DNA of 63,632 nucleotides from positions 1 to 63,632 of the forward strand of contig WOZK01000019.1 of assembly GCA_011620275.1 (NCBI GenBank), written 5' to 3'. Of this stretch, positions 1 through 63,632 are shown in pieces. A model generated the notes under the pieces. The model did not search any database, was not told where the DNA came from, and was given only the letters and a program-made list of their open reading frames with translations. Numbering within the stretch: position 1 is the first letter of the stretch; each line of letters opens with the position of its first letter. A program made the translations under genes and the position numbers. This DNA is from Candidatus Omnitrophota bacterium (GTDB lineage Bacteria; Omnitrophota; Gorgyraeia; Gygaellales; Profunditerraquicolaceae).

Positions 1-50
1 CGCAAAAGTTACGTTAATGACGATTTTAAAAATAATCGGGAAGAAAAATA

Positions 51-79
51 TTTTCGAACAAAGTACTGTATGATATAAT
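51..79 (+). promoter_or_regulatory. candidate sigma70-type promoter (extended -10) ahead of the first island gene
   Basis: TGaTATAAT at 71-79 (TATAAT 74-79); weak -35-like ttttcg 51-56 at 17-nt spacing; AT-rich leader; GGAG 7 nt before ATG 159. Confidence 0.3.
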
Positions 80-158
80 ACTGCCGGAGCGCGAGAGGCC
101 GGATTCTTTTTAATCAAATGATATCTCAGACGGCGGCCCCAAAAAAACGGAGTTTGTA

Positions 159-1422
159 ATGAAGTTTTCCGTGCCGACTAACTGGCAGACGGATCTACTG
201 GATACGATAGATACTTCGTCGGTAGCCGAAGTTTACGGCAAAATGGAACCCGATTGCCTGGGCGGCGCACATGCTTACTGCCTGCTTCCTTCAGCCGGCA
301 GGAAAGCGCTTTGCCGCGAGGTCGGGCGCGCTCATTCTCTGGGATTGGCTTTTAATTATCTTTTGAACCCGGTTTGCACAGGCAATATGGAATGGACGAG
401 GAGGGGGCAGGCGAGGATACGCCGTCTTCTTGACGTTATTTCTATCACAGGGGTGGATGGGGTGACCGTTTCCAACACCCTATCTGCTGGCTCTGGTGAA
501 GAAATCATTCCCTCATTTCAAGATCTCGGTTTCGGTGGGTGCCGCAGTGGATACACCGGCGCGCGCCGCTTACTGGGAAGATATGGGGGCCGAACAGATT
601 ACCTTCTCCTGCGCGGATGTCAACCGTGATTTTCGCCTGCTGGGCGCTATACGCAGGCGCGTACACTGCCGTCTGCAATTGATAGCCAACCTGCCGTGTC
701 TGCCCAATTGTCATCTTCAACGGTATCACGGGAATATCTCCAGCCACGCCTCGCGCAGGCGCGAAACAGGAAGTTTCCATGTCGATTATTGTTCTCTTCT
801 TTGCAGGTTCATGCGTTTGTCTGAGCCGGAAAGGATGTTATCGGCGGTATGGATCCGTCCCGAGGATGTGCGTTTCTACGAAGAAGCCGGCGTTGACCGC
901 ATAAAGCTTGTGGACAGGGGAATGAAGACCGCGGAGTTGGCGCGCATCGTTTCGGCTTATACAGCCGGCAGGTACGAGGGGAATCTCCTGGATCTCTTTC
1001 CTTTTAACACGGATAAATACGTGGTTAATTCCGGCCCGCAGATTTTAAAGAAGTTTTTTTATTTCTTCCGGCCTTTTCAATACGACATTCTGCGCCTGGC
1101 TGCTCTCGGTCGCGTGCTTTCTGCCGGAGGGATATATTTGGATAACCGTAAACTGGACGGCTTTCTGGGATTTTTTCGTCAGGGAAAGTGCCGCGGATAT
1201 GATTGTTCCTCCTGCGGTTACTGCCGCGACGCGGCTTCCAAAGCTTTGACCGTCTCTGCCGGCATCAAAGAGGCCGCGCTCGGGACTTATCGCAGGGCTC
1301 TCGACGATCTCGCCGGAGGAGGTATTTTTTTATCAAGGATAAAAGCCGGAGCGGAAGAAAACAAACACGGTGTGCTTGTCCGTGAAACAACCGAGGGCAT
1401 TTCTTCAAATCCGGCTTTCTAA
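159..1422 (+). pseudogene. U32-family (peptidase U32 / UbiU-UbiV-like) paralog with broken reading frame
   Basis: ORF 159-629 (MKFSVPTNWQ...GVTVS) and ORF 496-1422 (PYLLALVKKSFPHFKIS..VNRDF..CLPNC..DYCSLLC..CRGYDCSSCGYC) together align end to end with intact paralogs at 6601, 7785 and 17463. The frame switches inside aacaccc at 474-480, and the out-of-frame tail is junk-like. Confidence 0.6.
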
Positions 1423-1435
1423 ATTCCGCCTCAGA

Positions 1436-1444
1436 TGCTATAAT
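1436..1444 (+). promoter_or_regulatory. candidate extended -10 element in the 419-nt spacer
   Basis: TGcTATAAT (TATAAT 1439-1444) just after stop 1422; -35 region poor (tttcta 1416-1421). Confidence 0.25.
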
Positions 1445-1841
1445 CATAAAATCTGCGGAGGTCATGCGGTATGTCCCCGCGCCGGTGTTGTCCTGGACCG
1501 ATCACTCGATACGGCAATAAAAAACCGCGGTTTGCCCGAAAGGCGTACCAGGGAATATATTTCTTCCCGCTTAAAAGCGCGAATGGAATTTTTCTATCCG
1601 CGGGGAGATGAACTCTGCGCCTGGAGTTTATACATGCGCGGATAGGGTTTGGCCGCTCCTTTCGAAAATCCTGGAATGATAGCAGTATTCCGCTTCGGCA
1701 AATAGCGGACGCTTGACTTAAGCAATTAGACAGGTTCACTACCAAGGCTTGTCAAAGAATCAGCCGCGGAGTTTCATTTGTAAATCCCGGTTTTTACGAA
1801 TTGAAACGAATGCCGGGCATAAAAAAAGGGGGCAATCGTTT

Positions 1842-3419
1842 ATGTCTAATTCCACGGATATCAGAAAAATCCTGCTGGTGCGGCCTCCTCGTTATTTATG
1901 GCCGTTTATAAACGAATCGGATAATTTTCTTCTGCCGCTAGGACTCCCCTGTATAGCCGCCTCGGTGCGCAGGGCCTTTCCGGAGATAACAGTCAAGATA
2001 ATAGACTGTCCTCCCTTAAAGATCGGCTGGAAGAGCCTGCGAGAGATAATCGAGTTCGAAAGACCGGATATTATAGGGGCAGGGGAGGAGGCCCTTTATC
2101 ACCATGAGGCAGTCCGTCTTTTTTCTCTCGCCAAGGATATAGATCCGTGCATAGTTACCGTGGCCGGCGGGCATTTCTTTTCCTGGATGTATGAGCACAG
2201 CCTTAAGTCGTTCCCGCTGGATTTTATTGTGCGTTTCGAAGGGGAAGAGACGATCGTGGAGCTTATAGCCGCCCTGCGCAGAGGGGCGGATATTTCCGGG
2301 GTTAAAGGGATCGCCTACCTCAAGAACGGCAGGGCCGTGCGCACGGCCCTGCGCGAGATGGTTTCCGACTTGGACAGCCTGCCGCTGCCGGCTTATGACC
2401 TTATGCCGATGGGCAAATATTCCCGTTTCGGTTATATCTGGCCGCAAAGCGCCACATTGGAGCATTCCCGTGGCTGCGTGGACCGCTGCAATTTTTGTTC
2501 ATTATGGACGTTCTGGGGCACGCAGAAACGCAGCGAGATCGAGAAGGGCGAGCTTGAAGTTTCTCCGCGTTACCGGACCAAAAGCGTTCAGCGCGCGCTG
2601 GCGGAGGTGGATATCATCTATAAAGAATACGGACGGCGTTATATTATTTGGGCCGACCCTACCTTCAACGTTCAGCCCGAGTGGACAAACGAGTTTTGCG
2701 AAGGCCTTTTGAAGAGAAATTATAAAGATCTTTACTGGTGGGCTTTTATCCGAGCCGATTTCACTTTACGCGACGAGAAACTCGGCATACTTGAAAAAAT
2801 GGTCAGGGCCGGAATGGTGCATCCGCTGATCGGGGTGGAGCGGTGCTGTTCTGAAGATCTGCGCCTCCTTAAGAAAACCGCCTATACTCGTGATATGATC
2901 AAGGAGGTTTTTGCGATATTCAAGAACAAATACCCGCACGTTTTTCGTCAGGGGACGTTTGTTACCTGTTTGCCGTTCGACACCAGGAAGTCCATGCTTG
3001 ATCTCGTTAAATACGCGGTGGAGATAGATATAGATTATCCCGCTTTCCATCCGGTAGCCCCGGTGCCCGGCACGTTCCTTTACCAGGAGGTTAAAGCGCA
3101 GGGCCGTCTCCTGGAAACCGATTTCAGCAAATACGACTGGGCAACCCCATTGATGTCTTCCGAGACCGGATTGTCCAGGGCGGAGCTTTCAGCCTTGAAT
3201 ATGGAATTGAACAAGCGTTATGTGCTTTACAGGCCGCACTGGTTGATACGCGGGCTTTTCTCACCGCATAAACATAAGAGGGGTCTTTACCGCTGGTTTC
3301 TAAAGAATACCCTGAAGATGCTTTTTTTGTCTCTTTGGGATGCCCTGCGCGGGAAAAAAAGTGTTGAAGGGTTGACCGGTTTTATGCGCTTAAGGCGCCC
3401 CGGATGGTATGAAAGCTGA
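1842..3419 (+). CDS. B12-binding domain radical SAM protein (class B rSAM)
   Basis: N-terminal Rossmann-like segment ILLVRPP..LPLGLPCIAASV, EGEETIVELI, LDSLPLPAYDL, rSAM motif CVDRCNFC. ATG 1842 follows AAGGGGG; the ORF-track TTG start at 1749 is less likely. Confidence 0.9.
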   Translation: MSNSTDIRKILLVRPPRYLWPFINESDNFLLPLGLPCIAASVRRAFPEITVKIIDCPPLKIGWKSLREIIEFERPDIIGAGEEALYHHEAVRLFSLAKDIDPCIVTVAGGHFFSWMYEHSLKSFPLDFIVRFEGEETIVELIAALRRGADISGVKGIAYLKNGRAVRTALREMVSDLDSLPLPAYDLMPMGKYSRFGYIWPQSATLEHSRGCVDRCNFCSLWTFWGTQKRSEIEKGELEVSPRYRTKSVQRALAEVDIIYKEYGRRYIIWADPTFNVQPEWTNEFCEGLLKRNYKDLYWWAFIRADFTLRDEKLGILEKMVRAGMVHPLIGVERCCSEDLRLLKKTAYTRDMIKEVFAIFKNKYPHVFRQGTFVTCLPFDTRKSMLDLVKYAVEIDIDYPAFHPVAPVPGTFLYQEVKAQGRLLETDFSKYDWATPLMSSETGLSRAELSALNMELNKRYVLYRPHWLIRGLFSPHKHKRGLYRWFLKNTLKMLFLSLWDALRGKKSVEGLTGFMRLRRPGWYES

Positions 3420-3465
3420 GGTTTTTTGATTCTTTCAAACCGCTGCGGTCCGGACAGGATATTGT

Positions 3466-5118
3466 ATGAAAGATAGACAATGTTGCACCCGGGGGCTTAT
3501 GAAAAAACGTATCGGGATATCGCTTCTGGTTATAGCACTCTTGACAGGAGCCGCTGTTCGCCTTAACGGATTGGCGGAGAGAGCATTGTGGTTTGACGAG
3601 GCTCTTGTGGTTTTGGAGGCCGGCAAACCGCTGTCCAAAGTGCTCGGTCAACGCGCGGAGGGAATCCACCCGCCCCTTTTTCGCTTTATGGCGCACTGGT
3701 TGATGAAGGGGGCCTCCGGTGTGCTGGTGAAAGATTCCACATCTTGTCTTTCCGAGGAGAAAGGCGCCCCTGCGTTAATGGCGACCGACCTGCGCGAAAG
3801 CCCGCGCGAGATCGTTCTGCGCCTGCTTTCGGTGTCCTTCAGTCTCATTTCCATTCTTTTGTTTTTTTTGCTCGGCAAGGCGCTTTTTGGCGCCGGTACG
3901 GCCGCGCTGGCGGCGGGAATAATGAGCGTTTCCGCTTTTCAGGTTTATTACGCGCAGGAAATAAAGATCTATGCCTTGCTGCAATTTTTAAGTCTGTTAT
4001 CCTGTTTATTTTTCATAAAAGCTCTGAAGAGCGATAAGAGATTATACTGGGGAGGATACGCGTTAATCAGCGCCCTGGCGCTTTACACGCATTATTTCGC
4101 CGCGATGCTGCTGGCCGCGCAGGCGGTTTTTGTTCCGGTCTATTTATTGCGCCGCGGCGCCCAACGGAAGCTGAAATATTGGGCCGGTTCTTTATTTCTG
4201 GCGTTTTTATTTTTCTTACCATGGAGCATTAACGCCTTGAAACACCTCCGCCGGGTGAACGACAATTTTTGGTTGCCGTCTTTCACCATTGCGGACTTCA
4301 TCGGGGTTTTTAGGAATTTCTTTTTCGGTTATCATACGGGTTTTTCGTGGTTTTTCACCGGATGGGTTGTTGTCTCGGCCGTTTCACTGTTTGGAGCTGT
4401 GTCTATATTCAGGGAGGCTCTCGAGGGTCGGAAGGAGAATCTCTGGGATCCCGGGGATTCCGCCTTTTTCATATTTTCCTTTCTGCTGGTCCCGCCAGCG
4501 GCCGCGGTGGTTCTTTCCTTTGTCTTTCGCCCTGTATTCTTCGACCGGCCGTTCATTTTTCTCTCCGGCCCTTGTTATCTGCTCTTTGCCGCCGGGTTGT
4601 GCGGGATCTGGAGCAGGCGGCGGGCCGCGGCAGTATGTCTGGCGGCTCTATTCCTGCTGGTCTCTCTATTCTCCCTGCGCAGCTATTACCGCAATGAATA
4701 TTTCGAACCCTCTGCCGGAGTAGTGATGCGGAAACCTCTGCGGGAGGTCGGCGGATACATAACGCGCAATTACCATGCCGGGGACATGGTGGTATTGTCT
4801 CATCATAGCATCTTATATCCGCTCGTCTGTTATTTGCCGCAGGGGATTCGCGCCAGAATGTTCTTGCTGGATTTACCTATACAAAGCAAGTATGACCGGA
4901 GCACTCTCTTCGGCATGCTGAGGACCGCCGGGGTCAAGACTCTCCATTGGCGCGATCTGCCGGCCGGGAGCGGGGTTTGGCTGATATGCAGCGGCTGGAA
5001 CAGGGAGATAATCCGGCCTCCGGCCGAGATGGAGGAGTTTCTTTCTCGCCATAGGCTCGTAAAGGAAAACCGCGCGTTCGAAGGAGTAGAGATTTATTAT
5101 TACGAGCTGCGGAGATGA
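3466..5118 (+). CDS. GT-C fold membrane glycosyltransferase, GT39/GT83 (PMT_2 / ArnT-like)
   Basis: Multi-pass hydrophobic N-terminal two thirds, first-loop LWFDEA motif, IHPPLF..LLGKALFGAGTAALAAG region typical of ArnT/PMT_2, soluble C-terminal domain; alternative start ATG 3499. Confidence 0.8.
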   Translation: MKDRQCCTRGLMKKRIGISLLVIALLTGAAVRLNGLAERALWFDEALVVLEAGKPLSKVLGQRAEGIHPPLFRFMAHWLMKGASGVLVKDSTSCLSEEKGAPALMATDLRESPREIVLRLLSVSFSLISILLFFLLGKALFGAGTAALAAGIMSVSAFQVYYAQEIKIYALLQFLSLLSCLFFIKALKSDKRLYWGGYALISALALYTHYFAAMLLAAQAVFVPVYLLRRGAQRKLKYWAGSLFLAFLFFLPWSINALKHLRRVNDNFWLPSFTIADFIGVFRNFFFGYHTGFSWFFTGWVVVSAVSLFGAVSIFREALEGRKENLWDPGDSAFFIFSFLLVPPAAAVVLSFVFRPVFFDRPFIFLSGPCYLLFAAGLCGIWSRRRAAAVCLAALFLLVSLFSLRSYYRNEYFEPSAGVVMRKPLREVGGYITRNYHAGDMVVLSHHSILYPLVCYLPQGIRARMFLLDLPIQSKYDRSTLFGMLRTAGVKTLHWRDLPAGSGVWLICSGWNREIIRPPAEMEEFLSRHRLVKENRAFEGVEIYYYELRR

Positions 5119-5137
5119 GACTGTACGCGAGCAAAAT

Positions 5138-6604
5138 ATGAAAGTATTGTTGATCAATCCCGATTCCAGCGTGGTATCTAAAAGCTGGGCTTATCGTAAA
5201 TTTTGCGCTCCGATAGCCCCTCTGGGGCTGGCTTATCTCTCGGCCGTGCTGGAAAAAGACGGTTTTGAGGTCGCCGTCTATGACCAGTTTGCCCTGAAAA
5301 CCGGGGATGACGCTCTTTTGCGGAAGATATCTTCATTCAGACCGGGGGTGATAGGTATTGCGGCTCTAACTACCGTTGTCCCGGACATTAAAAGGATGAT
5401 ATCCCGTATCCGCGCAGAAAACACGGACGTTACGATAATTCTGGGCCATATCCACGCCACGTGTTTTCCGGCGGACATGCTGGGAGACGGCATGGCGGAT
5501 ATCGTAGTGAGGGGAGAAGGGGAGGATACCCTGCTGGAGGTCTGCCGTAACATCCGTTCCGGCAAATCCTGGAGAGAAGCGCCGGGCATAAGCTATAGCG
5601 AAGACGGCGCGGTTGTCGAAAACCCGGACAGGCCTCTGCGCGACGACCTCGATTCCCTTCCGTTGCCGGCCTGGCATTTATTCGACGCCGACCTTTATAA
5701 GGAGGCGCCTCTGGTAGCGATCAACAGGTCCCGCGCGTTCCCGATTATCGCTTCCCGGGGATGCAAATACCGCTGTTATTATTGTTCCCAGGATAAGGTA
5801 TATCCGCGCATGCGTTTCCGTGACCTTGAGAAAGTGGCCGACGAAATGGAGTATTTTGCCGATACCTTGCGGGTCGGATATTGCGGTTTTAGCGACGCTT
5901 ATTTCCCCTGGGACGAAGATAGCGGCCTGCGTTTCTGCCGGATAATCATCGAGCGCGGTCTGCATAAAAAGGTCCGTTGGTGCACGGAGACCAGGGTGGA
6001 TAAGGTGACTCCGCGCCTGCTGCGCGCGATGAAGGAAGCCGGGGCGCATCTTATCATGTACGGGATAGAAGTGGGCAGCCGGGAGGTGCTCGAGCGGTTG
6101 AACAAGCACACCACCCTGGAACAGGCCCGGTTCGCGGTGAGGGAGACCGCGAAAGCGGGTATCTTTTCGCAGGGGTTGTTTATTCTCGGCCTGCCCGGGG
6201 AAACGCCGGCTACATGCAGGCAGACGATAGATTTCGCCAGAGAGTTGAATTGCGACATAGTAAAGTTCAATCTTGCGGTGCCTTATCCGGGGTCCCGTTT
6301 CTTCGAGGAACACGGAAAAAACCTGATAAAAGAATCTCCGGAGAAGTTCACCAGCTGGGCTGACTGGACACACCTGGGAGGGGGGCTGGTCTATGCCCCG
6401 CAAGGCATGAGCGGCGACGCCTTGCGTTATTTCCAGCGCAAGGGTATGATGGAATACTACGCCCGTCCGGGAGTCATAGTAAAAAACCTCTCCCGGGGAA
6501 CAATAACCTTGCGCAATCTTATTTTCGGCGGGGCCTGGCTGTTGTTTATTTTTCTTTTCGGCAGTCTGAAAAAGACAAAAAAACTATTTCTAAAACGATC
6601 ATGA
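5138..6604 (+). CDS. B12-binding domain radical SAM protein
   Basis: MKVLLINPD..APLGLAYLSAVLEKDGFEV, RGEGEDTLLEV, LDSLPLPAWHL, CKYRCYYC. Confidence 0.9.
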   Translation: MKVLLINPDSSVVSKSWAYRKFCAPIAPLGLAYLSAVLEKDGFEVAVYDQFALKTGDDALLRKISSFRPGVIGIAALTTVVPDIKRMISRIRAENTDVTIILGHIHATCFPADMLGDGMADIVVRGEGEDTLLEVCRNIRSGKSWREAPGISYSEDGAVVENPDRPLRDDLDSLPLPAWHLFDADLYKEAPLVAINRSRAFPIIASRGCKYRCYYCSQDKVYPRMRFRDLEKVADEMEYFADTLRVGYCGFSDAYFPWDEDSGLRFCRIIIERGLHKKVRWCTETRVDKVTPRLLRAMKEAGAHLIMYGIEVGSREVLERLNKHTTLEQARFAVRETAKAGIFSQGLFILGLPGETPATCRQTIDFARELNCDIVKFNLAVPYPGSRFFEEHGKNLIKESPEKFTSWADWTHLGGGLVYAPQGMSGDALRYFQRKGMMEYYARPGVIVKNLSRGTITLRNLIFGGAWLLFIFLFGSLKKTKKLFLKRS

Positions 6605-7788
6605 AATTGATAGTTCCGACAAACTGGCAGGACGATATTCTGCAGGAGCTTCCTCTACGGGAGATAAGCGGGTTTTACGGCCAGCTTGACCGGGATTTTA
6701 CCGGGGGAGGCAGGCCTTCCTGCATTTTACCCCCTGTCGGCCGCGCGAAAGCCGCCGCGCATATCGCTTCGATCCGCGCCAAAGGGCTGTCTTTCAACTA
6801 TCTGCTGAATTCGGCTTGTATGGGCAACGCCGAATTGACCCCGGCGGGCAGAAAACGATTGCGCGCATTGCTTGACTGGATATGCGGTTGCGGGGCCGAC
6901 TGCGTGACCGTTTCCATACCGTACTTGCTGGAATTCATAAAGGTTAATTATCCGTGTTTGAAGATATATGCTTCCACGCAGGCGGGGATAAAAACCGGGG
7001 AAGAGGCCGTTTTCTGGGAAAAGATGGGCGCCAGCGGTTTGACTCTTTCGGCAACGGACGTCAACCGCGATTTCGAGGCTTTACGGCAGATACGTTCGGC
7101 CGTCGGCTGCGAACTGCGCCTGATAGCCAATCTGGATTGTCTCTACGGCTGTCCTTTTTTCAGGTATCATTCCGCGATCAGTTCGCATGCCTCGCAGGAG
7201 GGGCACCGGAGCGGGGGATTCGTGATAGATTATTGTTTTTTGCGTTGTTCTCTCATCAAACTCAAGTCCCCGGAGCACTTTATCCGTTCCGGGTGGATTC
7301 GTCCCGAGGACAAGGGGATTTACGCAGAGAGAGGGATAAACGCCTTGAAGCTGGTCAGCCGCACTATGCCCACGAGCAGGATAAAACGGATAGTCACGGC
7401 TTACAGTCAAGGACGTTATGACGGCAATCTGGCGGACCTTTTTTCGGAATCTTCCGATACGCTCCGCCGCGCGGCCTCTTGGTTTAGGAACCTTTTTTTC
7501 TTCTTCCGGCCCTTGAGCGTGGACCTGCGCAGGCTCTACGCTTTCCGGGACATCGTTTCGCACAGAAAGATATTCATAGACAACCGTTCGCTTGACGGAT
7601 TCCTGGATTTCTTTCTTCATTCTTCCTGCGCGCATAAAGACTGCGGCGAGTGCGGTTATTGCAAAGATGTCGCCGCACGCTCGGTGAAGATAGATCCGGA
7701 TTATCTGAAACAGGCGTCCGGACGTTTCGAAGCTTTCCTTGAAGAGATTGCCGGCGGCGCTCTCTTCCGTACGGGGGGAATAAGATGA
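6601..7788 (+). CDS. U32-family Fe-S protein (peptidase U32 / UbiU-UbiV-TrhP-like)
   Basis: MKLIVPTNWQ, FNYLLNS, KIYASTQ, VNRDF, LIANLDCLYGCPFFRYH, DYCFLRC, WIRPED; C-terminal CAHKDCGECGYC (7627-7662); ATGA overlap with upstream gene. Confidence 0.8.
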   Translation: MKLIVPTNWQDDILQELPLREISGFYGQLDRDFTGGGRPSCILPPVGRAKAAAHIASIRAKGLSFNYLLNSACMGNAELTPAGRKRLRALLDWICGCGADCVTVSIPYLLEFIKVNYPCLKIYASTQAGIKTGEEAVFWEKMGASGLTLSATDVNRDFEALRQIRSAVGCELRLIANLDCLYGCPFFRYHSAISSHASQEGHRSGGFVIDYCFLRCSLIKLKSPEHFIRSGWIRPEDKGIYAERGINALKLVSRTMPTSRIKRIVTAYSQGRYDGNLADLFSESSDTLRRAASWFRNLFFFFRPLSVDLRRLYAFRDIVSHRKIFIDNRSLDGFLDFFLHSSCAHKDCGECGYCKDVAARSVKIDPDYLKQASGRFEAFLEEIAGGALFRTGGIR

Positions 7789-8822
7789 GGTTGTCCGTGC
7801 CCGCGAACTGGGACGATACTTTTATAGAGAGCCTTTCTCACCGGAAGGTCGAAGAAGTGCGCGGGAAAGCGGAGGCGGGATTGAAGGCCCGGCACGCCGG
7901 GCACATACGGGCGGCGCGCGCCAAAGGGTTCTCTTTTAATTATCTCCTGGATGAAGCGTGCCTGGATAACCGCGAATGGGGCAGGAAATGGCAGCGCGGT
8001 ATTGAAAACCTGCTGGACCGGCTTGCCGCATGCGGAGCCGACAGGCTGACCGTGAGCGTTCCGTATTTGCTGGAGCTGATAAAAAAAAGGTTCCCGCTTT
8101 TCAAAGTAAACGTCTCCGATTCCGCCCATATCGATTGCGCGGCCAGGGCCCGGGTATGGTTTGAACTCGGCGCTGACTCCCTGACCTTGTCCTCCGTCAG
8201 GGTGAACCGCGATTTCGGTCTGATAAAATCCATACGCTCCGCCGTACCTTGCGCGCTGAGACTGTCAGCCAATGCCCCCGGATTATTGAACTGTCCGTTC
8301 TCTTTTCACCGCCCGTTCTTCGGCGCGCACCGCAGCAAAGCAAAAACCGCTCTTTTTGATTATGACCTGGCCGGGTGCCGGCGGATATTTCTCTCCGACC
8401 CTGCAATGCTGCTGAAGGCCTCCTGGATCAGGCCGGAAGACGCCGGTTTTTACAACCGTCTCGGTGTGGATATTCTGGAGCTTTCCGGTTCTTCGCTGCC
8501 GGAGGAAAGACTAAGGATTTTGATAAGCGCTTATTCTCAAGGGGCTTACCGGGGCAATCTGCTTGACCTGCTTTTGTGGGAGAACAGGACGGAGGCGGGA
8601 AGAGATGTTTTTAGCGTGGACAACGCCAAGCTTGACGGCTTCATCGAAAGGCTTTACGAAGCCGGCTGCAACGGCGCGGCCTGCGGCGAATGCCGGTTCT
8701 GCGCCGAAAAGGCGCGCGAGGCGGTAAAATACGAGGATAATGAGCGCCTGCGCGCGTTGAGGAGCCTTGAGCGGGTTTTGAAGAATATGACCGGCGAGGA
8801 AACTAAAAGGAGAGCGCATTGA
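7785..8822 (+). CDS. U32-family paralog, shortened and cysteine-depleted core
   Basis: MRLSVPANWDD, FNYLLDE, VNRDF, WIRPED retained. Core reads GLLNCPFSF..LAGCRRIF (two of four core Cys positions lost), and about 14 N-terminal residues are missing relative to paralogs. C-terminal CNGAACGECRFC (8667-8702) is retained. Confidence 0.75.
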   Translation: MRLSVPANWDDTFIESLSHRKVEEVRGKAEAGLKARHAGHIRAARAKGFSFNYLLDEACLDNREWGRKWQRGIENLLDRLAACGADRLTVSVPYLLELIKKRFPLFKVNVSDSAHIDCAARARVWFELGADSLTLSSVRVNRDFGLIKSIRSAVPCALRLSANAPGLLNCPFSFHRPFFGAHRSKAKTALFDYDLAGCRRIFLSDPAMLLKASWIRPEDAGFYNRLGVDILELSGSSLPEERLRILISAYSQGAYRGNLLDLLLWENRTEAGRDVFSVDNAKLDGFIERLYEAGCNGAACGECRFCAEKAREAVKYEDNERLRALRSLERVLKNMTGEETKRRAH

Positions 8823-10264
8823 GGATAGCGCTTATTTATCCGAAGATCAGGGGATACGATAGGGAATCCTTCGGCACGGACGGTTACATCAGCAATATGA
8901 GCGGTTATCCCCCTTTGAGCCTGGCCTATGCGGCTTCGATTATACGTCGGGCCGGACACGACGCGTTGATCATAGACGCCAACATAATGTCTCTTTCCGG
9001 AAAAGAGATAGTTTCGCGCTTAAAGGAGTTTTCTCCCGATTTGCTGGGTTTCACCCTCACGACCCCGACTTTTCATGGGGTGCGTGCGTGGATCAGGCGC
9101 ATACGCGTGGAGGTGAACGTTCCTGTGCTGGCAGGAGGGGCCCTTCTTGGTCTTTTTCCGCGCGAGGTGATGGGGTATCAGGAATTCGATTATGGTATCG
9201 TTGGCACGGCGCGTGATTCCTTACCGGCACTGCTGGTGGCGCTGAAAGAAGGACGCGCTCCGGCGATGATCCCCGGAGTCTGCCTGCGCGATGGAGATGA
9301 AGTGCAGGTGAATTTTTCCGTCCCAGGAGAAGAAGGGGTGGAAGATTTTTTATTTCCGGCGCGCGATCTGCTGCCGTATGAACGTTATTTCTCTCCTTTT
9401 AGCGGAGGAGGCGGCTTTACCGCCATGCTGGCTTCCTGCGGATGTCCCTTTTCTTGCTCTTACTGCTGTCTCGCGGGGAATTTGTGTTTCCGCAGATTGG
9501 AGAGTGTCACCGCGGAAATGGAAGAATGTTTCAAGCGATACAATATCAGGAACATCGATTTTTACGACTCGGTTTTTACTTACGACAAGGAGCGGGTGTT
9601 GCGTTTGTGCGGCGCGATACGCGGACTGAATCTGCCTTTCTCCTGGACCGCGAGGACGCGTCTTGACCTGGTGGACGGAGAGATACTCGGCGCGATGTCT
9701 GCGGCCGGATGCAGGATGCTGATGTATGGCATCGAGACTTTTCACGCGAGTTCCTTGCGCCGCATGAACCGCCCTGTTTTGTCCGTCGCGCAGATCCGGG
9801 AGAAGATCCGCCTCACGCGAAGGAAAGGTATCGCCGTTTTCGGATTTTTTATGCTGGGAATCCCGGGGGAGACCGAAGAAATTATGGAACGTACCATAAA
9901 TTTATCGAAGAGCATAGGGCTTGATTTCGCGCAATTCACGAAATTGACTCCTATTGGCGGGACCGCGCTCTACGATATGCAGATAAAGGCAAGCGGGGAT
10001 GATTATTGGCGGGATTATATCGGCAGGGGAAATAGGGATGATGACATATCAGCCGCAGGCTGTCTTATTCCTCAGGCTGCCCTTTTGCAAGCAGTGCACC
10101 GGGCCAATATCGGTTTTTATTTCCGTTTGACGCAGATCATGAGAATACTTTTCGAGGCGCGTTCTTTCCGCCGGCTGTTGCGCTACGCGAGATCGGCCTT
10201 GAATATGGCGTTTTCCCGTTTGAAAGCGGGGAAAAAGGCCGGGCATCCGGAGAATATGGTATAA
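8819..10264 (+). CDS. B12-binding domain radical SAM protein
   Basis: TTG start after AAGGAG (8805-8810); MRIALIYPK..PPLSLAYAASIIRRAGHD, CPFSCSYC, YGIETF. Confidence 0.88.
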   Translation: MRIALIYPKIRGYDRESFGTDGYISNMSGYPPLSLAYAASIIRRAGHDALIIDANIMSLSGKEIVSRLKEFSPDLLGFTLTTPTFHGVRAWIRRIRVEVNVPVLAGGALLGLFPREVMGYQEFDYGIVGTARDSLPALLVALKEGRAPAMIPGVCLRDGDEVQVNFSVPGEEGVEDFLFPARDLLPYERYFSPFSGGGGFTAMLASCGCPFSCSYCCLAGNLCFRRLESVTAEMEECFKRYNIRNIDFYDSVFTYDKERVLRLCGAIRGLNLPFSWTARTRLDLVDGEILGAMSAAGCRMLMYGIETFHASSLRRMNRPVLSVAQIREKIRLTRRKGIAVFGFFMLGIPGETEEIMERTINLSKSIGLDFAQFTKLTPIGGTALYDMQIKASGDDYWRDYIGRGNRDDDISAAGCLIPQAALLQAVHRANIGFYFRLTQIMRILFEARSFRRLLRYARSALNMAFSRLKAGKKAGHPENMV

Positions 10265-10291
10265 TATTGCGGTACAGGAGGTGCGGTTTAC

Positions 10292-12022
10292 ATGCGCGCA
10301 GAGAAACAAACATCGTTAAAATACCTAAAACCTCATTTGCCTTTTATATTGCTGACGCTGCTTTTTATAACCTTCAGGATAGTTCAATTGTATTGCTGCA
10401 GACACGTCGCTCATCCCGAAGAAGCCGTACTGGGGTTGTTCATAAAACACGTTATCGAGGGCGGTAGTGCGGTCCCGCTTTCTGACTATTTCCTTTCGTA
10501 TTCCGGGGGTTCTTTTATCTCCTGCCTGCTTGCGCTGCCGTTGTGTAAAATGTTCGGCGTTTCGATATTATCGTTACGCTGGTGTTCCCTTTTGCACAGC
10601 GCCGCCATTCTGCTATTGCTTTATTGCTTCGTTAGAAGGTTCTGGGGCGGGACCACGGCCATTCTTGCCGCTTTTTTTTACATCTTGTCACCGCCGTCTT
10701 ATTCTCATTACACTTCGCTTTTCCTGAGCGGAGAATATCTGGTGATTTTTCTTGATATAGTGCTGATGTATATTCTTCTTGCCATGTTTGTTCCCGAAGG
10801 AGGATGCGGAGAAAGAAAAAGAATGTTTCTTACCGCGGCCCTGGGGTTCGCTTCCGGGCTGGCGGCATATTTTCTGTTTTCCTCCGTTCTGTTTGCGGCG
10901 TTCGCCTTCGGCGTCTGGCTTATGCTGCGCGGCAGATCCCTGCGCAGAGGAGAATTACTCCTATACGGCACATTTCTGCTGCTTGGGCTGCTGCCGTATT
11001 TTTATTCTTCATGCCTGTATCCGGAGCAGAGCCGGTTATTTCTGGGTTCGCTCCTGGAGACGCCCGCGGGGCTGGCGCAAAAAACAAGATGGTTTTTCCC
11101 TTTTCTTGTTTCCGAATTCACGCGCTCTTTCCATTTCGAATTCTTCGGCTATTACCCGGGACGGGCTTACTGGAATCAGATCTACGTTTTGTTCTTCTGC
11201 GGCGCGTGGCTGTATTTGATATGGGTGAACCGTTCATCTTTCCGGCGTATGACTACAGGTATTTTTTTGAAAAGAGAGGGCAAGCGCGGCGCGTCTTCCG
11301 ATCTCAGACCGGAGTCGCTTCTGCTGCCGCTGCCGGTTTTATTCATTGTTGTTTGCTTTTTTAGCGCTTATTGCCGGCCGACGTTCTTTCATTACAGGTA
11401 TTTCTTTCCCCTATACCCGATATTCCAGATTTTTTGCGCGGTTTCGTTATCAGCGTTGTTTTCAGGAAAAGGCAGAGCGGTTAAGGCCTGCGCGCTGGCG
11501 GTAGTGTCGTTTATTATCCTGATATCCTGGCGCGGGGTGACCGGTATAGCGGGTAAACAGGATTTCTGGGAGTCCTATCCATTACCGGAGGCGATATCGC
11601 GCTTGAAGGAAAAAGGGATTGAATATGTTTACACGGAATATTTTCTGAAATGGCAGATATTGTTCGAAAGCGGGGAAGAAGTTATCGCTTCCTGCGAAGG
11701 GATGCCGTTCTTCTATTTTTCTGATTTTGAGGGAGCAAGCGACTCTCGTGTCTATGGCAGTTCGTACCGCTTATACGAGGAAGTTGTGGATAATGCGGTG
11801 CGAAAGGGCGCTTCTTACGCCTATCTCTTTCGCCTGGATCCCCGCCTTCCGTATTACGGGATGCTGAGAAATTATTTGTCCGCTGCCGGAGTTGAATACC
11901 GGATGGAGACGGTCGGAAGTGAACTGGTATTGTTTTACGGTTTCGGGCGTCCGGTCACGCCCGCGCAAGCCGAGCTTGAGTCCGCTATGAAGGACTATCT
12001 GCGTAGAAATGGCGAACGGTAA
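10292..12022 (+). CDS. GT-C fold membrane glycosyltransferase-like protein (PMT_2 / ArnT-like, divergent)
   Basis: AGGAGG before ATG; many TM helices; MFGVSILSLRWCSLLHSAAILLLLYCFVRRFWGGTTAILAAFFYILSPP matches the ArnT/PMT_2 signature region; first-loop acidic pair is HPEEA instead of DE; soluble C-terminal domain. Confidence 0.65.
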   Translation: MRAEKQTSLKYLKPHLPFILLTLLFITFRIVQLYCCRHVAHPEEAVLGLFIKHVIEGGSAVPLSDYFLSYSGGSFISCLLALPLCKMFGVSILSLRWCSLLHSAAILLLLYCFVRRFWGGTTAILAAFFYILSPPSYSHYTSLFLSGEYLVIFLDIVLMYILLAMFVPEGGCGERKRMFLTAALGFASGLAAYFLFSSVLFAAFAFGVWLMLRGRSLRRGELLLYGTFLLLGLLPYFYSSCLYPEQSRLFLGSLLETPAGLAQKTRWFFPFLVSEFTRSFHFEFFGYYPGRAYWNQIYVLFFCGAWLYLIWVNRSSFRRMTTGIFLKREGKRGASSDLRPESLLLPLPVLFIVVCFFSAYCRPTFFHYRYFFPLYPIFQIFCAVSLSALFSGKGRAVKACALAVVSFIILISWRGVTGIAGKQDFWESYPLPEAISRLKEKGIEYVYTEYFLKWQILFESGEEVIASCEGMPFFYFSDFEGASDSRVYGSSYRLYEEVVDNAVRKGASYAYLFRLDPRLPYYGMLRNYLSAAGVEYRMETVGSELVLFYGFGRPVTPAQAELESAMKDYLRRNGER

Positions 12023-13358
12023 AGTGGTGCTTCTGCTAAACGCTCCTTGCGATAACCGTTTTTTTGTCTCCAGACAGGCGCCCCTGGGGTTATTGTATAT
12101 AGCTTCTTATCTTCGTAAACACGGGGTGGAGGTAGCTCTTTTAGACCTTAACGTTATGCCGTTTTGGCGCGGCAGGCTTAATTATCTGGTAAAGAAACTC
12201 AGACCGGCCATAATCGGCGTATCGGTCAACTATTCCAGCCGTAAGGAGGCCATTGAGATTTGTAGGATTATCAAGGCCGTCGATCCGGGGATAACGATAG
12301 TGCTGGGCGGCCCGCAGCCTACGATTTCTCCCGGTGAATTTTTCGCCAGCAGAGCGGACTATATAATACCTTACGAAGGGGAACGAGCGATGCTGGAATT
12401 TGCGCGGGCGGGATCTGACAGGTCGGCGCTTAGGAATGTGTTTTCTTGCAGGGACGCCGGGCTGGCGGATTCAGTGCGTAAGGCCGACAGGTATCCCGTC
12501 GAAGATTTGAACGACCTGCCTTTTCCGGCGTATGATCTGATCGACATCAGGCCTTATTACATAAACAGTTACAAGAGGAAGCCGATTGTTTCCGTGCTTA
12601 CTTCTCGGGGATGTCCGAACAACTGTATTTTTTGCAGCCAGGCCGTTTCCGGGCGTTCCTGGAGGGCGCGTTCCGCCGGTAACGTGGCCGACGAATTCGA
12701 ATGGCTCACAAGGGAGATAGGCGCAGGGGAAATATCCGTGGAGGACGATAATTTCACGGCGGATATCGGCAGGGTTTACGAGTTCTGCGGATTGTTGAGA
12801 AAACGGGGAATCAGCATTCCCTGGCAGCTGGCGAACGGCGTGCGCGCCGACCGTTTGACGAGGGACCTCCTTAGCGAACTCAAGGTATCCGGCTGCTGGA
12901 AGATTGCCATCGCGCCCGAGGTCGGCGACGATGAGAGCATGAAACGAATACGCAAGGGAATGAACATGGAGCATTTCCGGCAGGCCGCGCGCTGGTGCCG
13001 GGAGACCGGCATGGTTTATTACGCTTATTTTCTTATGGGGTTCCCTTTCCAGGGGGAAAAAGAACTGCGTGCTATAATAGATTTTGCCGAAGAGCTGGAT
13101 CCCCTGCTGATGGATCTGTCCAAGATCGTCCCTTTTCCCGGTACGGAGATATACGATACGCTTGCTTCCGGCGCAGGAACGAATATCTCCTATTACTACA
13201 GAGGACGGGACCCGCTTATAGAGCGTTATTACCGAAAAGCGTATCTTGATTTCTACCTGCGTTCGGGAAAACTGCGCAGGATAATCTCGGCCATAGGGAT
13301 CAGGCAGTTTTGTTCGCTGGCTCGTTACGCCTGCCGGGTACTCCTGGCTGGACGTTGA
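12009..13358 (+). CDS. B12-binding domain radical SAM protein (paralog group with 13370 and 25738)
   Basis: VVLLLNAP..APLGLLYIASYLRKHGVEVALLDLN, GGPQPTISP, LNDLPFPAYDL, CPNNCIFC, GCWKIAIAPEVGD. Confidence 0.9.
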   Translation: MANGKVVLLLNAPCDNRFFVSRQAPLGLLYIASYLRKHGVEVALLDLNVMPFWRGRLNYLVKKLRPAIIGVSVNYSSRKEAIEICRIIKAVDPGITIVLGGPQPTISPGEFFASRADYIIPYEGERAMLEFARAGSDRSALRNVFSCRDAGLADSVRKADRYPVEDLNDLPFPAYDLIDIRPYYINSYKRKPIVSVLTSRGCPNNCIFCSQAVSGRSWRARSAGNVADEFEWLTREIGAGEISVEDDNFTADIGRVYEFCGLLRKRGISIPWQLANGVRADRLTRDLLSELKVSGCWKIAIAPEVGDDESMKRIRKGMNMEHFRQAARWCRETGMVYYAYFLMGFPFQGEKELRAIIDFAEELDPLLMDLSKIVPFPGTEIYDTLASGAGTNISYYYRGRDPLIERYYRKAYLDFYLRSGKLRRIISAIGIRQFCSLARYACRVLLAGR

Positions 13359-13369
13359 CGGAACCGGAA

Positions 13370-14704
13370 ATGAGAAAAAAAATACTTCTTATAAACGCCC
13401 CATCTAGTCGAAAAGATTGCATCTGCGTGTTGCCTCCCCTGGGGGTGCTCTCCTTAGCGGCGTTCCTGAGACGGGCCGGTTTTGGAGTTGCGGTCGCCGA
13501 CTTCAACGCCGATAGGCGCTGGCGCGCTAAACTCGGCGCGCTCATCAGCGGGCATCGGCCGGAGGTGGTGGGGATCTCAAGCAATTTCTCCAATAAGGCA
13601 CTCTCATTGGAGATCGCCTTGATGGTCAAAAGGTTCGACGAGAACATAACCGTGGTGGCAGGCGGGCCGCATCCCACGATCGCTCCGGAGGAGTACGCAG
13701 GCGGTTCCATAGATTACGTCATCCCTTACGAAGCGGAACTGCCGCTTCTGGATTTTCTTGCTTCTTCCGACAAGAGCGCCGTTCCCGGAGCAGTCTCTTT
13801 GAGGCGGGGGGACGTGAATAAAGCGGTAGCCGGTATCCAGCGCTGCTGTGTGGAAGATATGGATAGTCTTCCTTTTCCGGCCTATGACATGGTGGATCTG
13901 CGCGGGTATATAGGGAGTATATACAGGAAAAGGCCGTTAGCGTCTATAGTTACTTCCCGGGGGTGTCCGTATAGTTGTATATTCTGCAGTCAGGGGGTAT
14001 TCGACCGTCGCTGGCGCGCTTTCTCCGCCGGTTATGTGGCGGAACAGATGCTCTGGATGAAGGAATCTCTGGGTATAAGGGAACTTCTCATAGAGGACGA
14101 TAACTTCACTTATGACATTGAGCGCGTCTTCAGGATCTGCGAGCTTATCCTTTCCAGCGGGAAAAAAGTCAACTGGCAGCTCTCCAACGGGGTAAGGGCC
14201 GATAGACTGAGCAGGGAACTGCTGGCCGTTATGAAACGGGCCGGGTGCTGGAAGATATCCATTGCCCCGGAGGTCGGAGATGAGGAGAGTCTGAAAGTAC
14301 TGAGTAAAGGCATGACTATGGAGCATTTTGTTCGCGCCGCGCAATGGTGCAAAGAGCTCAAGATCGAATTCTTCTGTTTCTTTCTGATGGGATTCCCTTT
14401 TCAGGACCGTGTCAACATGGAGAATACCGTGAATTTCGCCCTGCGTCTGGATCCTTTAATGATGGATCTGAACAAGATAGTACCTTTCCCGGATACTCCA
14501 TATTTCTCCAGGTTCCCGGACCGGAGCATATACAAAAAAGCGCACAGTTATCAATATAAAGGCGGTGACCGCGAAGTCGACCGGATGTGTACCAGGGCAT
14601 ACCTGCGTTTTTACGCCAGGCCGGAGAAACTAATGCGTATTTTGCTGGCCATGGGGCCGCTCCAATTCCTGCGTTTCGTCAAATACGCCGGCAATGTTTT
14701 GTGA
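13370..14704 (+). CDS. B12-binding domain radical SAM protein (tandem paralog of 12009)
   Basis: ATG 13370 (MRKKILLINAPSS) lies 11 nt after stop 13358; the ORF-track start 13310 overlaps the upstream gene. GGPHPTIAP, MDSLPFPAYDM, CPYSCIFC, GCWKISIAPEVGD. Confidence 0.9.
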   Translation: MRKKILLINAPSSRKDCICVLPPLGVLSLAAFLRRAGFGVAVADFNADRRWRAKLGALISGHRPEVVGISSNFSNKALSLEIALMVKRFDENITVVAGGPHPTIAPEEYAGGSIDYVIPYEAELPLLDFLASSDKSAVPGAVSLRRGDVNKAVAGIQRCCVEDMDSLPFPAYDMVDLRGYIGSIYRKRPLASIVTSRGCPYSCIFCSQGVFDRRWRAFSAGYVAEQMLWMKESLGIRELLIEDDNFTYDIERVFRICELILSSGKKVNWQLSNGVRADRLSRELLAVMKRAGCWKISIAPEVGDEESLKVLSKGMTMEHFVRAAQWCKELKIEFFCFFLMGFPFQDRVNMENTVNFALRLDPLMMDLNKIVPFPDTPYFSRFPDRSIYKKAHSYQYKGGDREVDRMCTRAYLRFYARPEKLMRILLAMGPLQFLRFVKYAGNVL

Positions 14705-14735
14705 TTTCGCCTTATGGTGATGTGTAGGTGCATAT

Positions 14736-16136
14736 ATGGAAAGAAAACCGTTTAAAGAACGGAACCGGATAATGCTGGTACGTTTCTCCCCGCGGCAGGG
14801 GATAAAACTGACGCATCCTTTGGGGGTGATGCCGCCGTTTACTCTTAAATACGTCCAGGCTTTGTTAGAGAAAGAGGGTTCCTTCCGCGTTGAATTGGCG
14901 GATTGTTCGCTTTATCCGCTTACGCCGGAGGGGCTGGTGCGAAAGGCGGCGTCTTTCGCGCCAGACTGTCTGGTGATGCAGGCAGATGTGTTAACGTATC
15001 GGCCGGCGCGGGAGTTTGCCGAGCTGGCGCGCGCGCGGGGGATGGAATCGTTCATTTTGACAGGGCCGGGGGTTGATCTTTTTGATGCCGCGGAGCTCTT
15101 TCCGTTATGCATAAGCGGAGAAGGAGAAGTAAAAATTGCGGAGGTAATAAAGGAGTGCGCGCGCGCGCGCGATTTTTCTTCCAAGCGTCTGCGTTCCCGG
15201 GCCCAGGAATGCGCGGGTAAGGAATTCCTCGTGGAGGATCCGGACAGTCTGCCGTTCCCGTCTTACAGCCGCCGTGAAATTGAAGGTTACTCGGGGATAT
15301 TCCCGTTGCGTTTTAACGGCAGGGCCAAGTATGGTTTTGTGCTTTCCGGCAGGGGGTGTCCCCACGACTGCGGTTTTTGTTCCGGGGCGATCAGGGTAAG
15401 CTGCGGTTCCCGTGTGCGTTTTCGGAGTCCCGGGAACGTGGTGGACGAGATGGTGTCACTTGTCGGAGCTGGAGCCAACATCATTTCTTTCGCCGACGAT
15501 GATTTTAGTTGTTTGGAGAAGCACGCGACCGGGATATGCGAGGAGATACTGCGCAGGAAATTGAGCGTGCGCTGGACTGCTCAGGCGCGTCTGGACGAGC
15601 TCTCGCGGGAAGCTCTGCGCTTGATGAAGCGTTCCGGTTGTATCCTTCTGCGACTGGGCGTCGAATCCGGCTGCGAACGGGTTTTGAAAGGGCTTAGTAA
15701 ATGTGCGGATCCGGTTGAGTGGAAACGGCTGGCCGGGCAGGTTTCCGGTTGGCTGGCTAACGAGGGGATAGCCTGCGACGCAATGTTTATGATCGGCAGC
15801 CCGGGAGAGACGGGACCGGAGATCGGAGAGACGATGAGGCTTTGTTCTTCCATGAAGCCGGATTTCATCCAGGTGCACTATTACGCTCCTTATGCGGATT
15901 CACGGATGTCCGCCGGAGTTGCTGCATCGTGCTGTACTCCGCATCATTACGCGGTTCCGGAGCGCAGTTTGAGCGCGGTGGATATTCCCGGTTTGAGAAG
16001 ACTGAGGGCTTTTTTCTATCTGCGGCTGTGCCTGGATCCTTTCTTCATCCTGCGTCATTTGAGCAGGTATGGTTTTTTCTATTTGCGCAATCCCCGGGTG
16101 TTGCTGCGGCTGTCAGGGATGCTGTTGAGTTTCTGA
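14736..16136 (+). CDS. B12-binding domain radical SAM protein (divergent)
   Basis: IMLVRFSP..LGVMPPFTLKYVQALLEKEG, PDSLPFPSY, CPHDCGFC, LRLGVESG. Confidence 0.85.
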   Translation: MERKPFKERNRIMLVRFSPRQGIKLTHPLGVMPPFTLKYVQALLEKEGSFRVELADCSLYPLTPEGLVRKAASFAPDCLVMQADVLTYRPAREFAELARARGMESFILTGPGVDLFDAAELFPLCISGEGEVKIAEVIKECARARDFSSKRLRSRAQECAGKEFLVEDPDSLPFPSYSRREIEGYSGIFPLRFNGRAKYGFVLSGRGCPHDCGFCSGAIRVSCGSRVRFRSPGNVVDEMVSLVGAGANIISFADDDFSCLEKHATGICEEILRRKLSVRWTAQARLDELSREALRLMKRSGCILLRLGVESGCERVLKGLSKCADPVEWKRLAGQVSGWLANEGIACDAMFMIGSPGETGPEIGETMRLCSSMKPDFIQVHYYAPYADSRMSAGVAASCCTPHHYAVPERSLSAVDIPGLRRLRAFFYLRLCLDPFFILRHLSRYGFFYLRNPRVLLRLSGMLLSF

Positions 16137-16157
16137 AAAGTTCTTTGAGGGAGAAAA

Positions 16158-17372
16158 ATGCGCAAGTTTCCCAAAAGAAGCATTTATATTAATGCCGGGG
16201 AACCGGCAAGAATTTTTGAACTGGCGCGTTCGGGGAAATTGCTTCACGGAGGTGAAATAGAAAGGTTCGAACGCGCTATGTCTGAATTCACCGGCGCCGG
16301 GTATGCGGCGGCGGCCGGGTCCGGGCGCTGCGCGCTTTCCCTGATCCTCAAGGCTGCCGGATTGCACGCGGGGGACGAGATAATCGTTTGCGCTTATAAC
16401 TATCCCGGTCTAGTGGCGGCACTTCTGAAAGAGAATTACCGGGTCGTCCCGGTGGACGTCGGGCCCGGAGGATTCCAGATGGACGCGTCTGCGATGGAGA
16501 GCAGCATAGGTCCTCGCACGCGCGCCGTAATCGCCACTCATTTGTACGGACAACCCTGCGATATTCGGGGGATTTGCGCCGTCGCGCGCAGGCGCGGCCT
16601 GACGGTAATAGAGGATGCCGCGCATTCCTTGGGAACGATGATCGGCGGCAGACATTCCGGAACTTTCGGGGATTTCGGTTTCCTGAGTTTCTCGGGTTCT
16701 AAACCGCTTAATACCTCTTGCGGCGGTATGGTCCTGACAAATAGCGAGGAATTATACCGGAAGATAGTTTCCGGGCTTGATGCCTGCGTTTATCCTCATC
16801 CCCTGGACTTGATCCGGATGCGCCTTTTTACTTACGCGTATTCTTTTATTACGGGGAGGGTCTTTTTTAACCTGGCCGGCTATCCGGCGGCCGTGCTGGC
16901 AGGATTGTCCGGTTGGGATCCCTGGGTGAAGTATAATAGTATGCCGCGCGGCGAATTTGCAGATCGGAGGTTGAGGTTTAGCAATATGCAGGCCTGCGTC
17001 GGTCTGGGCTATATGGATCGACTCACAGAGATGTTTACAGCGAAGTGCCGCTGCGGCGAGAGGCTTTATCGGCAATTAAAAGGGACGGGCGCGCCCCCGG
17101 CTCCCGCGGAGGGATCGAATTATTTTATGATACCGCTGCTGGCAAGGGACAGACGTAGGCTGTACAGGCAACTGCTGCTACGGGGGATAGACGCTAATAA
17201 CGGCTACGCCTATGACTGTTCGTTCCTGCTGGACACGAGAAATCCCCGCGCCGCTTTGCTTGACCGAAGCACGCTTTTGCTTAATCTGCCGTTCGATACG
17301 AAGGATGATGAAGTGGATTATCTGGCGGAGCAGTTGAACGCGCTCTCCGGTGAAATGTTGCTGGCCGTGTAG
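16158..17372 (+). CDS. DegT/DnrJ/EryC1/StrS-family PLP-dependent sugar aminotransferase
   Basis: GSGRCALSLILKAAGLHAGDEIIV, THLYGQPCD, IEDAAHSLG, FSFSGSKPL (Schiff-base Lys context). Confidence 0.85.
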   Translation: MRKFPKRSIYINAGEPARIFELARSGKLLHGGEIERFERAMSEFTGAGYAAAAGSGRCALSLILKAAGLHAGDEIIVCAYNYPGLVAALLKENYRVVPVDVGPGGFQMDASAMESSIGPRTRAVIATHLYGQPCDIRGICAVARRRGLTVIEDAAHSLGTMIGGRHSGTFGDFGFLSFSGSKPLNTSCGGMVLTNSEELYRKIVSGLDACVYPHPLDLIRMRLFTYAYSFITGRVFFNLAGYPAAVLAGLSGWDPWVKYNSMPRGEFADRRLRFSNMQACVGLGYMDRLTEMFTAKCRCGERLYRQLKGTGAPPAPAEGSNYFMIPLLARDRRRLYRQLLLRGIDANNGYAYDCSFLLDTRNPRAALLDRSTLLLNLPFDTKDDEVDYLAEQLNALSGEMLLAV

Positions 17373-17462
17373 GGCCGCGTGGTTTTTTTAGCCTGAATTA
17401 CCGCGTAAGGCCGGGATTATGCTCCTGAGGCGTAGAAACCGCTGTTTATGGAGGGGTGGACG

Positions 17463-18644
17463 ATGAAACTTTTGATGCCTACGAACTGGGACGACGCGCT
17501 GGTCCCCGAATATAAGAAGCTGGGAATAGCCGAATGTTACGGTAAGCTTGCCGTGGACGTCGTGGGAGGCGGTCGGTCGGCGTTCATTCTCCCGAACGTT
17601 TCCCGTACCCGAGTCGCCGGGCATATCCGCAAGCTGCACGGGGCGGGGATTAAATTTAATTATCTTTTAAACGCCGCTTGCGGTTCTTTCCGGGAGTTTA
17701 GCCGTTCCGGGGATAGGGAGGTACGGAAACTGTTGGGTTGGCTGGCTGACGCCGGGGTGGATTCCGTTACCGTGGCCTCGCCGTATTTCCTACAGATGAT
17801 AAAGACGAAATACCCGGTTTTTAAGATCTGTGTTTCTACCAATGCCGAGGTCGCCTCTCTGCAAAAAGCGCTTTTCTGGCAGGAGCTCGGGGCGGATCAG
17901 ATTACGCTTTCGCATAACCTGGCGAATCGCGATTTCGCCCTGATAAGGCTGCTGAAGAAGAAAATCTCCTGCGAATTGAGGCTGATCGCCAACACCAGTT
18001 GCCTGCTGGATTGTCCTCTCTCCAGGTTTCATACCGCTTACGACGCCCACAGCTCGCAGGCGGATTCTACGCGCAGACCCGGTTTCGCCGTGGATTATTG
18101 CAATCTTTTTTGCAAGCTGATCCGCTTTAGCGACCCGGTGAAGTTCATCTCTTCCCAGTGGATCAGGCCGGAAGACCTGGCTGTTTATGAATCCGCCGGT
18201 ATCGGGATGTTCAAATTGATCGACAGGCGTTGCTCCACGGAGAAACTATTGCTCATCGGACGGGCTTACGCCGGCCGTAGATACGACGGTAACCTGGTGG
18301 ATCTGCTGCCGATATTTCACGGCAAGACCGTGCTTGATTCCCGCACGCTGCCGTTGAAACTCAGATATTTTTTTCATCCTCGCGAACTCAATCTTTTTTC
18401 TCTGACCGAGCTTGGGAGTATACTGCAGGATTTTAGAATCCGCATAGACAACACCAAACTGAACGGTTTCATAGGGAAATTCGTCGCTTCCGGCTGTCCG
18501 CCTGAAGGCTGCTCCGACTGCGGTTATTGCGCGCGGGTAGCCGGAGAGGCTTTGAGCTACGATAAGGAATACCTGGATTCCCTGCGTGAAAGACACGGAA
18601 ATTTTCTAAAAAAATTAGTAAACGGTGATTTGTTTCACTATTGA
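17463..18644 (+). CDS. U32-family Fe-S protein
   Basis: GGAGGGG before ATG 17463; MKLLMPTNWDD matches paralog N-termini; FNYLLNA, KICVSTN, ANRDF, CLLDCPLSRFH, DYCNLFC, WIRPED; C-terminal CPPEGCSDCGYC (18495-18530). Confidence 0.8.
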   Translation: MKLLMPTNWDDALVPEYKKLGIAECYGKLAVDVVGGGRSAFILPNVSRTRVAGHIRKLHGAGIKFNYLLNAACGSFREFSRSGDREVRKLLGWLADAGVDSVTVASPYFLQMIKTKYPVFKICVSTNAEVASLQKALFWQELGADQITLSHNLANRDFALIRLLKKKISCELRLIANTSCLLDCPLSRFHTAYDAHSSQADSTRRPGFAVDYCNLFCKLIRFSDPVKFISSQWIRPEDLAVYESAGIGMFKLIDRRCSTEKLLLIGRAYAGRRYDGNLVDLLPIFHGKTVLDSRTLPLKLRYFFHPRELNLFSLTELGSILQDFRIRIDNTKLNGFIGKFVASGCPPEGCSDCGYCARVAGEALSYDKEYLDSLRERHGNFLKKLVNGDLFHY

Positions 18645-18652
18645 GAGGGCGT

Positions 18653-20494
18653 ATGCGGCAAAAAACCATGCCAGGAAAAAATGATTTCCCACTGCTTCCG
18701 GCGGTGCTTTTTCTACTGGCGCTGGCATTGAGGATATTTAACCTGCAAAGGTTTGATTTACAGTTCGACGAACTTTTTTCTTTTATCACTGTGGGAGCGC
18801 GTGATTTGCCGGGACTTGCCGCCGGCTATATGAACAGCCGTCCGCTTTTCATTTACAACCTTTTCATGAGTTGGTGGCAGGGTTTAGGGCAAGGGGCTTT
18901 TTTTTACCGTTTGCCTTCCGCCGTTTTCGGGGCGGCATGCGTTCCGGCGGTATACCTGCTGGGCCGCGAGATGTCCGGGCGCAGGACCGCTCTGATCGCG
19001 GCGTTATTCACCGCGCTTTCGGCGTTCCACGTCAACTTTTCGCAGGAGATATCTCCCTACGCCGCGGCTTGTCTGTTAATGGCGATTTCGTTCTACGCTT
19101 TTTTCCGCTGGCAGCGGACCGGCGGCAGACGGTATCTGATGCTTAACTTAGCCTGTAATCTTGCCGGCCTGTATCTGATCTATTATTACGTGATGACCGT
19201 CATTTTACAGCTTTGCTTTTATCTTTGCGCCCGAAAACGTTTTAATCAAACCGCAGAAATCCCCGGCTTTCAAGCCGGATTTACTTTAACCAATCGGAAG
19301 GTCAAGTATTCGCTTGTGCGAAAATGTGGAGTAGATAACCCCGCAGAGTGCCGGAAAAATGCCGAAGGGATTTTCCCGGTATCTTACAACACGGGGTTAA
19401 TCGAGAAAGAAACCCCGGGCTTCAACCCGGGGAGCTTCATCGGCGGAATCCGGAGCTGCGCGCTACCCGCCGTCGTTTTCTTGCTTCTATGCCTGCCTTG
19501 GCTGTTCCTGACGGCGCTGGAACTCGGCCGGGTCATCGTCTTAAAGAACGCCGCCTGCGGCGTTTATTCCATCACACCCTACAACACGCAGGTCTCATTG
19601 ATGAGCCTTTTCTACAGCCTGGCGAATTTCAGCGCCGGGTATTACAGCCCGGCGCCGGTGCGGGCCGGTTCTTTTCTTCTTTTATCGGGATTATTCTGCG
19701 CTGGAACAGTGTGTTTTTATAAACGGGATAAGTTTTCGGGGTGGCTGGTCCCGGCGGCGGTTTTCGCGCCTATGCTTTGTCTGTTTCTGGTTTCACGTTT
19801 CGCGCTGATCTATACAGACAGGTATCTGTTTACGGGTATGTTGTTCTTCTACATAACGGCGGCCTGCGGGCTGGAGCGGCTTTTCGTCCGGGCAAAGCCG
19901 GCGGCGGCAGCGCTGGCGCTGTGTTTGTTCGTATTGCAGGCGGTATCTTTATACGGATATTATACGGATCGCTGGACTGTTCCTTTTGAAAGACGGCAGG
20001 GGATCGATACCAGAAAATCTTACAAAGCCGCCGCCGCCTATTTATATTCACGTTTCGGGGAAAACGACGCTCTGCTGCATCTCTCGGAGATTTCGACGCT
20101 TTCTTTCGACTATTATAAGCCCTCCGGCGGTTCTCGCGGACGAATGGTTTCCCTTCCGGAAATGATCGGTTTCACCGAAGATTATTTTTTCACCTATAAG
20201 ACTTCGCCAAAAGTGGCCCTGCATGACATACGCGGGCACGCCTTTCATCTCGTGCTCCTGAGAGGGAACGGCAGACAGGGGCGTTCCGGTATCGTTTTCC
20301 CCGATCGTGACTATCCCAGAATATGGGTTGTGCATGCGGGATGGGACGGGAGCGATCCGGGAGCGCTCCTGTGCATGTTCGAGTCATCGGCGGGGGAGAA
20401 TTACGCGCTCGGGGAAACGGCCAATTTCGGCGGGGTGCGCATAATGCTTTATAAAAACAGGGCCTGTATTTCCGGCTTCACGGTGCAGAGATGA
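18653..20494 (+). CDS. GT-C fold membrane glycosyltransferase, GT39/GT83 (PMT_2 / ArnT-like) with 71-codon insertion
   Basis: LQFDELFSF first-loop motif, RPLFIYNLF..YRLPSAVFGAACVPAVYLLGREMSGRRTALIAALF signature, many TM helices, soluble C-terminal domain; ATG 18653 chosen (ORF-track TTG 18641 overlaps the upstream stop). Confidence 0.8.
   Translation: MRQKTMPGKNDFPLLPAVLFLLALALRIFNLQRFDLQFDELFSFITVGARDLPGLAAGYMNSRPLFIYNLFMSWWQGLGQGAFFYRLPSAVFGAACVPAVYLLGREMSGRRTALIAALFTALSAFHVNFSQEISPYAAACLLMAISFYAFFRWQRTGGRRYLMLNLACNLAGLYLIYYYVMTVILQLCFYLCARKRFNQTAEIPGFQAGFTLTNRKVKYSLVRKCGVDNPAECRKNAEGIFPVSYNTGLIEKETPGFNPGSFIGGIRSCALPAVVFLLLCLPWLFLTALELGRVIVLKNAACGVYSITPYNTQVSLMSLFYSLANFSAGYYSPAPVRAGSFLLLSGLFCAGTVCFYKRDKFSGWLVPAAVFAPMLCLFLVSRFALIYTDRYLFTGMLFFYITAACGLERLFVRAKPAAAALALCLFVLQAVSLYGYYTDRWTVPFERRQGIDTRKSYKAAAAYLYSRFGENDALLHLSEISTLSFDYYKPSGGSRGRMVSLPEMIGFTEDYFFTYKTSPKVALHDIRGHAFHLVLLRGNGRQGRSGIVFPDRDYPRIWVVHAGWDGSDPGALLCMFESSAGENYALGETANFGGVRIMLYKNRACISGFTVQR
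19244..19456 (+). repeat. in-frame insertion carrying palindromic repeat units
   Basis: Hairpin units at 19257-19282 (aaatccCCGGCtttcaaGCCGGattt) and 19413-19432 (CCCCGGGcttcaaCCCGGGG). They translate to the duplicated peptide EIPGFQAGF / ETPGFNPGS. The segment is absent from the two paralogous GT-C genes. Confidence 0.45.
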
Positions 20495-21915
20495 AAAGGA
20501 TAGTGTTGGTTAATCCTCCTTTGAGCAGCAGGCAGCAGGGATCGCTCTTATCTTCGGCGATAGGCAGAACGATACCTTACGGTCTTTTAAGCGTGGCGGC
20601 GGCGGTAAGGAAGGCCGGTTACGATGTCAGGGTGGTGGACGCTGCCAATTCCGATTACGGTATCCGGGAGGCCGCCGCGGCGGTGACGGGGCTGCGTCCG
20701 GATTATATAGGTATTTCCGCGGTTACCGTTTCCATCAAGAACGCCGGGGCACTGGCAGGGGAGATCAAAAAACGCGGCTGCGGCGTTCCGGTTATCATCG
20801 GCGGGATGCACGTGAGCGCGCTTCCGGAGGCAACAATGAGGGAATTCCCCGGTTTTGACATCGGGGTGGTGGGTGAGGGGGAGGAGACCATAGTGGAACT
20901 GCTGGCCGCGTTTGAAAACAAGACCGGTTTGTATAAGGTAAACGGTGTGGTTCTACGTGGAACAGGCGGTCCGGTGAGGACAGCGGAGCGGGCTTTCATC
21001 TCTGATCTCGATTCCATACCGTTGCCTGCATGGGATCTCGCGGGCGGCCGCGATACTTTTTACCGGCTTTCCGCCACCTCCTATATAAGGTTGCCGGCAG
21101 CCCCCATCGTGACTTCCCGCGGGTGCACCTCTAATTGCATATTCTGCAGCTGCAGGGCGATGTTCGGGGATCTGCGTTGTTTTAGCGTAGGTTACGTAAT
21201 GCGTATGATCAAACAACTCGTAAACGACTACGGCATAAAGGATGTCAGTATTTACGACGATAGTTTCGTCTCTCGCGGAGAGAGGGTCCGCGAATTCTGC
21301 GAAACGATCCTGAAAGAAGGGCCTTCCTTTTCCTGGTCGTGTTATTCTCGCGTGGACCACGGGGACGAGGGGCTCTTCCGTTTGATGAAAAAGGCCGGCT
21401 GCTGGCAGATAAGCTACGGCATAGAAAGCGGCTCACAGCGCATACTGGATTTCCTCGGCAAAGGGGTCACGTTGGAGCGTATAGAACGTGCCGTCAACGA
21501 CACAAAAAAGGCGGGCCTGCGTGCCCGGGGGTTCTTTATGCTGGGGCATCTTTCCGAAGACCGAGCCTCCATGAGAGCGACGCTGCGGCTTCTGCTGAAG
21601 TTGAAACTGGATGATTTCCACATCGCTTATTACAACCCTTTCCCGGGAACTAAAACAGCGCTTTTGGCTGACCGCTACGGTAAGGTCGATCCGGACTGGG
21701 ACAAGATGAATATGCATAACCCTTCTTTCATACCCTTCGGGCTGACGGTTAAAGATTTGGAATCATCTTCTAAATACGCCTACCGCCGGTTTTACTTCCG
21801 CGCCAGGATCATTCTGGGATATCTGGGCATAATTCTACGTTATCCGGAGAATATCCTGAGGGTACTGAAGGGGTTTAAGGCGGTCATCTGTAAAATAAGT
21901 ATGAGCGAAACATGA
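20491..21915 (+). CDS. B12-binding domain radical SAM protein
   Basis: ATGA overlap; IVLVNPP..IPYGLLSVAAAVRKAGYDV, VGEGEETIVELL, LDSIPLPAWDL, CTSNCIFC, YGIESGS. Confidence 0.9.
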   Translation: MKRIVLVNPPLSSRQQGSLLSSAIGRTIPYGLLSVAAAVRKAGYDVRVVDAANSDYGIREAAAAVTGLRPDYIGISAVTVSIKNAGALAGEIKKRGCGVPVIIGGMHVSALPEATMREFPGFDIGVVGEGEETIVELLAAFENKTGLYKVNGVVLRGTGGPVRTAERAFISDLDSIPLPAWDLAGGRDTFYRLSATSYIRLPAAPIVTSRGCTSNCIFCSCRAMFGDLRCFSVGYVMRMIKQLVNDYGIKDVSIYDDSFVSRGERVREFCETILKEGPSFSWSCYSRVDHGDEGLFRLMKKAGCWQISYGIESGSQRILDFLGKGVTLERIERAVNDTKKAGLRARGFFMLGHLSEDRASMRATLRLLLKLKLDDFHIAYYNPFPGTKTALLADRYGKVDPDWDKMNMHNPSFIPFGLTVKDLESSSKYAYRRFYFRARIILGYLGIILRYPENILRVLKGFKAVICKISMSET

Positions 21916-21925
21916 AAGAGGAGAG

Positions 21926-22936
21926 ATGAAAATACTTTTGACCGGCGTGCCCGGATGGCTGGGGAACCGTTTCCTGGAGATGCTTTTCGCCTCTGAGCTC
22001 GGGATTACGGAGAAATGTTCCGTCCGCTGCCTGGTTCAGCCTGGCCTGGCGGTTGATAGTGTGCCTAATCTTTCCGGTCCGGGCAAGATGGAGATATTTT
22101 CGGCTGACATCACCAGGAGAGAATCCCTTATGGGCGTCTGCTCTGGTGTGGACGTAGTCTTACACGCCGCCGGGCTCATCCACCCGAGCAGGCCGCCTAA
22201 ACTGTTCACCGTCAATACACTGGGGACGCTCAATCTTATATCCGAGGCGAGCGCAAACGGCGTCACCCGGTTTGTATACATAAGCAGCAATTCGGCTGCG
22301 GGGGTAAACAAGGCGCGGCACAAACCGATGCGAGAGACCGACGAACCGCGTCCGTATATGAATTACGGATTGAGCAAGTATTACGCCGAATGCATAGTGC
22401 GAAGTTTTCAGGGAACGGGAGGAATGGAGACTGTGATCCTGCGTCCCTGCTGGTTCTACGGGCCTAACCAACCGCGCAGGCAGAGCAGATTTTTCAGGAT
22501 GATTAGCAGTGGGTCTCCGTTCATCTTCGGGGACGGTTTTAACCTGCGCAGCATGAGTTATGTGGACAATGTCTGCCGCGCGATGGCGCTGGCGGCATTG
22601 AGAAAGGAGGCGTCCGGCCGGACCTACTGGATCGCCGATGCCAGGCCTTACACCACTCTGGAGATATACAGTACGATCGCCGAATTGCTGGGGGTAAAGC
22701 GGTTCCGGCCGCATTTTCTGCCCGGGTTAGTCCCAGATATTTGCGCGCTGGCTGACAGGGTGTTGCAATTCGCCGGGTTATATTTGACGGAAATACACGT
22801 GGCTGGTGAGATGAACAAGGACATATTCTGTAGTGTGGAAAAGGCCGCGGTCGAACTGGGTTATAAACCTGAGGTGGAATTACGCGAAGGGATGCGGCGT
22901 TCCATCGAGTTTTGCAGAGCGAGAGGGGAATTGTGA
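21926..22936 (+). CDS. NAD-dependent epimerase/dehydratase (extended SDR)
   Basis: MKILLTGVPGWLGNRF glycine-rich fold, YGLSKYYAE (YxxxK). Confidence 0.8.
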   Translation: MKILLTGVPGWLGNRFLEMLFASELGITEKCSVRCLVQPGLAVDSVPNLSGPGKMEIFSADITRRESLMGVCSGVDVVLHAAGLIHPSRPPKLFTVNTLGTLNLISEASANGVTRFVYISSNSAAGVNKARHKPMRETDEPRPYMNYGLSKYYAECIVRSFQGTGGMETVILRPCWFYGPNQPRRQSRFFRMISSGSPFIFGDGFNLRSMSYVDNVCRAMALAALRKEASGRTYWIADARPYTTLEIYSTIAELLGVKRFRPHFLPGLVPDICALADRVLQFAGLYLTEIHVAGEMNKDIFCSVEKAAVELGYKPEVELREGMRRSIEFCRARGEL

Positions 22937-22937
22937 A

Positions 22938-23954
22938 ATGTATCTTATAACCGGCGGAAGCGGATTCCTTGGAACCGGCCTCGCACGCAGATTGACCGCC
23001 TGTGGCGGGATGTCGGTGCGTATATTCGACTTGCGCGGCGGGAGGGATTTACCGGCCGGAGCGGAATTCTTCCGGGGGGACATTCGAGAACCAGAGGATG
23101 TAGGCAAAGCGGTCGAAGGCGCAAGCACAGTCTTTCATCTGGCTTCCCTTTTGCCGTGCGCCAGGGCCGGCAAGGGATTCTACGAAGTCAACGTGGAAGG
23201 CACGCGTAACCTTATGGAGGCTTGCCTTCGGCAGGGGGTGAAACGTGTGGTTTATGTTTCATCCAGCTGCGTCTATGGGCTGCCGGTGGCTCTGCCGCTC
23301 AGGGAGGATTCTCCCGTAAATCCGGTTGGAGATTACGGCAGGAGCAAGCTGCTTGGAGAAGAGGTCTGCCGCGGCTATATCTCTTCCGGGATGAGGGTTT
23401 CGATCATCAGACCGCGTTTTATCGTCGGCTCCGGCAGACTGGGGATTCTGGAGGTTATCTTCGGCTGGGTGCGGGAGAACAGAAAGGTTTATACCATCGG
23501 CAGGGGAAACAATCGTTTTCAGATGGTGGGCATCGAGGACCTAATCGACGCTTGTCTGCTCGTGGCCGGTTCGGGTAAGAATGACGTTTATAACATCGGC
23601 GCCGACGGCGTCCCCACGGTCAGGGAACTTCTCGCCGGGCTTATCAGGCACGCGCGCAGTTCATCCGCCCTGGTGCCGTTGAATGCCACCGCGGTTAAAC
23701 TCGGGATGCGAATCTTGGATGCTCTGAACCTTGTAGCGTTTTCGAGGGAACAGTATCTGTTTGCGGACAAGGAATACATACTGGATACGTCGAAAGCTAA
23801 AGAAGAACTCGGCTGGAAACCGAAATATACCCATGCCGGGGCCTTCAACTCCGCTTATGATTGGTATATCAATAATCAATCTGCCTCCGGGGAGGAGAAT
23901 AAGAGCGACCATCCTCCGGAGAAAATACTTCGCCTGCTGAAATATTTACCTTAG
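22938..23954 (+). CDS. NAD-dependent epimerase/dehydratase (extended SDR)
   Basis: ATG 22938 lies 1 nt after stop 22936; MYLITGGSGFLGTGL, YGRSKLLGE (YxxxK). Confidence 0.8.
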   Translation: MYLITGGSGFLGTGLARRLTACGGMSVRIFDLRGGRDLPAGAEFFRGDIREPEDVGKAVEGASTVFHLASLLPCARAGKGFYEVNVEGTRNLMEACLRQGVKRVVYVSSSCVYGLPVALPLREDSPVNPVGDYGRSKLLGEEVCRGYISSGMRVSIIRPRFIVGSGRLGILEVIFGWVRENRKVYTIGRGNNRFQMVGIEDLIDACLLVAGSGKNDVYNIGADGVPTVRELLAGLIRHARSSSALVPLNATAVKLGMRILDALNLVAFSREQYLFADKEYILDTSKAKEELGWKPKYTHAGAFNSAYDWYINNQSASGEENKSDHPPEKILRLLKYLP

Positions 23955-23959
23955 ACAAT

Positions 23960-24889
23960 ATGAATATTATCCGATTCTTCAAAAGAGCTTTTGCCGCCGT
24001 CTGGAAGCGCTTTGTTTTATGGGGCATACAGCTGAGGGTCGCGCATTGGGGCAAGAACTCCCTGGTCTTTTTCCCCATGCTTTATTGCGGGCGTGGGGGG
24101 GATTTCTGGACGTTTGTCCGGGTTTGCGGTCTTTTCGCGGCGTTCTGTTTGTTGTCCAGCGCGATGTATCTGATCAATGACATAGCCGATATCTCTTGCG
24201 ACCGTTTGCATCCTTTTAAGCGCGCGCGTCCGCTGGCCTCCGGATCTCTTCCCTCGACACTGGTCCCGGCACTGGCATTGATATTAACGGCGGTCAGCCT
24301 GGGCACGGCTTTTTTTATGGAGCGCGGCGCTTACCATGTCCTTTTCGCCTATCTGCTTAACGCGCTGGCATACACTTTTTTCTTCAAGAAGACAGCGTTC
24401 CTTGATATACTGTCATTAGTGACGGGTTTTTTTCTGCGTCTGGCGGCGGGCGCGGAGGTCTCCGGCTGCCGAATGGATAAGAGCGTTCTTATTTGCATGT
24501 TCTTTCTTTGTCTGTTTTTCATCTTTGCCAAGAGGCGCTCGGAGTTGACGCTTTTGAAAGTCCGCAGTGTGGACCCTTTATCCACGCGGAAAGTTTTTCA
24601 GCGTTACGGAGAGAGAAGACTGGATGCTGCGTTGAAAGTATCGGCTGCGCTGTCTATCTTTTCGTATTTGTTCTTTGTTTTCAAGTCTTTGTCTGCGCGG
24701 TCCATTGTTTCGTTCTATCTGTTTTTGTTTAGCGTGCCCCCGGCTGTATATTGCCTGTTAGAATACGCGAAGGTACTGAGGTCGGGGGAGACGGACGGCA
24801 TTTTTCGCAGCGTTCTGAAACACGCAAATATCCTGGCTGCATCGGGCGTATGGGCGTTGTTTTTCTTTTTGGCGGCCGTCCGGCAATAG
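23960..24889 (+). CDS. UbiA-superfamily prenyl-phosphate phosphoribosyltransferase-like enzyme (DPPR synthase / Rv3806c-like)
   Basis: RVAHWGKNSLVFFP N-terminal motif, YLINDIADISCDRLHPFKRARPLASG (NDxxDxxxD..HPxKxxRPxAxG), 8-9 TM helices, 309 aa. Confidence 0.75.
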   Translation: MNIIRFFKRAFAAVWKRFVLWGIQLRVAHWGKNSLVFFPMLYCGRGGDFWTFVRVCGLFAAFCLLSSAMYLINDIADISCDRLHPFKRARPLASGSLPSTLVPALALILTAVSLGTAFFMERGAYHVLFAYLLNALAYTFFFKKTAFLDILSLVTGFFLRLAAGAEVSGCRMDKSVLICMFFLCLFFIFAKRRSELTLLKVRSVDPLSTRKVFQRYGERRLDAALKVSAALSIFSYLFFVFKSLSARSIVSFYLFLFSVPPAVYCLLEYAKVLRSGETDGIFRSVLKHANILAASGVWALFFFLAAVRQ

Positions 24890-24973
24890 CGTATCGCGTC
24901 GGATAACCTGTAAATATGTATTGCCCGTTGTGACGGATTGGTGGTCACAGTGGTAAAAAATGGGAGGCCACGG

Positions 24974-25696
24974 ATGATAAAAACCGCAACTGCCGCTATA
25001 CTGTTTTCGCTGCCGGTGGTTCTACTGGGACATTGTCCTTCAGCGGCGGAACAAATAATCTTGAAGAATGGACAGACTTTCGAAGGAAAGGTAGTGTCCT
25101 ATAACGACAAGATCGCCCAGATAGAAAGATTCGGGGTAGTGATCCCTTATTTTGTCTCCGAGATTCAGAGCCCGGCCCTGACGGGCGACGGACTGGCCGC
25201 TTCCGAGTTGAACGCTCAATGGGGTTTTTCCGTCAAATGGCCGGCTGGATGGATCTCTCGGGAAATGGAGATGGGTCCGCCGCTGCTGTTCTACGTATAC
25301 GTGGGAGATCCCGATAAAATCAAGGAGGATTCACCCAGGATATACGTCACGGGCTGGAGGGATAACTCGCCGCTGGAGGCGATGGGGTCTAAAGTCATAG
25401 ACGATCTTTTTAAACGTTCCTCTTCCTCGGGAAGCGTTCCCGTTATAAGCTCTCCCCTTAAGTCAGTGACCGTCAACGGTTTCCCCGCGGTTACCTTTTC
25501 TTTCGACTTTCAAAATCTTTATGATGAATGGGAGAAGGTGTGGATGCGCGGCGTGAGGGTGGATAGTTACCTTTTCAATTCCGGCGGGATAATGATCCTG
25601 CTGGATCTTGTCTATCATAACGATCGGCGGAGCGCAAAAGAGCTGGCGGTGTACGGTGAGATGCTTAAGTCTCTGCGCCTGATCCCGCCGGAATAG
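24974..25696 (+). CDS. exported hypothetical protein
   Basis: GGGAGG 6 nt before ATG 24974; signal-like MIKTATAAILFSLPVVLLGHCPSAAEQ; no recognisable motif. Confidence 0.5.
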   Translation: MIKTATAAILFSLPVVLLGHCPSAAEQIILKNGQTFEGKVVSYNDKIAQIERFGVVIPYFVSEIQSPALTGDGLAASELNAQWGFSVKWPAGWISREMEMGPPLLFYVYVGDPDKIKEDSPRIYVTGWRDNSPLEAMGSKVIDDLFKRSSSSGSVPVISSPLKSVTVNGFPAVTFSFDFQNLYDEWEKVWMRGVRVDSYLFNSGGIMILLDLVYHNDRRSAKELAVYGEMLKSLRLIPPE

Positions 25697-25737
25697 CGCT
25701 TTCATCCCTTAATACCCAGAGGATAGGCGGCCATACG

Positions 25738-27084
25738 ATGATCGACCGTGTGCTTTTGATAAATCCCCCCGGTAGAGGGAAATATTGTCTCACCAGGCAA
25801 CCGCCTTTGGGGTTGTTGTATATCGCTTCTTACTTAAGGGACGCGGGCGTGAAAGTCCGCCTTCTGGACCTTAATGTCGTTTCCCTCTGGCGTCCACTGC
25901 TCAAGGCGGCTTTGCGGGAAGATACGCCTCTGCTGGCGGGGATATCCGCCAATTTCTCCAATAGTGCGCAATGCGCGGAGATCGCTTCTTTGATCAAAAG
26001 TTTCTCCGGAAAAGTAAAGGTTGTCGTCGGCGGACCTCAGCCTACGGCTTCCCCGGGAGATTATCGCATCCCGGACATGGATTACGTGATCCCTTACGAG
26101 TCGGAAAAGGTGATGTTGAACTTTTGCCGCTTCGGAGGCGATGCGCCTACGCCCGGCGTCCTGTCCTGCAGGGACGTTGATTTCCTTGGTTCTTTCGAAA
26201 AAATAGAGCGTGATTCGGTGGAGAACCTTGACAGCCTTCCTTTTCCGGCTTACGAACTGCTGGACGTGCGCCGTTACTATACTTTTGGTTACCGGGCGCT
26301 ACCGTTGGTTTCCATGGTGACTTCCCGCGGTTGCGGGCACGGCTGTATTTTCTGCAGCCAGGTTGTAGCAGGGAAAAGATGGAGAAAACGCAGCGCGGAC
26401 AATGTGGTGGATGAGATGGAATGGTTAGTGAAGAAGATCGGCGCCCGGGAGATATCCATAGAGGACGATAATTTCACCGCCGACCAGGGCCGCGTGATGG
26501 ATATCTGCGAATTGATCGGAAAGCGGGGTTTGAAATTCCATTGGCAACTGCAGAACGGGATCAGGGTCGATTGTTTAAGCAAGGAAATGCTGAGGGAATT
26601 GAAGAAAGCCGGATGCTGGAAAGTGGCGATCGCACCGGAGGTCGGGGATAGGGAGAGCTTGAGAAAAATCCGAAAAGGCTTGGTTCCGGAGCAGTTTCGC
26701 TCCGCCGCGGCATGGTGCCGCGAAGAAGGCATCGTTTACCTCGGATATTTCATGATGGGGTTGCCTTTCGAAGGCGCGGGAGAAATGGAAAAGACTTCCG
26801 CTTTTGCCAGAGAACTGGATCCCCTTTGTATGAGCCTGACAAAACTGGTGGTGTTTCCAGGCACCCCGCTTTTTTCGACTCATCCTTCGAGAGCTTACGC
26901 TGGCAAGATCTCGTATTTCTCACGCGGCCGTGACATCCTGCTGGAACGTAAATACGCAGAGGCGTATTTCAGGTTTTACGCCCGGCCCCGCAAGCTGCTG
27001 GAGATACTCAGGGTATTCGGTCCGCGCCAGTTCTGGAGACTGGTATTGAATGCCTTGGATATGTTCCTTCTCAGGAGAGGGTAA
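25738..27084 (+). CDS. B12-binding domain radical SAM protein (third member of the 12009/13370 paralog group)
   Basis: VLLINPP..PPLGLLYIASYLRDAGVKVRLLDLN, GGPQPTASP, LDSLPFPAYEL, CGHGCIFC, GCWKVAIAPEVGD. Confidence 0.9.
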   Translation: MIDRVLLINPPGRGKYCLTRQPPLGLLYIASYLRDAGVKVRLLDLNVVSLWRPLLKAALREDTPLLAGISANFSNSAQCAEIASLIKSFSGKVKVVVGGPQPTASPGDYRIPDMDYVIPYESEKVMLNFCRFGGDAPTPGVLSCRDVDFLGSFEKIERDSVENLDSLPFPAYELLDVRRYYTFGYRALPLVSMVTSRGCGHGCIFCSQVVAGKRWRKRSADNVVDEMEWLVKKIGAREISIEDDNFTADQGRVMDICELIGKRGLKFHWQLQNGIRVDCLSKEMLRELKKAGCWKVAIAPEVGDRESLRKIRKGLVPEQFRSAAAWCREEGIVYLGYFMMGLPFEGAGEMEKTSAFARELDPLCMSLTKLVVFPGTPLFSTHPSRAYAGKISYFSRGRDILLERKYAEAYFRFYARPRKLLEILRVFGPRQFWRLVLNALDMFLLRRG

Positions 27085-27092
27085 AATATAGG

Positions 27093-28505
27093 ATGCCGCG
27101 ATTACTTCTGCTCAATCCGCCATCGGAGCGTATGGCAATCAGGGATAATTATTACGGCTGCTCTTCCAAAGCCGGATATTACTGGCCGCCGATAGACCTG
27201 TTGGCTTTGAGCGGTAAACTCCGCCGGTATTTTACGCTCTCGGTGATAGACGCCGTGGCGCAGGGACTGCCGCCCGGCAAATGCATGAGCCTGATCAAAG
27301 ATTTCGAGCCGGACATAATAGTCATGCTCGCCGGTCCTGTCACCTTGAAAAGCGACCTGGAGTTTGCCTCAAGGGCCGGGGCTGTTTTCAAAAGCAGGGT
27401 ATTCTTGAGCGGCGGCCCGCTGCTTTTTCACGGAAAAGAGTTCTTGGACAGGTATGATTTTATCGACGGGGTGATACTGAATTTCGCCGACAACAATCTG
27501 GCGGAGCATATTTTAAGGGCTGAAGAAGGATATAACCTTCTTTACCGCGGCGCCGGCGGTGACATCCGCGGCGAAGAGAAAATCCGCTGCCGCGGGGATT
27601 TTTCCTACGGCGTTCCGGCCTACGAGCTTTTTCCGCTCAAACGTTACCGCACGCCTTTAGCGTGGAAGAAACCTTTGGCCTGCGTTAAATCTTCCTTCGG
27701 TTGCCCGGTCGGATGCGGGTTCTGCCTTTACGGAAGGCTTCCTTACGCCGCGCGCTCTCTAGATGATCTGTTCGCGGAATTCCGTTATTTGAAGCGCGCC
27801 GGTATCAAGGAAATCATGTTCTCTGATCCGAATTTCACCGTTAACAGGGCCAGGGTGGAAGCTATCTGTGAAGGGATTTCGCGTAATTGCAAGGGGATCA
27901 GGTGGAGCGCCGCCGCTCACGCCGCTTCCATAGACCGCGGTCTGCTGCGCGTAATGAAGTCGGCAGGGTGCCATCTTCTGGAGATCGGCGTGGAAAGCGG
28001 GAGCGACCGTATACTTCAGCTTTACGGAAAAAGGAGCGATCGCAGCACCGTTGAAAAGGCCTTCGATGCCTGCAAACTGGAAGGGATCGATGTGCTGGGA
28101 TATTTTATTTTCGGTCTGCCGGGGGAAAGCGCGCTGGATATGCGGGCCACTCTCGACTTGGCTCTGGAGCTTGATCCTTACATCGCCTCTTTTTCCGTCG
28201 CCTGTCCTTTTCTGGGGACGCCACTGGAGGATGAATGCCGTCGTAAAGGCTGGATAGACCCGGAGACGGAGGAGTTTGATTCCAGCGGTAAGGCTTCTAT
28301 AAACTGCGGCGGACTTTCTCCGGCGGAGGTGAACAAAATGAAGGAATATGCTTACCGCAAATTTTATCTGCGTCCGGGTAAGATATTAAAGATCGCTCTT
28401 CAATCTTTAAAAAGAACGCCGTTGGACTTTCTGTATTACTTGTGGTATTTCTTCTCGCGGGCCGCGATGACGGGACGTTTCGCCGGGCGGCGGTCCGTGC
28501 TTTGA
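27093..28505 (+). CDS. B12-binding domain radical SAM protein (divergent)
   Basis: RLLLLNPPS, YWPPIDLLALSGKL, CPVGCGFC, LEIGVESGS, GLPGES. Confidence 0.85.
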   Translation: MPRLLLLNPPSERMAIRDNYYGCSSKAGYYWPPIDLLALSGKLRRYFTLSVIDAVAQGLPPGKCMSLIKDFEPDIIVMLAGPVTLKSDLEFASRAGAVFKSRVFLSGGPLLFHGKEFLDRYDFIDGVILNFADNNLAEHILRAEEGYNLLYRGAGGDIRGEEKIRCRGDFSYGVPAYELFPLKRYRTPLAWKKPLACVKSSFGCPVGCGFCLYGRLPYAARSLDDLFAEFRYLKRAGIKEIMFSDPNFTVNRARVEAICEGISRNCKGIRWSAAAHAASIDRGLLRVMKSAGCHLLEIGVESGSDRILQLYGKRSDRSTVEKAFDACKLEGIDVLGYFIFGLPGESALDMRATLDLALELDPYIASFSVACPFLGTPLEDECRRKGWIDPETEEFDSSGKASINCGGLSPAEVNKMKEYAYRKFYLRPGKILKIALQSLKRTPLDFLYYLWYFFSRAAMTGRFAGRRSVL

Positions 28506-28608
28506 TCCGTAAACGGTAGTGTGTAGACTACCAATATCCATCAGGAGTTTTCTCTTGAAAAACACCGGTCTTTAATATAAGATATCTTACGAATTGAAAA
28601 GAACCCCG

Positions 28609-28647
28609 GCTTCAAGCACGGAGAGTTTTATTATCTCCGCTTGAAGC
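28609..28647 (+). terminator. strong stem-loop at the 3' end of the island (possible terminator, no U-tract)
   Basis: GCTTCAAG(28609-16) ca CGGAGA(28619-24) loop gttttatta TCTCCG(28634-39) CTTGAAGC(28640-47): 14 bp with a 2-nt bulge. It is followed by aaatggttc rather than a T run. Confidence 0.35.
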
Positions 28648-28677
28648 AAATGGTTCTATTCTGAATCCCATTGAAGA

Positions 28678-29619
28678 ATGAAGAAAAACTTGAAGTCCGC
28701 GCGCTTTATTGTCGCTATAGACCTTGGCGGCACTAATATAAAAGTAGCCTTGTTCTCTCTTGGGTTCAAGATGCGGGATAGGCTATCTTGCCCTACTCCC
28801 GTCCTCCACGGCAGGCAGGCGGTTATCGTAGCCGTGCTGGAGATGGTGGCCGGCCTTTTAAGCCGCCGGAAAATCAGCGCCGGATCTATCTCTGCCGCCG
28901 GCATCGGCGTGCCCGGTCCGGTGGATTTTGACAGGCAGGTTGTCCATTTCCTGCCGAATATACCCGGCTGGAGGAACGTGCCTTTAAGTTCCGTGTTCAC
29001 CTCTGCCTGCGGTATTCCTTGCGTGGTGGATAACGACGCCAAGATGATGGCTTTGGCCGAATACACGCTCGGCGCCGCTAAAGGCAGCCGTAACGCCGTC
29101 TGCCTTACTCTGGGCACCGGGGTGGGCGCCGGATTGATAATCGAGGGAAAACTTTACCGCGGCGCGGACAACGCCGCCGGTGAGATCGGGCATCTGCCTT
29201 TGAACGAGAACGGACCGGCGTGCCCCTGCGGAGGAAAGGCTTGTCTGGAGCGATACGCAGGAAACGGAGCCCTGCTTAAAGAAGCGCGCGCCGCTCTCGG
29301 CGCCTCCATTACTCTGGAAAAGGCGAGCGCGTTGGCTGCCGGAGGAAACAGAAAAGCACTCCGCTTCTGGCGGACGGCCTCAACACATATAGGCATAGCC
29401 TTGGCTGGATTAAGTAACGTTTTGAACCCGGATGTGATAGTTGTCGGAGGAGGGGTCTCTTCGGCCGGCCGTCCTCTTTTCGACGGCTTAAAAGAAAATC
29501 TGCTGAGACGGGCGATGCCGGTGCAGGGGCGCAGGGTTAAGGTGGTGAGGGCCGCGCTGGGCAGTGACGCGGGTTTGATAGGCGCGGCTCTTGCGGCCGC
29601 GGGGAGGACGAGAGCTTGA
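28678..29619 (+). CDS. ROK-family sugar kinase (glucokinase-like)
   Basis: [45 protein letters not shown], zinc motif [10 protein letters not shown]. Confidence 0.9.
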
Positions 29620-30278
29620 AATTATTTCTGGATACGGCCGATACCGGCGAGATAAGGGAAGCGGCGGCGCTGGGATTGATAGACGGCGTGACCACGAATC
29701 CTACCCTGATGGCGAAAGAGAAACGCGACCCCGTGGAGGTGTTGAAGGAGATATGTTCCATCGTCTCGGGCCCGGTCAGCGCGGAAGTCGTCGGCATGGA
29801 AGCCGGCGGCATGGTCGAGGAGGCGATGCGGCTTTCGCGTATCGCCGGGAACATCGTTATAAAGGTACCCTTGATTAAAGAAGGGCTCAAGGCGGTCGGA
29901 ATGCTCTCCCGGAAGGGGATAAAAACCAACGTGACGCTGTGTTTTTCATCTTCCCAGGCACTGCTGGCGGCGAAAGCCGGGGCGGATTACATTTCGCCTT
30001 TTATCGGAAGGCTGGACGACGTCTCGCAGGTGGGGATTGATTTGATCAGGGACATAAAACTGATTTACGGGAATTACGGTTTTAAGACGCAGATAATAGT
30101 GGCTTCTGTAAGGAACCCGGTACACGTCGCCGAGGCTGCCAAGATCGGAGCGGACATCGCGACCATTCCTTACGCGGTCATCGAACAGCTTGTCAGGCAT
30201 CCCTTGACCGATATCGGGGTGCAAAGGTTCCTGAACGACTGGAATAAGATATCGCAGTTTAACACTTCAGCGGTTTGA
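29616..30278 (+). CDS. fructose-6-phosphate aldolase / short-type transaldolase
   Basis: TTG start; [40 protein letters not shown]; 220 aa. Confidence 0.9.
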
Positions 30279-30296
30279 ACCGTGCCGGGGCGTAGA

Positions 30297-32492
30297 ATGA
30301 GGAGATCTTTCATAGCAAACGGGTTGCTCATCGCGGCGCTGCTGTCGGCTCCCGCGGCGCGCGCAGCCCTCGCGCAGGATCCGGAACAGGGAGTGACCGT
30401 CAACGGCGATAACGTGGAGTATTCCGCTGAAGAGAAAAAAGTCTCCGCTTCAGGCAACGTAGAGGTGAAATACAAAGACAGCACGCTGACTTGCGGCAGC
30501 CTTCAGGCGGATACCGTTACCAAGGACACGAAGGCTTCCGGAAACGTCAAGGTTTCCGATGCCCGCGGCATCATAGAGGCAGAGTCGTTTTCCTATAATC
30601 TGAAAACAAAGACCGGCGAAGCGAGCAACGCCGCTTTCAATTCGCCGCCTTACTTCGGCAGGGCCGAATCGGTAAGCCAGGTGGGGGAGAACGAGATAAT
30701 CGCCAGGCGCGGTTATTACACCACCTGTGAATACGATACCCCGGATTACAGGCTCAGCGCGGAGGAGATGGATTTTAAGACCGGGGAGCGCGTCACCGCC
30801 AGGGAGAACGTCTTCCGCTTCTGGAATATGCCCCTGTTATACCTGCCGTATTTCACTCACTCTTTCGCGGACCCCTTTATGCGCATCCAGCTGACCCCCG
30901 GCACCCGCAGCGAATGGGGGACGTTCCTGCTTACCACGACGCGTTTCGACATCAGCGATAACGCGGACGGCCGGATATACCTTGATTACAGGAGCAAACT
31001 CGGCGTGGCCGAGGGGGTCGGCTCCAATTACGACACCAGGATCGCCGGTAAAGGCAACTTCAAGTTTTATTACGCGCACGAGAAAGACACGAACCTTGAC
31101 GAGGGGACGCCGGACGAGTTTGAGCGGTACCTGATACGCTGGCGTCATAAATGGGACATAGACCGCAGCACCTCCCTGATTAACGAATATTACAGGATTC
31201 AAGATTCCAAATACACGCTTCTCGGCAAGGATCACTTCATACTCAAGGATTATTTTTACAGGGAATACGAATCCGATTCCAGGCCGCTGTCATACACCCT
31301 GTTGCACCATTCATTTTCCGGTTCCAGCTTCGACGTCCTCCTGCAAAAACGCACGAACCGCTGGTATGACCAGCTGGAGAAGCTGCCCGAGATAAAATAC
31401 AGCCTTCCCGGCGTTCCGCTCTGGGACGGGCCTTTATATTTCGAGAACGGCAGCTCTTTCGCCAACCTGAATTATAAAAAAGCGGTACCTTCGCCTTCGT
31501 CGGCCGACGTCTCGGTCAACCGGTTCGATACCTACAACAAGGTCTCTCTGCCTACCAAGATAGCGTTCGTAGAACTCACTCCTTTTGTCGGCAGCCGGCA
31601 GACCTTTTACGACAGGGACATAAATAATGCAGCGCCGGGTCCGCGCACGATTTTCTACGCCGGGGCGGACGCCAGCACCCGCTTTTACCGTATTTTCGAC
31701 GTGCGCCCGCGCCTGCTGGGGATGGATATCAACGGCTTGAGACACGTGATCACACCTTCAATAAAATACGCCTACAACCACGCGCCCACGCTGCCGGCAG
31801 AGCGGCTTAAATATTTCGACGAGGTGGATTCCATCACGCGCAGCAACGTCTTTACCCTGGAACTCTCGAACAAACTGCAGACCAAGCGCAGCAACGGGTC
31901 CAGGGCGGACATCGTGGAACTGCGCCTGCAGACGGATTATTCTTTCGATCCCAGGACTGTCGCTTACCATCCCGAGACCTTTCGCCAGACCGTGTCCGAA
32001 TCCGGCAGCAAGTTCGGGGACCTGCTCATTTATCTCGACGCCAGGCCTTACGACAACGTCCGTTTCAGTTCCTCGGCCAGGTACGACCACATCGGCGACT
32101 ATTTCAAAGAGATCAACTACGATATCAACTATTACGTCGCCGCAGAGCGCTCCTTCGGTATCGGCCAGCGTTACACGAACAAGCTTTATGACAACAATTA
32201 CGGCGGCAATCAGATCACCTTCAGCACCGTCTGGAGATTCAATCCTAAGTGGAAGTTCGAATTATACGAGCGTTACCAGGTCAACCGGACCACCCAGAGG
32301 GACAGCGGTTTCATAGAACAGCAGTATATCCTTTCGCGCGACCTGCACTGCTGGACAATGAATCTTGCTTACGATATCAAGGAAGATACGGGCCACACCA
32401 TCTGGGTGATCTTCCATCTCAAGGCGTTCCCTGAGATGGAATTCGGTTTTGACCAGTCCTATCACGCTCCCTCTTCAGGTTCCCAGCGATGA
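30297..32492 (+). CDS. lptD: LPS-assembly outer-membrane protein LptD (OstA family)
   Basis: Signal peptide MRRSFIANGLLIAALLSAPAARA, OstA-like N-domain (GDNVEY..GNVEVKY..GNVKV), YYTTCEYDTPDYRL, long beta-barrel-type C-terminus rich in Y/F/N/R. Confidence 0.8.
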   Translation: MRRSFIANGLLIAALLSAPAARAALAQDPEQGVTVNGDNVEYSAEEKKVSASGNVEVKYKDSTLTCGSLQADTVTKDTKASGNVKVSDARGIIEAESFSYNLKTKTGEASNAAFNSPPYFGRAESVSQVGENEIIARRGYYTTCEYDTPDYRLSAEEMDFKTGERVTARENVFRFWNMPLLYLPYFTHSFADPFMRIQLTPGTRSEWGTFLLTTTRFDISDNADGRIYLDYRSKLGVAEGVGSNYDTRIAGKGNFKFYYAHEKDTNLDEGTPDEFERYLIRWRHKWDIDRSTSLINEYYRIQDSKYTLLGKDHFILKDYFYREYESDSRPLSYTLLHHSFSGSSFDVLLQKRTNRWYDQLEKLPEIKYSLPGVPLWDGPLYFENGSSFANLNYKKAVPSPSSADVSVNRFDTYNKVSLPTKIAFVELTPFVGSRQTFYDRDINNAAPGPRTIFYAGADASTRFYRIFDVRPRLLGMDINGLRHVITPSIKYAYNHAPTLPAERLKYFDEVDSITRSNVFTLELSNKLQTKRSNGSRADIVELRLQTDYSFDPRTVAYHPETFRQTVSESGSKFGDLLIYLDARPYDNVRFSSSARYDHIGDYFKEINYDINYYVAAERSFGIGQRYTNKLYDNNYGGNQITFSTVWRFNPKWKFELYERYQVNRTTQRDSGFIEQQYILSRDLHCWTMNLAYDIKEDTGHTIWVIFHLKAFPEMEFGFDQSYHAPSSGSQR

Positions 32493-33826
32493 AAAGAAAA
32501 CCCAAAATGTCCAAGTCTTTCCCGGATTATTTCGCGATATTGAAGAAAAAGATAGAACGGAAGAAAGCCGCGGTGGCCGTGATCGGGCTCGGTTATGTCG
32601 GACTGCCCCTGGCGGCGGAGTTCGCGCTCAAGGGTTTTAAGGTCACGGGGGTGGACCTCGATGAGGACAGGGTGAGGAGGCTCAACGATAACACTTCCTA
32701 CATCTCCGACGTCCCGCATAAGGTGATATCCCGCGCCGCCGCCGCCGGTTTGCTGCGCGCTTCCACTGATTTCAGTCTTTTGTCCGGGGCCGACGTGATT
32801 CTTATCTGCGTTCCTACGCCTTTGAAACGCAAATACCACCCGGACATCTCGTTTATCATCTCGGCGGTGAAACAGATCAGGAAGAACCTTCGGCCGGGAC
32901 AGCTGGTGATACTGGAGAGCACCACCTATCCCGGCACTACGCAGGAGGTCATACTGCCCCTGCTGGAATCGTCCGGCCTGGTTTGCGGCAGGGATTTTTT
33001 TCTCGTTTTTTCCCCGGAACGCATAGACCCGGGCAACAGGAATTTTCCGGTTAACAAGATACCCAAAGTGGTGGGAGGGGTGACCAGCGAGGCCTCTGAA
33101 CTGGCCGCCGCGCTTTACCGCCGCATCACCTGCGCGGCGGTGCCCGTTTCTTCTCCCCGCGTTGCCGAGACGGTGAAACTGCTGGAAAACACCTTTCGCA
33201 TCGTCAACATCGGGATGATAGACGAGATGGCGATGATGTGCCACAAGATGGGCATAGACATATGGGAGGTGGTGGAAGCCGCCGGGACCAAACCTTTCGG
33301 CTTCATGCCGTTTTATCCCGGCCCCGGGGTCGGGGGGCACTGCATTCCCAAGGACCCGCTTTATCTCTACTGGAAGGCGAAGTCGTTCGGGTTCAAATCG
33401 AAATATATAAAGCTCTCTTCCGATATAATCAACCATATGCCGCGTTACGTTGTAGACAGGGTGCAGGCCGCGCTGCGCTCGCGCGGCAGGCGCCTCAAGG
33501 GAGCCGGAATCCTGGTCTGCGGGGTGACCTACAAAAAGGATATCAAAGACCTGCGCAAATCTCCGCCCCTGGATATCATCGAAATACTCCGCTTGAGGCA
33601 GGCGAAGGTGTCTTACCACGACCCCTTGATACCTTATCTGAAGATCGGCTCCATAGACCTGAAATCGCAGCCGCTGTCGCCGTCCGTGCTCAAGTCCTGC
33701 GACTGCGTAATTATCGCCACGGATCATTCCTCCGTAGATTACGCCCGTATCAAAAGGTATGCCCCTTTCATTTTCGATACCCGTAACGTTTACGCCGCCG
33801 CCGGCGATGGTATAGAAAAACTATGA
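32489..33826 (+). CDS. nucleotide-sugar 6-dehydrogenase (UDP-GlcNAc/ManNAc/Glc dehydrogenase family)
   Basis: VAVIGLGYVGLPLAAEFA, ESTTYPGTT, GGHCIPKDP catalytic Cys context, GVTYKKDIKDLRKSP. Confidence 0.88.
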   Translation: MKRKPKMSKSFPDYFAILKKKIERKKAAVAVIGLGYVGLPLAAEFALKGFKVTGVDLDEDRVRRLNDNTSYISDVPHKVISRAAAAGLLRASTDFSLLSGADVILICVPTPLKRKYHPDISFIISAVKQIRKNLRPGQLVILESTTYPGTTQEVILPLLESSGLVCGRDFFLVFSPERIDPGNRNFPVNKIPKVVGGVTSEASELAAALYRRITCAAVPVSSPRVAETVKLLENTFRIVNIGMIDEMAMMCHKMGIDIWEVVEAAGTKPFGFMPFYPGPGVGGHCIPKDPLYLYWKAKSFGFKSKYIKLSSDIINHMPRYVVDRVQAALRSRGRRLKGAGILVCGVTYKKDIKDLRKSPPLDIIEILRLRQAKVSYHDPLIPYLKIGSIDLKSQPLSPSVLKSCDCVIIATDHSSVDYARIKRYAPFIFDTRNVYAAAGDGIEKL

Positions 33827-34794
33827 GCGCAAAGAGGAAGACGGCGGTGGTGGCCGGGGGGGCGGGGTTCATCGGGGCCCATTTATGCCGCCGTCTAATA
33901 GCCGAAGGAATGCGCGTGGTATGCCTTGATTCTTTCGTGACAAGCGGCCCCCAGGCCCTGCGCGGACTCAGGCGCGATCCCCGTTTCGATTTCCTGCGTT
34001 TCGATATCAACCGGCCTTTCAAGCTCTCCGGCAAGTTCGGTTATTTTTTTCATTTGGCCTGCCCGGCTTCTCCTAAAGCCTATATGCGCCTGCCTCTTTT
34101 GACCTTGCGCACCGGCTCGGTCGGGACGATGAACTGCCTGGAAGCCGCCTCGGCCGGCGGCGCGCGTTTTATACTGGCATCCACATCAGAGGTCTACGGA
34201 GACCCTCTGATGCATCCCCAGCGGGAGGATTATTTCGGCAACGTCGATCCCGTGGGTCCGCGCAGCTGTTACGACGAGGCAAAACGCTTTTCGGAAGCCG
34301 CGGTCGCGGCTTACCGCGGCGCTGGCAGAACCGAGGGCTGTATAGCCAGGATATTCAATACTTACGGCGAAGGGATGCAGGCTTCCGACGGCAGGGTGGT
34401 TTCCAATATGATCTGCGCCGCAGTCTCAGGAAGGCCTTTGCCGGTCAACGGTGACGGCAGACAGACCAGGTCGTTCTGCTACATAGCGGATATGGTGGAA
34501 GGACTGCTGCGCCTGGCCCTGCGCGGAGTGCCCGGACCGGTCAACCTCGGCAACCCGCAGGAGATCAGCATACTCAAGCTGGCGGGGATGATAAACCGTC
34601 TTACCGGCAACAAGGCGGGACTGCGTTTTCTAAAGGCCTCTGTCGGCGACCCGCGTAAGCGGAAACCCGACATCTCCCTGGCGGTAAAGCTGCTCGGCTG
34701 GCGCCCTTTGGTCCCGCTTGATGAAGGGCTTGAGAATACCTGCCGGTGGTTTAAGGATATCCGGGGCAGAAGCAACGGCATCGATAGAACCTGA
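33823..34794 (+). CDS. UDP-glucuronate decarboxylase-type SDR (UXS family; substrate could be UDP-GlcA or UDP-GlcNAcA)
   Basis: VVAGGAGFIGAHLCRRL, STSEVYGDPLMHPQREDYFGNVDPVGPRSCYDEAKR, RIFNTYGEGM. Confidence 0.88.
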   Translation: MSAKRKTAVVAGGAGFIGAHLCRRLIAEGMRVVCLDSFVTSGPQALRGLRRDPRFDFLRFDINRPFKLSGKFGYFFHLACPASPKAYMRLPLLTLRTGSVGTMNCLEAASAGGARFILASTSEVYGDPLMHPQREDYFGNVDPVGPRSCYDEAKRFSEAAVAAYRGAGRTEGCIARIFNTYGEGMQASDGRVVSNMICAAVSGRPLPVNGDGRQTRSFCYIADMVEGLLRLALRGVPGPVNLGNPQEISILKLAGMINRLTGNKAGLRFLKASVGDPRKRKPDISLAVKLLGWRPLVPLDEGLENTCRWFKDIRGRSNGIDRT

Positions 34795-34823
34795 TTGACA
34801 AGGATTTTCAAGGATGTTATATT
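34795..34823 (+). promoter_or_regulatory. sigma70 consensus-like promoter for rpsU
   Basis: TTGACA 34795-34800, 17-nt spacer, TATATT 34818-34823; AAGGAG 34831-34836, 10 nt before ATG 34847. Confidence 0.55.
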
Positions 34824-34846
34824 GTTGCAAAAGGAGATGATGCCAA

Positions 34847-35008
34847 ATGTCGAAAGTAGAGATCAAGAAGGACGAGTCGTTTGAAGCGGCGCTGCGCCGT
34901 TTTAAGAGGCAGATCGAACAGGAAGGTATTCTGAAAGAAGTGCGCGACCGCAAGCATTACGAAAAGCCGAGTGAAAAACGAAGGAAAAAGGCGCGCCGTA
35001 ATCGTTAA
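34847..35008 (+). CDS. rpsU: 30S ribosomal protein S21
   Basis: Not in the ORF track (53 aa). My translation: [53 protein letters not shown]; stop TAA 35006-35008. Confidence 0.92.
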
Positions 35009-35017
35009 CGCGGAAAG

Positions 35018-35938
35018 ATGCCTTTTTCGCTCTCGACCTCTTGGAACGCTTTCAGGCATTCTTCCGGCGGGGAAATGCTTTTAGAGATATTGTCTCTTGG
35101 GTTTACGGAGGTGGAATTAGGATTCAACCTCACCCGGAAAATGGTTGACGGCGTGAAGAAAGCCTCCGGCAAACGCGGGTTCCGCGTATCCAGCGTGCAT
35201 AACTACTGCCCGGTGCCGGAAGGGATGGAAAGGGGAAAGGCCCTGCCGGATTGTTATTCCATGTCTTCTACGGACCGGCAAGAGCGCGCGGCCGCCGTGA
35301 AATTCGCCAAAAGAAGCATAGATACCGCCGCGGAATTGAATGCCGAGGCGGTTGTTCTGCATTGCGGGCGCGTGGAGATAAAGGACAGGACGCGGGAAAT
35401 GATATCCCTGCGCCTCAAGGGAGAAGAAGGAAACGCCCTTCTGGCGCAGACCAGAAAGGAATTCATCCGCGAAAGAAGGAATGCCGCAGGTGTTTTCTTT
35501 TCCAACGCCCTGCGCAGCCTTGAGGAACTCGACGCCTACGCTTCGCGCCGGGGCATAAAACTCGGAATAGAGAACAGGTTCTATTACCGGGAGATCCCGT
35601 CTTTTGAAGAGACCGGCGAGATATTCCGGCGCTTCACCGGTTCAAGCCTTTGTTTCTGGTATGATACCGGCCACGGCAGGATCATCGAGAACCTCGGGTT
35701 CGCGGCCGCGGGAGCTTTTATGGCACGATATTCTTTTTTTCTGGGCGGCCTGCATTTACATAATGTTAAAGACTTTCAGGATCATCTTCCGCCTTCGGCG
35801 GACGGTGAGATAGATTTCCGGAGTATGGCCGCGGAAATAAGGGGATGCCCTTTGCGGGTGATCGAGGCGCATGCTCCGGCTTCCGGGGAGAGCGTTTCGG
35901 GGTCGCTTTCATTCCTTGAAAGGATAATACATGCTTAA
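35018..35938 (+). CDS. sugar phosphate isomerase/epimerase (xylose isomerase-like TIM barrel)
   Basis: Pattern GFTEVEL..VHNYCP..VVLHCG..LGIENR..WYDTGH..LHLHN typical of the AP-endonuclease-2/TIM barrel family. Confidence 0.6.
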   Translation: MPFSLSTSWNAFRHSSGGEMLLEILSLGFTEVELGFNLTRKMVDGVKKASGKRGFRVSSVHNYCPVPEGMERGKALPDCYSMSSTDRQERAAAVKFAKRSIDTAAELNAEAVVLHCGRVEIKDRTREMISLRLKGEEGNALLAQTRKEFIRERRNAAGVFFSNALRSLEELDAYASRRGIKLGIENRFYYREIPSFEETGEIFRRFTGSSLCFWYDTGHGRIIENLGFAAAGAFMARYSFFLGGLHLHNVKDFQDHLPPSADGEIDFRSMAAEIRGCPLRVIEAHAPASGESVSGSLSFLERIIHA

Positions 35939-36749
35939 GACGCGTTTACGTCCGCCGGCGGTCGCGGGGCGTTTTTACGAGAGCGCTCCGGAGGCCCTGC
36001 GCAGGCAGGTGGAATCGCTGGTGGACACCGGACGCTCAAAAACCGAGGCGGTAGGATGCATACTGCCGCACGCGGGTTATGTGTATTCCGGTAAGGTCGC
36101 GGGCCGCACGGTTTCGTCTTTACGCATAAGGCCTCACCTCATACTGCTCGGGCCCAACCATACCGGCGCCGGAAGCCCGTTCAGTTTTTCTTTACAGACC
36201 TGGGAAACGCCTTTGGGCAAGTGCCGCGCGGATGATGAGATGGCGGCCGCCCTCACCGCGGAATGCGCTTTGCTTCGCGAAGACGACAGCGCGCATAAGG
36301 CCGAACACTCCCTGGAAGTGGAATTACCGTTTTTTCAATATCTCGGCGGGGATTTTCGCATATTCCCCGTCTGCATAGGCGGGGGCGGCCCTTGCGAACT
36401 GATAGAGTTAGGGCGCGCCATTGCGAATGCGGTAAAGAAGTCTTTCCCTCCAGGGTCGGTGTTGATAGCGGCCAGCAGCGACATGACGCATTACGAAGAT
36501 AGTTTAAGCGCCGGAAAAAAGGACAGGGCGGCGCTGGATGCGGTTTGCGGTTTTGACGCCGAGGAGCTTTACCGGCGCGTCCTGGAGATGGATATAAGTA
36601 TGTGCGGTTACGGCCCTGTAATGTCTCTGCTTGAGGCGGCAAAGCGGCTCGGCGCGGTCAAGGCTGAGATCATAGAATATGCCAACAGCGGAGAGGTAAG
36701 CGGAGATTTCTCCAGCGTTGTAGGCTACGCCGGGGTCGTTGTCTCCTGA
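35931..36749 (+). CDS. MEMO1-family protein (AmmeMemoRadiSam system protein B)
   Basis: RPPAVAGRFYE, ILPHAGYVYSG, EHSLEVELPFFQY, SSDMTHY, GYGP. Confidence 0.85.
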   Translation: MLKTRLRPPAVAGRFYESAPEALRRQVESLVDTGRSKTEAVGCILPHAGYVYSGKVAGRTVSSLRIRPHLILLGPNHTGAGSPFSFSLQTWETPLGKCRADDEMAAALTAECALLREDDSAHKAEHSLEVELPFFQYLGGDFRIFPVCIGGGGPCELIELGRAIANAVKKSFPPGSVLIAASSDMTHYEDSLSAGKKDRAALDAVCGFDAEELYRRVLEMDISMCGYGPVMSLLEAAKRLGAVKAEIIEYANSGEVSGDFSSVVGYAGVVVS

Positions 36750-36776
36750 AGGCCGGGAGCGGGAAAGGAAAAATGC

Positions 36777-37118
36777 ATGGATAAACAAGACGAGAAGAAA
36801 AAGGTCGACGAGTCCTGGAAGGATTCGGTCGAAAAAGAGAAGTCGTCAGAGAGCAAGGACGGAGGGTTTAAGCCGCCGGAAGCGGATTTCAACCTCTTTG
36901 TGACCAGCATGGCTTTACAGGCATCCATCGCGCTGGGCATCGTCGCCAACCCTTCTACCGGGAAAAAAGAGTCCAATCTTTCCCAGGCGAAGTTCCTGAT
37001 AGATACCCTGGCGATGCTGCAGGAGAAGACTTCCGGTAATCTCAGCGAAGAAGAGGGGCGGCTGCTGGAGAACGCGCTTTACGAATTGAGACTGCAATAC
37101 GTGGAGAATAACAAATGA
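36777..37118 (+). CDS. DUF1844-like protein
   Basis: FVTSMALQASIALG..NLSQAKFLIDTLAMLQEKTSGNLSEEE pattern. Confidence 0.6.
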   Translation: MDKQDEKKKVDESWKDSVEKEKSSESKDGGFKPPEADFNLFVTSMALQASIALGIVANPSTGKKESNLSQAKFLIDTLAMLQEKTSGNLSEEEGRLLENALYELRLQYVENNK

Positions 37119-37345
37119 AAAAGACACCGGATACCGCCGGCAAGAGCGCGAACAGCCAAAGCGTAACCTGCGGCATCGATAAAGAATTACTGGATATCCT
37201 GGCCTGTCCGGCCTGCCGGGGAGATATGAAGTGCGGCTCAGCCGCGGATTTTCTCTACTGTTTATCCTGCGGAAGACGTTATCCGGTTGAGAACGGTATC
37301 CCGATATTGATCATCGAGAAGGCGAAATTGCCGTCAAAAGGTTGA
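37115..37345 (+). CDS. Trm112-family zinc-ribbon protein
   Basis: [31 protein letters not shown]. Confidence 0.8.
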
Positions 37346-37350
37346 AAATT

Positions 37351-37800
37351 ATGCCTGTTTCCAAAAAGATACTTGTTATTCACGGACCTAACCTGGCCCT
37401 GTCGGGCAGGCGCGAGCCCGCGGTTTACGGCAGAACTACCCTGGACGCCGTAAACGCGCTTTTAAGAAAAACTGCCGCGCCGCGGAAGGCGAAACTGTCT
37501 TTTCTGCAATCCGATATTGAGGGAGAGATCGTCAAAAAGATAGGGGCCGCGCCGGGCAGCTTTGACGGTATCCTGATAAATCCCGCGGCATATACGCACA
37601 CCAGCGTCGCTATCCGCGATGCCATAGCCGCGTCCGGCCTGCCCGCAGTGGAGGTGCATCTTTCCAATGTCCATTCGCGCGAACAGTTCCGCCGTAAATC
37701 GCTGATCTCGCCGGTGGCAAGAGGCGTGGTCGCCGGTTTCGGCGCGGATAGTTACCGGCTCGGGTTGGAAGCGCTCCTGGATATCCTTCAGACCGAATGA
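37351..37800 (+). CDS. aroQ: type II 3-dehydroquinate dehydratase
   Basis: [46 protein letters not shown]; ATG 37351 after stop 37345. Confidence 0.93.
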
Positions 37801-38858
37801 ATATCCCGGCTTTGAAGGCGCTTAGAGAACAACTGGCGGCTTGCGGCGGCGCCGCCATGCTTTTCATCGACCCCGCGAATGTATCTTATCTTTGTTCCTA
37901 TCCCTGCCGAGATTCTTTCCTGCTGGTCAGCGCAAAAGAGTGTTTTTATCTTACCGATTTCCGTTATTTTGAGGAATCCTCCCGCGCAATAAAAGGCTGC
38001 CGGATAATACAGGTAGAATCTTCGCTTTCCGCCTCAGTGCAGACTGTCTGCCGCAGGCTTAAGGTGCGCAGACTCGCTTTCGAGCCGGAGCACCTGACGT
38101 ACCTCTATTACAGTCGTCTTTCCGCCGCTTTAGGGCAAGGCACGGAATTGTTCTCCTTGCCGGATATTGCGGAGGGATTGCGCAGGGTTAAGACCGCCCA
38201 GGAGATGACGAAAATAAGGGAGGCGGTTCGTATCACGGCCTCGGCTCTGCGCAGGGTTTCGCGCATGCGCCTGGCCGGAAGAAGCGAAAAAGAGGTTGCT
38301 TTTGAGCTTGAGTCATATATGAGCGAAATGGGAGCGGAGCGGCCGGCGTTCGGCATCATAGTCGCCTCGGGGCCCAATTCCAGCAAGCCGCACCATCTTA
38401 CTTCAGAGCGAAAGATACTTAAAAACGAACCGGTGCTGGTGGATATAGGAGCCGAATACCAGGGCTACAAATCCGACTTGACAAGGGTTTTCTTTTCGGG
38501 TAAAATTACTCCTCTTGAGTCAAAAGTGTATGAAATCGTGCTGACTGCGCAGGAAAAAGCGCTGGAGGCGGCGTCAGCCGGCGTTCCAGCCTGCGAGGTG
38601 GATGCCGCCGCGCGCAGGCATATCGTCAACAGCGGATACGGCAGATATTTCGGGCATAGCGTGGGACACGGAGTGGGGTTGGACGTCCATGAACTTCCGC
38701 GTATCTCGAAGAACGAGAACGGCTGGATTTTGCCGGGAATGGTCTTCACGCTGGAACCGGCGGTTTACCTGCCGGGGAAGTTCGGCATCAGGATAGAGGA
38801 TATGGTTTTGGTCGGCGGGAAAGGAACGGAGGTACTCAGTGGCGATCTCGATAAATGA
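37797..38858 (+). CDS. M24-family Xaa-Pro aminopeptidase
   Basis: Creatinase-like N-domain, [47 protein letters not shown]. Confidence 0.88.
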
Positions 38859-39405
38859 ATTCAAGAACGGATTGACCGTTCTGGTGGACAATATAGTTTA
38901 CGCGGTCCTGGAATTTCATCACGTCAAACCCGGTAAAGGCGCGGCCTTCGTGCGGGTCAAACTGCGCAACGTCAAGAACGGTAACGTTCAGGAGATGACC
39001 TTCCGCGGAGACGAAAAGATAGAGGAGGCTTACATAGAGGAACGCAAGCTCCAGTACCAGTATGCCTCAGGCGGGATGTTTTATCTCATGGACCAGGACA
39101 ATTTCGAGGAGATCAGCATAAACGAAAAAGATATGGGGGACAAGACCAAGTTCCTCCTGGACAACATAGAAGTCACAGCCTGTTTCTTCAAGAACGAAGT
39201 GCTCACCGTGAATCTCCCCAATTTCATCGAAGTAAAGATAAAACACACCGAGCCCGGCATAAAGGGCGACACCGCGAAGAGCGGGACCAAACCGGCCGAG
39301 ATAGAAACCGGGGCCATGGTCCAGGTCCCTCTTTTTATCGAGATAGGCGACACCATAAAAGTCGATACCCGCAGCGGCGGATACGTGGAACGTATAAACA
39401 AGTGA
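38839..39405 (+). CDS. efp: elongation factor P
   Basis: GTG start; FKNGLTV..EFHHVKPGKGAAFVRVKLRNVKNG, 188 aa. Confidence 0.93.
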   Translation: MAISINEFKNGLTVLVDNIVYAVLEFHHVKPGKGAAFVRVKLRNVKNGNVQEMTFRGDEKIEEAYIEERKLQYQYASGGMFYLMDQDNFEEISINEKDMGDKTKFLLDNIEVTACFFKNEVLTVNLPNFIEVKIKHTEPGIKGDTAKSGTKPAEIETGAMVQVPLFIEIGDTIKVDTRSGGYVERINK

Positions 39406-39433
39406 AGCCGCGCTCCGGAAAGGCAGGTGCCAG

Positions 39434-39892
39434 ATGAACATCAAAGAAATCCAGGATATGGTAACCCTGATGAACGAGAACGGTCTTATGGAGCTGGAGA
39501 TTGAAAAAGAAGGCATGCGCATCAGGCTCAAGAAAAGCGGCCCTGCTTCCGAAGGCTATCCCGGCCACATACTTATCGATAAGGAAAAGGCCGGAGAGAC
39601 CCCGCAGGTCAAAGAGGCCCCGGTTTCCGCCGGAAAGGCCCCTGCCGGCAATACCATAGAAATAAAATCTCCTATGGTAGGGACTTTTTACAGGGCGCCG
39701 TCTCCCGAGGCGCCCCCTTACGTGGAGGTCAACCAGCCCCTGGAAACGGGGCAGGTGATCTGCATCATAGAAGCGATGAAGCTGATGAATGAGATAAAAT
39801 CCGAGATAAAGGGAAGGATCGTGCAGATCCTGGTGGATAACGCCGAGCCGGTAGAATTCGGCCAGCCTTTATTTCTTATCGAACCCGTCTAA
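39434..39892 (+). CDS. accB: acetyl-CoA carboxylase biotin carboxyl carrier protein
   Basis: [19 protein letters not shown] biotinyl-Lys motif. Confidence 0.93.
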
Positions 39893-39905
39893 AAAAACCG
39901 CGCCG

Positions 39906-41264
39906 ATGTTCTCTAAAATACTGATAGCCAACAGGGGCGAGATAGCCTTGCGCATAATCCGCGCCTGCCGCGAGCTGGGTGTGAAGACCGTCGCCGTTTT
40001 TTCCGAGGTCGACAGGAATTCCCTGCACGTCCGCATGGCGGATGAAGCGATCTGCATCGGCAAGGCCGCCAGCGCCGGCAGTTATCTCAATATCCCCGCG
40101 ATCATAAGCGCGGCCGAGATAACGGACGTGGAGGCGATACATCCGGGTTACGGTTTTCTCGCGGAGAACCCGCATTTCGCGGAGATCTGCGAATCCTGCA
40201 AGATAACCTTCATCGGCCCGACCACCGACAACATACGCCTGATGGGAGACAAAATGGCGGCGCGCCTCTCCATGCAGAAGGCCGGCCTGCCGATCGTTCC
40301 CGGCAGCACGGCGGTGATCGAGAAGAAGGAAGAAGCGGTCAAGATCGCCAAAAAGATCGGCTATCCGGTGATCATCAAGGCCTCCTCCGGAGGCGGCGGC
40401 AAGGGAATGCGCATCTGTCGTAACGATATAAGCCTGATGAGCAGCCTGATGGTTGCCCAGCAGGAGGCGGACAATAATTTCGGCAACCCCAACGTTTACA
40501 TAGAAAAATACATCGAGAAACCGAGACACGTCGAGATACAGCTTCTCGCCGATAAATACGGCAAAACCGTCTATCTGGGCGAGCGCGATTGCAGTATCCA
40601 GCGCCGCCACCAGAAGCTCCTGGAGGAGTCGCCGTCCCCGGCGGTAGACGGCAAGCTGCGCAAGCGTCTCGGGGAACTGGCGGTGAAGGGCGTAAAATCC
40701 GTGAATTACGTCAGCGCCGGAACGATGGAATTCCTGCTTGATGCGCGCAGCAACTTTTATTTTATGGAAATGAATACCCGTATCCAGGTCGAGCATCCGG
40801 TCACCGAGATGGTCACCGGCATAGACCTGATAAAAGAACAGCTCAAGATCGCCTGCGGAGAACGTCTTTCGGTGCATCAGGAAGAGATAAGGATTAACGG
40901 CGCCGCCATAGAATGCCGCATAAACGCGGAAGACCCGGACAAGAACTTCCTGCCCTGCCCGGGAAAGATCGAGACCCTGCTGCTGCCAGGAGGGCCGGGC
41001 GTCAGGGTGGATACCCACATATATCAGGGATACGAGATCAGCCCGCATTACGATTCGCTTGTTGCCAAAATTATCGCGCACGGCAGGAACCGGCAGGAGG
41101 CCATCAGGATAATGCAGCGCGCTTTGAGCGAGTTGGTCATCGGCCCGATCAAGACGACAATCCCGTTCCACCAGCGCCTGCTGGAGAATACCTTGTTCCT
41201 TAAAGGGGACGTTTCCACTCATTTCGTGCAGGACATGTATAAAGAAGTCAAAGCGGAGGAGTGA
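39906..41264 (+). CDS. accC: acetyl-CoA carboxylase biotin carboxylase
   Basis: [53 protein letters not shown]. Confidence 0.95.
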
Positions 41265-41638
41265 TGCACAAAGAAGAATCCACACTCGACCTGGGAACGA
41301 TAAAGATACACAAGAACGTGATCGCTTCCATAGCGTCCCTCGCCGCCCTGGAGATCGAAGGGGTCAGGAAAATAGGCAAGGATTTTAAGATGGGCCTTTG
41401 GGAGATGGCAGGCAGGAGAAGTTATTCTTCCGTAAAGGTGATGTTCGAGAAGAACGACGAGGTCTGCGTTGAACTTCCGCTGGTGATCAGATATAACTTT
41501 AACGTGCTTGAAGTTGCCAATAAAGTGCAAGAGAATGTTCGCAACGCCCTGGAGAGAATGACTAATCTCACCGTCAGGAACATAAACGTAGCGGTGCAGG
41601 GCATCGAAAAAGATGAGGCATCTTCAAGGCAGTCATAA
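41264..41638 (+). CDS. Asp23/Gls24-family envelope stress protein
   Basis: IKIHKNVIASIASLAALEIEGV; TGATG overlap with accC stop. Confidence 0.8.
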   Translation: MHKEESTLDLGTIKIHKNVIASIASLAALEIEGVRKIGKDFKMGLWEMAGRRSYSSVKVMFEKNDEVCVELPLVIRYNFNVLEVANKVQENVRNALERMTNLTVRNINVAVQGIEKDEASSRQS

Positions 41639-41680
41639 GAATCCATCCTGCAGTCGGATGAGAATGGGAGGAGGGGCCAA

Positions 41681-42301
41681 ATGAGGTTCTTTAATTCGCT
41701 GGGGATAGTTTTTTACGCTACGGTCATTACTATCATAGGCGCCGGCCTTATCATCTATTCTTTCAATCTTCTCCAGCCCGCGCAGATAAGCGACGTCCTT
41801 GTTTACCTGCAGTCGGGGTTGAACACCCGTTTGATCGTCGGCCTTTCCGGCCTGCTGCTTATTCTTATCAGCTTTTCTTTCGCCCAGCTCATCCTGGGGC
41901 GTTTTCAGAGCGAAAAGACGATCGCTTTTACCACCCCTTCGGGCGAAGTGACCGTGGCGTTGTCGGCGGTGGAGGACCTGATCCGCAGGATAGCCGTTCT
42001 TCTTCCGGAGATACGCGAACTGCGCCCGGATGTCATCGCCGGAAAGAAAGGGCTTATGGTTGACCTGCGGGTGATCCTGAGGTCCGAGGCCAATATCCCG
42101 GAACTGACCGCCAGACTGCAGGAATTGACCAAATCCAAAATACAAAGCGCTCTCGGTATAGAAGAACAGATAAATATACGCATACATATCGCCAAGATAA
42201 TCACCAGCGAAGAAAAGGATAAAAAACGCAAGCCGCAGTCCGGAGCCGATCCGGTGGAACAGCAGGCCGGTCTGCCTTACGGAGGATACGGGAGATTATA
42301 A
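41681..42301 (+). CDS. AmaP-like alkaline-shock membrane anchor protein
   Basis: Two N-terminal TM helices then an Asp23-partner-like region; conserved position after asp23. Confidence 0.55.
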   Translation: MRFFNSLGIVFYATVITIIGAGLIIYSFNLLQPAQISDVLVYLQSGLNTRLIVGLSGLLLILISFSFAQLILGRFQSEKTIAFTTPSGEVTVALSAVEDLIRRIAVLLPEIRELRPDVIAGKKGLMVDLRVILRSEANIPELTARLQELTKSKIQSALGIEEQINIRIHIAKIITSEEKDKKRKPQSGADPVEQQAGLPYGGYGRL

Positions 42302-42411
42302 AGCCCCGGGGAGCTTCATAAAGGCGCAATGACGTAACAGACAGACAGACCGAACAAAAACGTTGACAATAAAAAGCTAATAATTACTAAAAGACAACGG
42401 AGGACAGGGAG

Positions 42412-43443
42412 ATGAAGAAGGTCGGAATACTTACCGGAGGGGGAGATTGCCCGGGGCTGAATCCCGTTATCAGGGCGGTAGTGCGTAAGGGTCTGCTGGA
42501 GGGATATGAAATAACCGGTATCAAGAACGGCTGGAAAGGGTTGATAGAGAACGACACAATGCCTTTAACCATAGATACCGTTTCAGGTATCCTGCCCAAG
42601 GGCGGCACCATTCTTGGGACCAGCCGCACCAACCCTTACAAAAAAGAGAACGGCGTGGAGAAGGTCAAGGAAAATTTCTCCAGGCTGGGCCTGGACGCGC
42701 TGATAGCGGTGGGAGGCGAGGATACCCTGGGGGTGGCGGCCAAACTCTTCAAAGACGGCATCATCAATGTGGTGGGAGTGCCTAAGACCATAGATAACGA
42801 TCTCTCCTGTACCGATTATACCTTCGGTTTCGACACGGCGCTGAACGTCGCTACCGAATGCATAGACCGCCTGCACACCACGGCGGAGAGCCATCACAGG
42901 ATAATAGTCGCCGAGGTAATGGGAAGGCACGCCGGATGGATAGCGGTCGAAGCCGGGATAGCCGGCGGCGCGGACGTGATACTCATCCCGGAAGTGCCGA
43001 TAGACCTCGACGAGGTCTGCGCTATAGTAAATAAGCGTCATCAGAGAGGCAAAACCTTTAGCATAGTCGTCGTGGCGGAAGGCGCCCAGTTCAAGGAAGG
43101 GACGTTCGTCACGCAGGAACAGAAACTTGACGATTTCGGCCACGTGCGGCTGGGAGGGATCGGCGAGAAGCTTGCCCAGGAGATCGAAAAGCACACAGGG
43201 TTCGAAACCAGAGTGAGCGTGCTGGGGCACATACAGCGCGGCGGTTCCCCGACCGCTTTCGACAGGGTCCTGGGCACCCGATTCGGGGTGAAAGCCGTCG
43301 AACTGCTGAAAGAGAAGAAATTCGGCCGCATGGCGGCCCTTTCCGGCAATAAAATAGTGGATGTGCCGCTCGGCGACGCCGTCAAGGAGCTGAAGACCGT
43401 GGATAAAGAGTTTTACGATATCGCCAAAGTTTTCTTCGGGTAG
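42412..43443 (+). CDS. pfkA: 6-phosphofructokinase (ATP/PPi specificity unresolved)
   Basis: VGILTGGGDCPGLN, GGEDTLG, PKTIDNDL, MGRHAG, GHIQRGG. Confidence 0.9.
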   Translation: MKKVGILTGGGDCPGLNPVIRAVVRKGLLEGYEITGIKNGWKGLIENDTMPLTIDTVSGILPKGGTILGTSRTNPYKKENGVEKVKENFSRLGLDALIAVGGEDTLGVAAKLFKDGIINVVGVPKTIDNDLSCTDYTFGFDTALNVATECIDRLHTTAESHHRIIVAEVMGRHAGWIAVEAGIAGGADVILIPEVPIDLDEVCAIVNKRHQRGKTFSIVVVAEGAQFKEGTFVTQEQKLDDFGHVRLGGIGEKLAQEIEKHTGFETRVSVLGHIQRGGSPTAFDRVLGTRFGVKAVELLKEKKFGRMAALSGNKIVDVPLGDAVKELKTVDKEFYDIAKVFFG

Positions 43444-43447
43444 AGAT

Positions 43448-44026
43448 ATGAGAGAACAGATAAAAGACATTTTCCTGGAAAGCATACGTATCAAGGAAGA
43501 GCTGATGCGCAACGAGATCCCGCGCATAATCGAGATAGCGGAAATGGCGATTTCCAGCCTGAAGAAAGGCGGAAAGCTCATCATATTCGGCAACGGCGGT
43601 TCGGCAGCCGACAGCCAGCACATCGCCGCGGAGTTCGTGGGCAGGTTTCAGAAAGACAGGCCTGCCCTGCCGGCTTTATCGCTGACCGTCAACACGTCGG
43701 TGCTCACCGCGGTCGCGAACGATTACAGCTACGAAACCGTCTTCTCGCGGCAGATAGAAGCCCTCGGCCATAAGAACGACCTGTCCCTCGGCATATCGAC
43801 AAGCGGCAAGGCGAAGAACGTGGCCGCCGCAATAAAACAGGCGAAAAAGATAGGCATGTCCACTGCCGCTCTGACCGGCGGGGACGGGGGAGAACTGGCG
43901 AAAATACCGGACGTCTGCGTCGTGGTCCCTTCGACAATAACGGCCCGTATCCAGGAAGCTCACATCACCATCGGGCATATTATATGCGAGATCGTAGAAC
44001 ACAGATTCTTCTACAGTCAAAAATAA
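43448..44026 (+). CDS. gmhA: D-sedoheptulose-7-phosphate isomerase
   Basis: SIS domain FGNGGSAADSQHIAAEF, GISTSGKAKNV. Confidence 0.9.
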   Translation: MREQIKDIFLESIRIKEELMRNEIPRIIEIAEMAISSLKKGGKLIIFGNGGSAADSQHIAAEFVGRFQKDRPALPALSLTVNTSVLTAVANDYSYETVFSRQIEALGHKNDLSLGISTSGKAKNVAAAIKQAKKIGMSTAALTGGDGGELAKIPDVCVVVPSTITARIQEAHITIGHIICEIVEHRFFYSQK

Positions 44027-44496
44027 AAACACTGCCGGAAATAACTGCGCTGGCCCGGGAACTGCGCGAGGCGGGCAGGAAGATAGTTTTCACCAACGGC
44101 TGTTTTGATATACTGCATTACGGGCACGCTTTTTACCTGCAGGAGGCGGCAGCGCTGGGCGACGTGCTGATTGTCGGCGTAAACAGCGACGTTTCAGTCC
44201 GCAGGCTGAAAGGCGAGTCCAGGCCGGTGATCCGTCAGGAATACCGGTCGGCGATGGTCGCGGCGCTGCAGAGCGTCGACTTCGTCGTGCTGTTCGAAGA
44301 AGACACCCCGTATGAACTGATCAAGGCCGTCAAGCCGGACGTTTTGGTCAAAGGCGGAGACTGGCGCAAAGAGGAGATTGTCGGCTTCGACCTGGTCGAA
44401 GCCGGCGGCGGGAAAGTAGCTTCGCTTGATTTCGTGGACGGTTTCTCCACGTCTTCTCTCATAGACAAGATTATCCGTTCCTGTCCCAAAAGATGA
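43984..44496 (+). CDS. hldC: D-glycero-beta-D-manno-heptose-1-phosphate adenylyltransferase (stand-alone RfaE domain II)
   Basis: KIVFTNGCFDILHYGHAFYL, VGVNSDVSVRRLKG, cytidylyltransferase fold; start uncertain (overlaps gmhA by 43 nt). Confidence 0.85.
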   Translation: MRDRRTQILLQSKIKTLPEITALARELREAGRKIVFTNGCFDILHYGHAFYLQEAAALGDVLIVGVNSDVSVRRLKGESRPVIRQEYRSAMVAALQSVDFVVLFEEDTPYELIKAVKPDVLVKGGDWRKEEIVGFDLVEAGGGKVASLDFVDGFSTSSLIDKIIRSCPKR

Positions 44497-45041
44497 ATCC
44501 TCGACTTTCACCCGCAGGGATATACCGGGGCGTCGACCGCATACTGGACGCCAATATCAACAGGCTCAAAGAGGGTCTGCGCGTCTGCGAGGAGGTCTGC
44601 CGTTTTGTCCTTGAGGACACCGGTCTTACCGCGGCGTTCAAGCGCCTGCGGCACGACGCCGATATGCTTTTCTCGCGTTTGAACCGGATGGAGGCGCTTA
44701 TCGGCAGCCGTTCTACCGGCACGGACGTTGGAACGACGATCACGGCCACGGGAGAGTTCAGCCGCGCTTCTCTGGAAGACGTGTTTTACGCCAACATCCA
44801 AAGGGTAAAAGAGTCCCTGCGCGTTTTGGAGGAATTTTCCAAACTGAAAAACCGCGGGACGGCGGCGGGTTTTCAAAAGACGCGATACCGTGTATATGAG
44901 ATCGAGAAAAGAACGGCTTGCAGATTCTCGGCTTTACGTGCTGATAGACGGAAAGGTCTGCGCGGACCGGGGAATAGACATCTTCGGGCTGGCGGAGAAA
45001 CTGCGGGATGCCGGCGCCGGGCTGGTGCAGTTAAGAGATAA
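44493..45041 (+). CDS. ThiE N-terminal-extension-like ORF, probably the 5' part of a long-form thiE broken at an A-run
   Basis: RILDANINRLKEGLRVCEEVCRFVLED..LRVLEEFSKL region is credible up to YRVYEIEK (about 44909). The remaining 44 codons are Arg-rich junk overlapping thiE. Confidence 0.45.
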   Translation: MNPRLSPAGIYRGVDRILDANINRLKEGLRVCEEVCRFVLEDTGLTAAFKRLRHDADMLFSRLNRMEALIGSRSTGTDVGTTITATGEFSRASLEDVFYANIQRVKESLRVLEEFSKLKNRGTAAGFQKTRYRVYEIEKRTACRFSALRADRRKGLRGPGNRHLRAGGETAGCRRRAGAVKR

Positions 45042-45564
45042 AATATACCCGCGCAGCCGGATAAGGGAAGAAGCCGCAGGGCTTGCCGGAGTGTTCGCCG
45101 GTTCTGAAACGCTTTTTATTCTCAACGATCATCCGGATATCGCGATTGACTGCGGGTGCGACGGAGTGCACCTGGGGCAACTGGATATGCCGGCGGGCGA
45201 AGCCAGAAGGCTGATGGGCCGGGAAATGCTTATCGGGATATCTTGTTCGTCTTTAGAGCAAGCCCTCGCCGCGCAGTCAGCCGGGGCCGACTACCTCGGC
45301 ATCGGACCGGTTTTCCCGACTGCCACGAAAGAATGTTCGGCTTACGCAGGAATCGCGCTTGTGGAGGACCTGTCCTCGAAAGGGGCCCTATTTCCGAAGA
45401 CGGTGCGGGTCCCGTTTTTCTGTATCGGCGGGATTTGCGCCGCTAATCTGCCGGAGCTTTTACGCGCGGGGGCCGGCCGGGTCGCGGTATGCTCGGCAGT
45501 TATAACGGCCGCCGATCCCGCGGCCGAAGTGGAACGCTTCACGGCTTTACTACGGCGCCGCTAA
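44890..45564 (+). CDS. thiE: thiamine-phosphate synthase
   Basis: RLYVLIDG, VQLRDK, ILNDHPDIA, GVHLGQ, IGISC, ADYLGIGPVFPTATK, IGGI. Confidence 0.88.
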   Translation: MYMRSRKERLADSRLYVLIDGKVCADRGIDIFGLAEKLRDAGAGLVQLRDKIYPRSRIREEAAGLAGVFAGSETLFILNDHPDIAIDCGCDGVHLGQLDMPAGEARRLMGREMLIGISCSSLEQALAAQSAGADYLGIGPVFPTATKECSAYAGIALVEDLSSKGALFPKTVRVPFFCIGGICAANLPELLRAGAGRVAVCSAVITAADPAAEVERFTALLRRR

Positions 45565-45642
45565 AGACGCGCCCTTAAGGACGCGGATAATACACGCGCC
45601 GCTGTGTATTAGTATCATCAGCAAACCAAGGGATTATCATAA

Positions 45643-46926
45643 ATGACCACACAACTGGAAGCCGCTAAAAAAGGAAAGATCACCGTTTTGTTAAGGAAGA
45701 CGGCGTCACTGGAAGGTGTGCCGTCCGCGCATCTGGTTAAAACCCTGGCCGCCGGCAGGGCGGTAATACCTAATAACAGCAGGCGGACTCAGGGAAAACC
45801 CTGCGCAATAGGCGAGGGACTGCGCACAAAGATAAACGCCAATATAGGCACCTCCACGGATAAGATAGACCTGAAAAAGGAAACGGCCAAGCTTGAACTG
45901 GCAGTGCGCCTGGGGGCGGACGCCGTGATGGATCTCAGTGAAGGCGGAGATCTCCGTTATATCAGAAAAAGACTGCTGGAGAAATGCCCGGTGCCCTTCG
46001 GCACGGTCCCCGTGTACGAGATGGCCGCTATTGCCGACAAGAGATCCGGCGATCCTTTGAAGTTCAATGCCGACGATATGCTGGCAGTTCTGGAAGCCCA
46101 GGCGCGCGACGGTGTGGATTTTTTTACCATTCACGCCGGCGTGACCCGGGAGAATATCGCTCTGCTGAAAAAGAAACCCCGCATACTGCCGGTGGTTTCG
46201 CGGGGTGGAGCGATACTCGCCGCCTGGATGCATCAGCACCGCAGGCAAAATCTTTTTTGGGAGAATTTTGACAAAATCCTGGGAATCGCATATAATTATG
46301 ACATTACGCTGAGCCTGGGTGACGGGTTAAGGCCCGGCTCCATTCTTGACGCTACGGATGCGGCGCAAATAGGCGAGTTGAAGACTCTCGCCGAGCTCGC
46401 CGCCAGGGCCAGGCGCAGGAATGTTCAGGTGATGATAGAAGGGCCCGGGCATGTTCCGCTGAACGATATAGCCAGGAACGTCCGCCTGCAGAAAAAGATA
46501 TGCCGGGGCGCGCCTTTCTATGTTCTCGGTCCGCTGGTGACCGATATCGCCGCCGGTTATGATCACATAACCGGCGCCATCGGCGGGGCGGTCGCCGCCG
46601 CAAACGGCGCGGATTTCCTTTGCTACGTAACGCCGGCCGAGCACCTGCGCCATCCCGGGCTGGACGACGTCAGGGAAGGGGTGGTGGCCTCCAGGATTGC
46701 CGCTCATGCCGCCGACATTGCCAAAGGCCTGCCGGGCGCGCTGATACCGGACAAGCGGATCTCGCGGGCTAGGGCTTGTATGGACTGGAAAACGCAGCTA
46801 AAACTCGCGCTTGATCCGGAAAAGGCGGCCGCCTACAGGAAGTCCTCGTTACCGGGGATATCTGAAGTTTGCACTATGTGCGGTAAATATTGTTCGATCA
46901 GGCTGGCAAAACGCTGTTTAAAATGA
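45643..46926 (+). CDS. thiC: phosphomethylpyrimidine synthase
   Basis: MTTQLEAAKKGKIT, NANIGTS, DAVMDLS, TIHAGV, MIEGPGHVP, GDGLRPG, C-terminal CTMCGKYCS. Confidence 0.95.
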   Translation: MTTQLEAAKKGKITVLLRKTASLEGVPSAHLVKTLAAGRAVIPNNSRRTQGKPCAIGEGLRTKINANIGTSTDKIDLKKETAKLELAVRLGADAVMDLSEGGDLRYIRKRLLEKCPVPFGTVPVYEMAAIADKRSGDPLKFNADDMLAVLEAQARDGVDFFTIHAGVTRENIALLKKKPRILPVVSRGGAILAAWMHQHRRQNLFWENFDKILGIAYNYDITLSLGDGLRPGSILDATDAAQIGELKTLAELAARARRRNVQVMIEGPGHVPLNDIARNVRLQKKICRGAPFYVLGPLVTDIAAGYDHITGAIGGAVAAANGADFLCYVTPAEHLRHPGLDDVREGVVASRIAAHAADIAKGLPGALIPDKRISRARACMDWKTQLKLALDPEKAAAYRKSSLPGISEVCTMCGKYCSIRLAKRCLK

Positions 46927-46991
46927 TACGGGTTTGTTCGCATGGTTTCACACGGCCGGCATTCCGGCCGCACAACATATAGAACATTCAT

Positions 46992-47062
46992 GCGGGTGTA
47001 ATTCAGTGGCAGAATAACAGCTTCCCAAGCTGTGTATGGCGGTTCGATTCCGCTCACCCGCT
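46992..47062 (+). tRNA. tRNA-Gly (anticodon CCC)
   Basis: Hand-folded cloverleaf: acceptor GCGGGTG/CACCCGC, D stem ATTC/GAAT with GG loop, anticodon stem ACAGC/GCTGT, loop TTCCCAA, T stem GGCGG/CCGCT, T loop TTCGATT, discriminator T. No encoded CCA; 71 nt. Confidence 0.9.
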
Positions 47063-47082
47063 CTTTTTCTTTACTTGCGCGG

Positions 47083-47790
47083 ATGCAGAAAAAAAATAAG
47101 CACGTTTCTATGCCTGTTCCACTCCGGCTGGATAAGGCAATCGTCTGTTTATGCGCCTTTATTGTCTGCGGCTGTGCGGGCCTGCCCCGGGTTCCGGAAG
47201 CCCCGCCTGCCGCCTCTTTGCCCGGTAAATACCATAAAATAGCCAAAGGGCAGACCCTCTGGGAGATATCCCGCGTTTATTCCATCCCGCTCGATACCTT
47301 GGTAAAAATCAATAACATTTCCGATTCCGAATGCATAAAAGAAGGGCAGCTGCTTTTCATCCCCGAGGAAAAAGCCGGCGCCCCGGTTCCAGAGCCTTAC
47401 GGGACGCTTCAGGACGAAGACTTCTCCTGGCCGGTAAAAGGCAAGGTCATTTCCTCTTTCGGGCGGTATTCCAGGGGTATGTTGAATAAGGGTATTCACA
47501 TACAGGCGTCGATGAACGCCCCGGTCCTGGCCGCGCGCAGCGGTAAAGTAGTATTCGCCTCTTCCGGGTTTTACGGATTCGGCAAGACATTGATCATCTC
47601 CCACGGTGACGGATTTTCTACCGTTTACGGCAGGAATTCCGAACTTCTGGTAAAAAAAGGCGATTACATAAAAAAAGGCGCCTTGATCGCCAGGGTGGGG
47701 CGTGCCGGCAGAGACAAACTGCCATATCTTCATTTCGAAATAAGGAAAAGACAGACGGCCCAAAATCCGTATTTTTACTTGCCAGGCTGA
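47083..47790 (+). CDS. LysM-domain M23 peptidase (NlpD-like, probable lipoprotein)
   Basis: ATG 47083 chosen (the ORF-track start 47032 overlaps the tRNA); signal ..LCAFIVCGC; LysM YHKIAKGQTLWEISRVYSIPLDTLVKINNI; M23 GIHIQA..ISHGDGFSTVYG..LHFEIR. Confidence 0.88.
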   Translation: MQKKNKHVSMPVPLRLDKAIVCLCAFIVCGCAGLPRVPEAPPAASLPGKYHKIAKGQTLWEISRVYSIPLDTLVKINNISDSECIKEGQLLFIPEEKAGAPVPEPYGTLQDEDFSWPVKGKVISSFGRYSRGMLNKGIHIQASMNAPVLAARSGKVVFASSGFYGFGKTLIISHGDGFSTVYGRNSELLVKKGDYIKKGALIARVGRAGRDKLPYLHFEIRKRQTAQNPYFYLPG

Positions 47791-47921
47791 GCCGGTGATA
47801 TATAATATAATAATAATAGTAGTAGCGAATTACGCCGCGTGGACAGCGCTAAGATGACGGAAGATTTCCCCGGCAGTTTTATCATACGCGGAGTTAAAGG
47901 CCTTATTTTAGATAAAGAAGA

Positions 47922-49520
47922 ATGAAAGAAGAATTATTCTGGGATAGAAGGGAATACCTGGATATCCTGACTAAACGTATAAGAGATTTCAAAGAGGGCT
48001 ACAGGCAGAATATAGCGCTGATAGGCTATGAATCCTGCGGAAAGTCCACCCTCATACGGGCTCTTCTGCGTAAATGCCAGGACGGCAGGCTGATCATATT
48101 ATACCTGGAGACCAGGCCGGAAAACTTCGAGGGTTTTGCCAGGCGGTTCATAGGGGCCCTGTTTTATAATTTTCTCTCCGCGGGAGTCGTCCCGGTCAAG
48201 GAAGACATCGATTTCCTCGTCGCGAAGGCCGAGAAATACATCCCGCGCACTTCAGCGGCCGTCAAGAAATTCCTTTCGGAAATAAAAACCAAACGTTCAA
48301 AAAGTTCTTTTTTCTCGCCGCTGCTTGCCCTGCTTGACATTATCACCGAGGAGACCGGGAAATCCTGCGTGGTGGTGCTGGACGAATTCCTTGATCTGGA
48401 GAAGCTGGGTATTCGCAGCCTCTACGAGGAATGGTCGAAAAAGCTGATCATGCAGAAGAAGGTGATGTATATTATAGCCAGCTCCGCCGTTTCCAGGACC
48501 CAAGAGGTGCTCGCCCGGGACCTGTCCCTGCTTTTCGGCAATTTCGAGACGATATCGGTCGAAAACTTCGCTAACGATGTAAGCGAGGCGTTTCTCACGG
48601 AACGCTTCCGCGGCCTGAAACAGGTCGAGAACGGCTGGAAGGGGTTCCTGGTGCATTTTACCGGCGGCTCGCCGTTCTATCTGACCGTCGTAAGCGAGGC
48701 CGTCATCAAGTCTCCGGGAGCGGGGCTGGTCGATATCATGGAAAAACTGATGTGCGAGCCGTGCGGAATACTTTTTCAAAAATATTCCGCAGTCATGCAA
48801 AAGCTTTCCTCCGCGGCCTGCGGGCGTGATTACGTGCAGCTCGCGCATTCGATAGCCGGCGGTCATAACAAGATACGGGACCTGGGGCATCTGCTCGGCA
48901 AAAAGCGCGCGGAATTGAACAACCGCATCGGTTACCTGCTGGATAACGATATAGTTCTGAAGGCAGGTGAATTCCTGCAGTTCACCGACAGGATGTTCGG
49001 TTTCTGGCTTAAGTTCGTCCACCAGGGGAAAAACCTCTCTTTCTCCCCTGACGATAAAACGCAGAAAGAAGAATTCCGCAATCGGCTCAAGGAAGACATC
49101 AGCGCGTTTATCAAGGACACGCGGAAACCCGTGCAGGAACGTGTTACGGAACTGCTCGGACTTTTCCAGGACGACGTGATACAGATCGAGCGCAGGAAGA
49201 TCCGGCTCACGCAGTTTCGCGAAATAAAGCCGCTGGAGTTCGGGGCCGGGGGAGTGAGGGACGGAGTAATAGGGAGGTCGGGGGATGCCTTGTGGATAAT
49301 GGGGTTCAAGAATGAACCGGTCACCGAGGACGACATTACCGCCTTCGCCAAGGAATGCCGCAAGTACAGGAATAAACTCGGCAAAAAGATATTAGTGGCG
49401 CTCCACGATGTGGAAACCAATGCCCGCTTGAGAGCGCTGGAAGAGAAGATCATAACCTGGAACCTCGAGAATATAAACCAGCTTTTTGATATATTCCACC
49501 GGCCCAGAGTGGTGGTTTGA
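47922..49520 (+). CDS. P-loop ATPase (Arch_ATPase-like) with DUF234-like C-terminal region
   Basis: Walker A GYESCGKST, Walker B VVVLDEF, C-terminal DALWIMGFKNEPVTEDDI nuclease-like patch. Confidence 0.6.
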   Translation: MKEELFWDRREYLDILTKRIRDFKEGYRQNIALIGYESCGKSTLIRALLRKCQDGRLIILYLETRPENFEGFARRFIGALFYNFLSAGVVPVKEDIDFLVAKAEKYIPRTSAAVKKFLSEIKTKRSKSSFFSPLLALLDIITEETGKSCVVVLDEFLDLEKLGIRSLYEEWSKKLIMQKKVMYIIASSAVSRTQEVLARDLSLLFGNFETISVENFANDVSEAFLTERFRGLKQVENGWKGFLVHFTGGSPFYLTVVSEAVIKSPGAGLVDIMEKLMCEPCGILFQKYSAVMQKLSSAACGRDYVQLAHSIAGGHNKIRDLGHLLGKKRAELNNRIGYLLDNDIVLKAGEFLQFTDRMFGFWLKFVHQGKNLSFSPDDKTQKEEFRNRLKEDISAFIKDTRKPVQERVTELLGLFQDDVIQIERRKIRLTQFREIKPLEFGAGGVRDGVIGRSGDALWIMGFKNEPVTEDDITAFAKECRKYRNKLGKKILVALHDVETNARLRALEEKIITWNLENINQLFDIFHRPRVVV

Positions 49521-49557
49521 AACGTTTCTCCGGGGGATTCTGCTGCTTGATTAAACT

Positions 49558-50043
49558 ATGAAAATAGCGGTTATTGCCGATACCCATATCATCAGCGGAG
49601 TCGTTCCCCCGGTATTGCTACGGATAGCCGGACAGGCCGATATGATAATACACGCCGGAGACTTGGTGCAGGCGGCTGTCCTTAAGGAACTAAAAAGCGT
49701 GTGCCCGGACGTAAGGGCGGTTTACGGTAATATGGATGGTGAAGAGCTTAAGACAAAACTGTCCGCCAGACTGATCATAGACTTGCCGGGCGGCATTAAG
49801 ATAGGGGTTATGCACGGATGGGGAGCACCTGCCGGGCTGCTGGATATCGTCGAGTCGGAATTTCGGGGTAAGAACGTGCAAGTGGCTGTTTACGGGCATT
49901 CCCATCAGCCTTCCAGGATCGAAAGGAACGGGGTCATCTATTTCAACCCGGGCAGCCCCACCGACAAGGTTTACGCACCATACAATTCTTACGGGCTTAT
50001 CGAGATAAAAAACGGCATCGAAGTTAGGATAGTGCGGATATGA
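49558..50043 (+). CDS. YfcE/MJ0936-family metallophosphoesterase
   Basis: IAVIADTH, HAGD, GNMD, HGW, GHSH. Confidence 0.85.
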   Translation: MKIAVIADTHIISGVVPPVLLRIAGQADMIIHAGDLVQAAVLKELKSVCPDVRAVYGNMDGEELKTKLSARLIIDLPGGIKIGVMHGWGAPAGLLDIVESEFRGKNVQVAVYGHSHQPSRIERNGVIYFNPGSPTDKVYAPYNSYGLIEIKNGIEVRIVRI

Positions 50044-50525
50044 CGGATGTGAAAAAACTCTGGGCTCCCTGGAGGGCGGCGTATTTACGGCCTGCCGCCG
50101 GGCGGCGAAAGACGCGAGGATGTATTTTTTGCGCCGCGGTGAATGACCCCCGGGCGAACATGGTATTTGCCTCCAACAAAAAGGCTTTCGCCGTGCTGAA
50201 CATCTATCCTTACAACAACGGTCATGTAATGGTGGCTCCGCGCAGGCACGTGGCGGACATCGGCGGTTTAAGCGTTGAAGAAGCGGACGGCCTTTTTTCC
50301 CTGCTCAGGAATGTCCGGCTGCTGCTGAAGACAAAACTGGGGCCGGAGGGGCTCAATATCGGAATAAACGAAGGCAGGGCCGCCGGAGCAGGTATACCCG
50401 GGCACCTGCACATACACGTCGTGCCGCGCTGGGTCGGAGACACCAATTTTATGCCGGCTACCTCCGGAACCAAGGTCATTCCCCAATCCCTTCAAGAACT
50501 GCTTGAATTATTGAAAAAGAAATGA
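50040..50525 (+). CDS. HIT-family nucleotide hydrolase/transferase
   Basis: CIFC, NIYPYNNGHVMV, histidine triad GHLHIHVVPR. Confidence 0.88.
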   Translation: MTDVKKLWAPWRAAYLRPAAGRRKTRGCIFCAAVNDPRANMVFASNKKAFAVLNIYPYNNGHVMVAPRRHVADIGGLSVEEADGLFSLLRNVRLLLKTKLGPEGLNIGINEGRAAGAGIPGHLHIHVVPRWVGDTNFMPATSGTKVIPQSLQELLELLKKK

Positions 50526-50532
50526 GGGTTGT

Positions 50533-51666
50533 TTGAATAAAAAAGGAACCGAAGATATACTGCTCGCCCCTTACGCTATGAAAAGCCGCCGTAGCAGAGG
50601 GCGCGTGCACAAGGAAGCCGAGCATCCTTACCGTTCCTCCTACCAGCGCGACAGGGACAGGATAGTGCATTCTGCCGCATTCAGACGCCTGGAATATAAA
50701 ACCCAGGTTTTCGTCATACACGAGAGCGATTATTACCGCACCCGGCTGACGCACAGTATAGAAGTTTCCCAGATAGCGCGCACCATCGCCAGAGCATTGC
50801 GGCTGAACCAGGATTTGGTGGAAGCTATAGCTCTTGCCCATGACCTTGGGCATACCCCTTTCGGTCATGCCGGGGAAGAGGCCCTGGACGGTTTGATGTC
50901 CGATGAAGGGGGATTCAACCATAACCGGCACGGTCTGCGTGTGGTAGACCAGCTGGAGGACAAATATCCTGACTTTCCGGGACTGAACCTCACATACGAG
51001 GTCAGGGAAGGCATAATCAGACATTCCACGGAGTTCGACAAAACGGAGAAAGTGGCGGGGTTCCCGGATAACGAGACGCCCTCTCTGGAAACGCAGGTAG
51101 TGGATATCGCCGACGAGATAGCCTACGACAATCACGATCTCGACGACGGCCTCGCTTCCGGGCTGCTAAACGAGGAAGAGCTTGAAAAATTGCCGATATG
51201 GGATAAAATATCATCGGGTATCGGCGGAAGGGCGGACGGCCAGAAGCGCAAATACCTCGTGATAAGATCTCTGATCAATATGCAGGTTACCGATTTGATT
51301 GAAGCGACCCGGAAGCGCATTGACGGTATGAGCCTGAAGAGCGAGCGCGACGTGCGCAGCGCGGGGGAAAAAGCCGTGGTTTTCAGCCCGGCCATGCTGA
51401 AATTAAGGCGGCCCCTGAGGGGATTCTTGATGGATAACCTTTACCATCACTACAGGGTGATGCGTATGAGCAACAAGGCGCGGCGCTTCATAACCGAGAT
51501 TTTTCATCTTTACACGGAGTCTCCGGCGCAGCTGCCGCCGGCTGAACAGGGAAAAATAAGCGTTTACGGCAAAAAACAGGTCGTCTGCGATTACATCGCG
51601 GGAATGACCGACAGGTACGCTCTTGATGAATACAAAAAGCTATTTGACCCCTACGAAAAAGTATAA
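50533..51666 (+). CDS. dGTP triphosphohydrolase-like HD protein
   Basis: TTG start; LAPYA..SRGR, YQRDRDRIVHSAAFRRLEYKTQVF, RTRLTHSIEVSQIAR, AHDLGHTPFGH. Confidence 0.88.
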   Translation: MNKKGTEDILLAPYAMKSRRSRGRVHKEAEHPYRSSYQRDRDRIVHSAAFRRLEYKTQVFVIHESDYYRTRLTHSIEVSQIARTIARALRLNQDLVEAIALAHDLGHTPFGHAGEEALDGLMSDEGGFNHNRHGLRVVDQLEDKYPDFPGLNLTYEVREGIIRHSTEFDKTEKVAGFPDNETPSLETQVVDIADEIAYDNHDLDDGLASGLLNEEELEKLPIWDKISSGIGGRADGQKRKYLVIRSLINMQVTDLIEATRKRIDGMSLKSERDVRSAGEKAVVFSPAMLKLRRPLRGFLMDNLYHHYRVMRMSNKARRFITEIFHLYTESPAQLPPAEQGKISVYGKKQVVCDYIAGMTDRYALDEYKKLFDPYEKV

Positions 51667-51673
51667 GATCCTG

Positions 51674-52693
51674 ATGTCGTCGATCCACAGCATTTACCGG
51701 CTGGTGAATTCGACGTACGAGCAGAAAGAGCTGATCATAAGGTTGAGCAGGCTTATCTGCCAGATCTTCAATTCCCGATATTGCCTGATCATACTCCTTG
51801 ATCCCAGCAAGAAAAACTCCATCTTCAAGTGTCTCGCCAGCGAGCGCAAGAAATACATTCACGACAAAAAAATAAAGATAACCAATCCGCTGGAGAAAAG
51901 AATAATACGCAAGTCCTCCTCCGTGCGCAGAGGATGGCTTCTGGCGATACCGCTGATAGGCGACGATCTCCTGGGTCTGATGATAATCAAGCGTTACCGC
52001 AACGACGTCCCCTTCGACAACTTCGACCAGGATATGCTTTCGACGGTGGCGGAGCAGGCGGTGATAGGCATACGCAATCTTCAGCTTTACGAGGAGCAGC
52101 AAAAGGTGGTGTTCGGGAGCATAAAGTCCCTGGTCACTTTACTCGATATGCGTGTACCGCAGGAATACACGCATTCCCGTAATTTCAGCCGGTTGGTGAT
52201 CGCCATAGCCGAACAGATGCATCTGGACGATAAACAGATAGAGAGTCTTAAATACGCCAGCCTTCTGCACGATACCGGCAAGATAGATATACCTCCGGAG
52301 ATACTTACCAAGACAACCAAACTTACGGCCCGTGAGCTTACCATAATAAAGAACCACCCGTTGAAAGGGGCGCAAATATTGCGCCCGCTGCAGATACTCA
52401 AACCCGCGGTTCCCATCATTATGCATCACCACGAGAAATACAACGGCACCGGTTATCCTTCGCGCCTGAAAAAAGGGCAGATCCCCCTGGGCGCCAGGAT
52501 CATGGCGGTCGCAGACGCCTTTGAGGCCATGGTTTACGGCAGGCCTTACCGGGAAAGAAAGGATATCAATTCCGCCATCCGGGAAATAAAGAGCAAGAGC
52601 GGTTCGCAGTTCGATCCCAAGGTGGTGGACGCGTTCCTGAAAATAGCGAAAAATTTCAAAGCAAAAAAATACTTGCAAAGCGCGAAACAATAA
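51674..52693 (+). CDS. GAF-domain HD-GYP phosphodiesterase (c-di-GMP)
   Basis: ATG 51674 after stop 51666; GAF-like N-half; ASLLHDTGKIDIP, HHEKYNGTGYP. Confidence 0.85.
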   Translation: MSSIHSIYRLVNSTYEQKELIIRLSRLICQIFNSRYCLIILLDPSKKNSIFKCLASERKKYIHDKKIKITNPLEKRIIRKSSSVRRGWLLAIPLIGDDLLGLMIIKRYRNDVPFDNFDQDMLSTVAEQAVIGIRNLQLYEEQQKVVFGSIKSLVTLLDMRVPQEYTHSRNFSRLVIAIAEQMHLDDKQIESLKYASLLHDTGKIDIPPEILTKTTKLTARELTIIKNHPLKGAQILRPLQILKPAVPIIMHHHEKYNGTGYPSRLKKGQIPLGARIMAVADAFEAMVYGRPYRERKDINSAIREIKSKSGSQFDPKVVDAFLKIAKNFKAKKYLQSAKQ

Positions 52694-52797
52694 ATATATA
52701 ATATTTGTTTAACATTCCAGCATATTCCGGCAGCGCGCAAGAGCAGTTCCCCGACCAGGCGTGACCGGGATTCCGCGTCCGGAGATAACGGAAAGAT

Positions 52798-53394
52798 ATG
52801 GAAAAAGAACAACTCGAACTGTTTTCCGGATCCGAGAACAACGGCGGCGGAAGCGGTGGCGCAACGAAAGTCTCCGGAGCGTTTCTGCAATACCTGCGCG
52901 CTTATGAGAAGACAATTCTGATTATAATACTCCTGCTTGCGGTGTCCGTGCTTTCTTTCATCGCGGGGGTGGAAAAAGGCAAAAATTCGGTGTTGAAACA
53001 TCTGGCAGCTCTGAGGCAGCAGCAGGAAACTGCTGCTCCGGCGCAGCCCCAGCCGGCCCGGCAGGCGCTTCCAGCGGCACAATCGCGGCCTACAGCGGCG
53101 CTTCAGCGACCCGCACAACAGCCGACGGCAGTGGTATCACAGCAAGCCGCTCAGGCGGCTCCGGCGCCCAGGATAACCGGTAAATATACCGTTCAACTGG
53201 CGAGTTATAAATCAAAAGAGCAGGCGTTAAAAGAGGCCCAGGCCCTGCAAAAACGCGGACTTGCTCCGGCCGTCATTTACCTGCGGCCTTATTACGTGCT
53301 TTGCTCGGGTAGTTTCCAGGAAAGCCGTACCGCCGAATTATGGCGACTGAAATTTAAAAAACAATATCGCGATTGTTATGTAAGGAGGTTGTAA
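52798..53394 (+). CDS. SPOR-domain membrane protein
   Basis: One TM helix, Q/A/P-rich linker, C-terminal YTVQLASYKSKEQALKEAQALQKRG..YYVLCSGSF. Confidence 0.75.
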   Translation: MEKEQLELFSGSENNGGGSGGATKVSGAFLQYLRAYEKTILIIILLLAVSVLSFIAGVEKGKNSVLKHLAALRQQQETAAPAQPQPARQALPAAQSRPTAALQRPAQQPTAVVSQQAAQAAPAPRITGKYTVQLASYKSKEQALKEAQALQKRGLAPAVIYLRPYYVLCSGSFQESRTAELWRLKFKKQYRDCYVRRL

Positions 53395-53395
53395 A

Positions 53396-53641
53396 ATGTC
53401 GATTCACCCGTCGTTGAGATCAGCCGGTCAGGATTCCAAACAGCGTTCTGTATTGAAGAGAACTGAGCGCCTGAAGTTAATGCTTTCCAAAAACCAGTGG
53501 AAAGAGGGCGACCGAGTTTGCGGTCTTCCCAAGATGAAGACCGTGAAGATCAGGATTAAGAAAGAAAAGACCGCCAAGGCAGCGGATGGAACCGCGGCCG
53601 CAGCCGCCCCGGCCGCCGGCAAAACGGCCGAAAAGAAATAA
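53396..53641 (+). CDS. small basic protein
   Basis: MSIHPSLRS..KQRSVLKRTERL..GLPKMK pattern. As I recall it resembles the 'small basic protein' family seen mostly in PVC-group and spirochaete genomes. Confidence 0.55.
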   Translation: MSIHPSLRSAGQDSKQRSVLKRTERLKLMLSKNQWKEGDRVCGLPKMKTVKIRIKKEKTAKAADGTAAAAAPAAGKTAEKK

Positions 53642-53654
53642 AGGAGCTGTTTTT

Positions 53655-54647
53655 ATGCGGCATAATCCGCGTTTACTCAATACACAGAAATTCCCGGGTT
53701 TTCAGCCGGATGGCGTGCATTGCGTTCGCGCGCGCGAGACACACGTTTGCGTATCCGGTGTGGTAAGCTTTATCCGGGTTTTATCCCGGGTAGATTTCGT
53801 TCTGGCGGGAATTCGCGCAGTCGTCTTTGGCGCGCTGCTTTTATCCGTTTCTTACGCCCAGGAAGAGGAAACGTTCCCTTTTGCCGGGGAAGTTACGGCG
53901 GCGGATATAAACCTCCGTGTCGATTCGACCACAAGCTCGGAAGTTATCTGCAGGATGGATAAAGGCGCCGCGGTAGAGGTTCTTTCCGGGCAATACGATT
54001 GGTATAAGGTGCGCCTGCCGGATACCGCCCCCAGCTATATAAGGGCAGATATGGTCTCGGCGGTCGAAGTAAAGAGCGCGAATTTCACCCCTCAGGAACA
54101 GACCGGAGCGAGGTTCAACACGATCAAGGTCGAACGCGACCGCGTGAACGTCAGGCTCCGGCCGGATGAGTCCTCTCCCATAATCGGGCGCGTTTCGAAA
54201 AATGAAGTTTTGAATTTCACCGGTATGGAGAACAATTGGTACCGCATCAAACCGGTGTCCGGCAGTTACGGCTGGATACACGCTGATTTCGTCCGCAAGG
54301 CCCCGTTTAAGGCGCCGGCGAAGGAACAGGGGACACAATCTGCCGGGGTCCTGCCCGTTACGGAAGGCGAGGCGAAACCTGAAAATGCTGCCGTCCAGGC
54401 AGGCGAAGACAAACAGATTCCCGGCCTTAGCGTGTATGAAGGCGTCATCAAACCTTACGGGATGGTTTTTAAACGCCCCGCAACCCACAAGCTGGTGGCT
54501 TTCGATAAAAAAATATTCCTTTTGAAAGGGGACAAGCAGACCCTCAACGCTCTGGTGAACCGCAAAGCCCGGGTGAGCGGAAAACCCGTTTCTTCCTGCA
54601 TGGGACTGCCGGTGGTGGAAGTATTCAAGATAGAGGCTGTGGAGTGA
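53655..54647 (+). CDS. membrane-anchored tandem SH3b-domain protein
   Basis: AAGGAG 53641-46 before ATG 53655; TM helix; two SH3b units (INLRVDSTTSSEVICRMDKGAAVEVL..WYKVRLP and VNVRLRPDESSPIIGRV..WYRIKP..GWIHADFV). Confidence 0.75.
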   Translation: MRHNPRLLNTQKFPGFQPDGVHCVRARETHVCVSGVVSFIRVLSRVDFVLAGIRAVVFGALLLSVSYAQEEETFPFAGEVTAADINLRVDSTTSSEVICRMDKGAAVEVLSGQYDWYKVRLPDTAPSYIRADMVSAVEVKSANFTPQEQTGARFNTIKVERDRVNVRLRPDESSPIIGRVSKNEVLNFTGMENNWYRIKPVSGSYGWIHADFVRKAPFKAPAKEQGTQSAGVLPVTEGEAKPENAAVQAGEDKQIPGLSVYEGVIKPYGMVFKRPATHKLVAFDKKIFLLKGDKQTLNALVNRKARVSGKPVSSCMGLPVVEVFKIEAVE

Positions 54648-55252
54648 ACCTGCCGGCATTGATTCTTTCTTTCTCGCTCTTGCTGGTCGCGATGACTCTG
54701 CATGAATTCGCGCACGCCTGGACGGCTTATAAATTCGGTGACCAGACCGCCAGGCTTTCCGGAAGGTTAACGCTCAATCCTTTGGCCCATATCGATCCGG
54801 TAGGCACCGTGATAATCCCGCTGTTATTTTTCTTCAGCACCGGGGGGCGCTTCGTCTTCGGCGCCGCTAAACCGGTGCCGATCGATTACGGAATGCTTAA
54901 GAATCCGGCCAGGGACGTAATATTTATCGGCGCCAGCGGCCCGTTGGTGAACATAGCGGCTGCCTGCGCCAGCGCGGCCGTTATCAGGGTTCTTCCGCAG
55001 GGATCGCTTCTCAGCCTGCTGTCGGCGCATTTCCTGCTGATCAATCTGGTCCTGGGGATATTCAATCTTATTCCGCTTCCCCCGCTGGACGGTTCTCGTG
55101 TGTTAGCCGGATTTCTGCCGCCGGCCGCGGCTGCCGGATACGCGAAAATAGAGCCTTACGGTTTTATCATAATAATACTTCTTTCCATGGCCGGGGCGTT
55201 TGATTACGTCATCTGGCCGCTGGTAAGGTTTATTGCGGGTCTTCTGATATGA
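54644..55252 (+). CDS. site-2 protease family (M50) metalloprotease
   Basis: LHEFAHAW HExxH in the first TM region, NLIPLPPLDG. Confidence 0.85.
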   Translation: MNLPALILSFSLLLVAMTLHEFAHAWTAYKFGDQTARLSGRLTLNPLAHIDPVGTVIIPLLFFFSTGGRFVFGAAKPVPIDYGMLKNPARDVIFIGASGPLVNIAAACASAAVIRVLPQGSLLSLLSAHFLLINLVLGIFNLIPLPPLDGSRVLAGFLPPAAAAGYAKIEPYGFIIIILLSMAGAFDYVIWPLVRFIAGLLI

Positions 55253-56340
55253 AAAGCATAAAGGTGCATTTGGGGGGAGAAAGGAGCTATCCGATTATCG
55301 TGGGCAGAGGAACGATCTGCTCTTTAAACCGGCATTTGCGGGTCTCCGTTGCCGGCGACCTGGCTTGTATCGTCGCCAACGCTAAGGTGCGGCGTTTGTG
55401 GGGCAGGACGCTGTCGAACGGCCTGAAAAAAGCCGGTTGCCGTTTTTATTTCCATACCATCCCGGACAGCGAACTGGGAAAGTCCTGGCCCAACGCGGAG
55501 AAAATAGTCAACGGGCTGTCCGGATGGGCCGGAAAAGGCAGGATATTCGTGATTGCCTTGGGCGGCGGAGTGACCGGTGACGTCGCGGGATTCGCCGCTT
55601 CGGTGTTTAAACGAGGAGTGCCTTTAATACAGATACCCACGACTCTACTTGCCCAGGTGGATTCGGCGATAGGAGGAAAGAACGGGGTAGATTTGAAGAC
55701 CGGTAAGAACCTGGCCGGCACTTTTTATCAACCGAAGTTGGTGCTGAGCGACACGGACTTTCTCTCCACTCTTGACCGGAGGCAGATAAATTCCGGGATG
55801 GCGGAGGTAATCAAGTACGGATTCATCTCCGACTCAAGCCTGCTGAATTTTTTAGAGGTTGGCCGTGAGAAGATCGTTAAGCGCAGTCCGAAGGCAATGG
55901 AATTTATCGTCTCGCGCTGTTCTTCTATAAAGGCTCGGTATGTGGAAAGGGATGAATTCGATACCGGAGAGATACGCATGGCCTTGAATTTTGGGCACAC
56001 TTTCGGCCACGCCCTGGAGGCGGCCGCCGGTTTCCGGCGCTACAGCCACGGGGAGGCGGTAGGCTGGGGGATGTTGTGCGCTTTGCGGCTAAGCGAAAGG
56101 CTCGGAATACTCAAGGACAAAAACGCCTTGACGCGTCTGGAAAGGCTTTTGCGGGCTTATGGCCTGCCCCTGAAAGCGCGGGGAATAGATGCCGGCCGTC
56201 TGCTCTCAGCTTTCGGCAGGGACAAGAAATTCGTAGGCGGAATGAATCGGGTGGTCCTGCTTGAGAAGCCAGGCAGGGTGAAAATAACAAGAGATGTCCG
56301 TTTGAGCTTTATAAAGGAAGTTTTGAAGAAAAACTCTTAG
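55249..56340 (+). CDS. aroB: 3-dehydroquinate synthase
   Basis: ALGGGVTGDVAGFAAS, IQIPTTLLAQVDSAIGGKNGV, EVIKYG, GHTFGHALE. Confidence 0.93.
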   Translation: MKSIKVHLGGERSYPIIVGRGTICSLNRHLRVSVAGDLACIVANAKVRRLWGRTLSNGLKKAGCRFYFHTIPDSELGKSWPNAEKIVNGLSGWAGKGRIFVIALGGGVTGDVAGFAASVFKRGVPLIQIPTTLLAQVDSAIGGKNGVDLKTGKNLAGTFYQPKLVLSDTDFLSTLDRRQINSGMAEVIKYGFISDSSLLNFLEVGREKIVKRSPKAMEFIVSRCSSIKARYVERDEFDTGEIRMALNFGHTFGHALEAAAGFRRYSHGEAVGWGMLCALRLSERLGILKDKNALTRLERLLRAYGLPLKARGIDAGRLLSAFGRDKKFVGGMNRVVLLEKPGRVKITRDVRLSFIKEVLKKNS

Positions 56341-56417
56341 TGTCCACTGATTGTCCGCTATTCGCGAAAGATTAATTAGAGAACTTTCGATCCCCCTTGC
56401 TCGGAAATCCTCGGCTT

Positions 56418-56939
56418 TTAATTCTCCTCGGAAGTAATGCGCAGCGTCCTGCCGGAGAATTCTAATTCCACGCTATTGGCCGATATCTTTATTACCTCTG
56501 CCCCTTTGATCTCGTCTCCGGCCTTTACTATTTGATTGTTTATTATGGCGAATTGCTCTCCGTCGGAAAGTAATGTCCCGTTTAATATCAGCAGAGGAGG
56601 TTCGGCGGCCGCTTTCTCTTTGTCTTCTGCGGCATCGTTATCCGCGCTTCCGGGCGCGCCGGAAAGCGCGGAGAGATTATTCGCGGCGGTATCGGCTGGA
56701 GGGGCAATCTGCGCAGGAGCGGAGACGGCGGTTTTTGATACCGTCGGCGGCGCGGCCGGAGGCAGCGGCGCCCGGCTGCCGGAAGAAGCGAAGTCGAAGA
56801 ACAATTTCGCCGCCAGCATACCGGCAAAAGCTACGAGCAGGTAGAGAGTTCGTTTGTGAAAGATTTGCTGTCCGGCCGGCGGCGCGGACTTTGCGTCTGC
56901 AGCGGTCTTACGGTTCTCTGTAGTGGTGTCATTCTCCAT
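56418..56939 (-). CDS. hypothetical membrane-anchored protein
   Basis: Only long ORF in this interval; one TM helix (LYLLVAFAGMLAAKLFF), A/P-rich linker, C-terminal beta-rich LILNGTLLSDGEQFAIINNQIVKAGDEIKG segment. Confidence 0.45.
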   Translation of the reverse strand: MENDTTTENRKTAADAKSAPPAGQQIFHKRTLYLLVAFAGMLAAKLFFDFASSGSRAPLPPAAPPTVSKTAVSAPAQIAPPADTAANNLSALSGAPGSADNDAAEDKEKAAAEPPLLILNGTLLSDGEQFAIINNQIVKAGDEIKGAEVIKISANSVELEFSGRTLRITSEEN

Positions 56940-57017
56940 GATTCACCCCTTTTTGGCGGGGCCGCGCCCGTAAAAACCGCGGCCGAATTTGTTTTTCGTA
57001 TTTTGTAATATTTTATA

Positions 57018-57045
57018 TTGAAAAAAGCATAAAATCCAGTATAAT
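57018..57045 (+). promoter_or_regulatory. near-consensus sigma70 promoter for the PilZ operon
   Basis: TTGAAA 57018-57023, 16-nt spacer, TATAAT 57040-57045. Confidence 0.5.
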
Positions 57046-57096
57046 TATTTACGATGAAAACATGCGTTCATCCACTTAACCATCGCCTAAGGCGCA

Positions 57097-57441
57097 ATGC
57101 AAAATAATAAGCGGAGATTACGCAGATACAATCTTGAGGTCCCTGTAAAGTATTACGTCCGGGGTAATCAGGCCGCTTCAGGCATGGTTACCAGCGACAA
57201 TATCAGCGCCGGCGGAGTCGGCATCACCGGGAACACTTTCATACCGCCTGCCACCAACCTGATGATACAATTCATGCTGGCGAAAAGATGCGTTTGCTCC
57301 ATAGGCAAAGTGGCGTGGGTAAATATTTCATCACGCTCCAGCCGGTACAGGATGGGCGTGGAATTTCTCGAGATGAACCCGCTGGACAGGAAATATCTAA
57401 AAACATATTTATCCGTCGGCAATTCGCCGGAGGAGCAGTAA
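57097..57441 (+). CDS. PilZ-domain protein
   Basis: RRLRRYNL (RxxxR) and DNISAGGVGI (D/NxSxxG) c-di-GMP binding motifs. Confidence 0.8.
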   Translation: MQNNKRRLRRYNLEVPVKYYVRGNQAASGMVTSDNISAGGVGITGNTFIPPATNLMIQFMLAKRCVCSIGKVAWVNISSRSSRYRMGVEFLEMNPLDRKYLKTYLSVGNSPEEQ

Positions 57442-57462
57442 AGAACGAGAAAGGAAAAAACC

Positions 57463-57627
57463 ATGACTGCGGAGACGGCAGCGGAAGAAAAACAGACAAA
57501 CTGTCTGGGGTGTAATAAACCCCTCAAGAAGATCAAAATATATTACCGGGACGGCAAGTATTATTGCGATAAGAAATGCTGGAAAAAGGCGAAAACCGCT
57601 CCCGCTTCCGGAGAAGGGCGGAAATAA
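57463..57627 (+). CDS. 54-aa zinc-ribbon mini-protein
   Basis: Not in the ORF track. My translation: MTAETAAEEKQTNCLGCNKPLKKIKIYYRDGKYYCDKKCWKKAKTAPASGEGRK (CxxC..CxxxC). GGAAAAAA-rich RBS region; the stop overlaps the next ATG (TAATG). Confidence 0.5.
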   Translation: MTAETAAEEKQTNCLGCNKPLKKIKIYYRDGKYYCDKKCWKKAKTAPASGEGRK

Positions 57628-57983
57628 TGGCCGACATTAATTATAGCGACAGGCGTCTTCATCCCCGGCTGGACCTCGGTATGCCCATAAACGTGATGGC
57701 GGACGGTTACGACTTTATGAGCACTACCAGGAACATCAGCTGTCTGGGAGCTTATTGCCATATCGGTAAATACGTCCCGCCTTTTACGAAATTGAACATA
57801 AAACTGCGTCTGCCCGTAAAGCCCAACGCCTCCAGAAAGGTCGAGGTGGCATGCAAAGGGGTGGTGGTGAGGACAGAGGATGACCCCGCCGGAGGTTTCA
57901 ACATTGCCGTATTTTTCAACGATATAAAACCGGCGCAGCAGCACAGTATCGCGGAATACATCAACCGGTTCCTTCCCCATTGA
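57627..57983 (+). CDS. PilZ-domain protein
   Basis: ATG 57627; RRLHPRLDL and TRNISCLGAY motifs. Confidence 0.75.
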   Translation: MADINYSDRRLHPRLDLGMPINVMADGYDFMSTTRNISCLGAYCHIGKYVPPFTKLNIKLRLPVKPNASRKVEVACKGVVVRTEDDPAGGFNIAVFFNDIKPAQQHSIAEYINRFLPH

Positions 57984-57995
57984 CCCGCGCCCCTT

Positions 57996-58535
57996 ATGGG
58001 AAGAATAAAAACAAACATCCCGGTTAAACTTGTCTGCGGTATGCTTTACAGGGAAGAAAAGGACGGCGCCGCGGCTTCAGGGTGTTTGCGCCGCCGATTT
58101 GGGCCGGTTGATTTCGAAAGCGGCAGTGTTTCCTTTACGCAGACCGAATATTACCAAAAAGAAATGGGCAGCGGACTGCGGCGTAAGTTCTTTTCCTTCA
58201 AGAAATTGATCGCAGCAGACAGTCTTGCCGGTATCAAGCTTATCACCAACCGCATCGAAATCGCCCTGAGCGCCGACGGCTGTCGTAAAGTCAATCTTGA
58301 CCCCGGTTATCTTGATCTTGCCAGGCTTGTGCTGGCCTCCACCAAAGATTTCAGCCACCGTATATATATTTCCCGCGGCATATACGCCGAGATAACGCTC
58401 CTGTATGACCGTTGCGGCACTTTTCGGCCGCTTGAATGGACGTATCCCGATTACCGGAGCTCCTGTTACCTCTCGATTTTTGAAAAAATAAGGTCTATTT
58501 ATTATGAACAGATATCGGCAGGAGGGAGGAAGTGA
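57996..58535 (+). CDS. DUF4416-family protein
   Basis: VKLVCGML, FTQTEYYQKEMG, NLDPGYL, LVLASTKDFSHRIY. Confidence 0.7.
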   Translation: MGRIKTNIPVKLVCGMLYREEKDGAAASGCLRRRFGPVDFESGSVSFTQTEYYQKEMGSGLRRKFFSFKKLIAADSLAGIKLITNRIEIALSADGCRKVNLDPGYLDLARLVLASTKDFSHRIYISRGIYAEITLLYDRCGTFRPLEWTYPDYRSSCYLSIFEKIRSIYYEQISAGGRK

Positions 58536-59524
58536 ACCGCTCTCCGGCGCCGGCTTACAAAAATGCCGGCCTCTCTTTTTTGGCGGGACGGCTCGCGCGC
58601 ATGCTGGAAAATTGCCGGATATGCCCGAGAGCCTGCGGCGTTGACCGCGCCGCAGGAGAAAAAGGTTTCTGCCGCACCGCGAAAGAAGCCTATGTTTACA
58701 GCTATTTCCCGCATCACGGGGAAGAACCGCCGATATCAGGCGATAAAGGGTCGGGGGTGGTATTCTTTTCCGGTTGTAATATGCGCTGCGTTTACTGCCA
58801 GAATTACAAGTTCAGCCAGATGAGCGCGGAAGACGGCGGCCTGCCGGGAAGAAAAGTGTCTGTCGGGGAACTGGCGGAGATTATGCTGGCGCTGCAGGCA
58901 AAGGGGTGCCATAATATCAATCTGGTCAGCCCGGGACATGTCCTCTCGCAGATTGTTCAGGCGCTCGATATCGCCTCCGGACGCGGGCTGAATATCCCTC
59001 TGGTTTATAACACCGGAGGTTATGACCTGCCTGAAACAATCCGCCTGCTGGAAGGCGTCGTGGATATATACCTGGCAGATATGCGTTACGCCTCGGAGAG
59101 CTGCGCGGTGAAATATTCCTCCGCGCCGGGGTATCCGGAATTCAACCTGAACGCGGTGAAGGAAATGTGCCGTCAGCGCCCGGCGCCGGTTTTCGACGGC
59201 GCGGGGATAATGCGCAGCGGGGTTATAGTAAGGCATCTCGTTTTGCCGCAAGACATTTCCGGCACGCGCGAAGTATTAAAACGCCTGGCCGGTATCGTCT
59301 CCCCGCAGAACGTATGTGTCAGTCTTATGAGCCAATATCTTCCCTGTAACAGGGCCGAAGAGTATTCAGAACTTTCACGCAGGATAAGCGCGCAAGAGTA
59401 TTCCGAGGCGGAAGCATGCCTGGCCGAATACGATTTCGGCCGCGGGTGGGTCCAGGAAGGGTATGGGTTATCCGAATTATCCGGTATGAATATCGAAGAA
59501 AGGCATCTTGAAGATGGCAGATAG
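58532..59524 (+). CDS. radical SAM protein, PflX-like (COG1313-type) activase family
   Basis: CRICPRACGVDR..GFCR, HHGEEPPISG..GSGVVFFSGCNMRCVYCQNYKFS. Confidence 0.8.
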   Translation: MNRSPAPAYKNAGLSFLAGRLARMLENCRICPRACGVDRAAGEKGFCRTAKEAYVYSYFPHHGEEPPISGDKGSGVVFFSGCNMRCVYCQNYKFSQMSAEDGGLPGRKVSVGELAEIMLALQAKGCHNINLVSPGHVLSQIVQALDIASGRGLNIPLVYNTGGYDLPETIRLLEGVVDIYLADMRYASESCAVKYSSAPGYPEFNLNAVKEMCRQRPAPVFDGAGIMRSGVIVRHLVLPQDISGTREVLKRLAGIVSPQNVCVSLMSQYLPCNRAEEYSELSRRISAQEYSEAEACLAEYDFGRGWVQEGYGLSELSGMNIEERHLEDGR

Positions 59525-60272
59525 TGATAAGAGTAAAAAGTTATATCTTTACGGAAAACGCTCTATAGAAGAACGGCTGAAGGCCGCTCCGGAAAGCGTG
59601 CGTAGAGTTATATTGGAACACGGCGGCGCCCGAGTGCAGGATATTGCCGGGTTGGCCAGATCTCGTAAGGTCCCGGTTGAGCTTATGCCGGCAACGCAGT
59701 TCCGAGCCCTGACCCGCGGCATCCACTCTCAGGGGATTGCGGCAGAGGTGGAGGAATTCGCTTACGCCGACCTTGACGACGTGCTTGACTCCGTAGAAAA
59801 ACCGACTCTGATCATGCTGGACCGCATAAACGATCCCCAGAATCTCGGTTCGGTCTTAAGGACCTGCGCCTGCCTGGGGAGCTTCTGCGTGGTGCTGCCC
59901 AAACATGAATCAGTGGACGTTACGGAAGCCGTGCTTAAAGTGGCGTGCGGCGCGGAGAATTACGTCCCGGTCTGCATTGTCTCCAGTCTTTCCGTAGCCG
60001 TTGATAAAGCGCGCAGAAGCGGATACTGGATAGCCGTAACCGTGGTAGAGGGCGGGAGCGATCCCCGCCGCGGGGCATCTATGAACTTCCCTTTGGCCTT
60101 GATCATCGGCTCGGAAGGGGAGGGGGTGCGTTCCGGGCTTCTGAAAGAGGCGGATTACCGTTTTACCCTGCCGATGCGGGGTGCGGCGTTGTCCCTGAAC
60201 GCCGCCGTCAGCACCGGGATATTCTGTTACGAGGCGGCGTCGCAAAGAGCGGATTATGAAAATAAAACCTGA
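59514..60272 (+). CDS. rlmB: TrmH/SpoU-family 23S rRNA 2'-O-methyltransferase
   Basis: LYLYGKRSIEERL, LDRINDPQNLGSVLRT, LIIGSEGEGV, LSLNAAVSTGI. Confidence 0.8.
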   Translation: MADSDKSKKLYLYGKRSIEERLKAAPESVRRVILEHGGARVQDIAGLARSRKVPVELMPATQFRALTRGIHSQGIAAEVEEFAYADLDDVLDSVEKPTLIMLDRINDPQNLGSVLRTCACLGSFCVVLPKHESVDVTEAVLKVACGAENYVPVCIVSSLSVAVDKARRSGYWIAVTVVEGGSDPRRGASMNFPLALIIGSEGEGVRSGLLKEADYRFTLPMRGAALSLNAAVSTGIFCYEAASQRADYENKT

Positions 60273-60861
60273 AGGTATGCGCGCAAGCGAAGTTGACCGC
60301 GTCCTTAATTTTCTTGCCGAAGCCGGACAGTTAAAACGCGTCAAACGTTCCGGCTGGTGGATTACCGGTATCCAACATCCGGAGAGCGTGGCCGAACACT
60401 GTTTCCGCTGCGCGGTACTCGGTTACTTGATCGCCAGGGCCGAAAAAGCCGATCCGTATAAAGTCTTGATGATGTGCCTTTTTAACGATATACATGAGGC
60501 CAGGATAAACGACCTGCATAAAGTAGGGCACCGTTATATAAATTTCAAGAAAGCCGAAGACAAGGCCTATTCAGGGCAGATTTCCGGCCTTCCCGGGCAG
60601 GTGCGGCTGGAAATGGCTGTTCTGCGTTCGCAATATTCCGGCCAGACCACGCGCGAGGCGGTGATCGCCAGGGACGCGGATATACTGGAGTGCGTCCTGC
60701 AGGCCAAAGAATACCTGGACGCCGGCAATCTGCATACCCGTAATTTTATGAGCGTGGGAGAAAAATACCTGAAAAGCCGGTTTGCCAGAAAGCTCTTCCT
60801 ACGTTTGAAAAAATGGGATTCCAGCCGCTGGTGGCGGGAACTGGCGGTATTTGAGAGGTAA
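60256..60861 (+). CDS. HD_3/YfbR-like HD-domain protein (variant metal motif)
   Basis: LKRVKRSGW, ESVAEHCFR, then LFNDIHEARINDL where relatives have HDxxE..GD, and ARDADILE. Confidence 0.65.
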   Translation: MKIKPEGMRASEVDRVLNFLAEAGQLKRVKRSGWWITGIQHPESVAEHCFRCAVLGYLIARAEKADPYKVLMMCLFNDIHEARINDLHKVGHRYINFKKAEDKAYSGQISGLPGQVRLEMAVLRSQYSGQTTREAVIARDADILECVLQAKEYLDAGNLHTRNFMSVGEKYLKSRFARKLFLRLKKWDSSRWWRELAVFER

Positions 60862-60888
60862 TCGTTTAAAGGGGGAAGGGAGGCTACG

Positions 60889-61080
60889 ATGAGGCTCCGT
60901 ATAGACATTTTGCCGATTTGTTTATTTTTCAGCGCGGCCGTTCTGCTGGCGGGATGTGAAACCGTGGCAGGCGCCTCCAGAGGGGCCGGCGAAGACCTGG
61001 AGAACGCCGGCAAAGCCGCCAAGGCTGTGGCCGAAGCGCCGGAAAAAATAGATAAAAAAATGCGGGAAGAATTATGGTAA
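60889..61080 (+). CDS. entericidin EcnA/B-like small lipoprotein
   Basis: GGGAGG RBS; lipobox LLAGC then ETVAGASRGAGEDLENAGKAAK, similar to the entericidin pattern. Confidence 0.45.
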   Translation: MRLRIDILPICLFFSAAVLLAGCETVAGASRGAGEDLENAGKAAKAVAEAPEKIDKKMREELW

Positions 61081-61940
61081 AAATGGCGCCTGTTGGTTCC
61101 CGGAAGCAAAAATATTTGTATTTAGCAGTGATAGAAAGCTTCGTCTGTCTTTGTTTCACAGGACCAGTATATGCCTGGGGAAATAGCTGGGGCGCTAACA
61201 GCGGCGGCTTCAGCCTCCCGAAAAGTTACGGATCGAGCGGCGCCTGGCAGTCTTCAGGAAGTTCGATCGGCGGAGGACTATCCGGCAGCCGCGAGGAAGA
61301 CAGGTTAGTGATCCAGTCTGCCGGTCCGGACACGGATATATTCTATAATGCAAATATAGATAATGCATATTTCGTGGCCCCCGGGAATAGTAAACTGCAG
61401 GAATTGGCCGCGCATCTGGCAATATCTCAGGATACTACCGGTAATAACATCGATTCTATTTGGTTATCTTTTAAGGATGCCTATGACGGCTACAATAAAG
61501 GAGAAAGCCTGGGAATGAAATGGCGGCTGACCCCGGAACGCGTTCAGAACGGTTTTGCCCGGTCTCTTGATATAGAAGAGATAATTGACGCTCACGGTAA
61601 AGGAATATGCCGGGATTGGGCGAGACTTGCCTGTTCAATTTTCCTTGCCAAAGGCATTCCCGCGGTCATAGTATGGGGCAGTAAATCTGACGAAGGCGAG
61701 CCCGGGGGCAAGATTTATCATGAATGGTGCGAGATTTACTATAAAGGTACTTACTTTATTACAGAGAATGGCGAATTTCGCAGAAAAGGTGAAACCGGTT
61801 ATAGCGATACGTTTACCGGTGATAAACACATAGAAGATACGAGCCGAAATGACTACCAATATAAATCTGATTGGTTCCATAAATATCCGGATGCCTTCGA
61901 GGGCCTCGAGTTTGATTTGTCAAGTGTGAGTCGCAGTTAA
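61074..61940 (+). CDS. exported transglutaminase-like cysteine protease-fold protein
   Basis: Signal-like N-terminus; GKGICRDWARLACSIFLAKGIPAVIVWG and YHEWCEIYY (Cys-His core). Confidence 0.7.
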   Translation: MVKMAPVGSRKQKYLYLAVIESFVCLCFTGPVYAWGNSWGANSGGFSLPKSYGSSGAWQSSGSSIGGGLSGSREEDRLVIQSAGPDTDIFYNANIDNAYFVAPGNSKLQELAAHLAISQDTTGNNIDSIWLSFKDAYDGYNKGESLGMKWRLTPERVQNGFARSLDIEEIIDAHGKGICRDWARLACSIFLAKGIPAVIVWGSKSDEGEPGGKIYHEWCEIYYKGTYFITENGEFRRKGETGYSDTFTGDKHIEDTSRNDYQYKSDWFHKYPDAFEGLEFDLSSVSRS

Positions 61941-62515
61941 GTGTCTTAGAGACAGGGGGTGTTTTACAGCCGCCTATTGATATTTTTACCTATAGGTGTA
62001 GTTAACATAAGATATATTATAGGAAGTTGAAGAGTGGGCAATACGTGGATAGACAGAGAAATAAAATATGGCCCAAAGCCGGCTCAAACGTGGTTTCGAC
62101 CCTATCTGGAGCAGCGAGTTCCTCGATTTTAAGCTGCTTCGGCTCTCTAAGCCTGACTTTATCCTACGGCAGATGTACCGCCTTTACCGTTATCAGACAT
62201 ACAGACGGGAAAACCTTCTGTTGATAACCCTGTTGGAAATCCAGTAGAGCCGGAAATACGGCATTGCCGGGAGTGCGATAACTACGGACAGGAACATCTG
62301 GACAGCAAAGGCAACAAAACAGGATTCTGTGCATCTTAGGGATGTTGCTCCCCCCTTTTGCTGTATGTAACAACTGCCAGTATTCCAGGCAAAAAGAACA
62401 AGAGGTGAAGCCGTGAGTACGTTAATAACTGCTTCCGGACAGGAACTTGTAAAGAACCTGCCGCCGGATCAGCTTACCGTTAAATCGCTGTTGCGGGGCT
62501 TTTTACTGGTTTGGC

Positions 62516-62764
62516 TTAATTCGGTTTATGGCAAATTAACTCTTCCAGCGGGTGTTTTATGCGGTTCAATCCTGGTAAACGCAGAATTTTCAATGCTTTA
62601 CGCAATGTAAGCACGCACGGGCTGACCAACTCAATGCCTAAAATCTCTTTGCTGCTGTTGTAGTCGACAAAGACTTCCGGTAACAGTTCTTTTGTGTAAG
62701 CAACTTTGCCTTCACTGATTTTTATGTATGCCGCACCGGCACGTGTATCAATATTAATCAACAT
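62516..62764 (-). CDS. DUF2283-domain protein (putative antitoxin)
   Basis: DTRAGAAYIKI..VFVDYNSSKEILGIELV; starts 2 nt after the DUF4258 gene. Confidence 0.65.
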   Translation of the reverse strand: MLINIDTRAGAAYIKISEGKVAYTKELLPEVFVDYNSSKEILGIELVSPCVLTLRKALKILRLPGLNRIKHPLEELICHKPN

Positions 62765-62766
62765 CT

Positions 62767-63000
62767 CTATCCCTCCTTACAAAGAACAGCACAGGTGATC
62801 ACAAAAATCATATCTGTTCGCTCTTCATAAATTATGTCTATTGCTCGGCCGTCGAGTGTTTTCATTGCGCGCTTTCTGCGGCGGCGGCGTGTCGGCGCGG
62901 TAATATTAGGCTCGCTCAATACCTTTTTGACTTCTGTTTCGCTGATCCGGCGTTCTTTTAACCGTTCCTGAGCGTGATCTGAGAATATGATCTTTTTCAA
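62767..63000 (-). CDS. DUF4258-domain protein (putative toxin)
   Basis: MKKIIFSDHAQERLKERRISETEVKKVL.. pattern. Confidence 0.65.
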   Translation of the reverse strand: MKKIIFSDHAQERLKERRISETEVKKVLSEPNITAPTRRRRRKRAMKTLDGRAIDIIYEERTDMIFVITCAVLCKEG

Positions 63001-63167
63001 CCCACCCTCGCGTTTTTTGCTGTGGATATCATAAATATACTATACAGGACTTACCACGTCAAGGCATTTCACAAGCGGCTTATGGATATAGAGATATAAA
63101 AATTTTGGGAAAATCTGGGATGGAAATTAATATCGTGTAAATATCGTTTTTTGTGGAAAGGAACCAA

Positions 63168-63491
63168 CTATATACTCAATTCAGTGGGGATAAAGTCTAT
63201 GCTAAGCCTTGCTTTTAATGCCGCGGCGAGCCGGGCAAGGGTTTTAATATTAATTCGCGCATTTCTTAAATCTTCCAAGCGCGAGATTGTCTGCTGGGTA
63301 GTATTGACTTTTTTTGCAAGTTCTGCCTGGCTTAAATGCCTCATTTGCCTCAATTGAGCAATCTTATAGCCTATCTGCAACCTCGCTACTTCCTCATCAT
63401 AGGCTTTTCTAAACTCAGGGTTCTTGCGAAACTCTTCCTCAATATGTTGACTCACTGTTTTGGGAACTATTATTTTTTTCATCAGTATCAC
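63168..63491 (-). CDS. XRE-family HTH antitoxin (HigA-like)
   Basis: IAQLRQMRHLSQAELAKKVNTTQQTISRLE helix-turn-helix; sits directly downstream of the toxin fragment. Confidence 0.8.
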   Translation of the reverse strand: MILMKKIIVPKTVSQHIEEEFRKNPEFRKAYDEEVARLQIGYKIAQLRQMRHLSQAELAKKVNTTQQTISRLEDLRNARINIKTLARLAAALKARLSIDFIPTELSI

Positions 63492-63508
63492 CTCTAATCG
63501 TTAAATAT

Positions 63509-63632
63509 TTATTCTATTCTGGGTAATTTAATCTTGCCTTCATTATAACGCATTTGAAAGTCGATCATCCTCTTTCTTGCCTTTGCCATATCCTCCTGGG
63601 GAACCTCACTTGTCTTCTTCATAATACCGTGC
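63509..63632 (-). CDS. HigB/RelE-superfamily (Gp49-like) toxin, 3' end only (runs off the window)
   Basis: My reverse-strand translation ..HGIMKKTSEVPQEDMAKARKRMIDFQMRYNEGKIKLPRIE* matches the C-terminal xKKTxKxPxxEIxxAxxR pattern of Gp49-like toxins. Stop at 63509-63511, 17 nt before the antitoxin ATG. Confidence 0.55.
   Translation of the reverse strand, partial: HGIMKKTSEVPQEDMAKARKRMIDFQMRYNEGKIKLPRIE

Follow-up and report, generated by a model that had tools for sequence, protein, structure and literature searches.

The four U32-like genes described here, including a frameshifted one, form part of a large, widespread and so far undescribed branch within the TIM-barrel Fe-S enzymes of the U32 family. 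They lie in a 63,632-nucleotide stretch of Omnitrophota DNA (the window), and their proteins carry a CX4CX2CX2C motif near the C-terminus. A second metal site is predicted at this motif and is well supported at the level of sequence. Our overall explanation, which we judge somewhat better than an even proposition, is that this branch has a second Fe-S centre acting as a relay, forms heterodimers, and catalyzes O2-independent oxidation. The second site could reveal how oxygen-independent U32 enzymes move electrons.

Four distant members of the U32 family

The paralogs and their features in the window are as follows.

159-1422, + strand: paralog 1, U32-like gene with a +1 frameshift near 477 (tblastn matches in two frames)
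1189-1224, + strand: paralog 1 motif CRGYDCSSCGYC (translation)
6601-7788, + strand: paralog 2, full-length U32-like protein, 395 aa (PF01136, 39.5 bits)
7138-7248, + strand: paralog 2 core Cys pairs CLYGC ... DYCFLRC, putative equivalent of the U32 [4Fe-4S] motif (sequence)
7486-7785, + strand: paralog 2 C-terminal helical module, containing LDGFL (7591-7605) and the motif
7627-7662, + strand: paralog 2 motif CAHKDCGECGYC (translation)
7785-8822, + strand: paralog 3, short U32-like form, 345 aa (PF01136, 25.5 bits)
8667-8702, + strand: paralog 3 motif CNGAACGECRFC (translation)
17448-18644, + strand: paralog 4, full-length U32-like protein, 398 aa (PF01136, 46.1 bits)
18333-18641, + strand: paralog 4 C-terminal module, residues 296-398, including LNGFI (18459-18473) and the motif
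18495-18530, + strand: paralog 4 motif CPPEGCSDCGYC (translation; C350, C355, C358, C361)

The paralogs are true but distant members of the U32 family. The assignment had been made in an earlier sequence-only reading of this DNA, and PF01136, hhalign, a profile match in the PDB and a fold match all agree with it. The PF01136 scores of paralogs 2, 3 and 4 are above the gathering cut-off of 22.4 bits and that of the truncated paralog 1 ORF (16.7 bits) is below it; the match spans only positions 3-86 of the 233 in the profile. No Pfam domain besides PF01136 was found in the U32-like proteins of the window. The comparison with TrhP, UbiU, RlhA and UbiV by hhalign gives 97.5% across residues 30-275. 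The best match of the family profile in the PDB is 5D88 (E = 1e-18), which is also the top PDB match found by Foldseek for the AF2 model of paralog 4 (pLDDT 93.6; E = 1e-11, TM 0.72 on target). This entry, MK0906 of Methanopyrus kandleri, is to our knowledge the only solved U32 structure. A Cys residue after an NYLLN-type strand is common to MK0906 and the branch. The crystallised chain of MK0906 (254 residues) comprises the barrel only, so nothing in it corresponds to the C-terminal module, and the CX3C pair is missing in the aligned region.

Paralog 1 is read in two frames, that of position 159 for the N-terminal third and that of 478-1422 for the remainder, owing to a single additional base near 477; the gene is probably a pseudogene, or the frameshift an assembly error. 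Paralog 1 is strain-specific: the copy is absent from a relative (L082), whose 95% identity applies only from window position 1855 onward. The ORFs of paralogs 2 and 3 share 4 bp. No fifth U32-like copy was found in the window with tblastn.

The core site

Three of the paralogs keep the core cysteine pairs, as had been read from the translations: CLPNC..DYCSLLC in paralog 1, CLYGC..DYCFLRC in paralog 2 (C180, C184, C212 and C216, with C73 and C170 in addition), and CLLDC..DYCNLFC in paralog 4. Paralog 3 reads GLLNC..DYDLAGC. Two of its core cysteines are replaced (C180 by Gly, C212 by Asp), and all four C-terminal ones are kept. In its lineage core cysteines are lost stepwise, through CCNC, CCDC and GCDC, while the C-terminus stays CCCC, and the orthologs P0221 and P0267 have the same pattern.

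The canonical U32 core pattern is CX6CX15CX3/4C. The spacing in this branch is CX3CX27CX3C, and the third core cysteine is replaced in about 30% of the members. The ligation of the putative core cluster is therefore uncertain. In the hhalign alignment of paralog 4, C185, C218 and C222 are equivalent to C170, C193 and C197 of TrhP, and the second core cysteine is displaced.

Comparison with characterized U32 proteins

UbiU and UbiV (E. coli YhbU and YhbV), the O2-independent ubiquinone hydroxylases, share with the branch the U32 TIM-barrel core, a four-cysteine core site that can be aligned at three positions, and paralogs encoded in tandem. Lipid-like substrates are also plausible for the branch from its gene context. 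The relationship is remote, however, with 18% identity in hhalign, and no NCBIfam or equivalog-level match to UbiU or UbiV was found for the paralogs. The core spacings of UbiU/UbiV (CX6CX16CX38C or CXnCX12CX3C) differ from that of the branch, they have no C-terminal Cys4 motif, and their phyla and gene neighbours are different. UbiU and UbiV pair as a heterodimer in which each subunit has one [4Fe-4S] cluster (PMC6747719).

TrhP (YegQ) has the same core and is the best NCBIfam match of paralog 4. Identity with TrhP was nevertheless rejected, as paralog 4 reaches 22.2 bits against NF011996 (cut-off 534) and the other paralogs are unmatched. In TrhP the core is followed by a Peptidase_U32_C domain without a Cys motif, and the helical Cys module is found in its place here.

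The suggestion that U32 C-termini are generally not Cys-rich holds for the C-terminal domain of TrhP but not for RlhA (YdcP, the 23S rRNA C2501 hydroxylase), which has a conserved C-terminal group, C572, C580, C611 and C614, beyond the core. The C580A and C611A mutations abolish its activity (PMC5727448), so an extra C-terminal cysteine site in a U32 protein has a precedent. The group in RlhA has a different spacing (CX7CX30CX2C) and is located after DUF3656, in a protein of 653 aa that acts on RNA. Homology of the module to the C-terminus of RlhA was rejected (hhalign probability 0.13%), and no DUF3656 match was found among the window proteins.

The C-terminal module

The motif CX4CX2CX2C is present in all four paralogs at the coordinates listed above, where the 12-codon stretches translate as had been reported, and the four copies occupy identical alignment columns. 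No further copy is found in the window outside the four paralogs (233 ORFs, 39,260 residues), and chance produces the motif in 5-8 of 20,000 trials per shuffled paralog. The reported distance of 35-45 residues to the C-terminus is correct for paralogs 2, 3 and 4 (41, 39 and 37 residues) but not for paralog 1 (65 residues), and the preceding LDGF(L/I) segment needs correction for paralog 4, which reads LNGFI. The signature of the module is L-D-G-F-[IL]-x2-F-x4-C-x4-C-x2-C-x-[YWHF]-C-x3-A, and the residue just before the last cysteine is aromatic in 97% of the 326 sequences of the logo.

The motif is housed in a helical C-terminal module of about 100 residues. It is additional to the core cysteines, as had been proposed, being outside the region alignable with UbiU, UbiV, TrhP and RlhA, which stops at residue ~275; these four E. 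coli proteins do not contain CX4CX2CX2C. In the AF2 model of paralog 4, the motif is on a loop running into helix N-termini (C350 is in the loop, a short helix contains C355-C358, and another helix starts at C361), and the local pLDDT falls to 83. The isolated module is predicted with a pLDDT of 79.5 and a pTM of 0.51. It has no match among known structures with Foldseek, and no relatives in Pfam, NCBIfam or the PDB.

The exact motif is found in 111 of 120 close homologs, the remaining 9 being spacing variants, and the four cysteine columns are 98-100% Cys, which agrees with the view that the motif marks a U32 subfamily. Among full-length relatives it is kept in 100 of 106, from about a dozen bacterial lineages. 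A few branch members miss the first or second motif cysteine, and two short paralogs among the relatives are without the module entirely. A profile of the module alone, searched against 1.84 billion proteins, finds 683 cluster representatives, and the module is located behind a U32-like core in all 56 full-length matches; its distribution covers at least 595 hits in about a dozen bacterial lineages. The module is thus exclusive to this branch, and it is independent of both the core site and the radical SAM neighbours (see below). Independence from the core follows from the paralog 3 lineage, which loses core cysteines and keeps CCCC at the C-terminus.

A predicted second metal site

Given the 98-100% conservation of a motif that defines the subfamily, a second metal site is a sound inference, and to this extent the earlier proposal of a second Fe-S (or Zn) site stands. 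Fe-S is favoured over Zn as the putative bound metal because the CX2CX2C triad is ferredoxin-like. The triad and the fourth cysteine are read from the sequence and the 326-sequence logo, and the likeness is one of pattern only; single-cluster ferredoxins also have x3-A after the triad. The aromatic residue before the last cysteine and the placement of the motif on a loop ahead of helix N-termini lean towards Fe-S as well. Locally, the C-x2-C-x2-C-x3-A and C-x2-C-G-Y segments resemble those of single-cluster ferredoxins and of PF04060 'FeS' (RnfB, corrinoid Fe-S protein). All matches, on the other hand, are below threshold (E = 0.02-0.9): Fer4_13 with E = 0.037 and 15.2 bits (cut-off 24.5), PF04060 with E = 0.022 and 14.9 bits (cut-off 23), and D. 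africanus ferredoxin I in the PDB with E = 0.86. Assignment to the Fer4 clan or PF04060 was rejected, since the gathering cut-offs are not reached, and there is no significant similarity to known Fe-S domains in Pfam, the PDB or Foldseek. The fourth ligand would also differ from ferredoxins, being the upstream cysteine at X4, an arrangement for which no published example was found.

A Zn(Cys)4 staple could be built equally well from four cysteines so closely spaced (12 residues). With a structural Zn(II), the motif would fasten the module to the barrel, or to a dimer interface, and have no redox role, a reading that we consider rather unlikely. It would suit a motif that is very compact and flanked by short helices, a module whose own hydrophobic core is small (the pLDDT and pTM given above), and the retention of the motif in a paralog with a degenerate catalytic site, as expected of a fold-stabilising site; there is also a weak zf-CXXC match (E = 0.031), and the Fe-S domains give no significant match. 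Zn sites, however, usually consist of two CX2C knuckles with a longer spacer between them, while a CX2CX2C triad typically provides ligands for a cubane cluster. Two features around the last cysteine, the near-invariant aromatic residue ahead of it and the x3-A after it, resemble Fe-S motifs, and the hosts are anaerobes rich in Fe-S enzymes.

A catalytic role, with the C-terminal cluster folding over the mouth of the TIM barrel or its cysteines substituting for variable core ligands, appears improbable. The core ligand set is indeed plastic, with the third cysteine often replaced and two missing in paralog 3. A TIM barrel with a C-terminal Cys motif would parallel ThiC, which has a C-terminal CX2CX4C cluster on a TIM barrel, and the C-terminal cysteines of RlhA are essential for activity (PMC5727448). 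But with Cys at all four positions a cluster would have no open iron site, and the C-terminal set is kept as well where the core set is complete (70 of 105 members).

Radical SAM neighbours

The other genes of the cluster are as follows.

1749-3419, + strand: B12-binding radical SAM protein (true start probably 1842)
3466-5118, + strand: PMT_2 (GT-C) glycosyltransferase
5138-6604, + strand: B12-binding radical SAM protein
8819-10264, + strand: B12-binding radical SAM protein
10292-12022, + strand: PMT_2 (GT-C) glycosyltransferase
12009-13358, + strand: B12-binding radical SAM protein
13310-14704, + strand: B12-binding radical SAM protein
14736-16136, + strand: B12-binding radical SAM protein
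16158-17372, + strand: DegT aminotransferase
18641-20494, + strand: PMT_2
20491-21915, + strand: B12-binding radical SAM protein
21926-23954, + strand: two SDR epimerase/dehydratases
23960-24889, + strand: DPPR-synthase-like UbiA prenyltransferase
25738-27084, + strand: B12-binding radical SAM protein
27093-28505, + strand: radical SAM protein with no B12-binding-domain match

The sequence-only reading had suggested a possible link of the module to these neighbours, as an electron-entry adaptor between the U32-like proteins and the B12-radical SAM enzymes. The window has repeated U32-like/radical SAM/PMT_2/radical SAM cassettes, and in the Omnitrophota/Elusimicrobiota clade a B12-radical SAM gene is present within 10 kb in 49 of 79 loci, and no more than 300 bp from the U32-like gene in 34 of them (the window being counted as one locus). 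The four cysteines are nonetheless kept in 30 of 31 members from loci without such a gene within 10 kb, and in distant clades the partners of the branch are type III PKS and methyltransferase genes. The module is thus an ancestral trait of the branch that is not tied to the radical SAM genes, and we regard the adaptor as very improbable.

The direction of electron flow had also been suggested to be entry. U32 chemistry is currently proposed to be oxidative (PMC10990095), which makes an exit or relay the more plausible role of an added cluster. The U32 hydroxylases have no known electron acceptor, and according to a published proposal their clusters constitute an electron-transfer chain (PMC10990095).

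Proposed function

The sequence comparisons show that the proteins belong to the family, how far the module extends, that it is conserved and exclusive to the branch, and that it is independent of the core site and the radical SAM neighbours. That it binds a metal, and which one, is what we infer, as are the chemistry, the role as a relay and the heterodimer; the preferred relay mechanism combines them. The helical module stands in for the usual U32 C-terminal domain, and its four motif cysteines would bind a second metal centre apart from the core U32 cluster, a [4Fe-4S] cluster ligated by the ferredoxin-like CX2CX2C triad and the upstream cysteine. This cluster may relay electrons across a dimer, or connect the catalytic cluster of the core with a redox partner outside the protein. 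Paralogs 2 and 3, like other tandem pairs, would form heterodimers of the UbiU/UbiV kind, in which the degenerate partner retains the relay site only. About 15 loci have tandem pairs with a gap of less than 60 bp, among which the combination of a long and a short form recurs, and UbiU-UbiV and TrhP1/2 work as hetero-oligomers (PMC6747719; PMC11574389). The enzymes would oxidize or hydroxylate a lipid-like or aromatic substrate independently of O2. Hydroxylation in the U32 family is O2-independent and uses prephenate; a gene of the shikimate pathway, AroB, is located elsewhere in the window, at 55249-56340.

Distant branch members are located in operons with a type III PKS, a UbiE-type methyltransferase, an MMPL exporter and a YceI-like protein; an FAD monooxygenase is also present at one PKS-type locus, and one branch protein is fused to a methyltransferase. 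This context in related clades suggests O2-independent ring hydroxylation. Srs-type alkylresorcinol/alkylquinone operons consist of a type III PKS, a methyltransferase and a flavin hydroxylase, and by gene order alone the U32-like gene would fill the place of the hydroxylase in the operons of the distant members. The likeness does not apply to the cluster in the window, which has no PKS gene.

A more specific proposal, which we put forward as speculative and on balance unlikely, is a two-centre class of U32 proteins. They would be O2-independent hydroxylases or oxidases with the C-terminal [4Fe-4S] cluster as the missing electron outlet and paralog 3-like proteins as relay-only heterodimer subunits. 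In Desulfuromonadales, Planctomycetota and Myxococcota the substrates would be alkylresorcinol-type polyketides, and in Omnitrophota they would be intermediates that are envelope glycolipids or linked to polyprenyl.

The four paralogs and their C-terminal cysteine motif

The window contains four U32-like genes with mutual identities of 35-44%, and a tblastn search of the window finds no fifth copy.

496-1422, + strand: paralog 1, U32-like ORF; the N-terminal third is read in a different frame, from 159
6601-7788, + strand: paralog 2, U32-like ORF
7785-8822, + strand: paralog 3, U32-like ORF
17448-18644, + strand: paralog 4, U32-like ORF

The translations of the four C-terminal Cys stretches are exactly those given by the sequence-only reading. 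Among the 233 ORFs of the window, CX4CX2CX2C is confined to these four; its copies share the same alignment columns, and it arises in 5-8 of 20,000 trials when each protein is shuffled. The observation is thereby confirmed, with two details to be corrected. The motif had been placed 35-45 residues from the C-terminus, a distance that is 65 residues in paralog 1, and the LDGF segment said to precede it is LNGFI in paralog 4. The shuffles, the position of the motif in the C-terminal module and its conservation rule out both a chance origin and a reading of the motif as a radical-SAM-type CX3CX2C.

Paralog 1 is split into two frames by one extra base near 477 (whole gene, 159-1422). The junction, gtt tcc aac a ccc tat ctg, encodes VTVSN and then PYLL over the two frames, and the Cys motif downstream is still intact. 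A metagenome contig that is 95% identical to the window (L082) has orthologs of paralogs 2, 3 and 4, with GGDEF genes at the place of paralog 1. The match begins only at 1855, and window positions 1-1854, including the whole of paralog 1, are absent from this contig. Paralog 1 as assembled is probably non-functional, and it is likely to be either a strain-specific duplicate in decay or an assembly error. The radical SAM gene at 1749-3419 probably starts downstream of the TTG listed for it (1749), as the start of its L082 counterpart corresponds to the ATG at 1842, with homology from 1855.

The nearest genome among the matches listed is that of Candidatus Undivivens industriae, an Omnitrophota MAG. 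In place of the paralog 2/3 pair it has a chimeric remnant (L004:1-1400), in which the N-terminus of paralog 2 and the middle and tail of paralog 3 lie in different frames. The genes may have decayed, or paralogous repeats may have been collapsed in the assembly.

The U32 core

The paralog-family proteins are true but distant members of U32. The Pfam family PF01136 (Peptidase_U32) scores above its cut-off in paralogs 2-4, over profile positions 3-86 of 233 only, and NCBIfam gives nothing for the paralogs past one 22-bit TrhP match (cut-off 534). On the other hand, a 61-sequence family profile aligns with E. coli TrhP, UbiU, RlhA and UbiV over residues 30-275 at 97.5% probability (hhalign), and finds 5D88 in the Protein Data Bank at E = 1e-18. 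The AlphaFold2 model of paralog 4 (pLDDT 93.6, pTM 0.92) also has 5D88 as its best fold match in the PDB (E = 1e-11), with generic TIM barrels next in rank. 5D88 is the only solved U32 structure, and there is no U32 structure with a cluster (PMC10990095; PMC11574389). A literature search for Mk0906, the protein of 5D88, gave unrelated accession numbers only.

The recurrent [4Fe-4S] motif of U32 proteins is CX6CX15CX3/4C, and the cluster ligands are C169, C176, C193 and C232 in UbiU and C39, C180, C193 and C197 in UbiV (PMC6747719; PMC11574389). The core pattern in the paralog family is CX3C-X27-CX3C. In the hhalign alignment, C185, C218 and C222 of paralog 4 correspond to C170, C193 and C197 of TrhP, with the second core Cys displaced. 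Across 121 family members, the core cysteines (paralog 2 numbering) are conserved at 99% (C180), 100% (C184), 76% (C212) and 100% (C216). Three paralogs had been said to keep both core CX3C pairs, and this is correct; paralog 3 has G at position 180 and D at 212. The same members also conserve two cysteines outside the motifs of the sequence-only reading, C73 at 97% and C170 at 88%.

6817-6819, + strand: C73 of paralog 2, following the NYLLN strand
7108-7110, + strand: C170 of paralog 2

5D88 also has a Cys at the position aligned with C73, and C73 could be an alternative fourth core ligand in members where C212 is replaced.

The C-terminal module

The likeness to canonical U32 proteins stops at about residue 275 (hhalign). 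The last 100-120 residues or so are helical in the model of paralog 4. There C350 belongs to a loop, a short helix carries C355 and C358, and C361 opens the helix that follows; at the Cys motif the pLDDT falls locally to 83. The module belongs to no Pfam or NCBIfam family. Searched alone against Pfam it gives sub-threshold matches to Fer4_13, FeS and zf-CXXC, and its profile finds PDB sequences at chance level only (exostosin, E = 0.24; ferredoxin I, E = 0.86). A mediocre model of the isolated module (pLDDT 79.5) has no match among PDB folds at E <= 0.001.

CX4CX2CX2C is a hallmark of the family. The exact spacing is present in 111 of 120 close homologs, the rest being X3, X5 or X6 variants, and the four columns are 98-100% Cys. 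The logo from 326 sequences reads L-D-G-F-[IL]-x2-F-x4-C-x3-[DS]-C-[ED]-[ED]-C-[GR]-[YWHF]-C-x3-A. A module-only profile retrieves 683 proteins at E <= 0.001 from 1.84 billion cluster representatives; in all 56 full-length hits the module follows a U32-like core and spans roughly residues 290-395, and the short hits look like fragments of genes.

A search of one genome per GTDB species with a 13-sequence alignment finds at least 595 relatives, in Omnitrophota, Elusimicrobiota, Planctomycetota, Desulfuromonadales/Geobacter, Myxococcota, Acidobacteriota, Armatimonadota, Gemmatimonadota, Sumerlaeota, Nitrospinota and others. The Cys motif is kept in 100 of the 106 full-length copies at the loci among the matches listed. 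One family member (P0207, 628 aa) carries a class I SAM methyltransferase as a C-terminal fusion, and three others of about 480 aa (P0156, P0219 and P0331) have an extra tail of about 90 residues past the Cys module, with weak DUF2621 (PF11084) matches.

A probable second metal site

The C-terminal Cys site is independent of the core site, because in the lineage of paralog 3 the core cysteines are lost stepwise, from CCNC (47% identity) through CCDC (59%) to GCDC (86-94%, and the window copy), while the C-terminal pattern stays CCCC along the whole lineage (P0221, P0267, P0268 and P0269). This short paralog lineage also lacks the GGGR loop. Together with the near-invariant Cys columns, this independence makes a second metal site in the module, as the sequence-only reading had proposed, well supported from comparison of the sequences.

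The last three cysteines of the module are a triad spaced CX2CX2C, with x3-A after it. In ferredoxins this pattern encloses a cubane, and Zn(Cys)4 sites normally consist of two separated CX2C knuckles. Given these features and the sub-threshold Fe-S matches, we favor a [4Fe-4S] cluster as the plausible occupant over a structural zinc, which we consider less probable though zf-CXXC also appears among the sub-threshold matches. Periplasmic disulfides were set aside as a possible reading.

The module had also been suggested to be an electron-entry unit coupled to the neighboring radical SAM enzymes. A B12-binding radical SAM gene is located within 300 bp of the U32-like gene at 34 of the 79 loci listed, the window being one of them. 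However, 30 of the 31 members from loci with no B12-radical SAM gene within 10 kb keep all four C-terminal cysteines, which contradicts a role as an adaptor to these enzymes. The direction of electron flow is also better revised. The proposed U32 chemistry oxidizes the substrate, with an unknown electron acceptor (PMC10990095), and a second cluster would therefore serve more naturally as an electron relay or exit than as an entry point. The earlier interpretation is thus supported in part: the metal site is well supported, its Fe-S nature is plausible, and the coupling is not supported.

Comparison with characterized U32 proteins

U32 proteins are emerging as Fe-S enzymes that hydroxylate without O2, with prephenate as the oxygen donor; there is no in vitro assay for them, and a single cofactor site is predicted for the U32 domain (PMC10990095 and PMC11574389 for the chemistry and the assay; PMC11574389 for the site). 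CX4CX2CX2C is absent from E. coli UbiU, UbiV, TrhP and RlhA, and the motif as a search term was not found in the literature. Searches for U32 with radical SAM and Omnitrophota, or with 4Fe-4S and AlphaFold, returned nothing on this branch.

The view that the C-terminal cysteines are unlike those of any characterized U32 protein is nonetheless overstated, because RlhA has essential cysteines in its own C-terminal region. Kimura et al. described C-terminal cysteines that RlhA-family proteins conserve, and the C580A and C611A mutations abolish ho5C2501 formation (PMC5727448). In E. coli rlhA (L003:4782-6743), C572, C580, C611 and C614 are within the last 82 residues, with a spacing of CX7CX30CX2C in comparison to CX4CX2CX2C here. 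Homology between the two regions is ruled out (hhalign probability 0.13%). A U32 enzyme with an extra C-terminal Cys site therefore has a precedent in RlhA; what is new is the branch itself, large and unannotated within U32, and its Cys4 module, which evolved independently.

A second Cys4 site that is conserved separately offers a direct handle on electron exit or entry at the U32 core, and paralog 3 is a natural 'core-dead, tail-intact' variant for comparison. If the site holds structural zinc, the finding shrinks to an annotation signature for a family now labeled only 'U32 family peptidase'.

Gene context in the window

The first 28.5 kb or so of the window is a single + strand cluster, with the four U32-like genes, nine radical SAM genes (eight with a B12-binding-domain match), three PMT_2 (GT-C) glycosyltransferases, a DegT aminotransferase and two SDR epimerase/dehydratases.

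1749-28505, + strand: radical SAM-rich cluster, nine radical SAM genes within 28 kb
21926-25696: two SDR epimerase/dehydratases, a UbiA-family gene and a 252-aa ORF without a family
55249-56340: AroB, 3-dehydroquinate synthase gene

The cluster looks like repeated cassettes of U32-like, radical SAM, PMT_2 and radical SAM genes. NCBIfam gives only BchE-, HpnJ- and ApyD-like matches for the nine radical SAM proteins, none at the curated cut-off, and these matches offer no hint of function. The UbiA-family gene is most like decaprenyl-phosphate phosphoribosyltransferase (165 bits, below the cut-off of 234), and by a DPA-like route the stretch at 21926-25696 may supply the GT-C enzymes with a polyprenyl-phosphate pentose donor. 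Judged by its gene content, the cluster may tailor an envelope glycan or lipid-linked sugar anaerobically, and the combination of B12-radical SAM and GT-C glycosyltransferase genes in these Omnitrophota cassettes is a hint of anaerobic chemistry. The presence of AroB shows that this genome encodes, at least in part, the shikimate pathway, which would be a source of prephenate, the proposed oxygen donor of U32 hydroxylases.

The genes of paralogs 2 and 3 (6601-8822) share 4 bp. Tandem U32-like pairs with a gap below 60 bp are found at about 15 loci among the matches listed, frequently as a long (about 393 aa) and a short (about 340 aa) copy.

L006, L012, L019-L021, L030-L032, L034, L038, L047-L049 and L056: tandem-pair loci, genes overlapping or less than 60 bp apart

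Known paired U32 proteins are the UbiU-UbiV heterodimer and TrhP1/TrhP2 (PMC6747719; PMC11574389), which the paralog 2/3-type pairs resemble in gene arrangement. By analogy, the arrangement suggests that the tandem pairs might form obligate heterodimers like UbiU-UbiV.

Possible phenolic-lipid operons in distant clades

In distant clades, the neighbors among the matches listed are a UbiE/COQ5 methyltransferase directly downstream at 9 loci, an MMPL exporter at 8 and a type III polyketide synthase (PKS) at 7, together with YceI-like proteins.

L041, L074, L069, L058, L045, L080 and L040: operons of YceI-like, type III PKS, MMPL, U32-like and UbiE/COQ5 methyltransferase genes

The hosts are Desulfuromonadales, Geobacter, Pirellulales, Deferrimicrobia and Binataceae MAGs. 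These operons resemble alkylresorcinol/alkylquinone operons, with the U32-like gene in the position of the hydroxylase. By this analogy they look like an anaerobic version of the alkylresorcinol/alkylquinone pathway, in which the U32-like protein is a candidate for ring hydroxylation without O2, and they would yield hydroxylated phenolic lipids in the absence of oxygen. A literature search on U32 with type III PKS gave nothing on this branch. The layout agrees with the proposal that U32 proteins act as hydroxylases that need no O2 (PMC10990095). The operon at L040 has an FAD monooxygenase in addition.

Follow-up and report, generated by a model that had tools for sequence, protein, structure and literature searches.

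A UbiA-family phosphoribosyltransferase and two extended SDRs that may build a lipid-linked pentose donor in an Omnitrophota island of radical SAM and GT-C genes

Within the window, the 63.6-kb stretch of DNA from an uncultured Omnitrophota bacterium that was analysed here as a whole, positions 21926-24889 hold two extended SDR genes and, directly downstream, one UbiA-type gene, all on the + strand (Table 1), as an earlier sequence-only reading had described. SDR1 and SDR2 are separated by 1 nt, SDR2 and the UbiA-family gene by 5 nt, and the genes are part of a long co-directional run. We placed the start of SDR2 at the ATG at 22938 (MYLITGGSGFLG), which coincides with the start in all homologs, and rejected the GTG at 22833 that appears in the open reading frame list. 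The surrounding island comprises nine class-B radical SAM genes, four U32-like genes, one DegT gene and three GT-C genes; its radical SAM paralogs share 24-52% identity and its U32-like paralogs 35-41%.

Table 1. Coordinates of the features discussed, in the window unless a plasmid is named.
Feature	Position	Strand	Remarks
Upstream island half	1749-16136	+	class-B radical SAM genes at 1749, 5138, 8819, 12009, 13310, 14736
Second GT-C (PMT_2)	3466-5118	+	Pfam PMT_2 44.8 bits; 11 hydrophobic segments
U32-like genes in upstream island half	6601, 7785	+	interleaved with GT-C genes 3466 and 10292
Third GT-C, weakly supported	10292-12022	+	Pfam PMT_2 22.2 bits; 9 hydrophobic segments
DegT-family sugar aminotransferase	16158-17372	+	conserved core
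U32-like protein	17448-18644	+	conserved core
GT-C (PMT_2/ArnT-like)	18641-20494	+	conserved core; Pfam PMT_2 36.4 bits; 9 hydrophobic segments
Class-B (B12-binding) radical SAM enzyme	20491-21915	+	conserved core; directly upstream of SDR1; Pfam B12-binding and Radical_SAM
SDR1	21926-22936	+	336 aa; motifs GVPGWLG, YGLSK
SDR2	22938-23954	+	338 aa; motif YGRSK
PPPRS (UbiA-family)	23960-24889	+	309 aa; ~9 TM helices
Gene X, conserved exported protein	24974-25696	+	directly 3' of PPPRS gene
Radical SAM gene with B12 domain	25738-27084	+	downstream of X
Radical SAM gene without Pfam B12 match	27093-28505	+	downstream of X
Rhizobial symbiosis-plasmid clusters	pNGR234a 299.6-307.7 kb; pRCCGE531b 451-459 kb; Mesorhizobium pMLa		

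The assignment of the 23960 product as a predicted PRPP:polyprenyl-phosphate 5-phosphoribosyltransferase (PPPRS), belonging to the Rv3806c/NoeC/ORF15-C group within the UbiA superfamily, has good support from sequence comparison, structure modelling and phylogeny. Both strings quoted in the sequence-only reading, RVAHWGKNSLVFFP and NDIADISCDRLHPFKRARPLASG, are found in the translation of 23960-24889, and the Rv3806c-type identity proposed there is borne out by family models, PDB search, predicted fold, residues and tree alike. The protein scored 58.8 bits against Pfam UbiA (cut-off 34.2) and 164.8 bits (E 2.9e-48) against NCBIfam NF008977 (decaprenyl-phosphate phosphoribosyltransferase), short of the equivalog cut-off of 234 bits. 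Its best three NCBIfam matches were DPPR-transferase models (165, 145 and 142 bits), with the heme O synthase (32 bits), UbiA and chlorophyll synthase models at 32 bits or less. A sequence search of the PDB returned Rv3806c (8j8j) at E 9.5e-26 versus 0.014 for ApUbiA, and the AF2 model (pLDDT 93.7) had 8j8j_A as its best Foldseek match (TM 0.80/0.85).

In Rv3806c, PRPP is held through its 5'-phosphate (K28, Y70, Y157) and pyrophosphate (R22, K87, R90, K143, Y138, K208), with N73 and D77 contacting Mg and ribose (PMC10994848; for residue roles, see also PMC11127046). The 23960 product keeps R22, K28, Y70, N73, D77, K87, R90, Y138, K143 and K208, together with the motif aspartates D74 and D81 and the loop IV residues K191/R192/E195 (ORF15 R366/E369), and carries Phe for Y157, a change that also occurs in some mycobacteria. 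The one PRPP-contacting residue counted as not conserved is Gln135, which touches ribose O3 in Rv3806c and is replaced by Ala in the 23960 product; this position varies family-wide and is Thr in the HAD-fused PPPRS group. K28, Y70, K87 and K191/R192/E195 are missing from E. coli UbiA, MenA and CyoE in the alignment. In a neighbor-joining tree, the check set beforehand, the protein grouped with Rv3806c and HAD-fused PPPRS in a clade with 100% bootstrap, apart from these quinone and heme prenyltransferases.

The sequence-only reading had counted three GT-C enzymes, of which those at 3466 and 18641 exceed the Pfam PMT_2 cut-off of 26.1 bits and the one at 10292 does not (22.2 bits); the GT-C assignment of the island candidates rests on modest Pfam scores, and no PDB sequence match was found for them, 18641-20494 included. 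The position of the GT-C at 18641 is kept in L001, L003, L004 and L012-14, and this enzyme is the likeliest consumer of the lipid-linked donor. Elsewhere, a GT-C gene adjoins the PPPRS gene in Legionella (GT39) and in two other Omnitrophota loci (L019, L020), as does an unannotated 533-aa GT-C candidate in Lactococcus, a pattern that fits the earlier proposal of a polyprenyl-P-pentofuranose donor made for the GT-C enzymes.

Both SDRs match Pfam Epimerase (SDR1, E 6e-32; SDR2, E 1.6e-37), at levels that, like those of the PPPRS family matches, chance would not produce. SDR2 is a GalE-like extended SDR with SSSCVYG and YGRSK motifs, and from the Asp closing beta-2 (VRIFD) we infer an NAD-type enzyme; SDR1, an extended SDR of a small distinct family (GxPGWLG, SSNS, YGLSK), has no acidic residue after beta-2 (VRCLVQP), which suggests NADP(H), this cofactor split being read from a single sequence position. 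The SDR2 family is continuous across phyla at 40-55% identity, and its PDB matches are led by the GDP-sugar 4-epimerase 8rdg, then NSDHL and GalE. For the SDR1 family, a search of 1.84 billion clusters gave just 180 representatives at E<=1e-30. SDR1 has one hydrophobic stretch, in the Rossmann region, and SDR2 has none; as neither has a signal peptide or membrane-spanning topology by prediction, both are taken to be cytoplasmic, which fits action before flipping. DprE2 is a short classical SDR. The analogy to it drawn previously is loose, SDR1 and SDR2 being extended, GalE/3-beta-HSD-like proteins with DprE2 not among the PDB matches listed for either.

SDR1 and SDR2 form a recurrent pair, with a PPPRS gene no more than 10 kb away in 9 of the 13 pair-carrying loci (Omnitrophota, Elusimicrobia and archaea), and every dyad locus fetched had SDR1 beside or near an SDR2-type gene. 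The order SDR1-SDR2-PPPRS-X is kept down to 51% PPPRS identity (L001, L003, L004), and shuffled orders include UbiA-SDR1-SDR2 (two other Omnitrophota loci and one from Elusimicrobia), SDR1-UbiA-SDR2 (L010) and SDR1-SDR2-UbiA (a Methanobacteriota archaeon). Fusion proteins join SDR1 to a GMC oxidoreductase, to HAD plus a partial PPPRS, or to a HAD phosphatase. In 12 proteobacterial loci, among them an S. maltophilia O-antigen locus, the gene right after the HAD-PPPRS fusion encodes an SDR2 relative (33-37% identity); these SDRs carry S(T)DMxYG in place of SSSCVYG, so that the same function as SDR2 is not assured. Many single SDR2-like genes occur in Planctomycetota and Alphaproteobacteria with no PPPRS nearby. 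Given the recurrent pairing with PPPRS and the SDR1 fusions, a role of SDR1 and SDR2 in lipid-linked pentose epimerisation is likely but unproven, with SDR2 a candidate oxidase or epimerase on the lipid-linked pentose and SDR1 a candidate keto-reductase half of a two-step epimerisation.

Together, these data indicate that the three-gene module most likely yields a lipid-carried five-carbon sugar for cell-surface decoration, and we favor, with some reserve, a reading in which SDR1, SDR2 and PPPRS catalyze those steps in the making of a polyprenyl-phosphate-linked pentofuranose donor that take place at the cytoplasmic face. The 23960 enzyme would move ribose-5-phosphate from PRPP to polyprenyl phosphate, releasing PPi, and a phosphatase encoded outside the window would strip the 5-phosphate. 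SDR1 and SDR2 would then remodel the ribofuranose while it is lipid-linked, most likely by oxidising it to a keto-pentose that is then reduced with inversion of stereochemistry, giving epimerisation at C2 and/or C3 to Araf, Xylf or Lyxf. In this scheme, oxidation or epimerisation would fall to SDR2 (NAD-type, GalE-like) and reduction to SDR1 (lacking the NAD-type Asp and elsewhere fused to an FAD-dependent GMC oxidase), an all-nicotinamide pair that may substitute for DprE1/DprE2 or for the single ORF13 epimerase. Finally, a transporter would flip the donor for periplasmic use by the island GT-Cs, 18641 foremost. In agreement with the sequence-only reading, whose interpretation is partly supported overall, the open reading frames scanned across the window included no phosphatase (HAD or PAP2), flippase (MATE, SMR or GtrA) or DprE1-like flavoenzyme; with phosphatase and flippase missing, two pathway steps rest on unseen genes.

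The pathway type itself, which had been presented as novel outside Actinobacteria, is already established beyond the tuberculosis group: P. aeruginosa pilin Araf and Citrobacter/Stenotrophomonas O antigens are described examples, in the latter of which the GalE-like SDR ORF13 converts undP-Ribf to undP-Xylf, and Kelly et al. (PNAS 2024) reported PPPRS/flippase/GT-C systems with SDR epimerases, including "more elaborate systems" that combine multiple epimerases and GT-Cs, such as that of the Rhizobium CCGE531 plasmid (SI Fig. S12; PMC11127046). This plasmid carries the SDR1/SDR2 pair. As in those systems, PRPP is the starting point for a UbiA-type PPPRS, remodelling of the lipid-linked ribofuranose is here proposed to fall to a GalE-like extended SDR, and GT-Cs would be the consumers; the SDR2 family also occurs right after HAD-PPPRS in the S. 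maltophilia locus. Unlike in them, the Omnitrophota PPPRS lacks a HAD phosphatase fusion, flippases of the MATE, SMR or GtrA type are not encoded in cis, two distinct SDRs take the place of a single one, the GT-Cs resemble PMT_2, and the module of this uncultured host sits among radical SAM and U32-like genes. What is new is the lack of phosphatase, flippase and flavoenzyme in cis and the conserved island of radical SAM, U32-like, DegT and GT-C genes.

Rhizobial plasmids group HAD-PPPRS, an adjoining SDR1 homolog (40-42% identity), an SDR2-type protein (34-37%), a 10-TM hypothetical protein that is a GT-C candidate, a GMC oxidase and an SMR protein. They differ from the Omnitrophota window in the HAD domain fused to PPPRS, the SMR-family transporter with its small partner and the FAD-dependent GMC oxidoreductase, all missing here, and have no radical SAM or U32-like genes. 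The mycobacterial decaprenyl-phospho-arabinose pathway (Rv3806c, Rv3807c, DprE1, DprE2, Emb/Aft GT-Cs) shares a homologous first enzyme with conserved PRPP and Mg contacts and the logic of lipid-linked ribose, keto intermediate, epimer and GT-C transfer, whereas the Omnitrophota locus has no DprE1-type (FAD_binding_4) flavoenzyme, DprE2-type classical SDR or PAP2 phosphatase, and its extended SDRs are unrelated to DprE2 at the level of sequence search. The Azorhizobium noeCHOP genes do follow this logic, as the sequence-only reading stated; since NoeH and NoeO are DprE1/E2 orthologs (PMC5080398), noeC(N)HOP is of the mycobacterial and not the Omnitrophota type.

Alternatively, PPPRS alone may make the lipid-linked sugar (polyprenyl-P-Ribf) while the SDRs, as ordinary nucleotide-sugar enzymes, work with DegT toward a separate keto- or amino-sugar that ends up in the same glycan at the surface, the genes being neighbors only through a shared operon. 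Indeed, among characterised proteins both SDRs score best against nucleotide-sugar enzymes (dTDP-glucose dehydratase, GalE, GDP-sugar 4-epimerase and MoeE5 among the best matches), the DegT gene lies 4.5 kb upstream, and the pair occurs with no PPPRS inside 10 kb in L009, L011, L017 and L018. We nevertheless consider this unlikely: feeding DegT a 4-keto-6-deoxy sugar would take a TDE dehydratase motif, which both SDRs lack, no nucleotidyltransferase was found in the island, the SDRs and PPPRS stay neighbors in bacterial and archaeal phyla even where gene order is shuffled, and HAD-PPPRS-SDR1 and SDR1-HAD fusions exist.

Somewhat less probable still is that the PPPRS product serves as a lipid-anchored scaffold on which radical SAM, U32-like and aminotransferase enzymes perform oxygen-independent deoxygenation, C-methylation, hydroxylation and amination, with the SDRs reducing radical-generated keto intermediates (cf. 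AprD3 after AprD4) and the GT-Cs transferring several tailored pentoses. Consistent with such a scheme, the nine class-B radical SAM genes are deeply diverged and, with the U32-like and DegT genes, interleaved with the GT-Cs and the PPPRS module in one co-directional run, and the core is syntenic in Omnitrophota: DegT 16158, U32-like 17448 and the radical SAM pair 25738-28505 are kept in L001, L003 and L004. Genes of radical SAM type, recognised as blastp matches to the island's radical SAM proteins, are likewise found with the SDR pair in Elusimicrobia (L021, B12-binding confirmed by Pfam), Nanoarchaeia (L015), other Omnitrophota (L019/L020) and L009, where a 66% identical copy of 20491-21915 adjoins the pair. 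Compared with the AprD4 diol-dehydratase family, the 27093 product reaches 117.7 bits, the tailoring enzymes and SDRs are all cytoplasmic with GT-Cs acting in the periplasm, and a GMC oxidase replaces radical SAM genes in the aerobic rhizobial version. Against it, no radical SAM or U32-like island protein passes any curated family cut-off (20491-21915 reached none in NCBIfam), co-location could stem from another branch of the same glycan pathway, and we found no published case of radical SAM or U32 enzymes acting on polyprenyl-linked sugars.

Among U32 proteins are enzymes that hydroxylate prenylated quinone precursors without oxygen. That the 23960 product, as a UbiA superfamily member, is an aromatic or isoprenoid prenyltransferase making an anaerobic quinone-like lipid with radical SAM methylases and the four U32-like proteins (U32 relatives being the UbiU/UbiV hydroxylases) is nonetheless highly improbable, as HMM scores, PDB search, fold, tree and PRTase-specific residues side with phosphoribosyltransferases and reject a quinone or heme prenyltransferase, and the U32-like proteins match Pfam U32 only partially and no NCBIfam model, UbiU/V included, except for a 22-bit TrhP match of the 17448 product.

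Gene X comes next after PPPRS in L001, L003 and L004 as well, and three X paralogs follow the SDR pair in L009. Its product has no Pfam match, and only five homologs were found, the named one being from Omnitrophota. It comprises a signal peptide or anchor, a small beta domain and a PsbP/Mog1-like alpha/beta sandwich, and its AF2 model (pLDDT 66) gave Foldseek matches to PsbP, BT_1490, Mtb Apa/LpqN and DcrB.

Three co-directional open reading frames, separated by spacers of 1 nt and 5 nt, make up the run at 21926-24889. The sequence-only reading had described two SDRs and a UbiA-family enzyme here and had interpreted them as a decaprenyl-phospho-pentose style donor pathway, to be regarded as new outside Actinobacteria. 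All three ORFs are present, and both strings quoted in that reading were found in the UbiA-family translation; of its interpretation, the Rv3806c-type phosphoribosyltransferase identity stands, and the novelty of an occurrence outside Actinobacteria falls. SDR2 begins at the ATG shared by all of its homologs, and not at GTG 22833 as the ORF list has it.

Genes of the module, the adjoining exported-protein gene X, and the related clusters on rhizobial symbiosis plasmids
Feature	Location	Strand	Properties
SDR1	21926-22936	+	336 aa; GVPGWLG, YGLSK; Pfam extended 'Epimerase' family, E 6e-32
SDR2	start ATG 22938	+	338 aa; GGSGFLG, YGRSK; Pfam extended 'Epimerase' family, E 1.6e-37
UbiA-family protein	23960-24889	+	309 aa; Pfam UbiA 58.8 bits (cut-off 34.2)
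X	24974-25696	+	exported protein
Rhizobial cluster (L091)	pNGR234a 299625-307690		
Rhizobial cluster (L090)	pRCCGE531b 451293-459235		

The prediction that the 23960 product is a PRPP:polyprenyl-phosphate 5-phosphoribosyltransferase (PPPRS) is well supported by sequence comparison and structural modelling. Its three best NCBIfam matches were all decaprenyl-phosphate phosphoribosyltransferase/PRK08238 models (NF008977, NF008978 and NF006088; 164.8, 144.7 and 141.6 bits against equivalog cut-offs of 234, 207 and 351, respectively), and models for heme O synthase, 4-hydroxybenzoate prenyltransferase and chlorophyll synthase scored at most 32 bits. Because no curated NCBIfam equivalog cut-off was reached, we consider the protein a divergent member of the PPPRS clade; only five relatives share more than 50% identity with it, and the remainder of about 1,400 matches share 39% or less. 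A PDB sequence search retrieved Rv3806c (8j8j) with an E value of 9.5e-26, the next family being ApUbiA at 0.014. An AlphaFold2 model built from 58 homologs (pLDDT 93.7, pTM 0.88) has the UbiA fold and some nine TM helices, and Foldseek ranked PRPP-bound Rv3806c (8j8j_A) first (TM 0.80/0.85, rmsd 2.9 Å), ahead of archaeal UbiA homologs (AfUbiA, 0.70/0.76).

In Rv3806c, N73 and D77 contact Mg/pyrophosphate, N73 and Q135 (O3) the ribose, K28, Y70 and Y157 the 5'-phosphate, and R22, K87, R90, K143, Y138 and K208 the pyrophosphate (PMC10994848). Aligned with this enzyme, the window PPPRS has an intact NDxxDxxxD loop (N73, D74, D77, D81) and keeps the pyrophosphate-binding K/R cluster (R26, K87, R90, K143, Y138, K211), as well as two of the 5'-phosphate contacts (K32, Y70). 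Two of the listed contacts are replaced: Y157 by Phe, a change that some mycobacteria also show, and Q135 by Ala, at a position that is Q, N, T, M, S, A, I or G across the family and Thr in the group fused to a HAD phosphatase (HAD-PPPRS). E. coli UbiA, MenA and CyoE align without K28, Y70 and K87, and also without the loop-IV residues K191/R192/E195, which the window PPPRS keeps and which correspond to R366/E369 of ORF15 (PMC11127046).

The phylogenetic placement proposed in the sequence-only reading agrees with these assignments. In a neighbour-joining tree (Kimura distances, 33 sequences, 294 columns, 200 bootstraps, three E. coli prenyltransferases as outgroups), the window PPPRS groups with Rv3806c and the HAD-fused enzymes of Stenotrophomonas, Sphingomonas and Mesorhizobium in a clade with 100% bootstrap support, far from the E. 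coli quinone and heme prenyltransferases, and within that clade falls in the subclade containing Rv3806c (86%). A quinone or heme prenyltransferase can therefore be dismissed, since the tree, the PRTase-specific residues, the HMM scores, the PDB search and the fold all point to a PPPRS.

Both SDRs are of the GalE-like extended type, with GxxGxxG and YxxxK motifs, are predicted to be cytoplasmic and are encoded beside the PPPRS; they share 28% identity with each other. Among characterised proteins, they match nucleotide-sugar enzymes and 3-beta-HSD/NSDHL best, with neither SDR near a curated cut-off. The SDR2 family is broad, with 40-55% identity in many phyla including archaea, and the SDR1 family is small: a search of 1.84 billion clusters at E ≤ 1e-30 gave 180 representatives. 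As a rule in SDRs, an acidic residue at the end of beta-2 indicates NAD and its lack NADP(H). This residue is missing throughout the SDR1 family (VRCLVxP) and kept in SDR2 (VRIFD), which suggests that SDR1 may be an NADP(H)-dependent reductase and SDR2 an NAD-dependent oxidase or epimerase.

Top matches hinted at a 4,6-dehydratase role for SDR1. RmlB-type NDP-hexose 4,6-dehydratases require a catalytic Thr-Asp-Glu ahead of the YxxxK tyrosine, and the corresponding strand reads SSNSAAG in SDR1 and SSSCVYG in SDR2, with no Thr-Asp-Glu in either, so this role was rejected. The SDR2 strand also differs from that of the proteobacterial PPPRS-linked SDRs, which carry S(T)DMxYG.

Several SDR1-family proteins are fusions (P0259, P0342, P0260, P0333, P0286, P0297, P0314 and P0331), joining SDR1 to a GMC oxidoreductase, to HAD plus a PPPRS fragment (HMM E 3e-23), to a HAD phosphatase (P0286), to another SDR or to a methyltransferase. 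P0333 appears degenerate in its PPPRS motif (NQxxDxD) as well as in the catalytic Tyr/Lys of the SDR. By analogy, the joining of SDR1 to an FAD oxidase would mirror the division of labour between DprE1 (oxidase) and DprE2 (reductase).

Kelly et al. (2024) described Gram-negative 'three-component systems' consisting of a UbiA-type polyprenyl phosphoribose synthase, a MATE/SMR flippase and a GT-C; in Citrobacter a HAD phosphatase is joined to the synthase, and a cytoplasmic GalE-like SDR, ORF13, converts undP-Ribf to undP-Xylf (PMC11127046). In the same account, Araf is made via DprE1/E2 homologs, and Lyxf, needing both inversions, was never seen (PMC11127046). The window shares with these systems the PPPRS and nearby GT-C genes, and its SDRs resemble the ORF13-type epimerase by description, being cytoplasmic GalE-like extended SDRs adjacent to a PPPRS. 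A mycobacterial-type noeC(N)HOP pathway, in which NoeH and NoeO are orthologous to DprE1/E2, is also on record (PMC5080398). Given these systems and the many PPPRS genes borne on plasmids (100 records), a donor pathway outside Actinobacteria is not new, and on present evidence the three-gene finding is an expected relative of the Kelly et al. system. What is newly described is its two-SDR PPPRS/epimerase/GT-C form in Omnitrophota, within an island rich in radical SAM (rSAM) genes and with no phosphatase, flippase or flavoenzyme found in cis.

A DprE1/DprE2-type epimerase was rejected: the island has no FAD_binding_4/ALO flavoenzyme, its SDRs are extended (336 and 338 aa) and not classical short, and DprE2 was absent from the PDB matches at E ≤ 1e-5, both among all 45 for SDR1 and among the best 60 of 109 for SDR2. 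The remark in the sequence-only reading that no DprE1-like flavoenzyme, phosphatase or flippase is visible was borne out among the ORFs scanned across the window. No flavoenzyme was detected in the island or elsewhere among these ORFs, no HAD or PAP2 phosphatase gene was found among them, and the 309-aa PPPRS lacks a HAD domain. Similarly, neither the island nor the ORFs scanned in the remainder of the window yielded a MATE, SMR or GtrA flippase, and the spaces between the island's genes are too small for an overlooked flippase gene.

To place the SDR pair in a wider context, a genome scan was seeded with a 9-sequence SDR2 alignment, and the 73 loci it returned were screened by blastp and a PPPRS HMM. 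SDR1 and SDR2 occur together in 10 of the 73 loci, giving 13 with three loci found earlier; a PPPRS lies within 10 kb of the pair in nine of the 13, and none was found within that distance in the other four. Many single SDR2-like genes in the scan had no PPPRS nearby. Gene order varies, being UbiA-SDR1-SDR2 in two other Omnitrophota loci and one Elusimicrobia locus, SDR1-UbiA-SDR2-GT-C in locus L010, SDR1-SDR2-UbiA in a Methanobacteriota archaeon and dispersed in a Nanoarchaeia locus, and GT-C genes adjoin the SDR/PPPRS module in L019 and L020. In L010, a long-read metagenome contig, the PPPRS gene (8052-8969) between the SDR1- and SDR2-like genes has a single in-frame stop and several neighbouring genes are also fragmented, possibly through assembly errors or decay of the locus.

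Among proteobacteria, 12 loci carry a single SDR2-like gene (33-37% identity) directly after a HAD-PPPRS fusion of ~480 aa. In S. maltophilia, this pair lies within an O-antigen locus between etfBA and Wzt/GT genes, the arrangement described by Kelly et al. Large sulfatase-domain proteins (alkaline-phosphatase superfamily) adjoin both the HAD-PPPRS of an S. maltophilia O-antigen locus (L038, 5387-8068) and the SDR pair of an island-like locus (L009, 6169-7959 and 13832-15364); they may be phosphotransferases or phosphatases. Distant PPPRS homologs (L006-L008) occur in varied contexts, with no DprE1/E2 or SDR neighbours; in Legionella a PPPRS stands beside a GT39 gene, and in Lactococcus one has a HAD phosphatase gene and a GtrA gene as neighbours.

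Rhizobial symbiosis plasmids carry both SDR types (SDR1 40-42%, SDR2 34-37% identity) in a cluster of HAD-PPPRS, SDR1, a 10-TM hypothetical protein, a GMC oxidoreductase, a small hypothetical protein, SMR and SDR2. This cluster differs from the noeCHOP arabinosylation genes; the pNGR234a copy lies near nodS/nodU, and the CCGE531 plasmid is named by Kelly et al. (PMC11127046). In this aerobic version, the GMC oxidase takes the place of the rSAM genes found near the SDR pair elsewhere. The pNGR234a cluster offers a genetically tractable route to the pentose made by the SDR pair. The SDR1-GMC fusions suggest a rule in which aerobes would use an FAD oxidase with SDR1, and anaerobes SDR2 with SDR1. 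SDR1 and SDR2 form a recurrent module that, instead of DprE1/DprE2 or a single epimerase, accompanies the PPPRS on rhizobial symbiosis plasmids as well as in Omnitrophota, in Elusimicrobia and in some archaea.

Because the SDR1-FAD oxidase fusion parallels DprE1/DprE2 and the two SDRs appear to divide their cofactors, we propose a five-step pathway. PPPRS would form polyprenyl-P-ribose-5-P, a step that is well supported; for the later steps, we infer that the 5-phosphate would be removed by a phosphatase encoded outside the genes seen, that SDR2 and SDR1 would jointly invert one or two ring hydroxyls via a keto intermediate, that a flippase likewise encoded outside these genes would export the product, and that the GT-Cs would consume the exported lipid-linked pentose. 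Omnitrophota, to which the recently defined PRPP-based extracytoplasmic addition of pentofuranoses now extends, branch deeply; the phylum is largely uncultured, and its members are ultra-small and mostly anaerobic.

The module lies in an island of 27 kb (~1749-28505), encoded entirely on the + strand, for which we found neither a curated family nor a paper that accounts for it. Besides the PPPRS module and X, it holds nine class-B-type rSAM genes (pairwise identity mostly 24-32%), three intact U32-like genes, one gene for a DegT aminotransferase and three GT-C genes that cannot be aligned with one another. The GT-Cs, each with 9-11 hydrophobic segments, and the PPPRS are its only integral membrane proteins, X having an N-terminal signal or anchor. 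Two of the GT-C ORFs pass the Pfam PMT_2 cut-off and the third falls below it; PDB sequence searches with all three gave no match. None of the island's rSAM or U32-like proteins reached a curated family threshold, and literature searches on a radical SAM/U32/GT-C cluster or on Omnitrophota radical SAM biology returned nothing relevant. A scan for promoters and terminators found promoter-like sites at chance level and no convincing terminator inside the module. Just upstream of the island, a fourth U32-like gene (159-1422) is split by a frameshift into two ORFs, 159-629 and 496-1422, that overlap out of frame and whose products are 44% and 43% identical to the U32-like 6601 protein and are not recognised by Pfam; it is either a pseudogene or an assembly error.

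Observations on the rSAM genes leave room for a further reading, in which polyprenyl-phospho-ribose serves as a platform for oxygen-independent sugar tailoring: the 27093 product scores 117.7 bits against the AprD4 diol-dehydratase family, and genes of the rSAM type are again found close to the SDR pair in Elusimicrobia (L021, with Pfam-confirmed B12-binding), Nanoarchaeia and other Omnitrophota loci. AprD4 itself works with an SDR reductase. In Omnitrophota that are ultra-small strict anaerobes, and in the Elusimicrobia and DPANN-type archaea carrying the module too, the class-B rSAM enzymes (the AprD4-like diol dehydratase included), the U32-like proteins and DegT would act on the lipid-linked pentose while the SDRs handle keto intermediates. 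The products would be deoxy, C-methyl, hydroxy or amino pentofuranose donors, or lyxofuranose via a double C2/C3 inversion, and the three dedicated GT-Cs would install them on the cell surface. We regard this reading, taken as a whole, as unlikely. If true, it would constitute a new branch of lipid-linked sugar biochemistry, and if the neighbouring rSAM and U32-like enzymes share the lipid-linked substrate, the island would represent new anaerobic sugar chemistry. Under the preferred reading of the module as a relative of the Kelly et al. system, the SDR1/SDR2 pair as defined here, the SDR1 fusions and the island setting are what is worth pursuing.

Directly 3' of the island, the window encodes a ROK kinase, transaldolase/FSA, LptD, UDP-glucose dehydrogenase and a UXS/ArnA-like SDR (28678-34794). 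Combined with the island DegT and the ArnT-like GT-Cs, these genes might constitute a route to aminopentose of the Arn kind, but an ArnC-type GT2 is missing.

The island's downstream core is syntenic in other Omnitrophota. Three contigs (PPPRS identity 74%, 55% and 51%) share the order rSAM, rSAM, DegT, U32-like, GT-C, B12-rSAM, SDR1, SDR2, PPPRS, X, B12-rSAM, rSAM. In one Omnitrophota relative (L003, 14960-18834), the island continues with MBOAT, B12-rSAM, PP-binding acyl-carrier and AMP-binding genes, a Dlt-like acylation set; because this set replaces the ROK/transaldolase/LptD genes of the window, the downstream boundary was placed at ~28505. The same island, with 81-91% protein identity (PPPRS 74%), occurs on CAZAVF010000003.1 (L014/L001), a MAG labelled 'uncultured Planctomycetales bacterium' that is probably a mis-assigned Omnitrophota genome.

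X has only five detectable homologs, and its model, of modest confidence, is a PsbP/Mog1-like sandwich resembling mycobacterial LpqN and Apa, and also DcrB. As a soluble exported PsbP-like protein whose hydrophobic segment is N-terminal only, it was ruled out as the phosphatase or flippase that the pathway lacks; it may act in the periplasm as an accessory protein, or be the acceptor. In L009 (10058-12258), three tandem X paralogs lie between the SDR pair and a GT-C. The nearest genome is that of Candidatus Undivivens industriae, phylum Omnitrophota (L012), with DNA ~91% identical on either side of 24213-25750. The DNA does not align across this interval, which takes in the PPPRS gene from its first third onwards, the whole of X and the opening codons of the rSAM gene that follows. 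Protein identity there drops to 55% and 42%, compared with 87-96% for the flanking genes, and the interval has the look of a cassette that was swapped or evolves fast. Within a GT-C gene, the DNA alignment to the same genome has a further, smaller gap (19245-19441).
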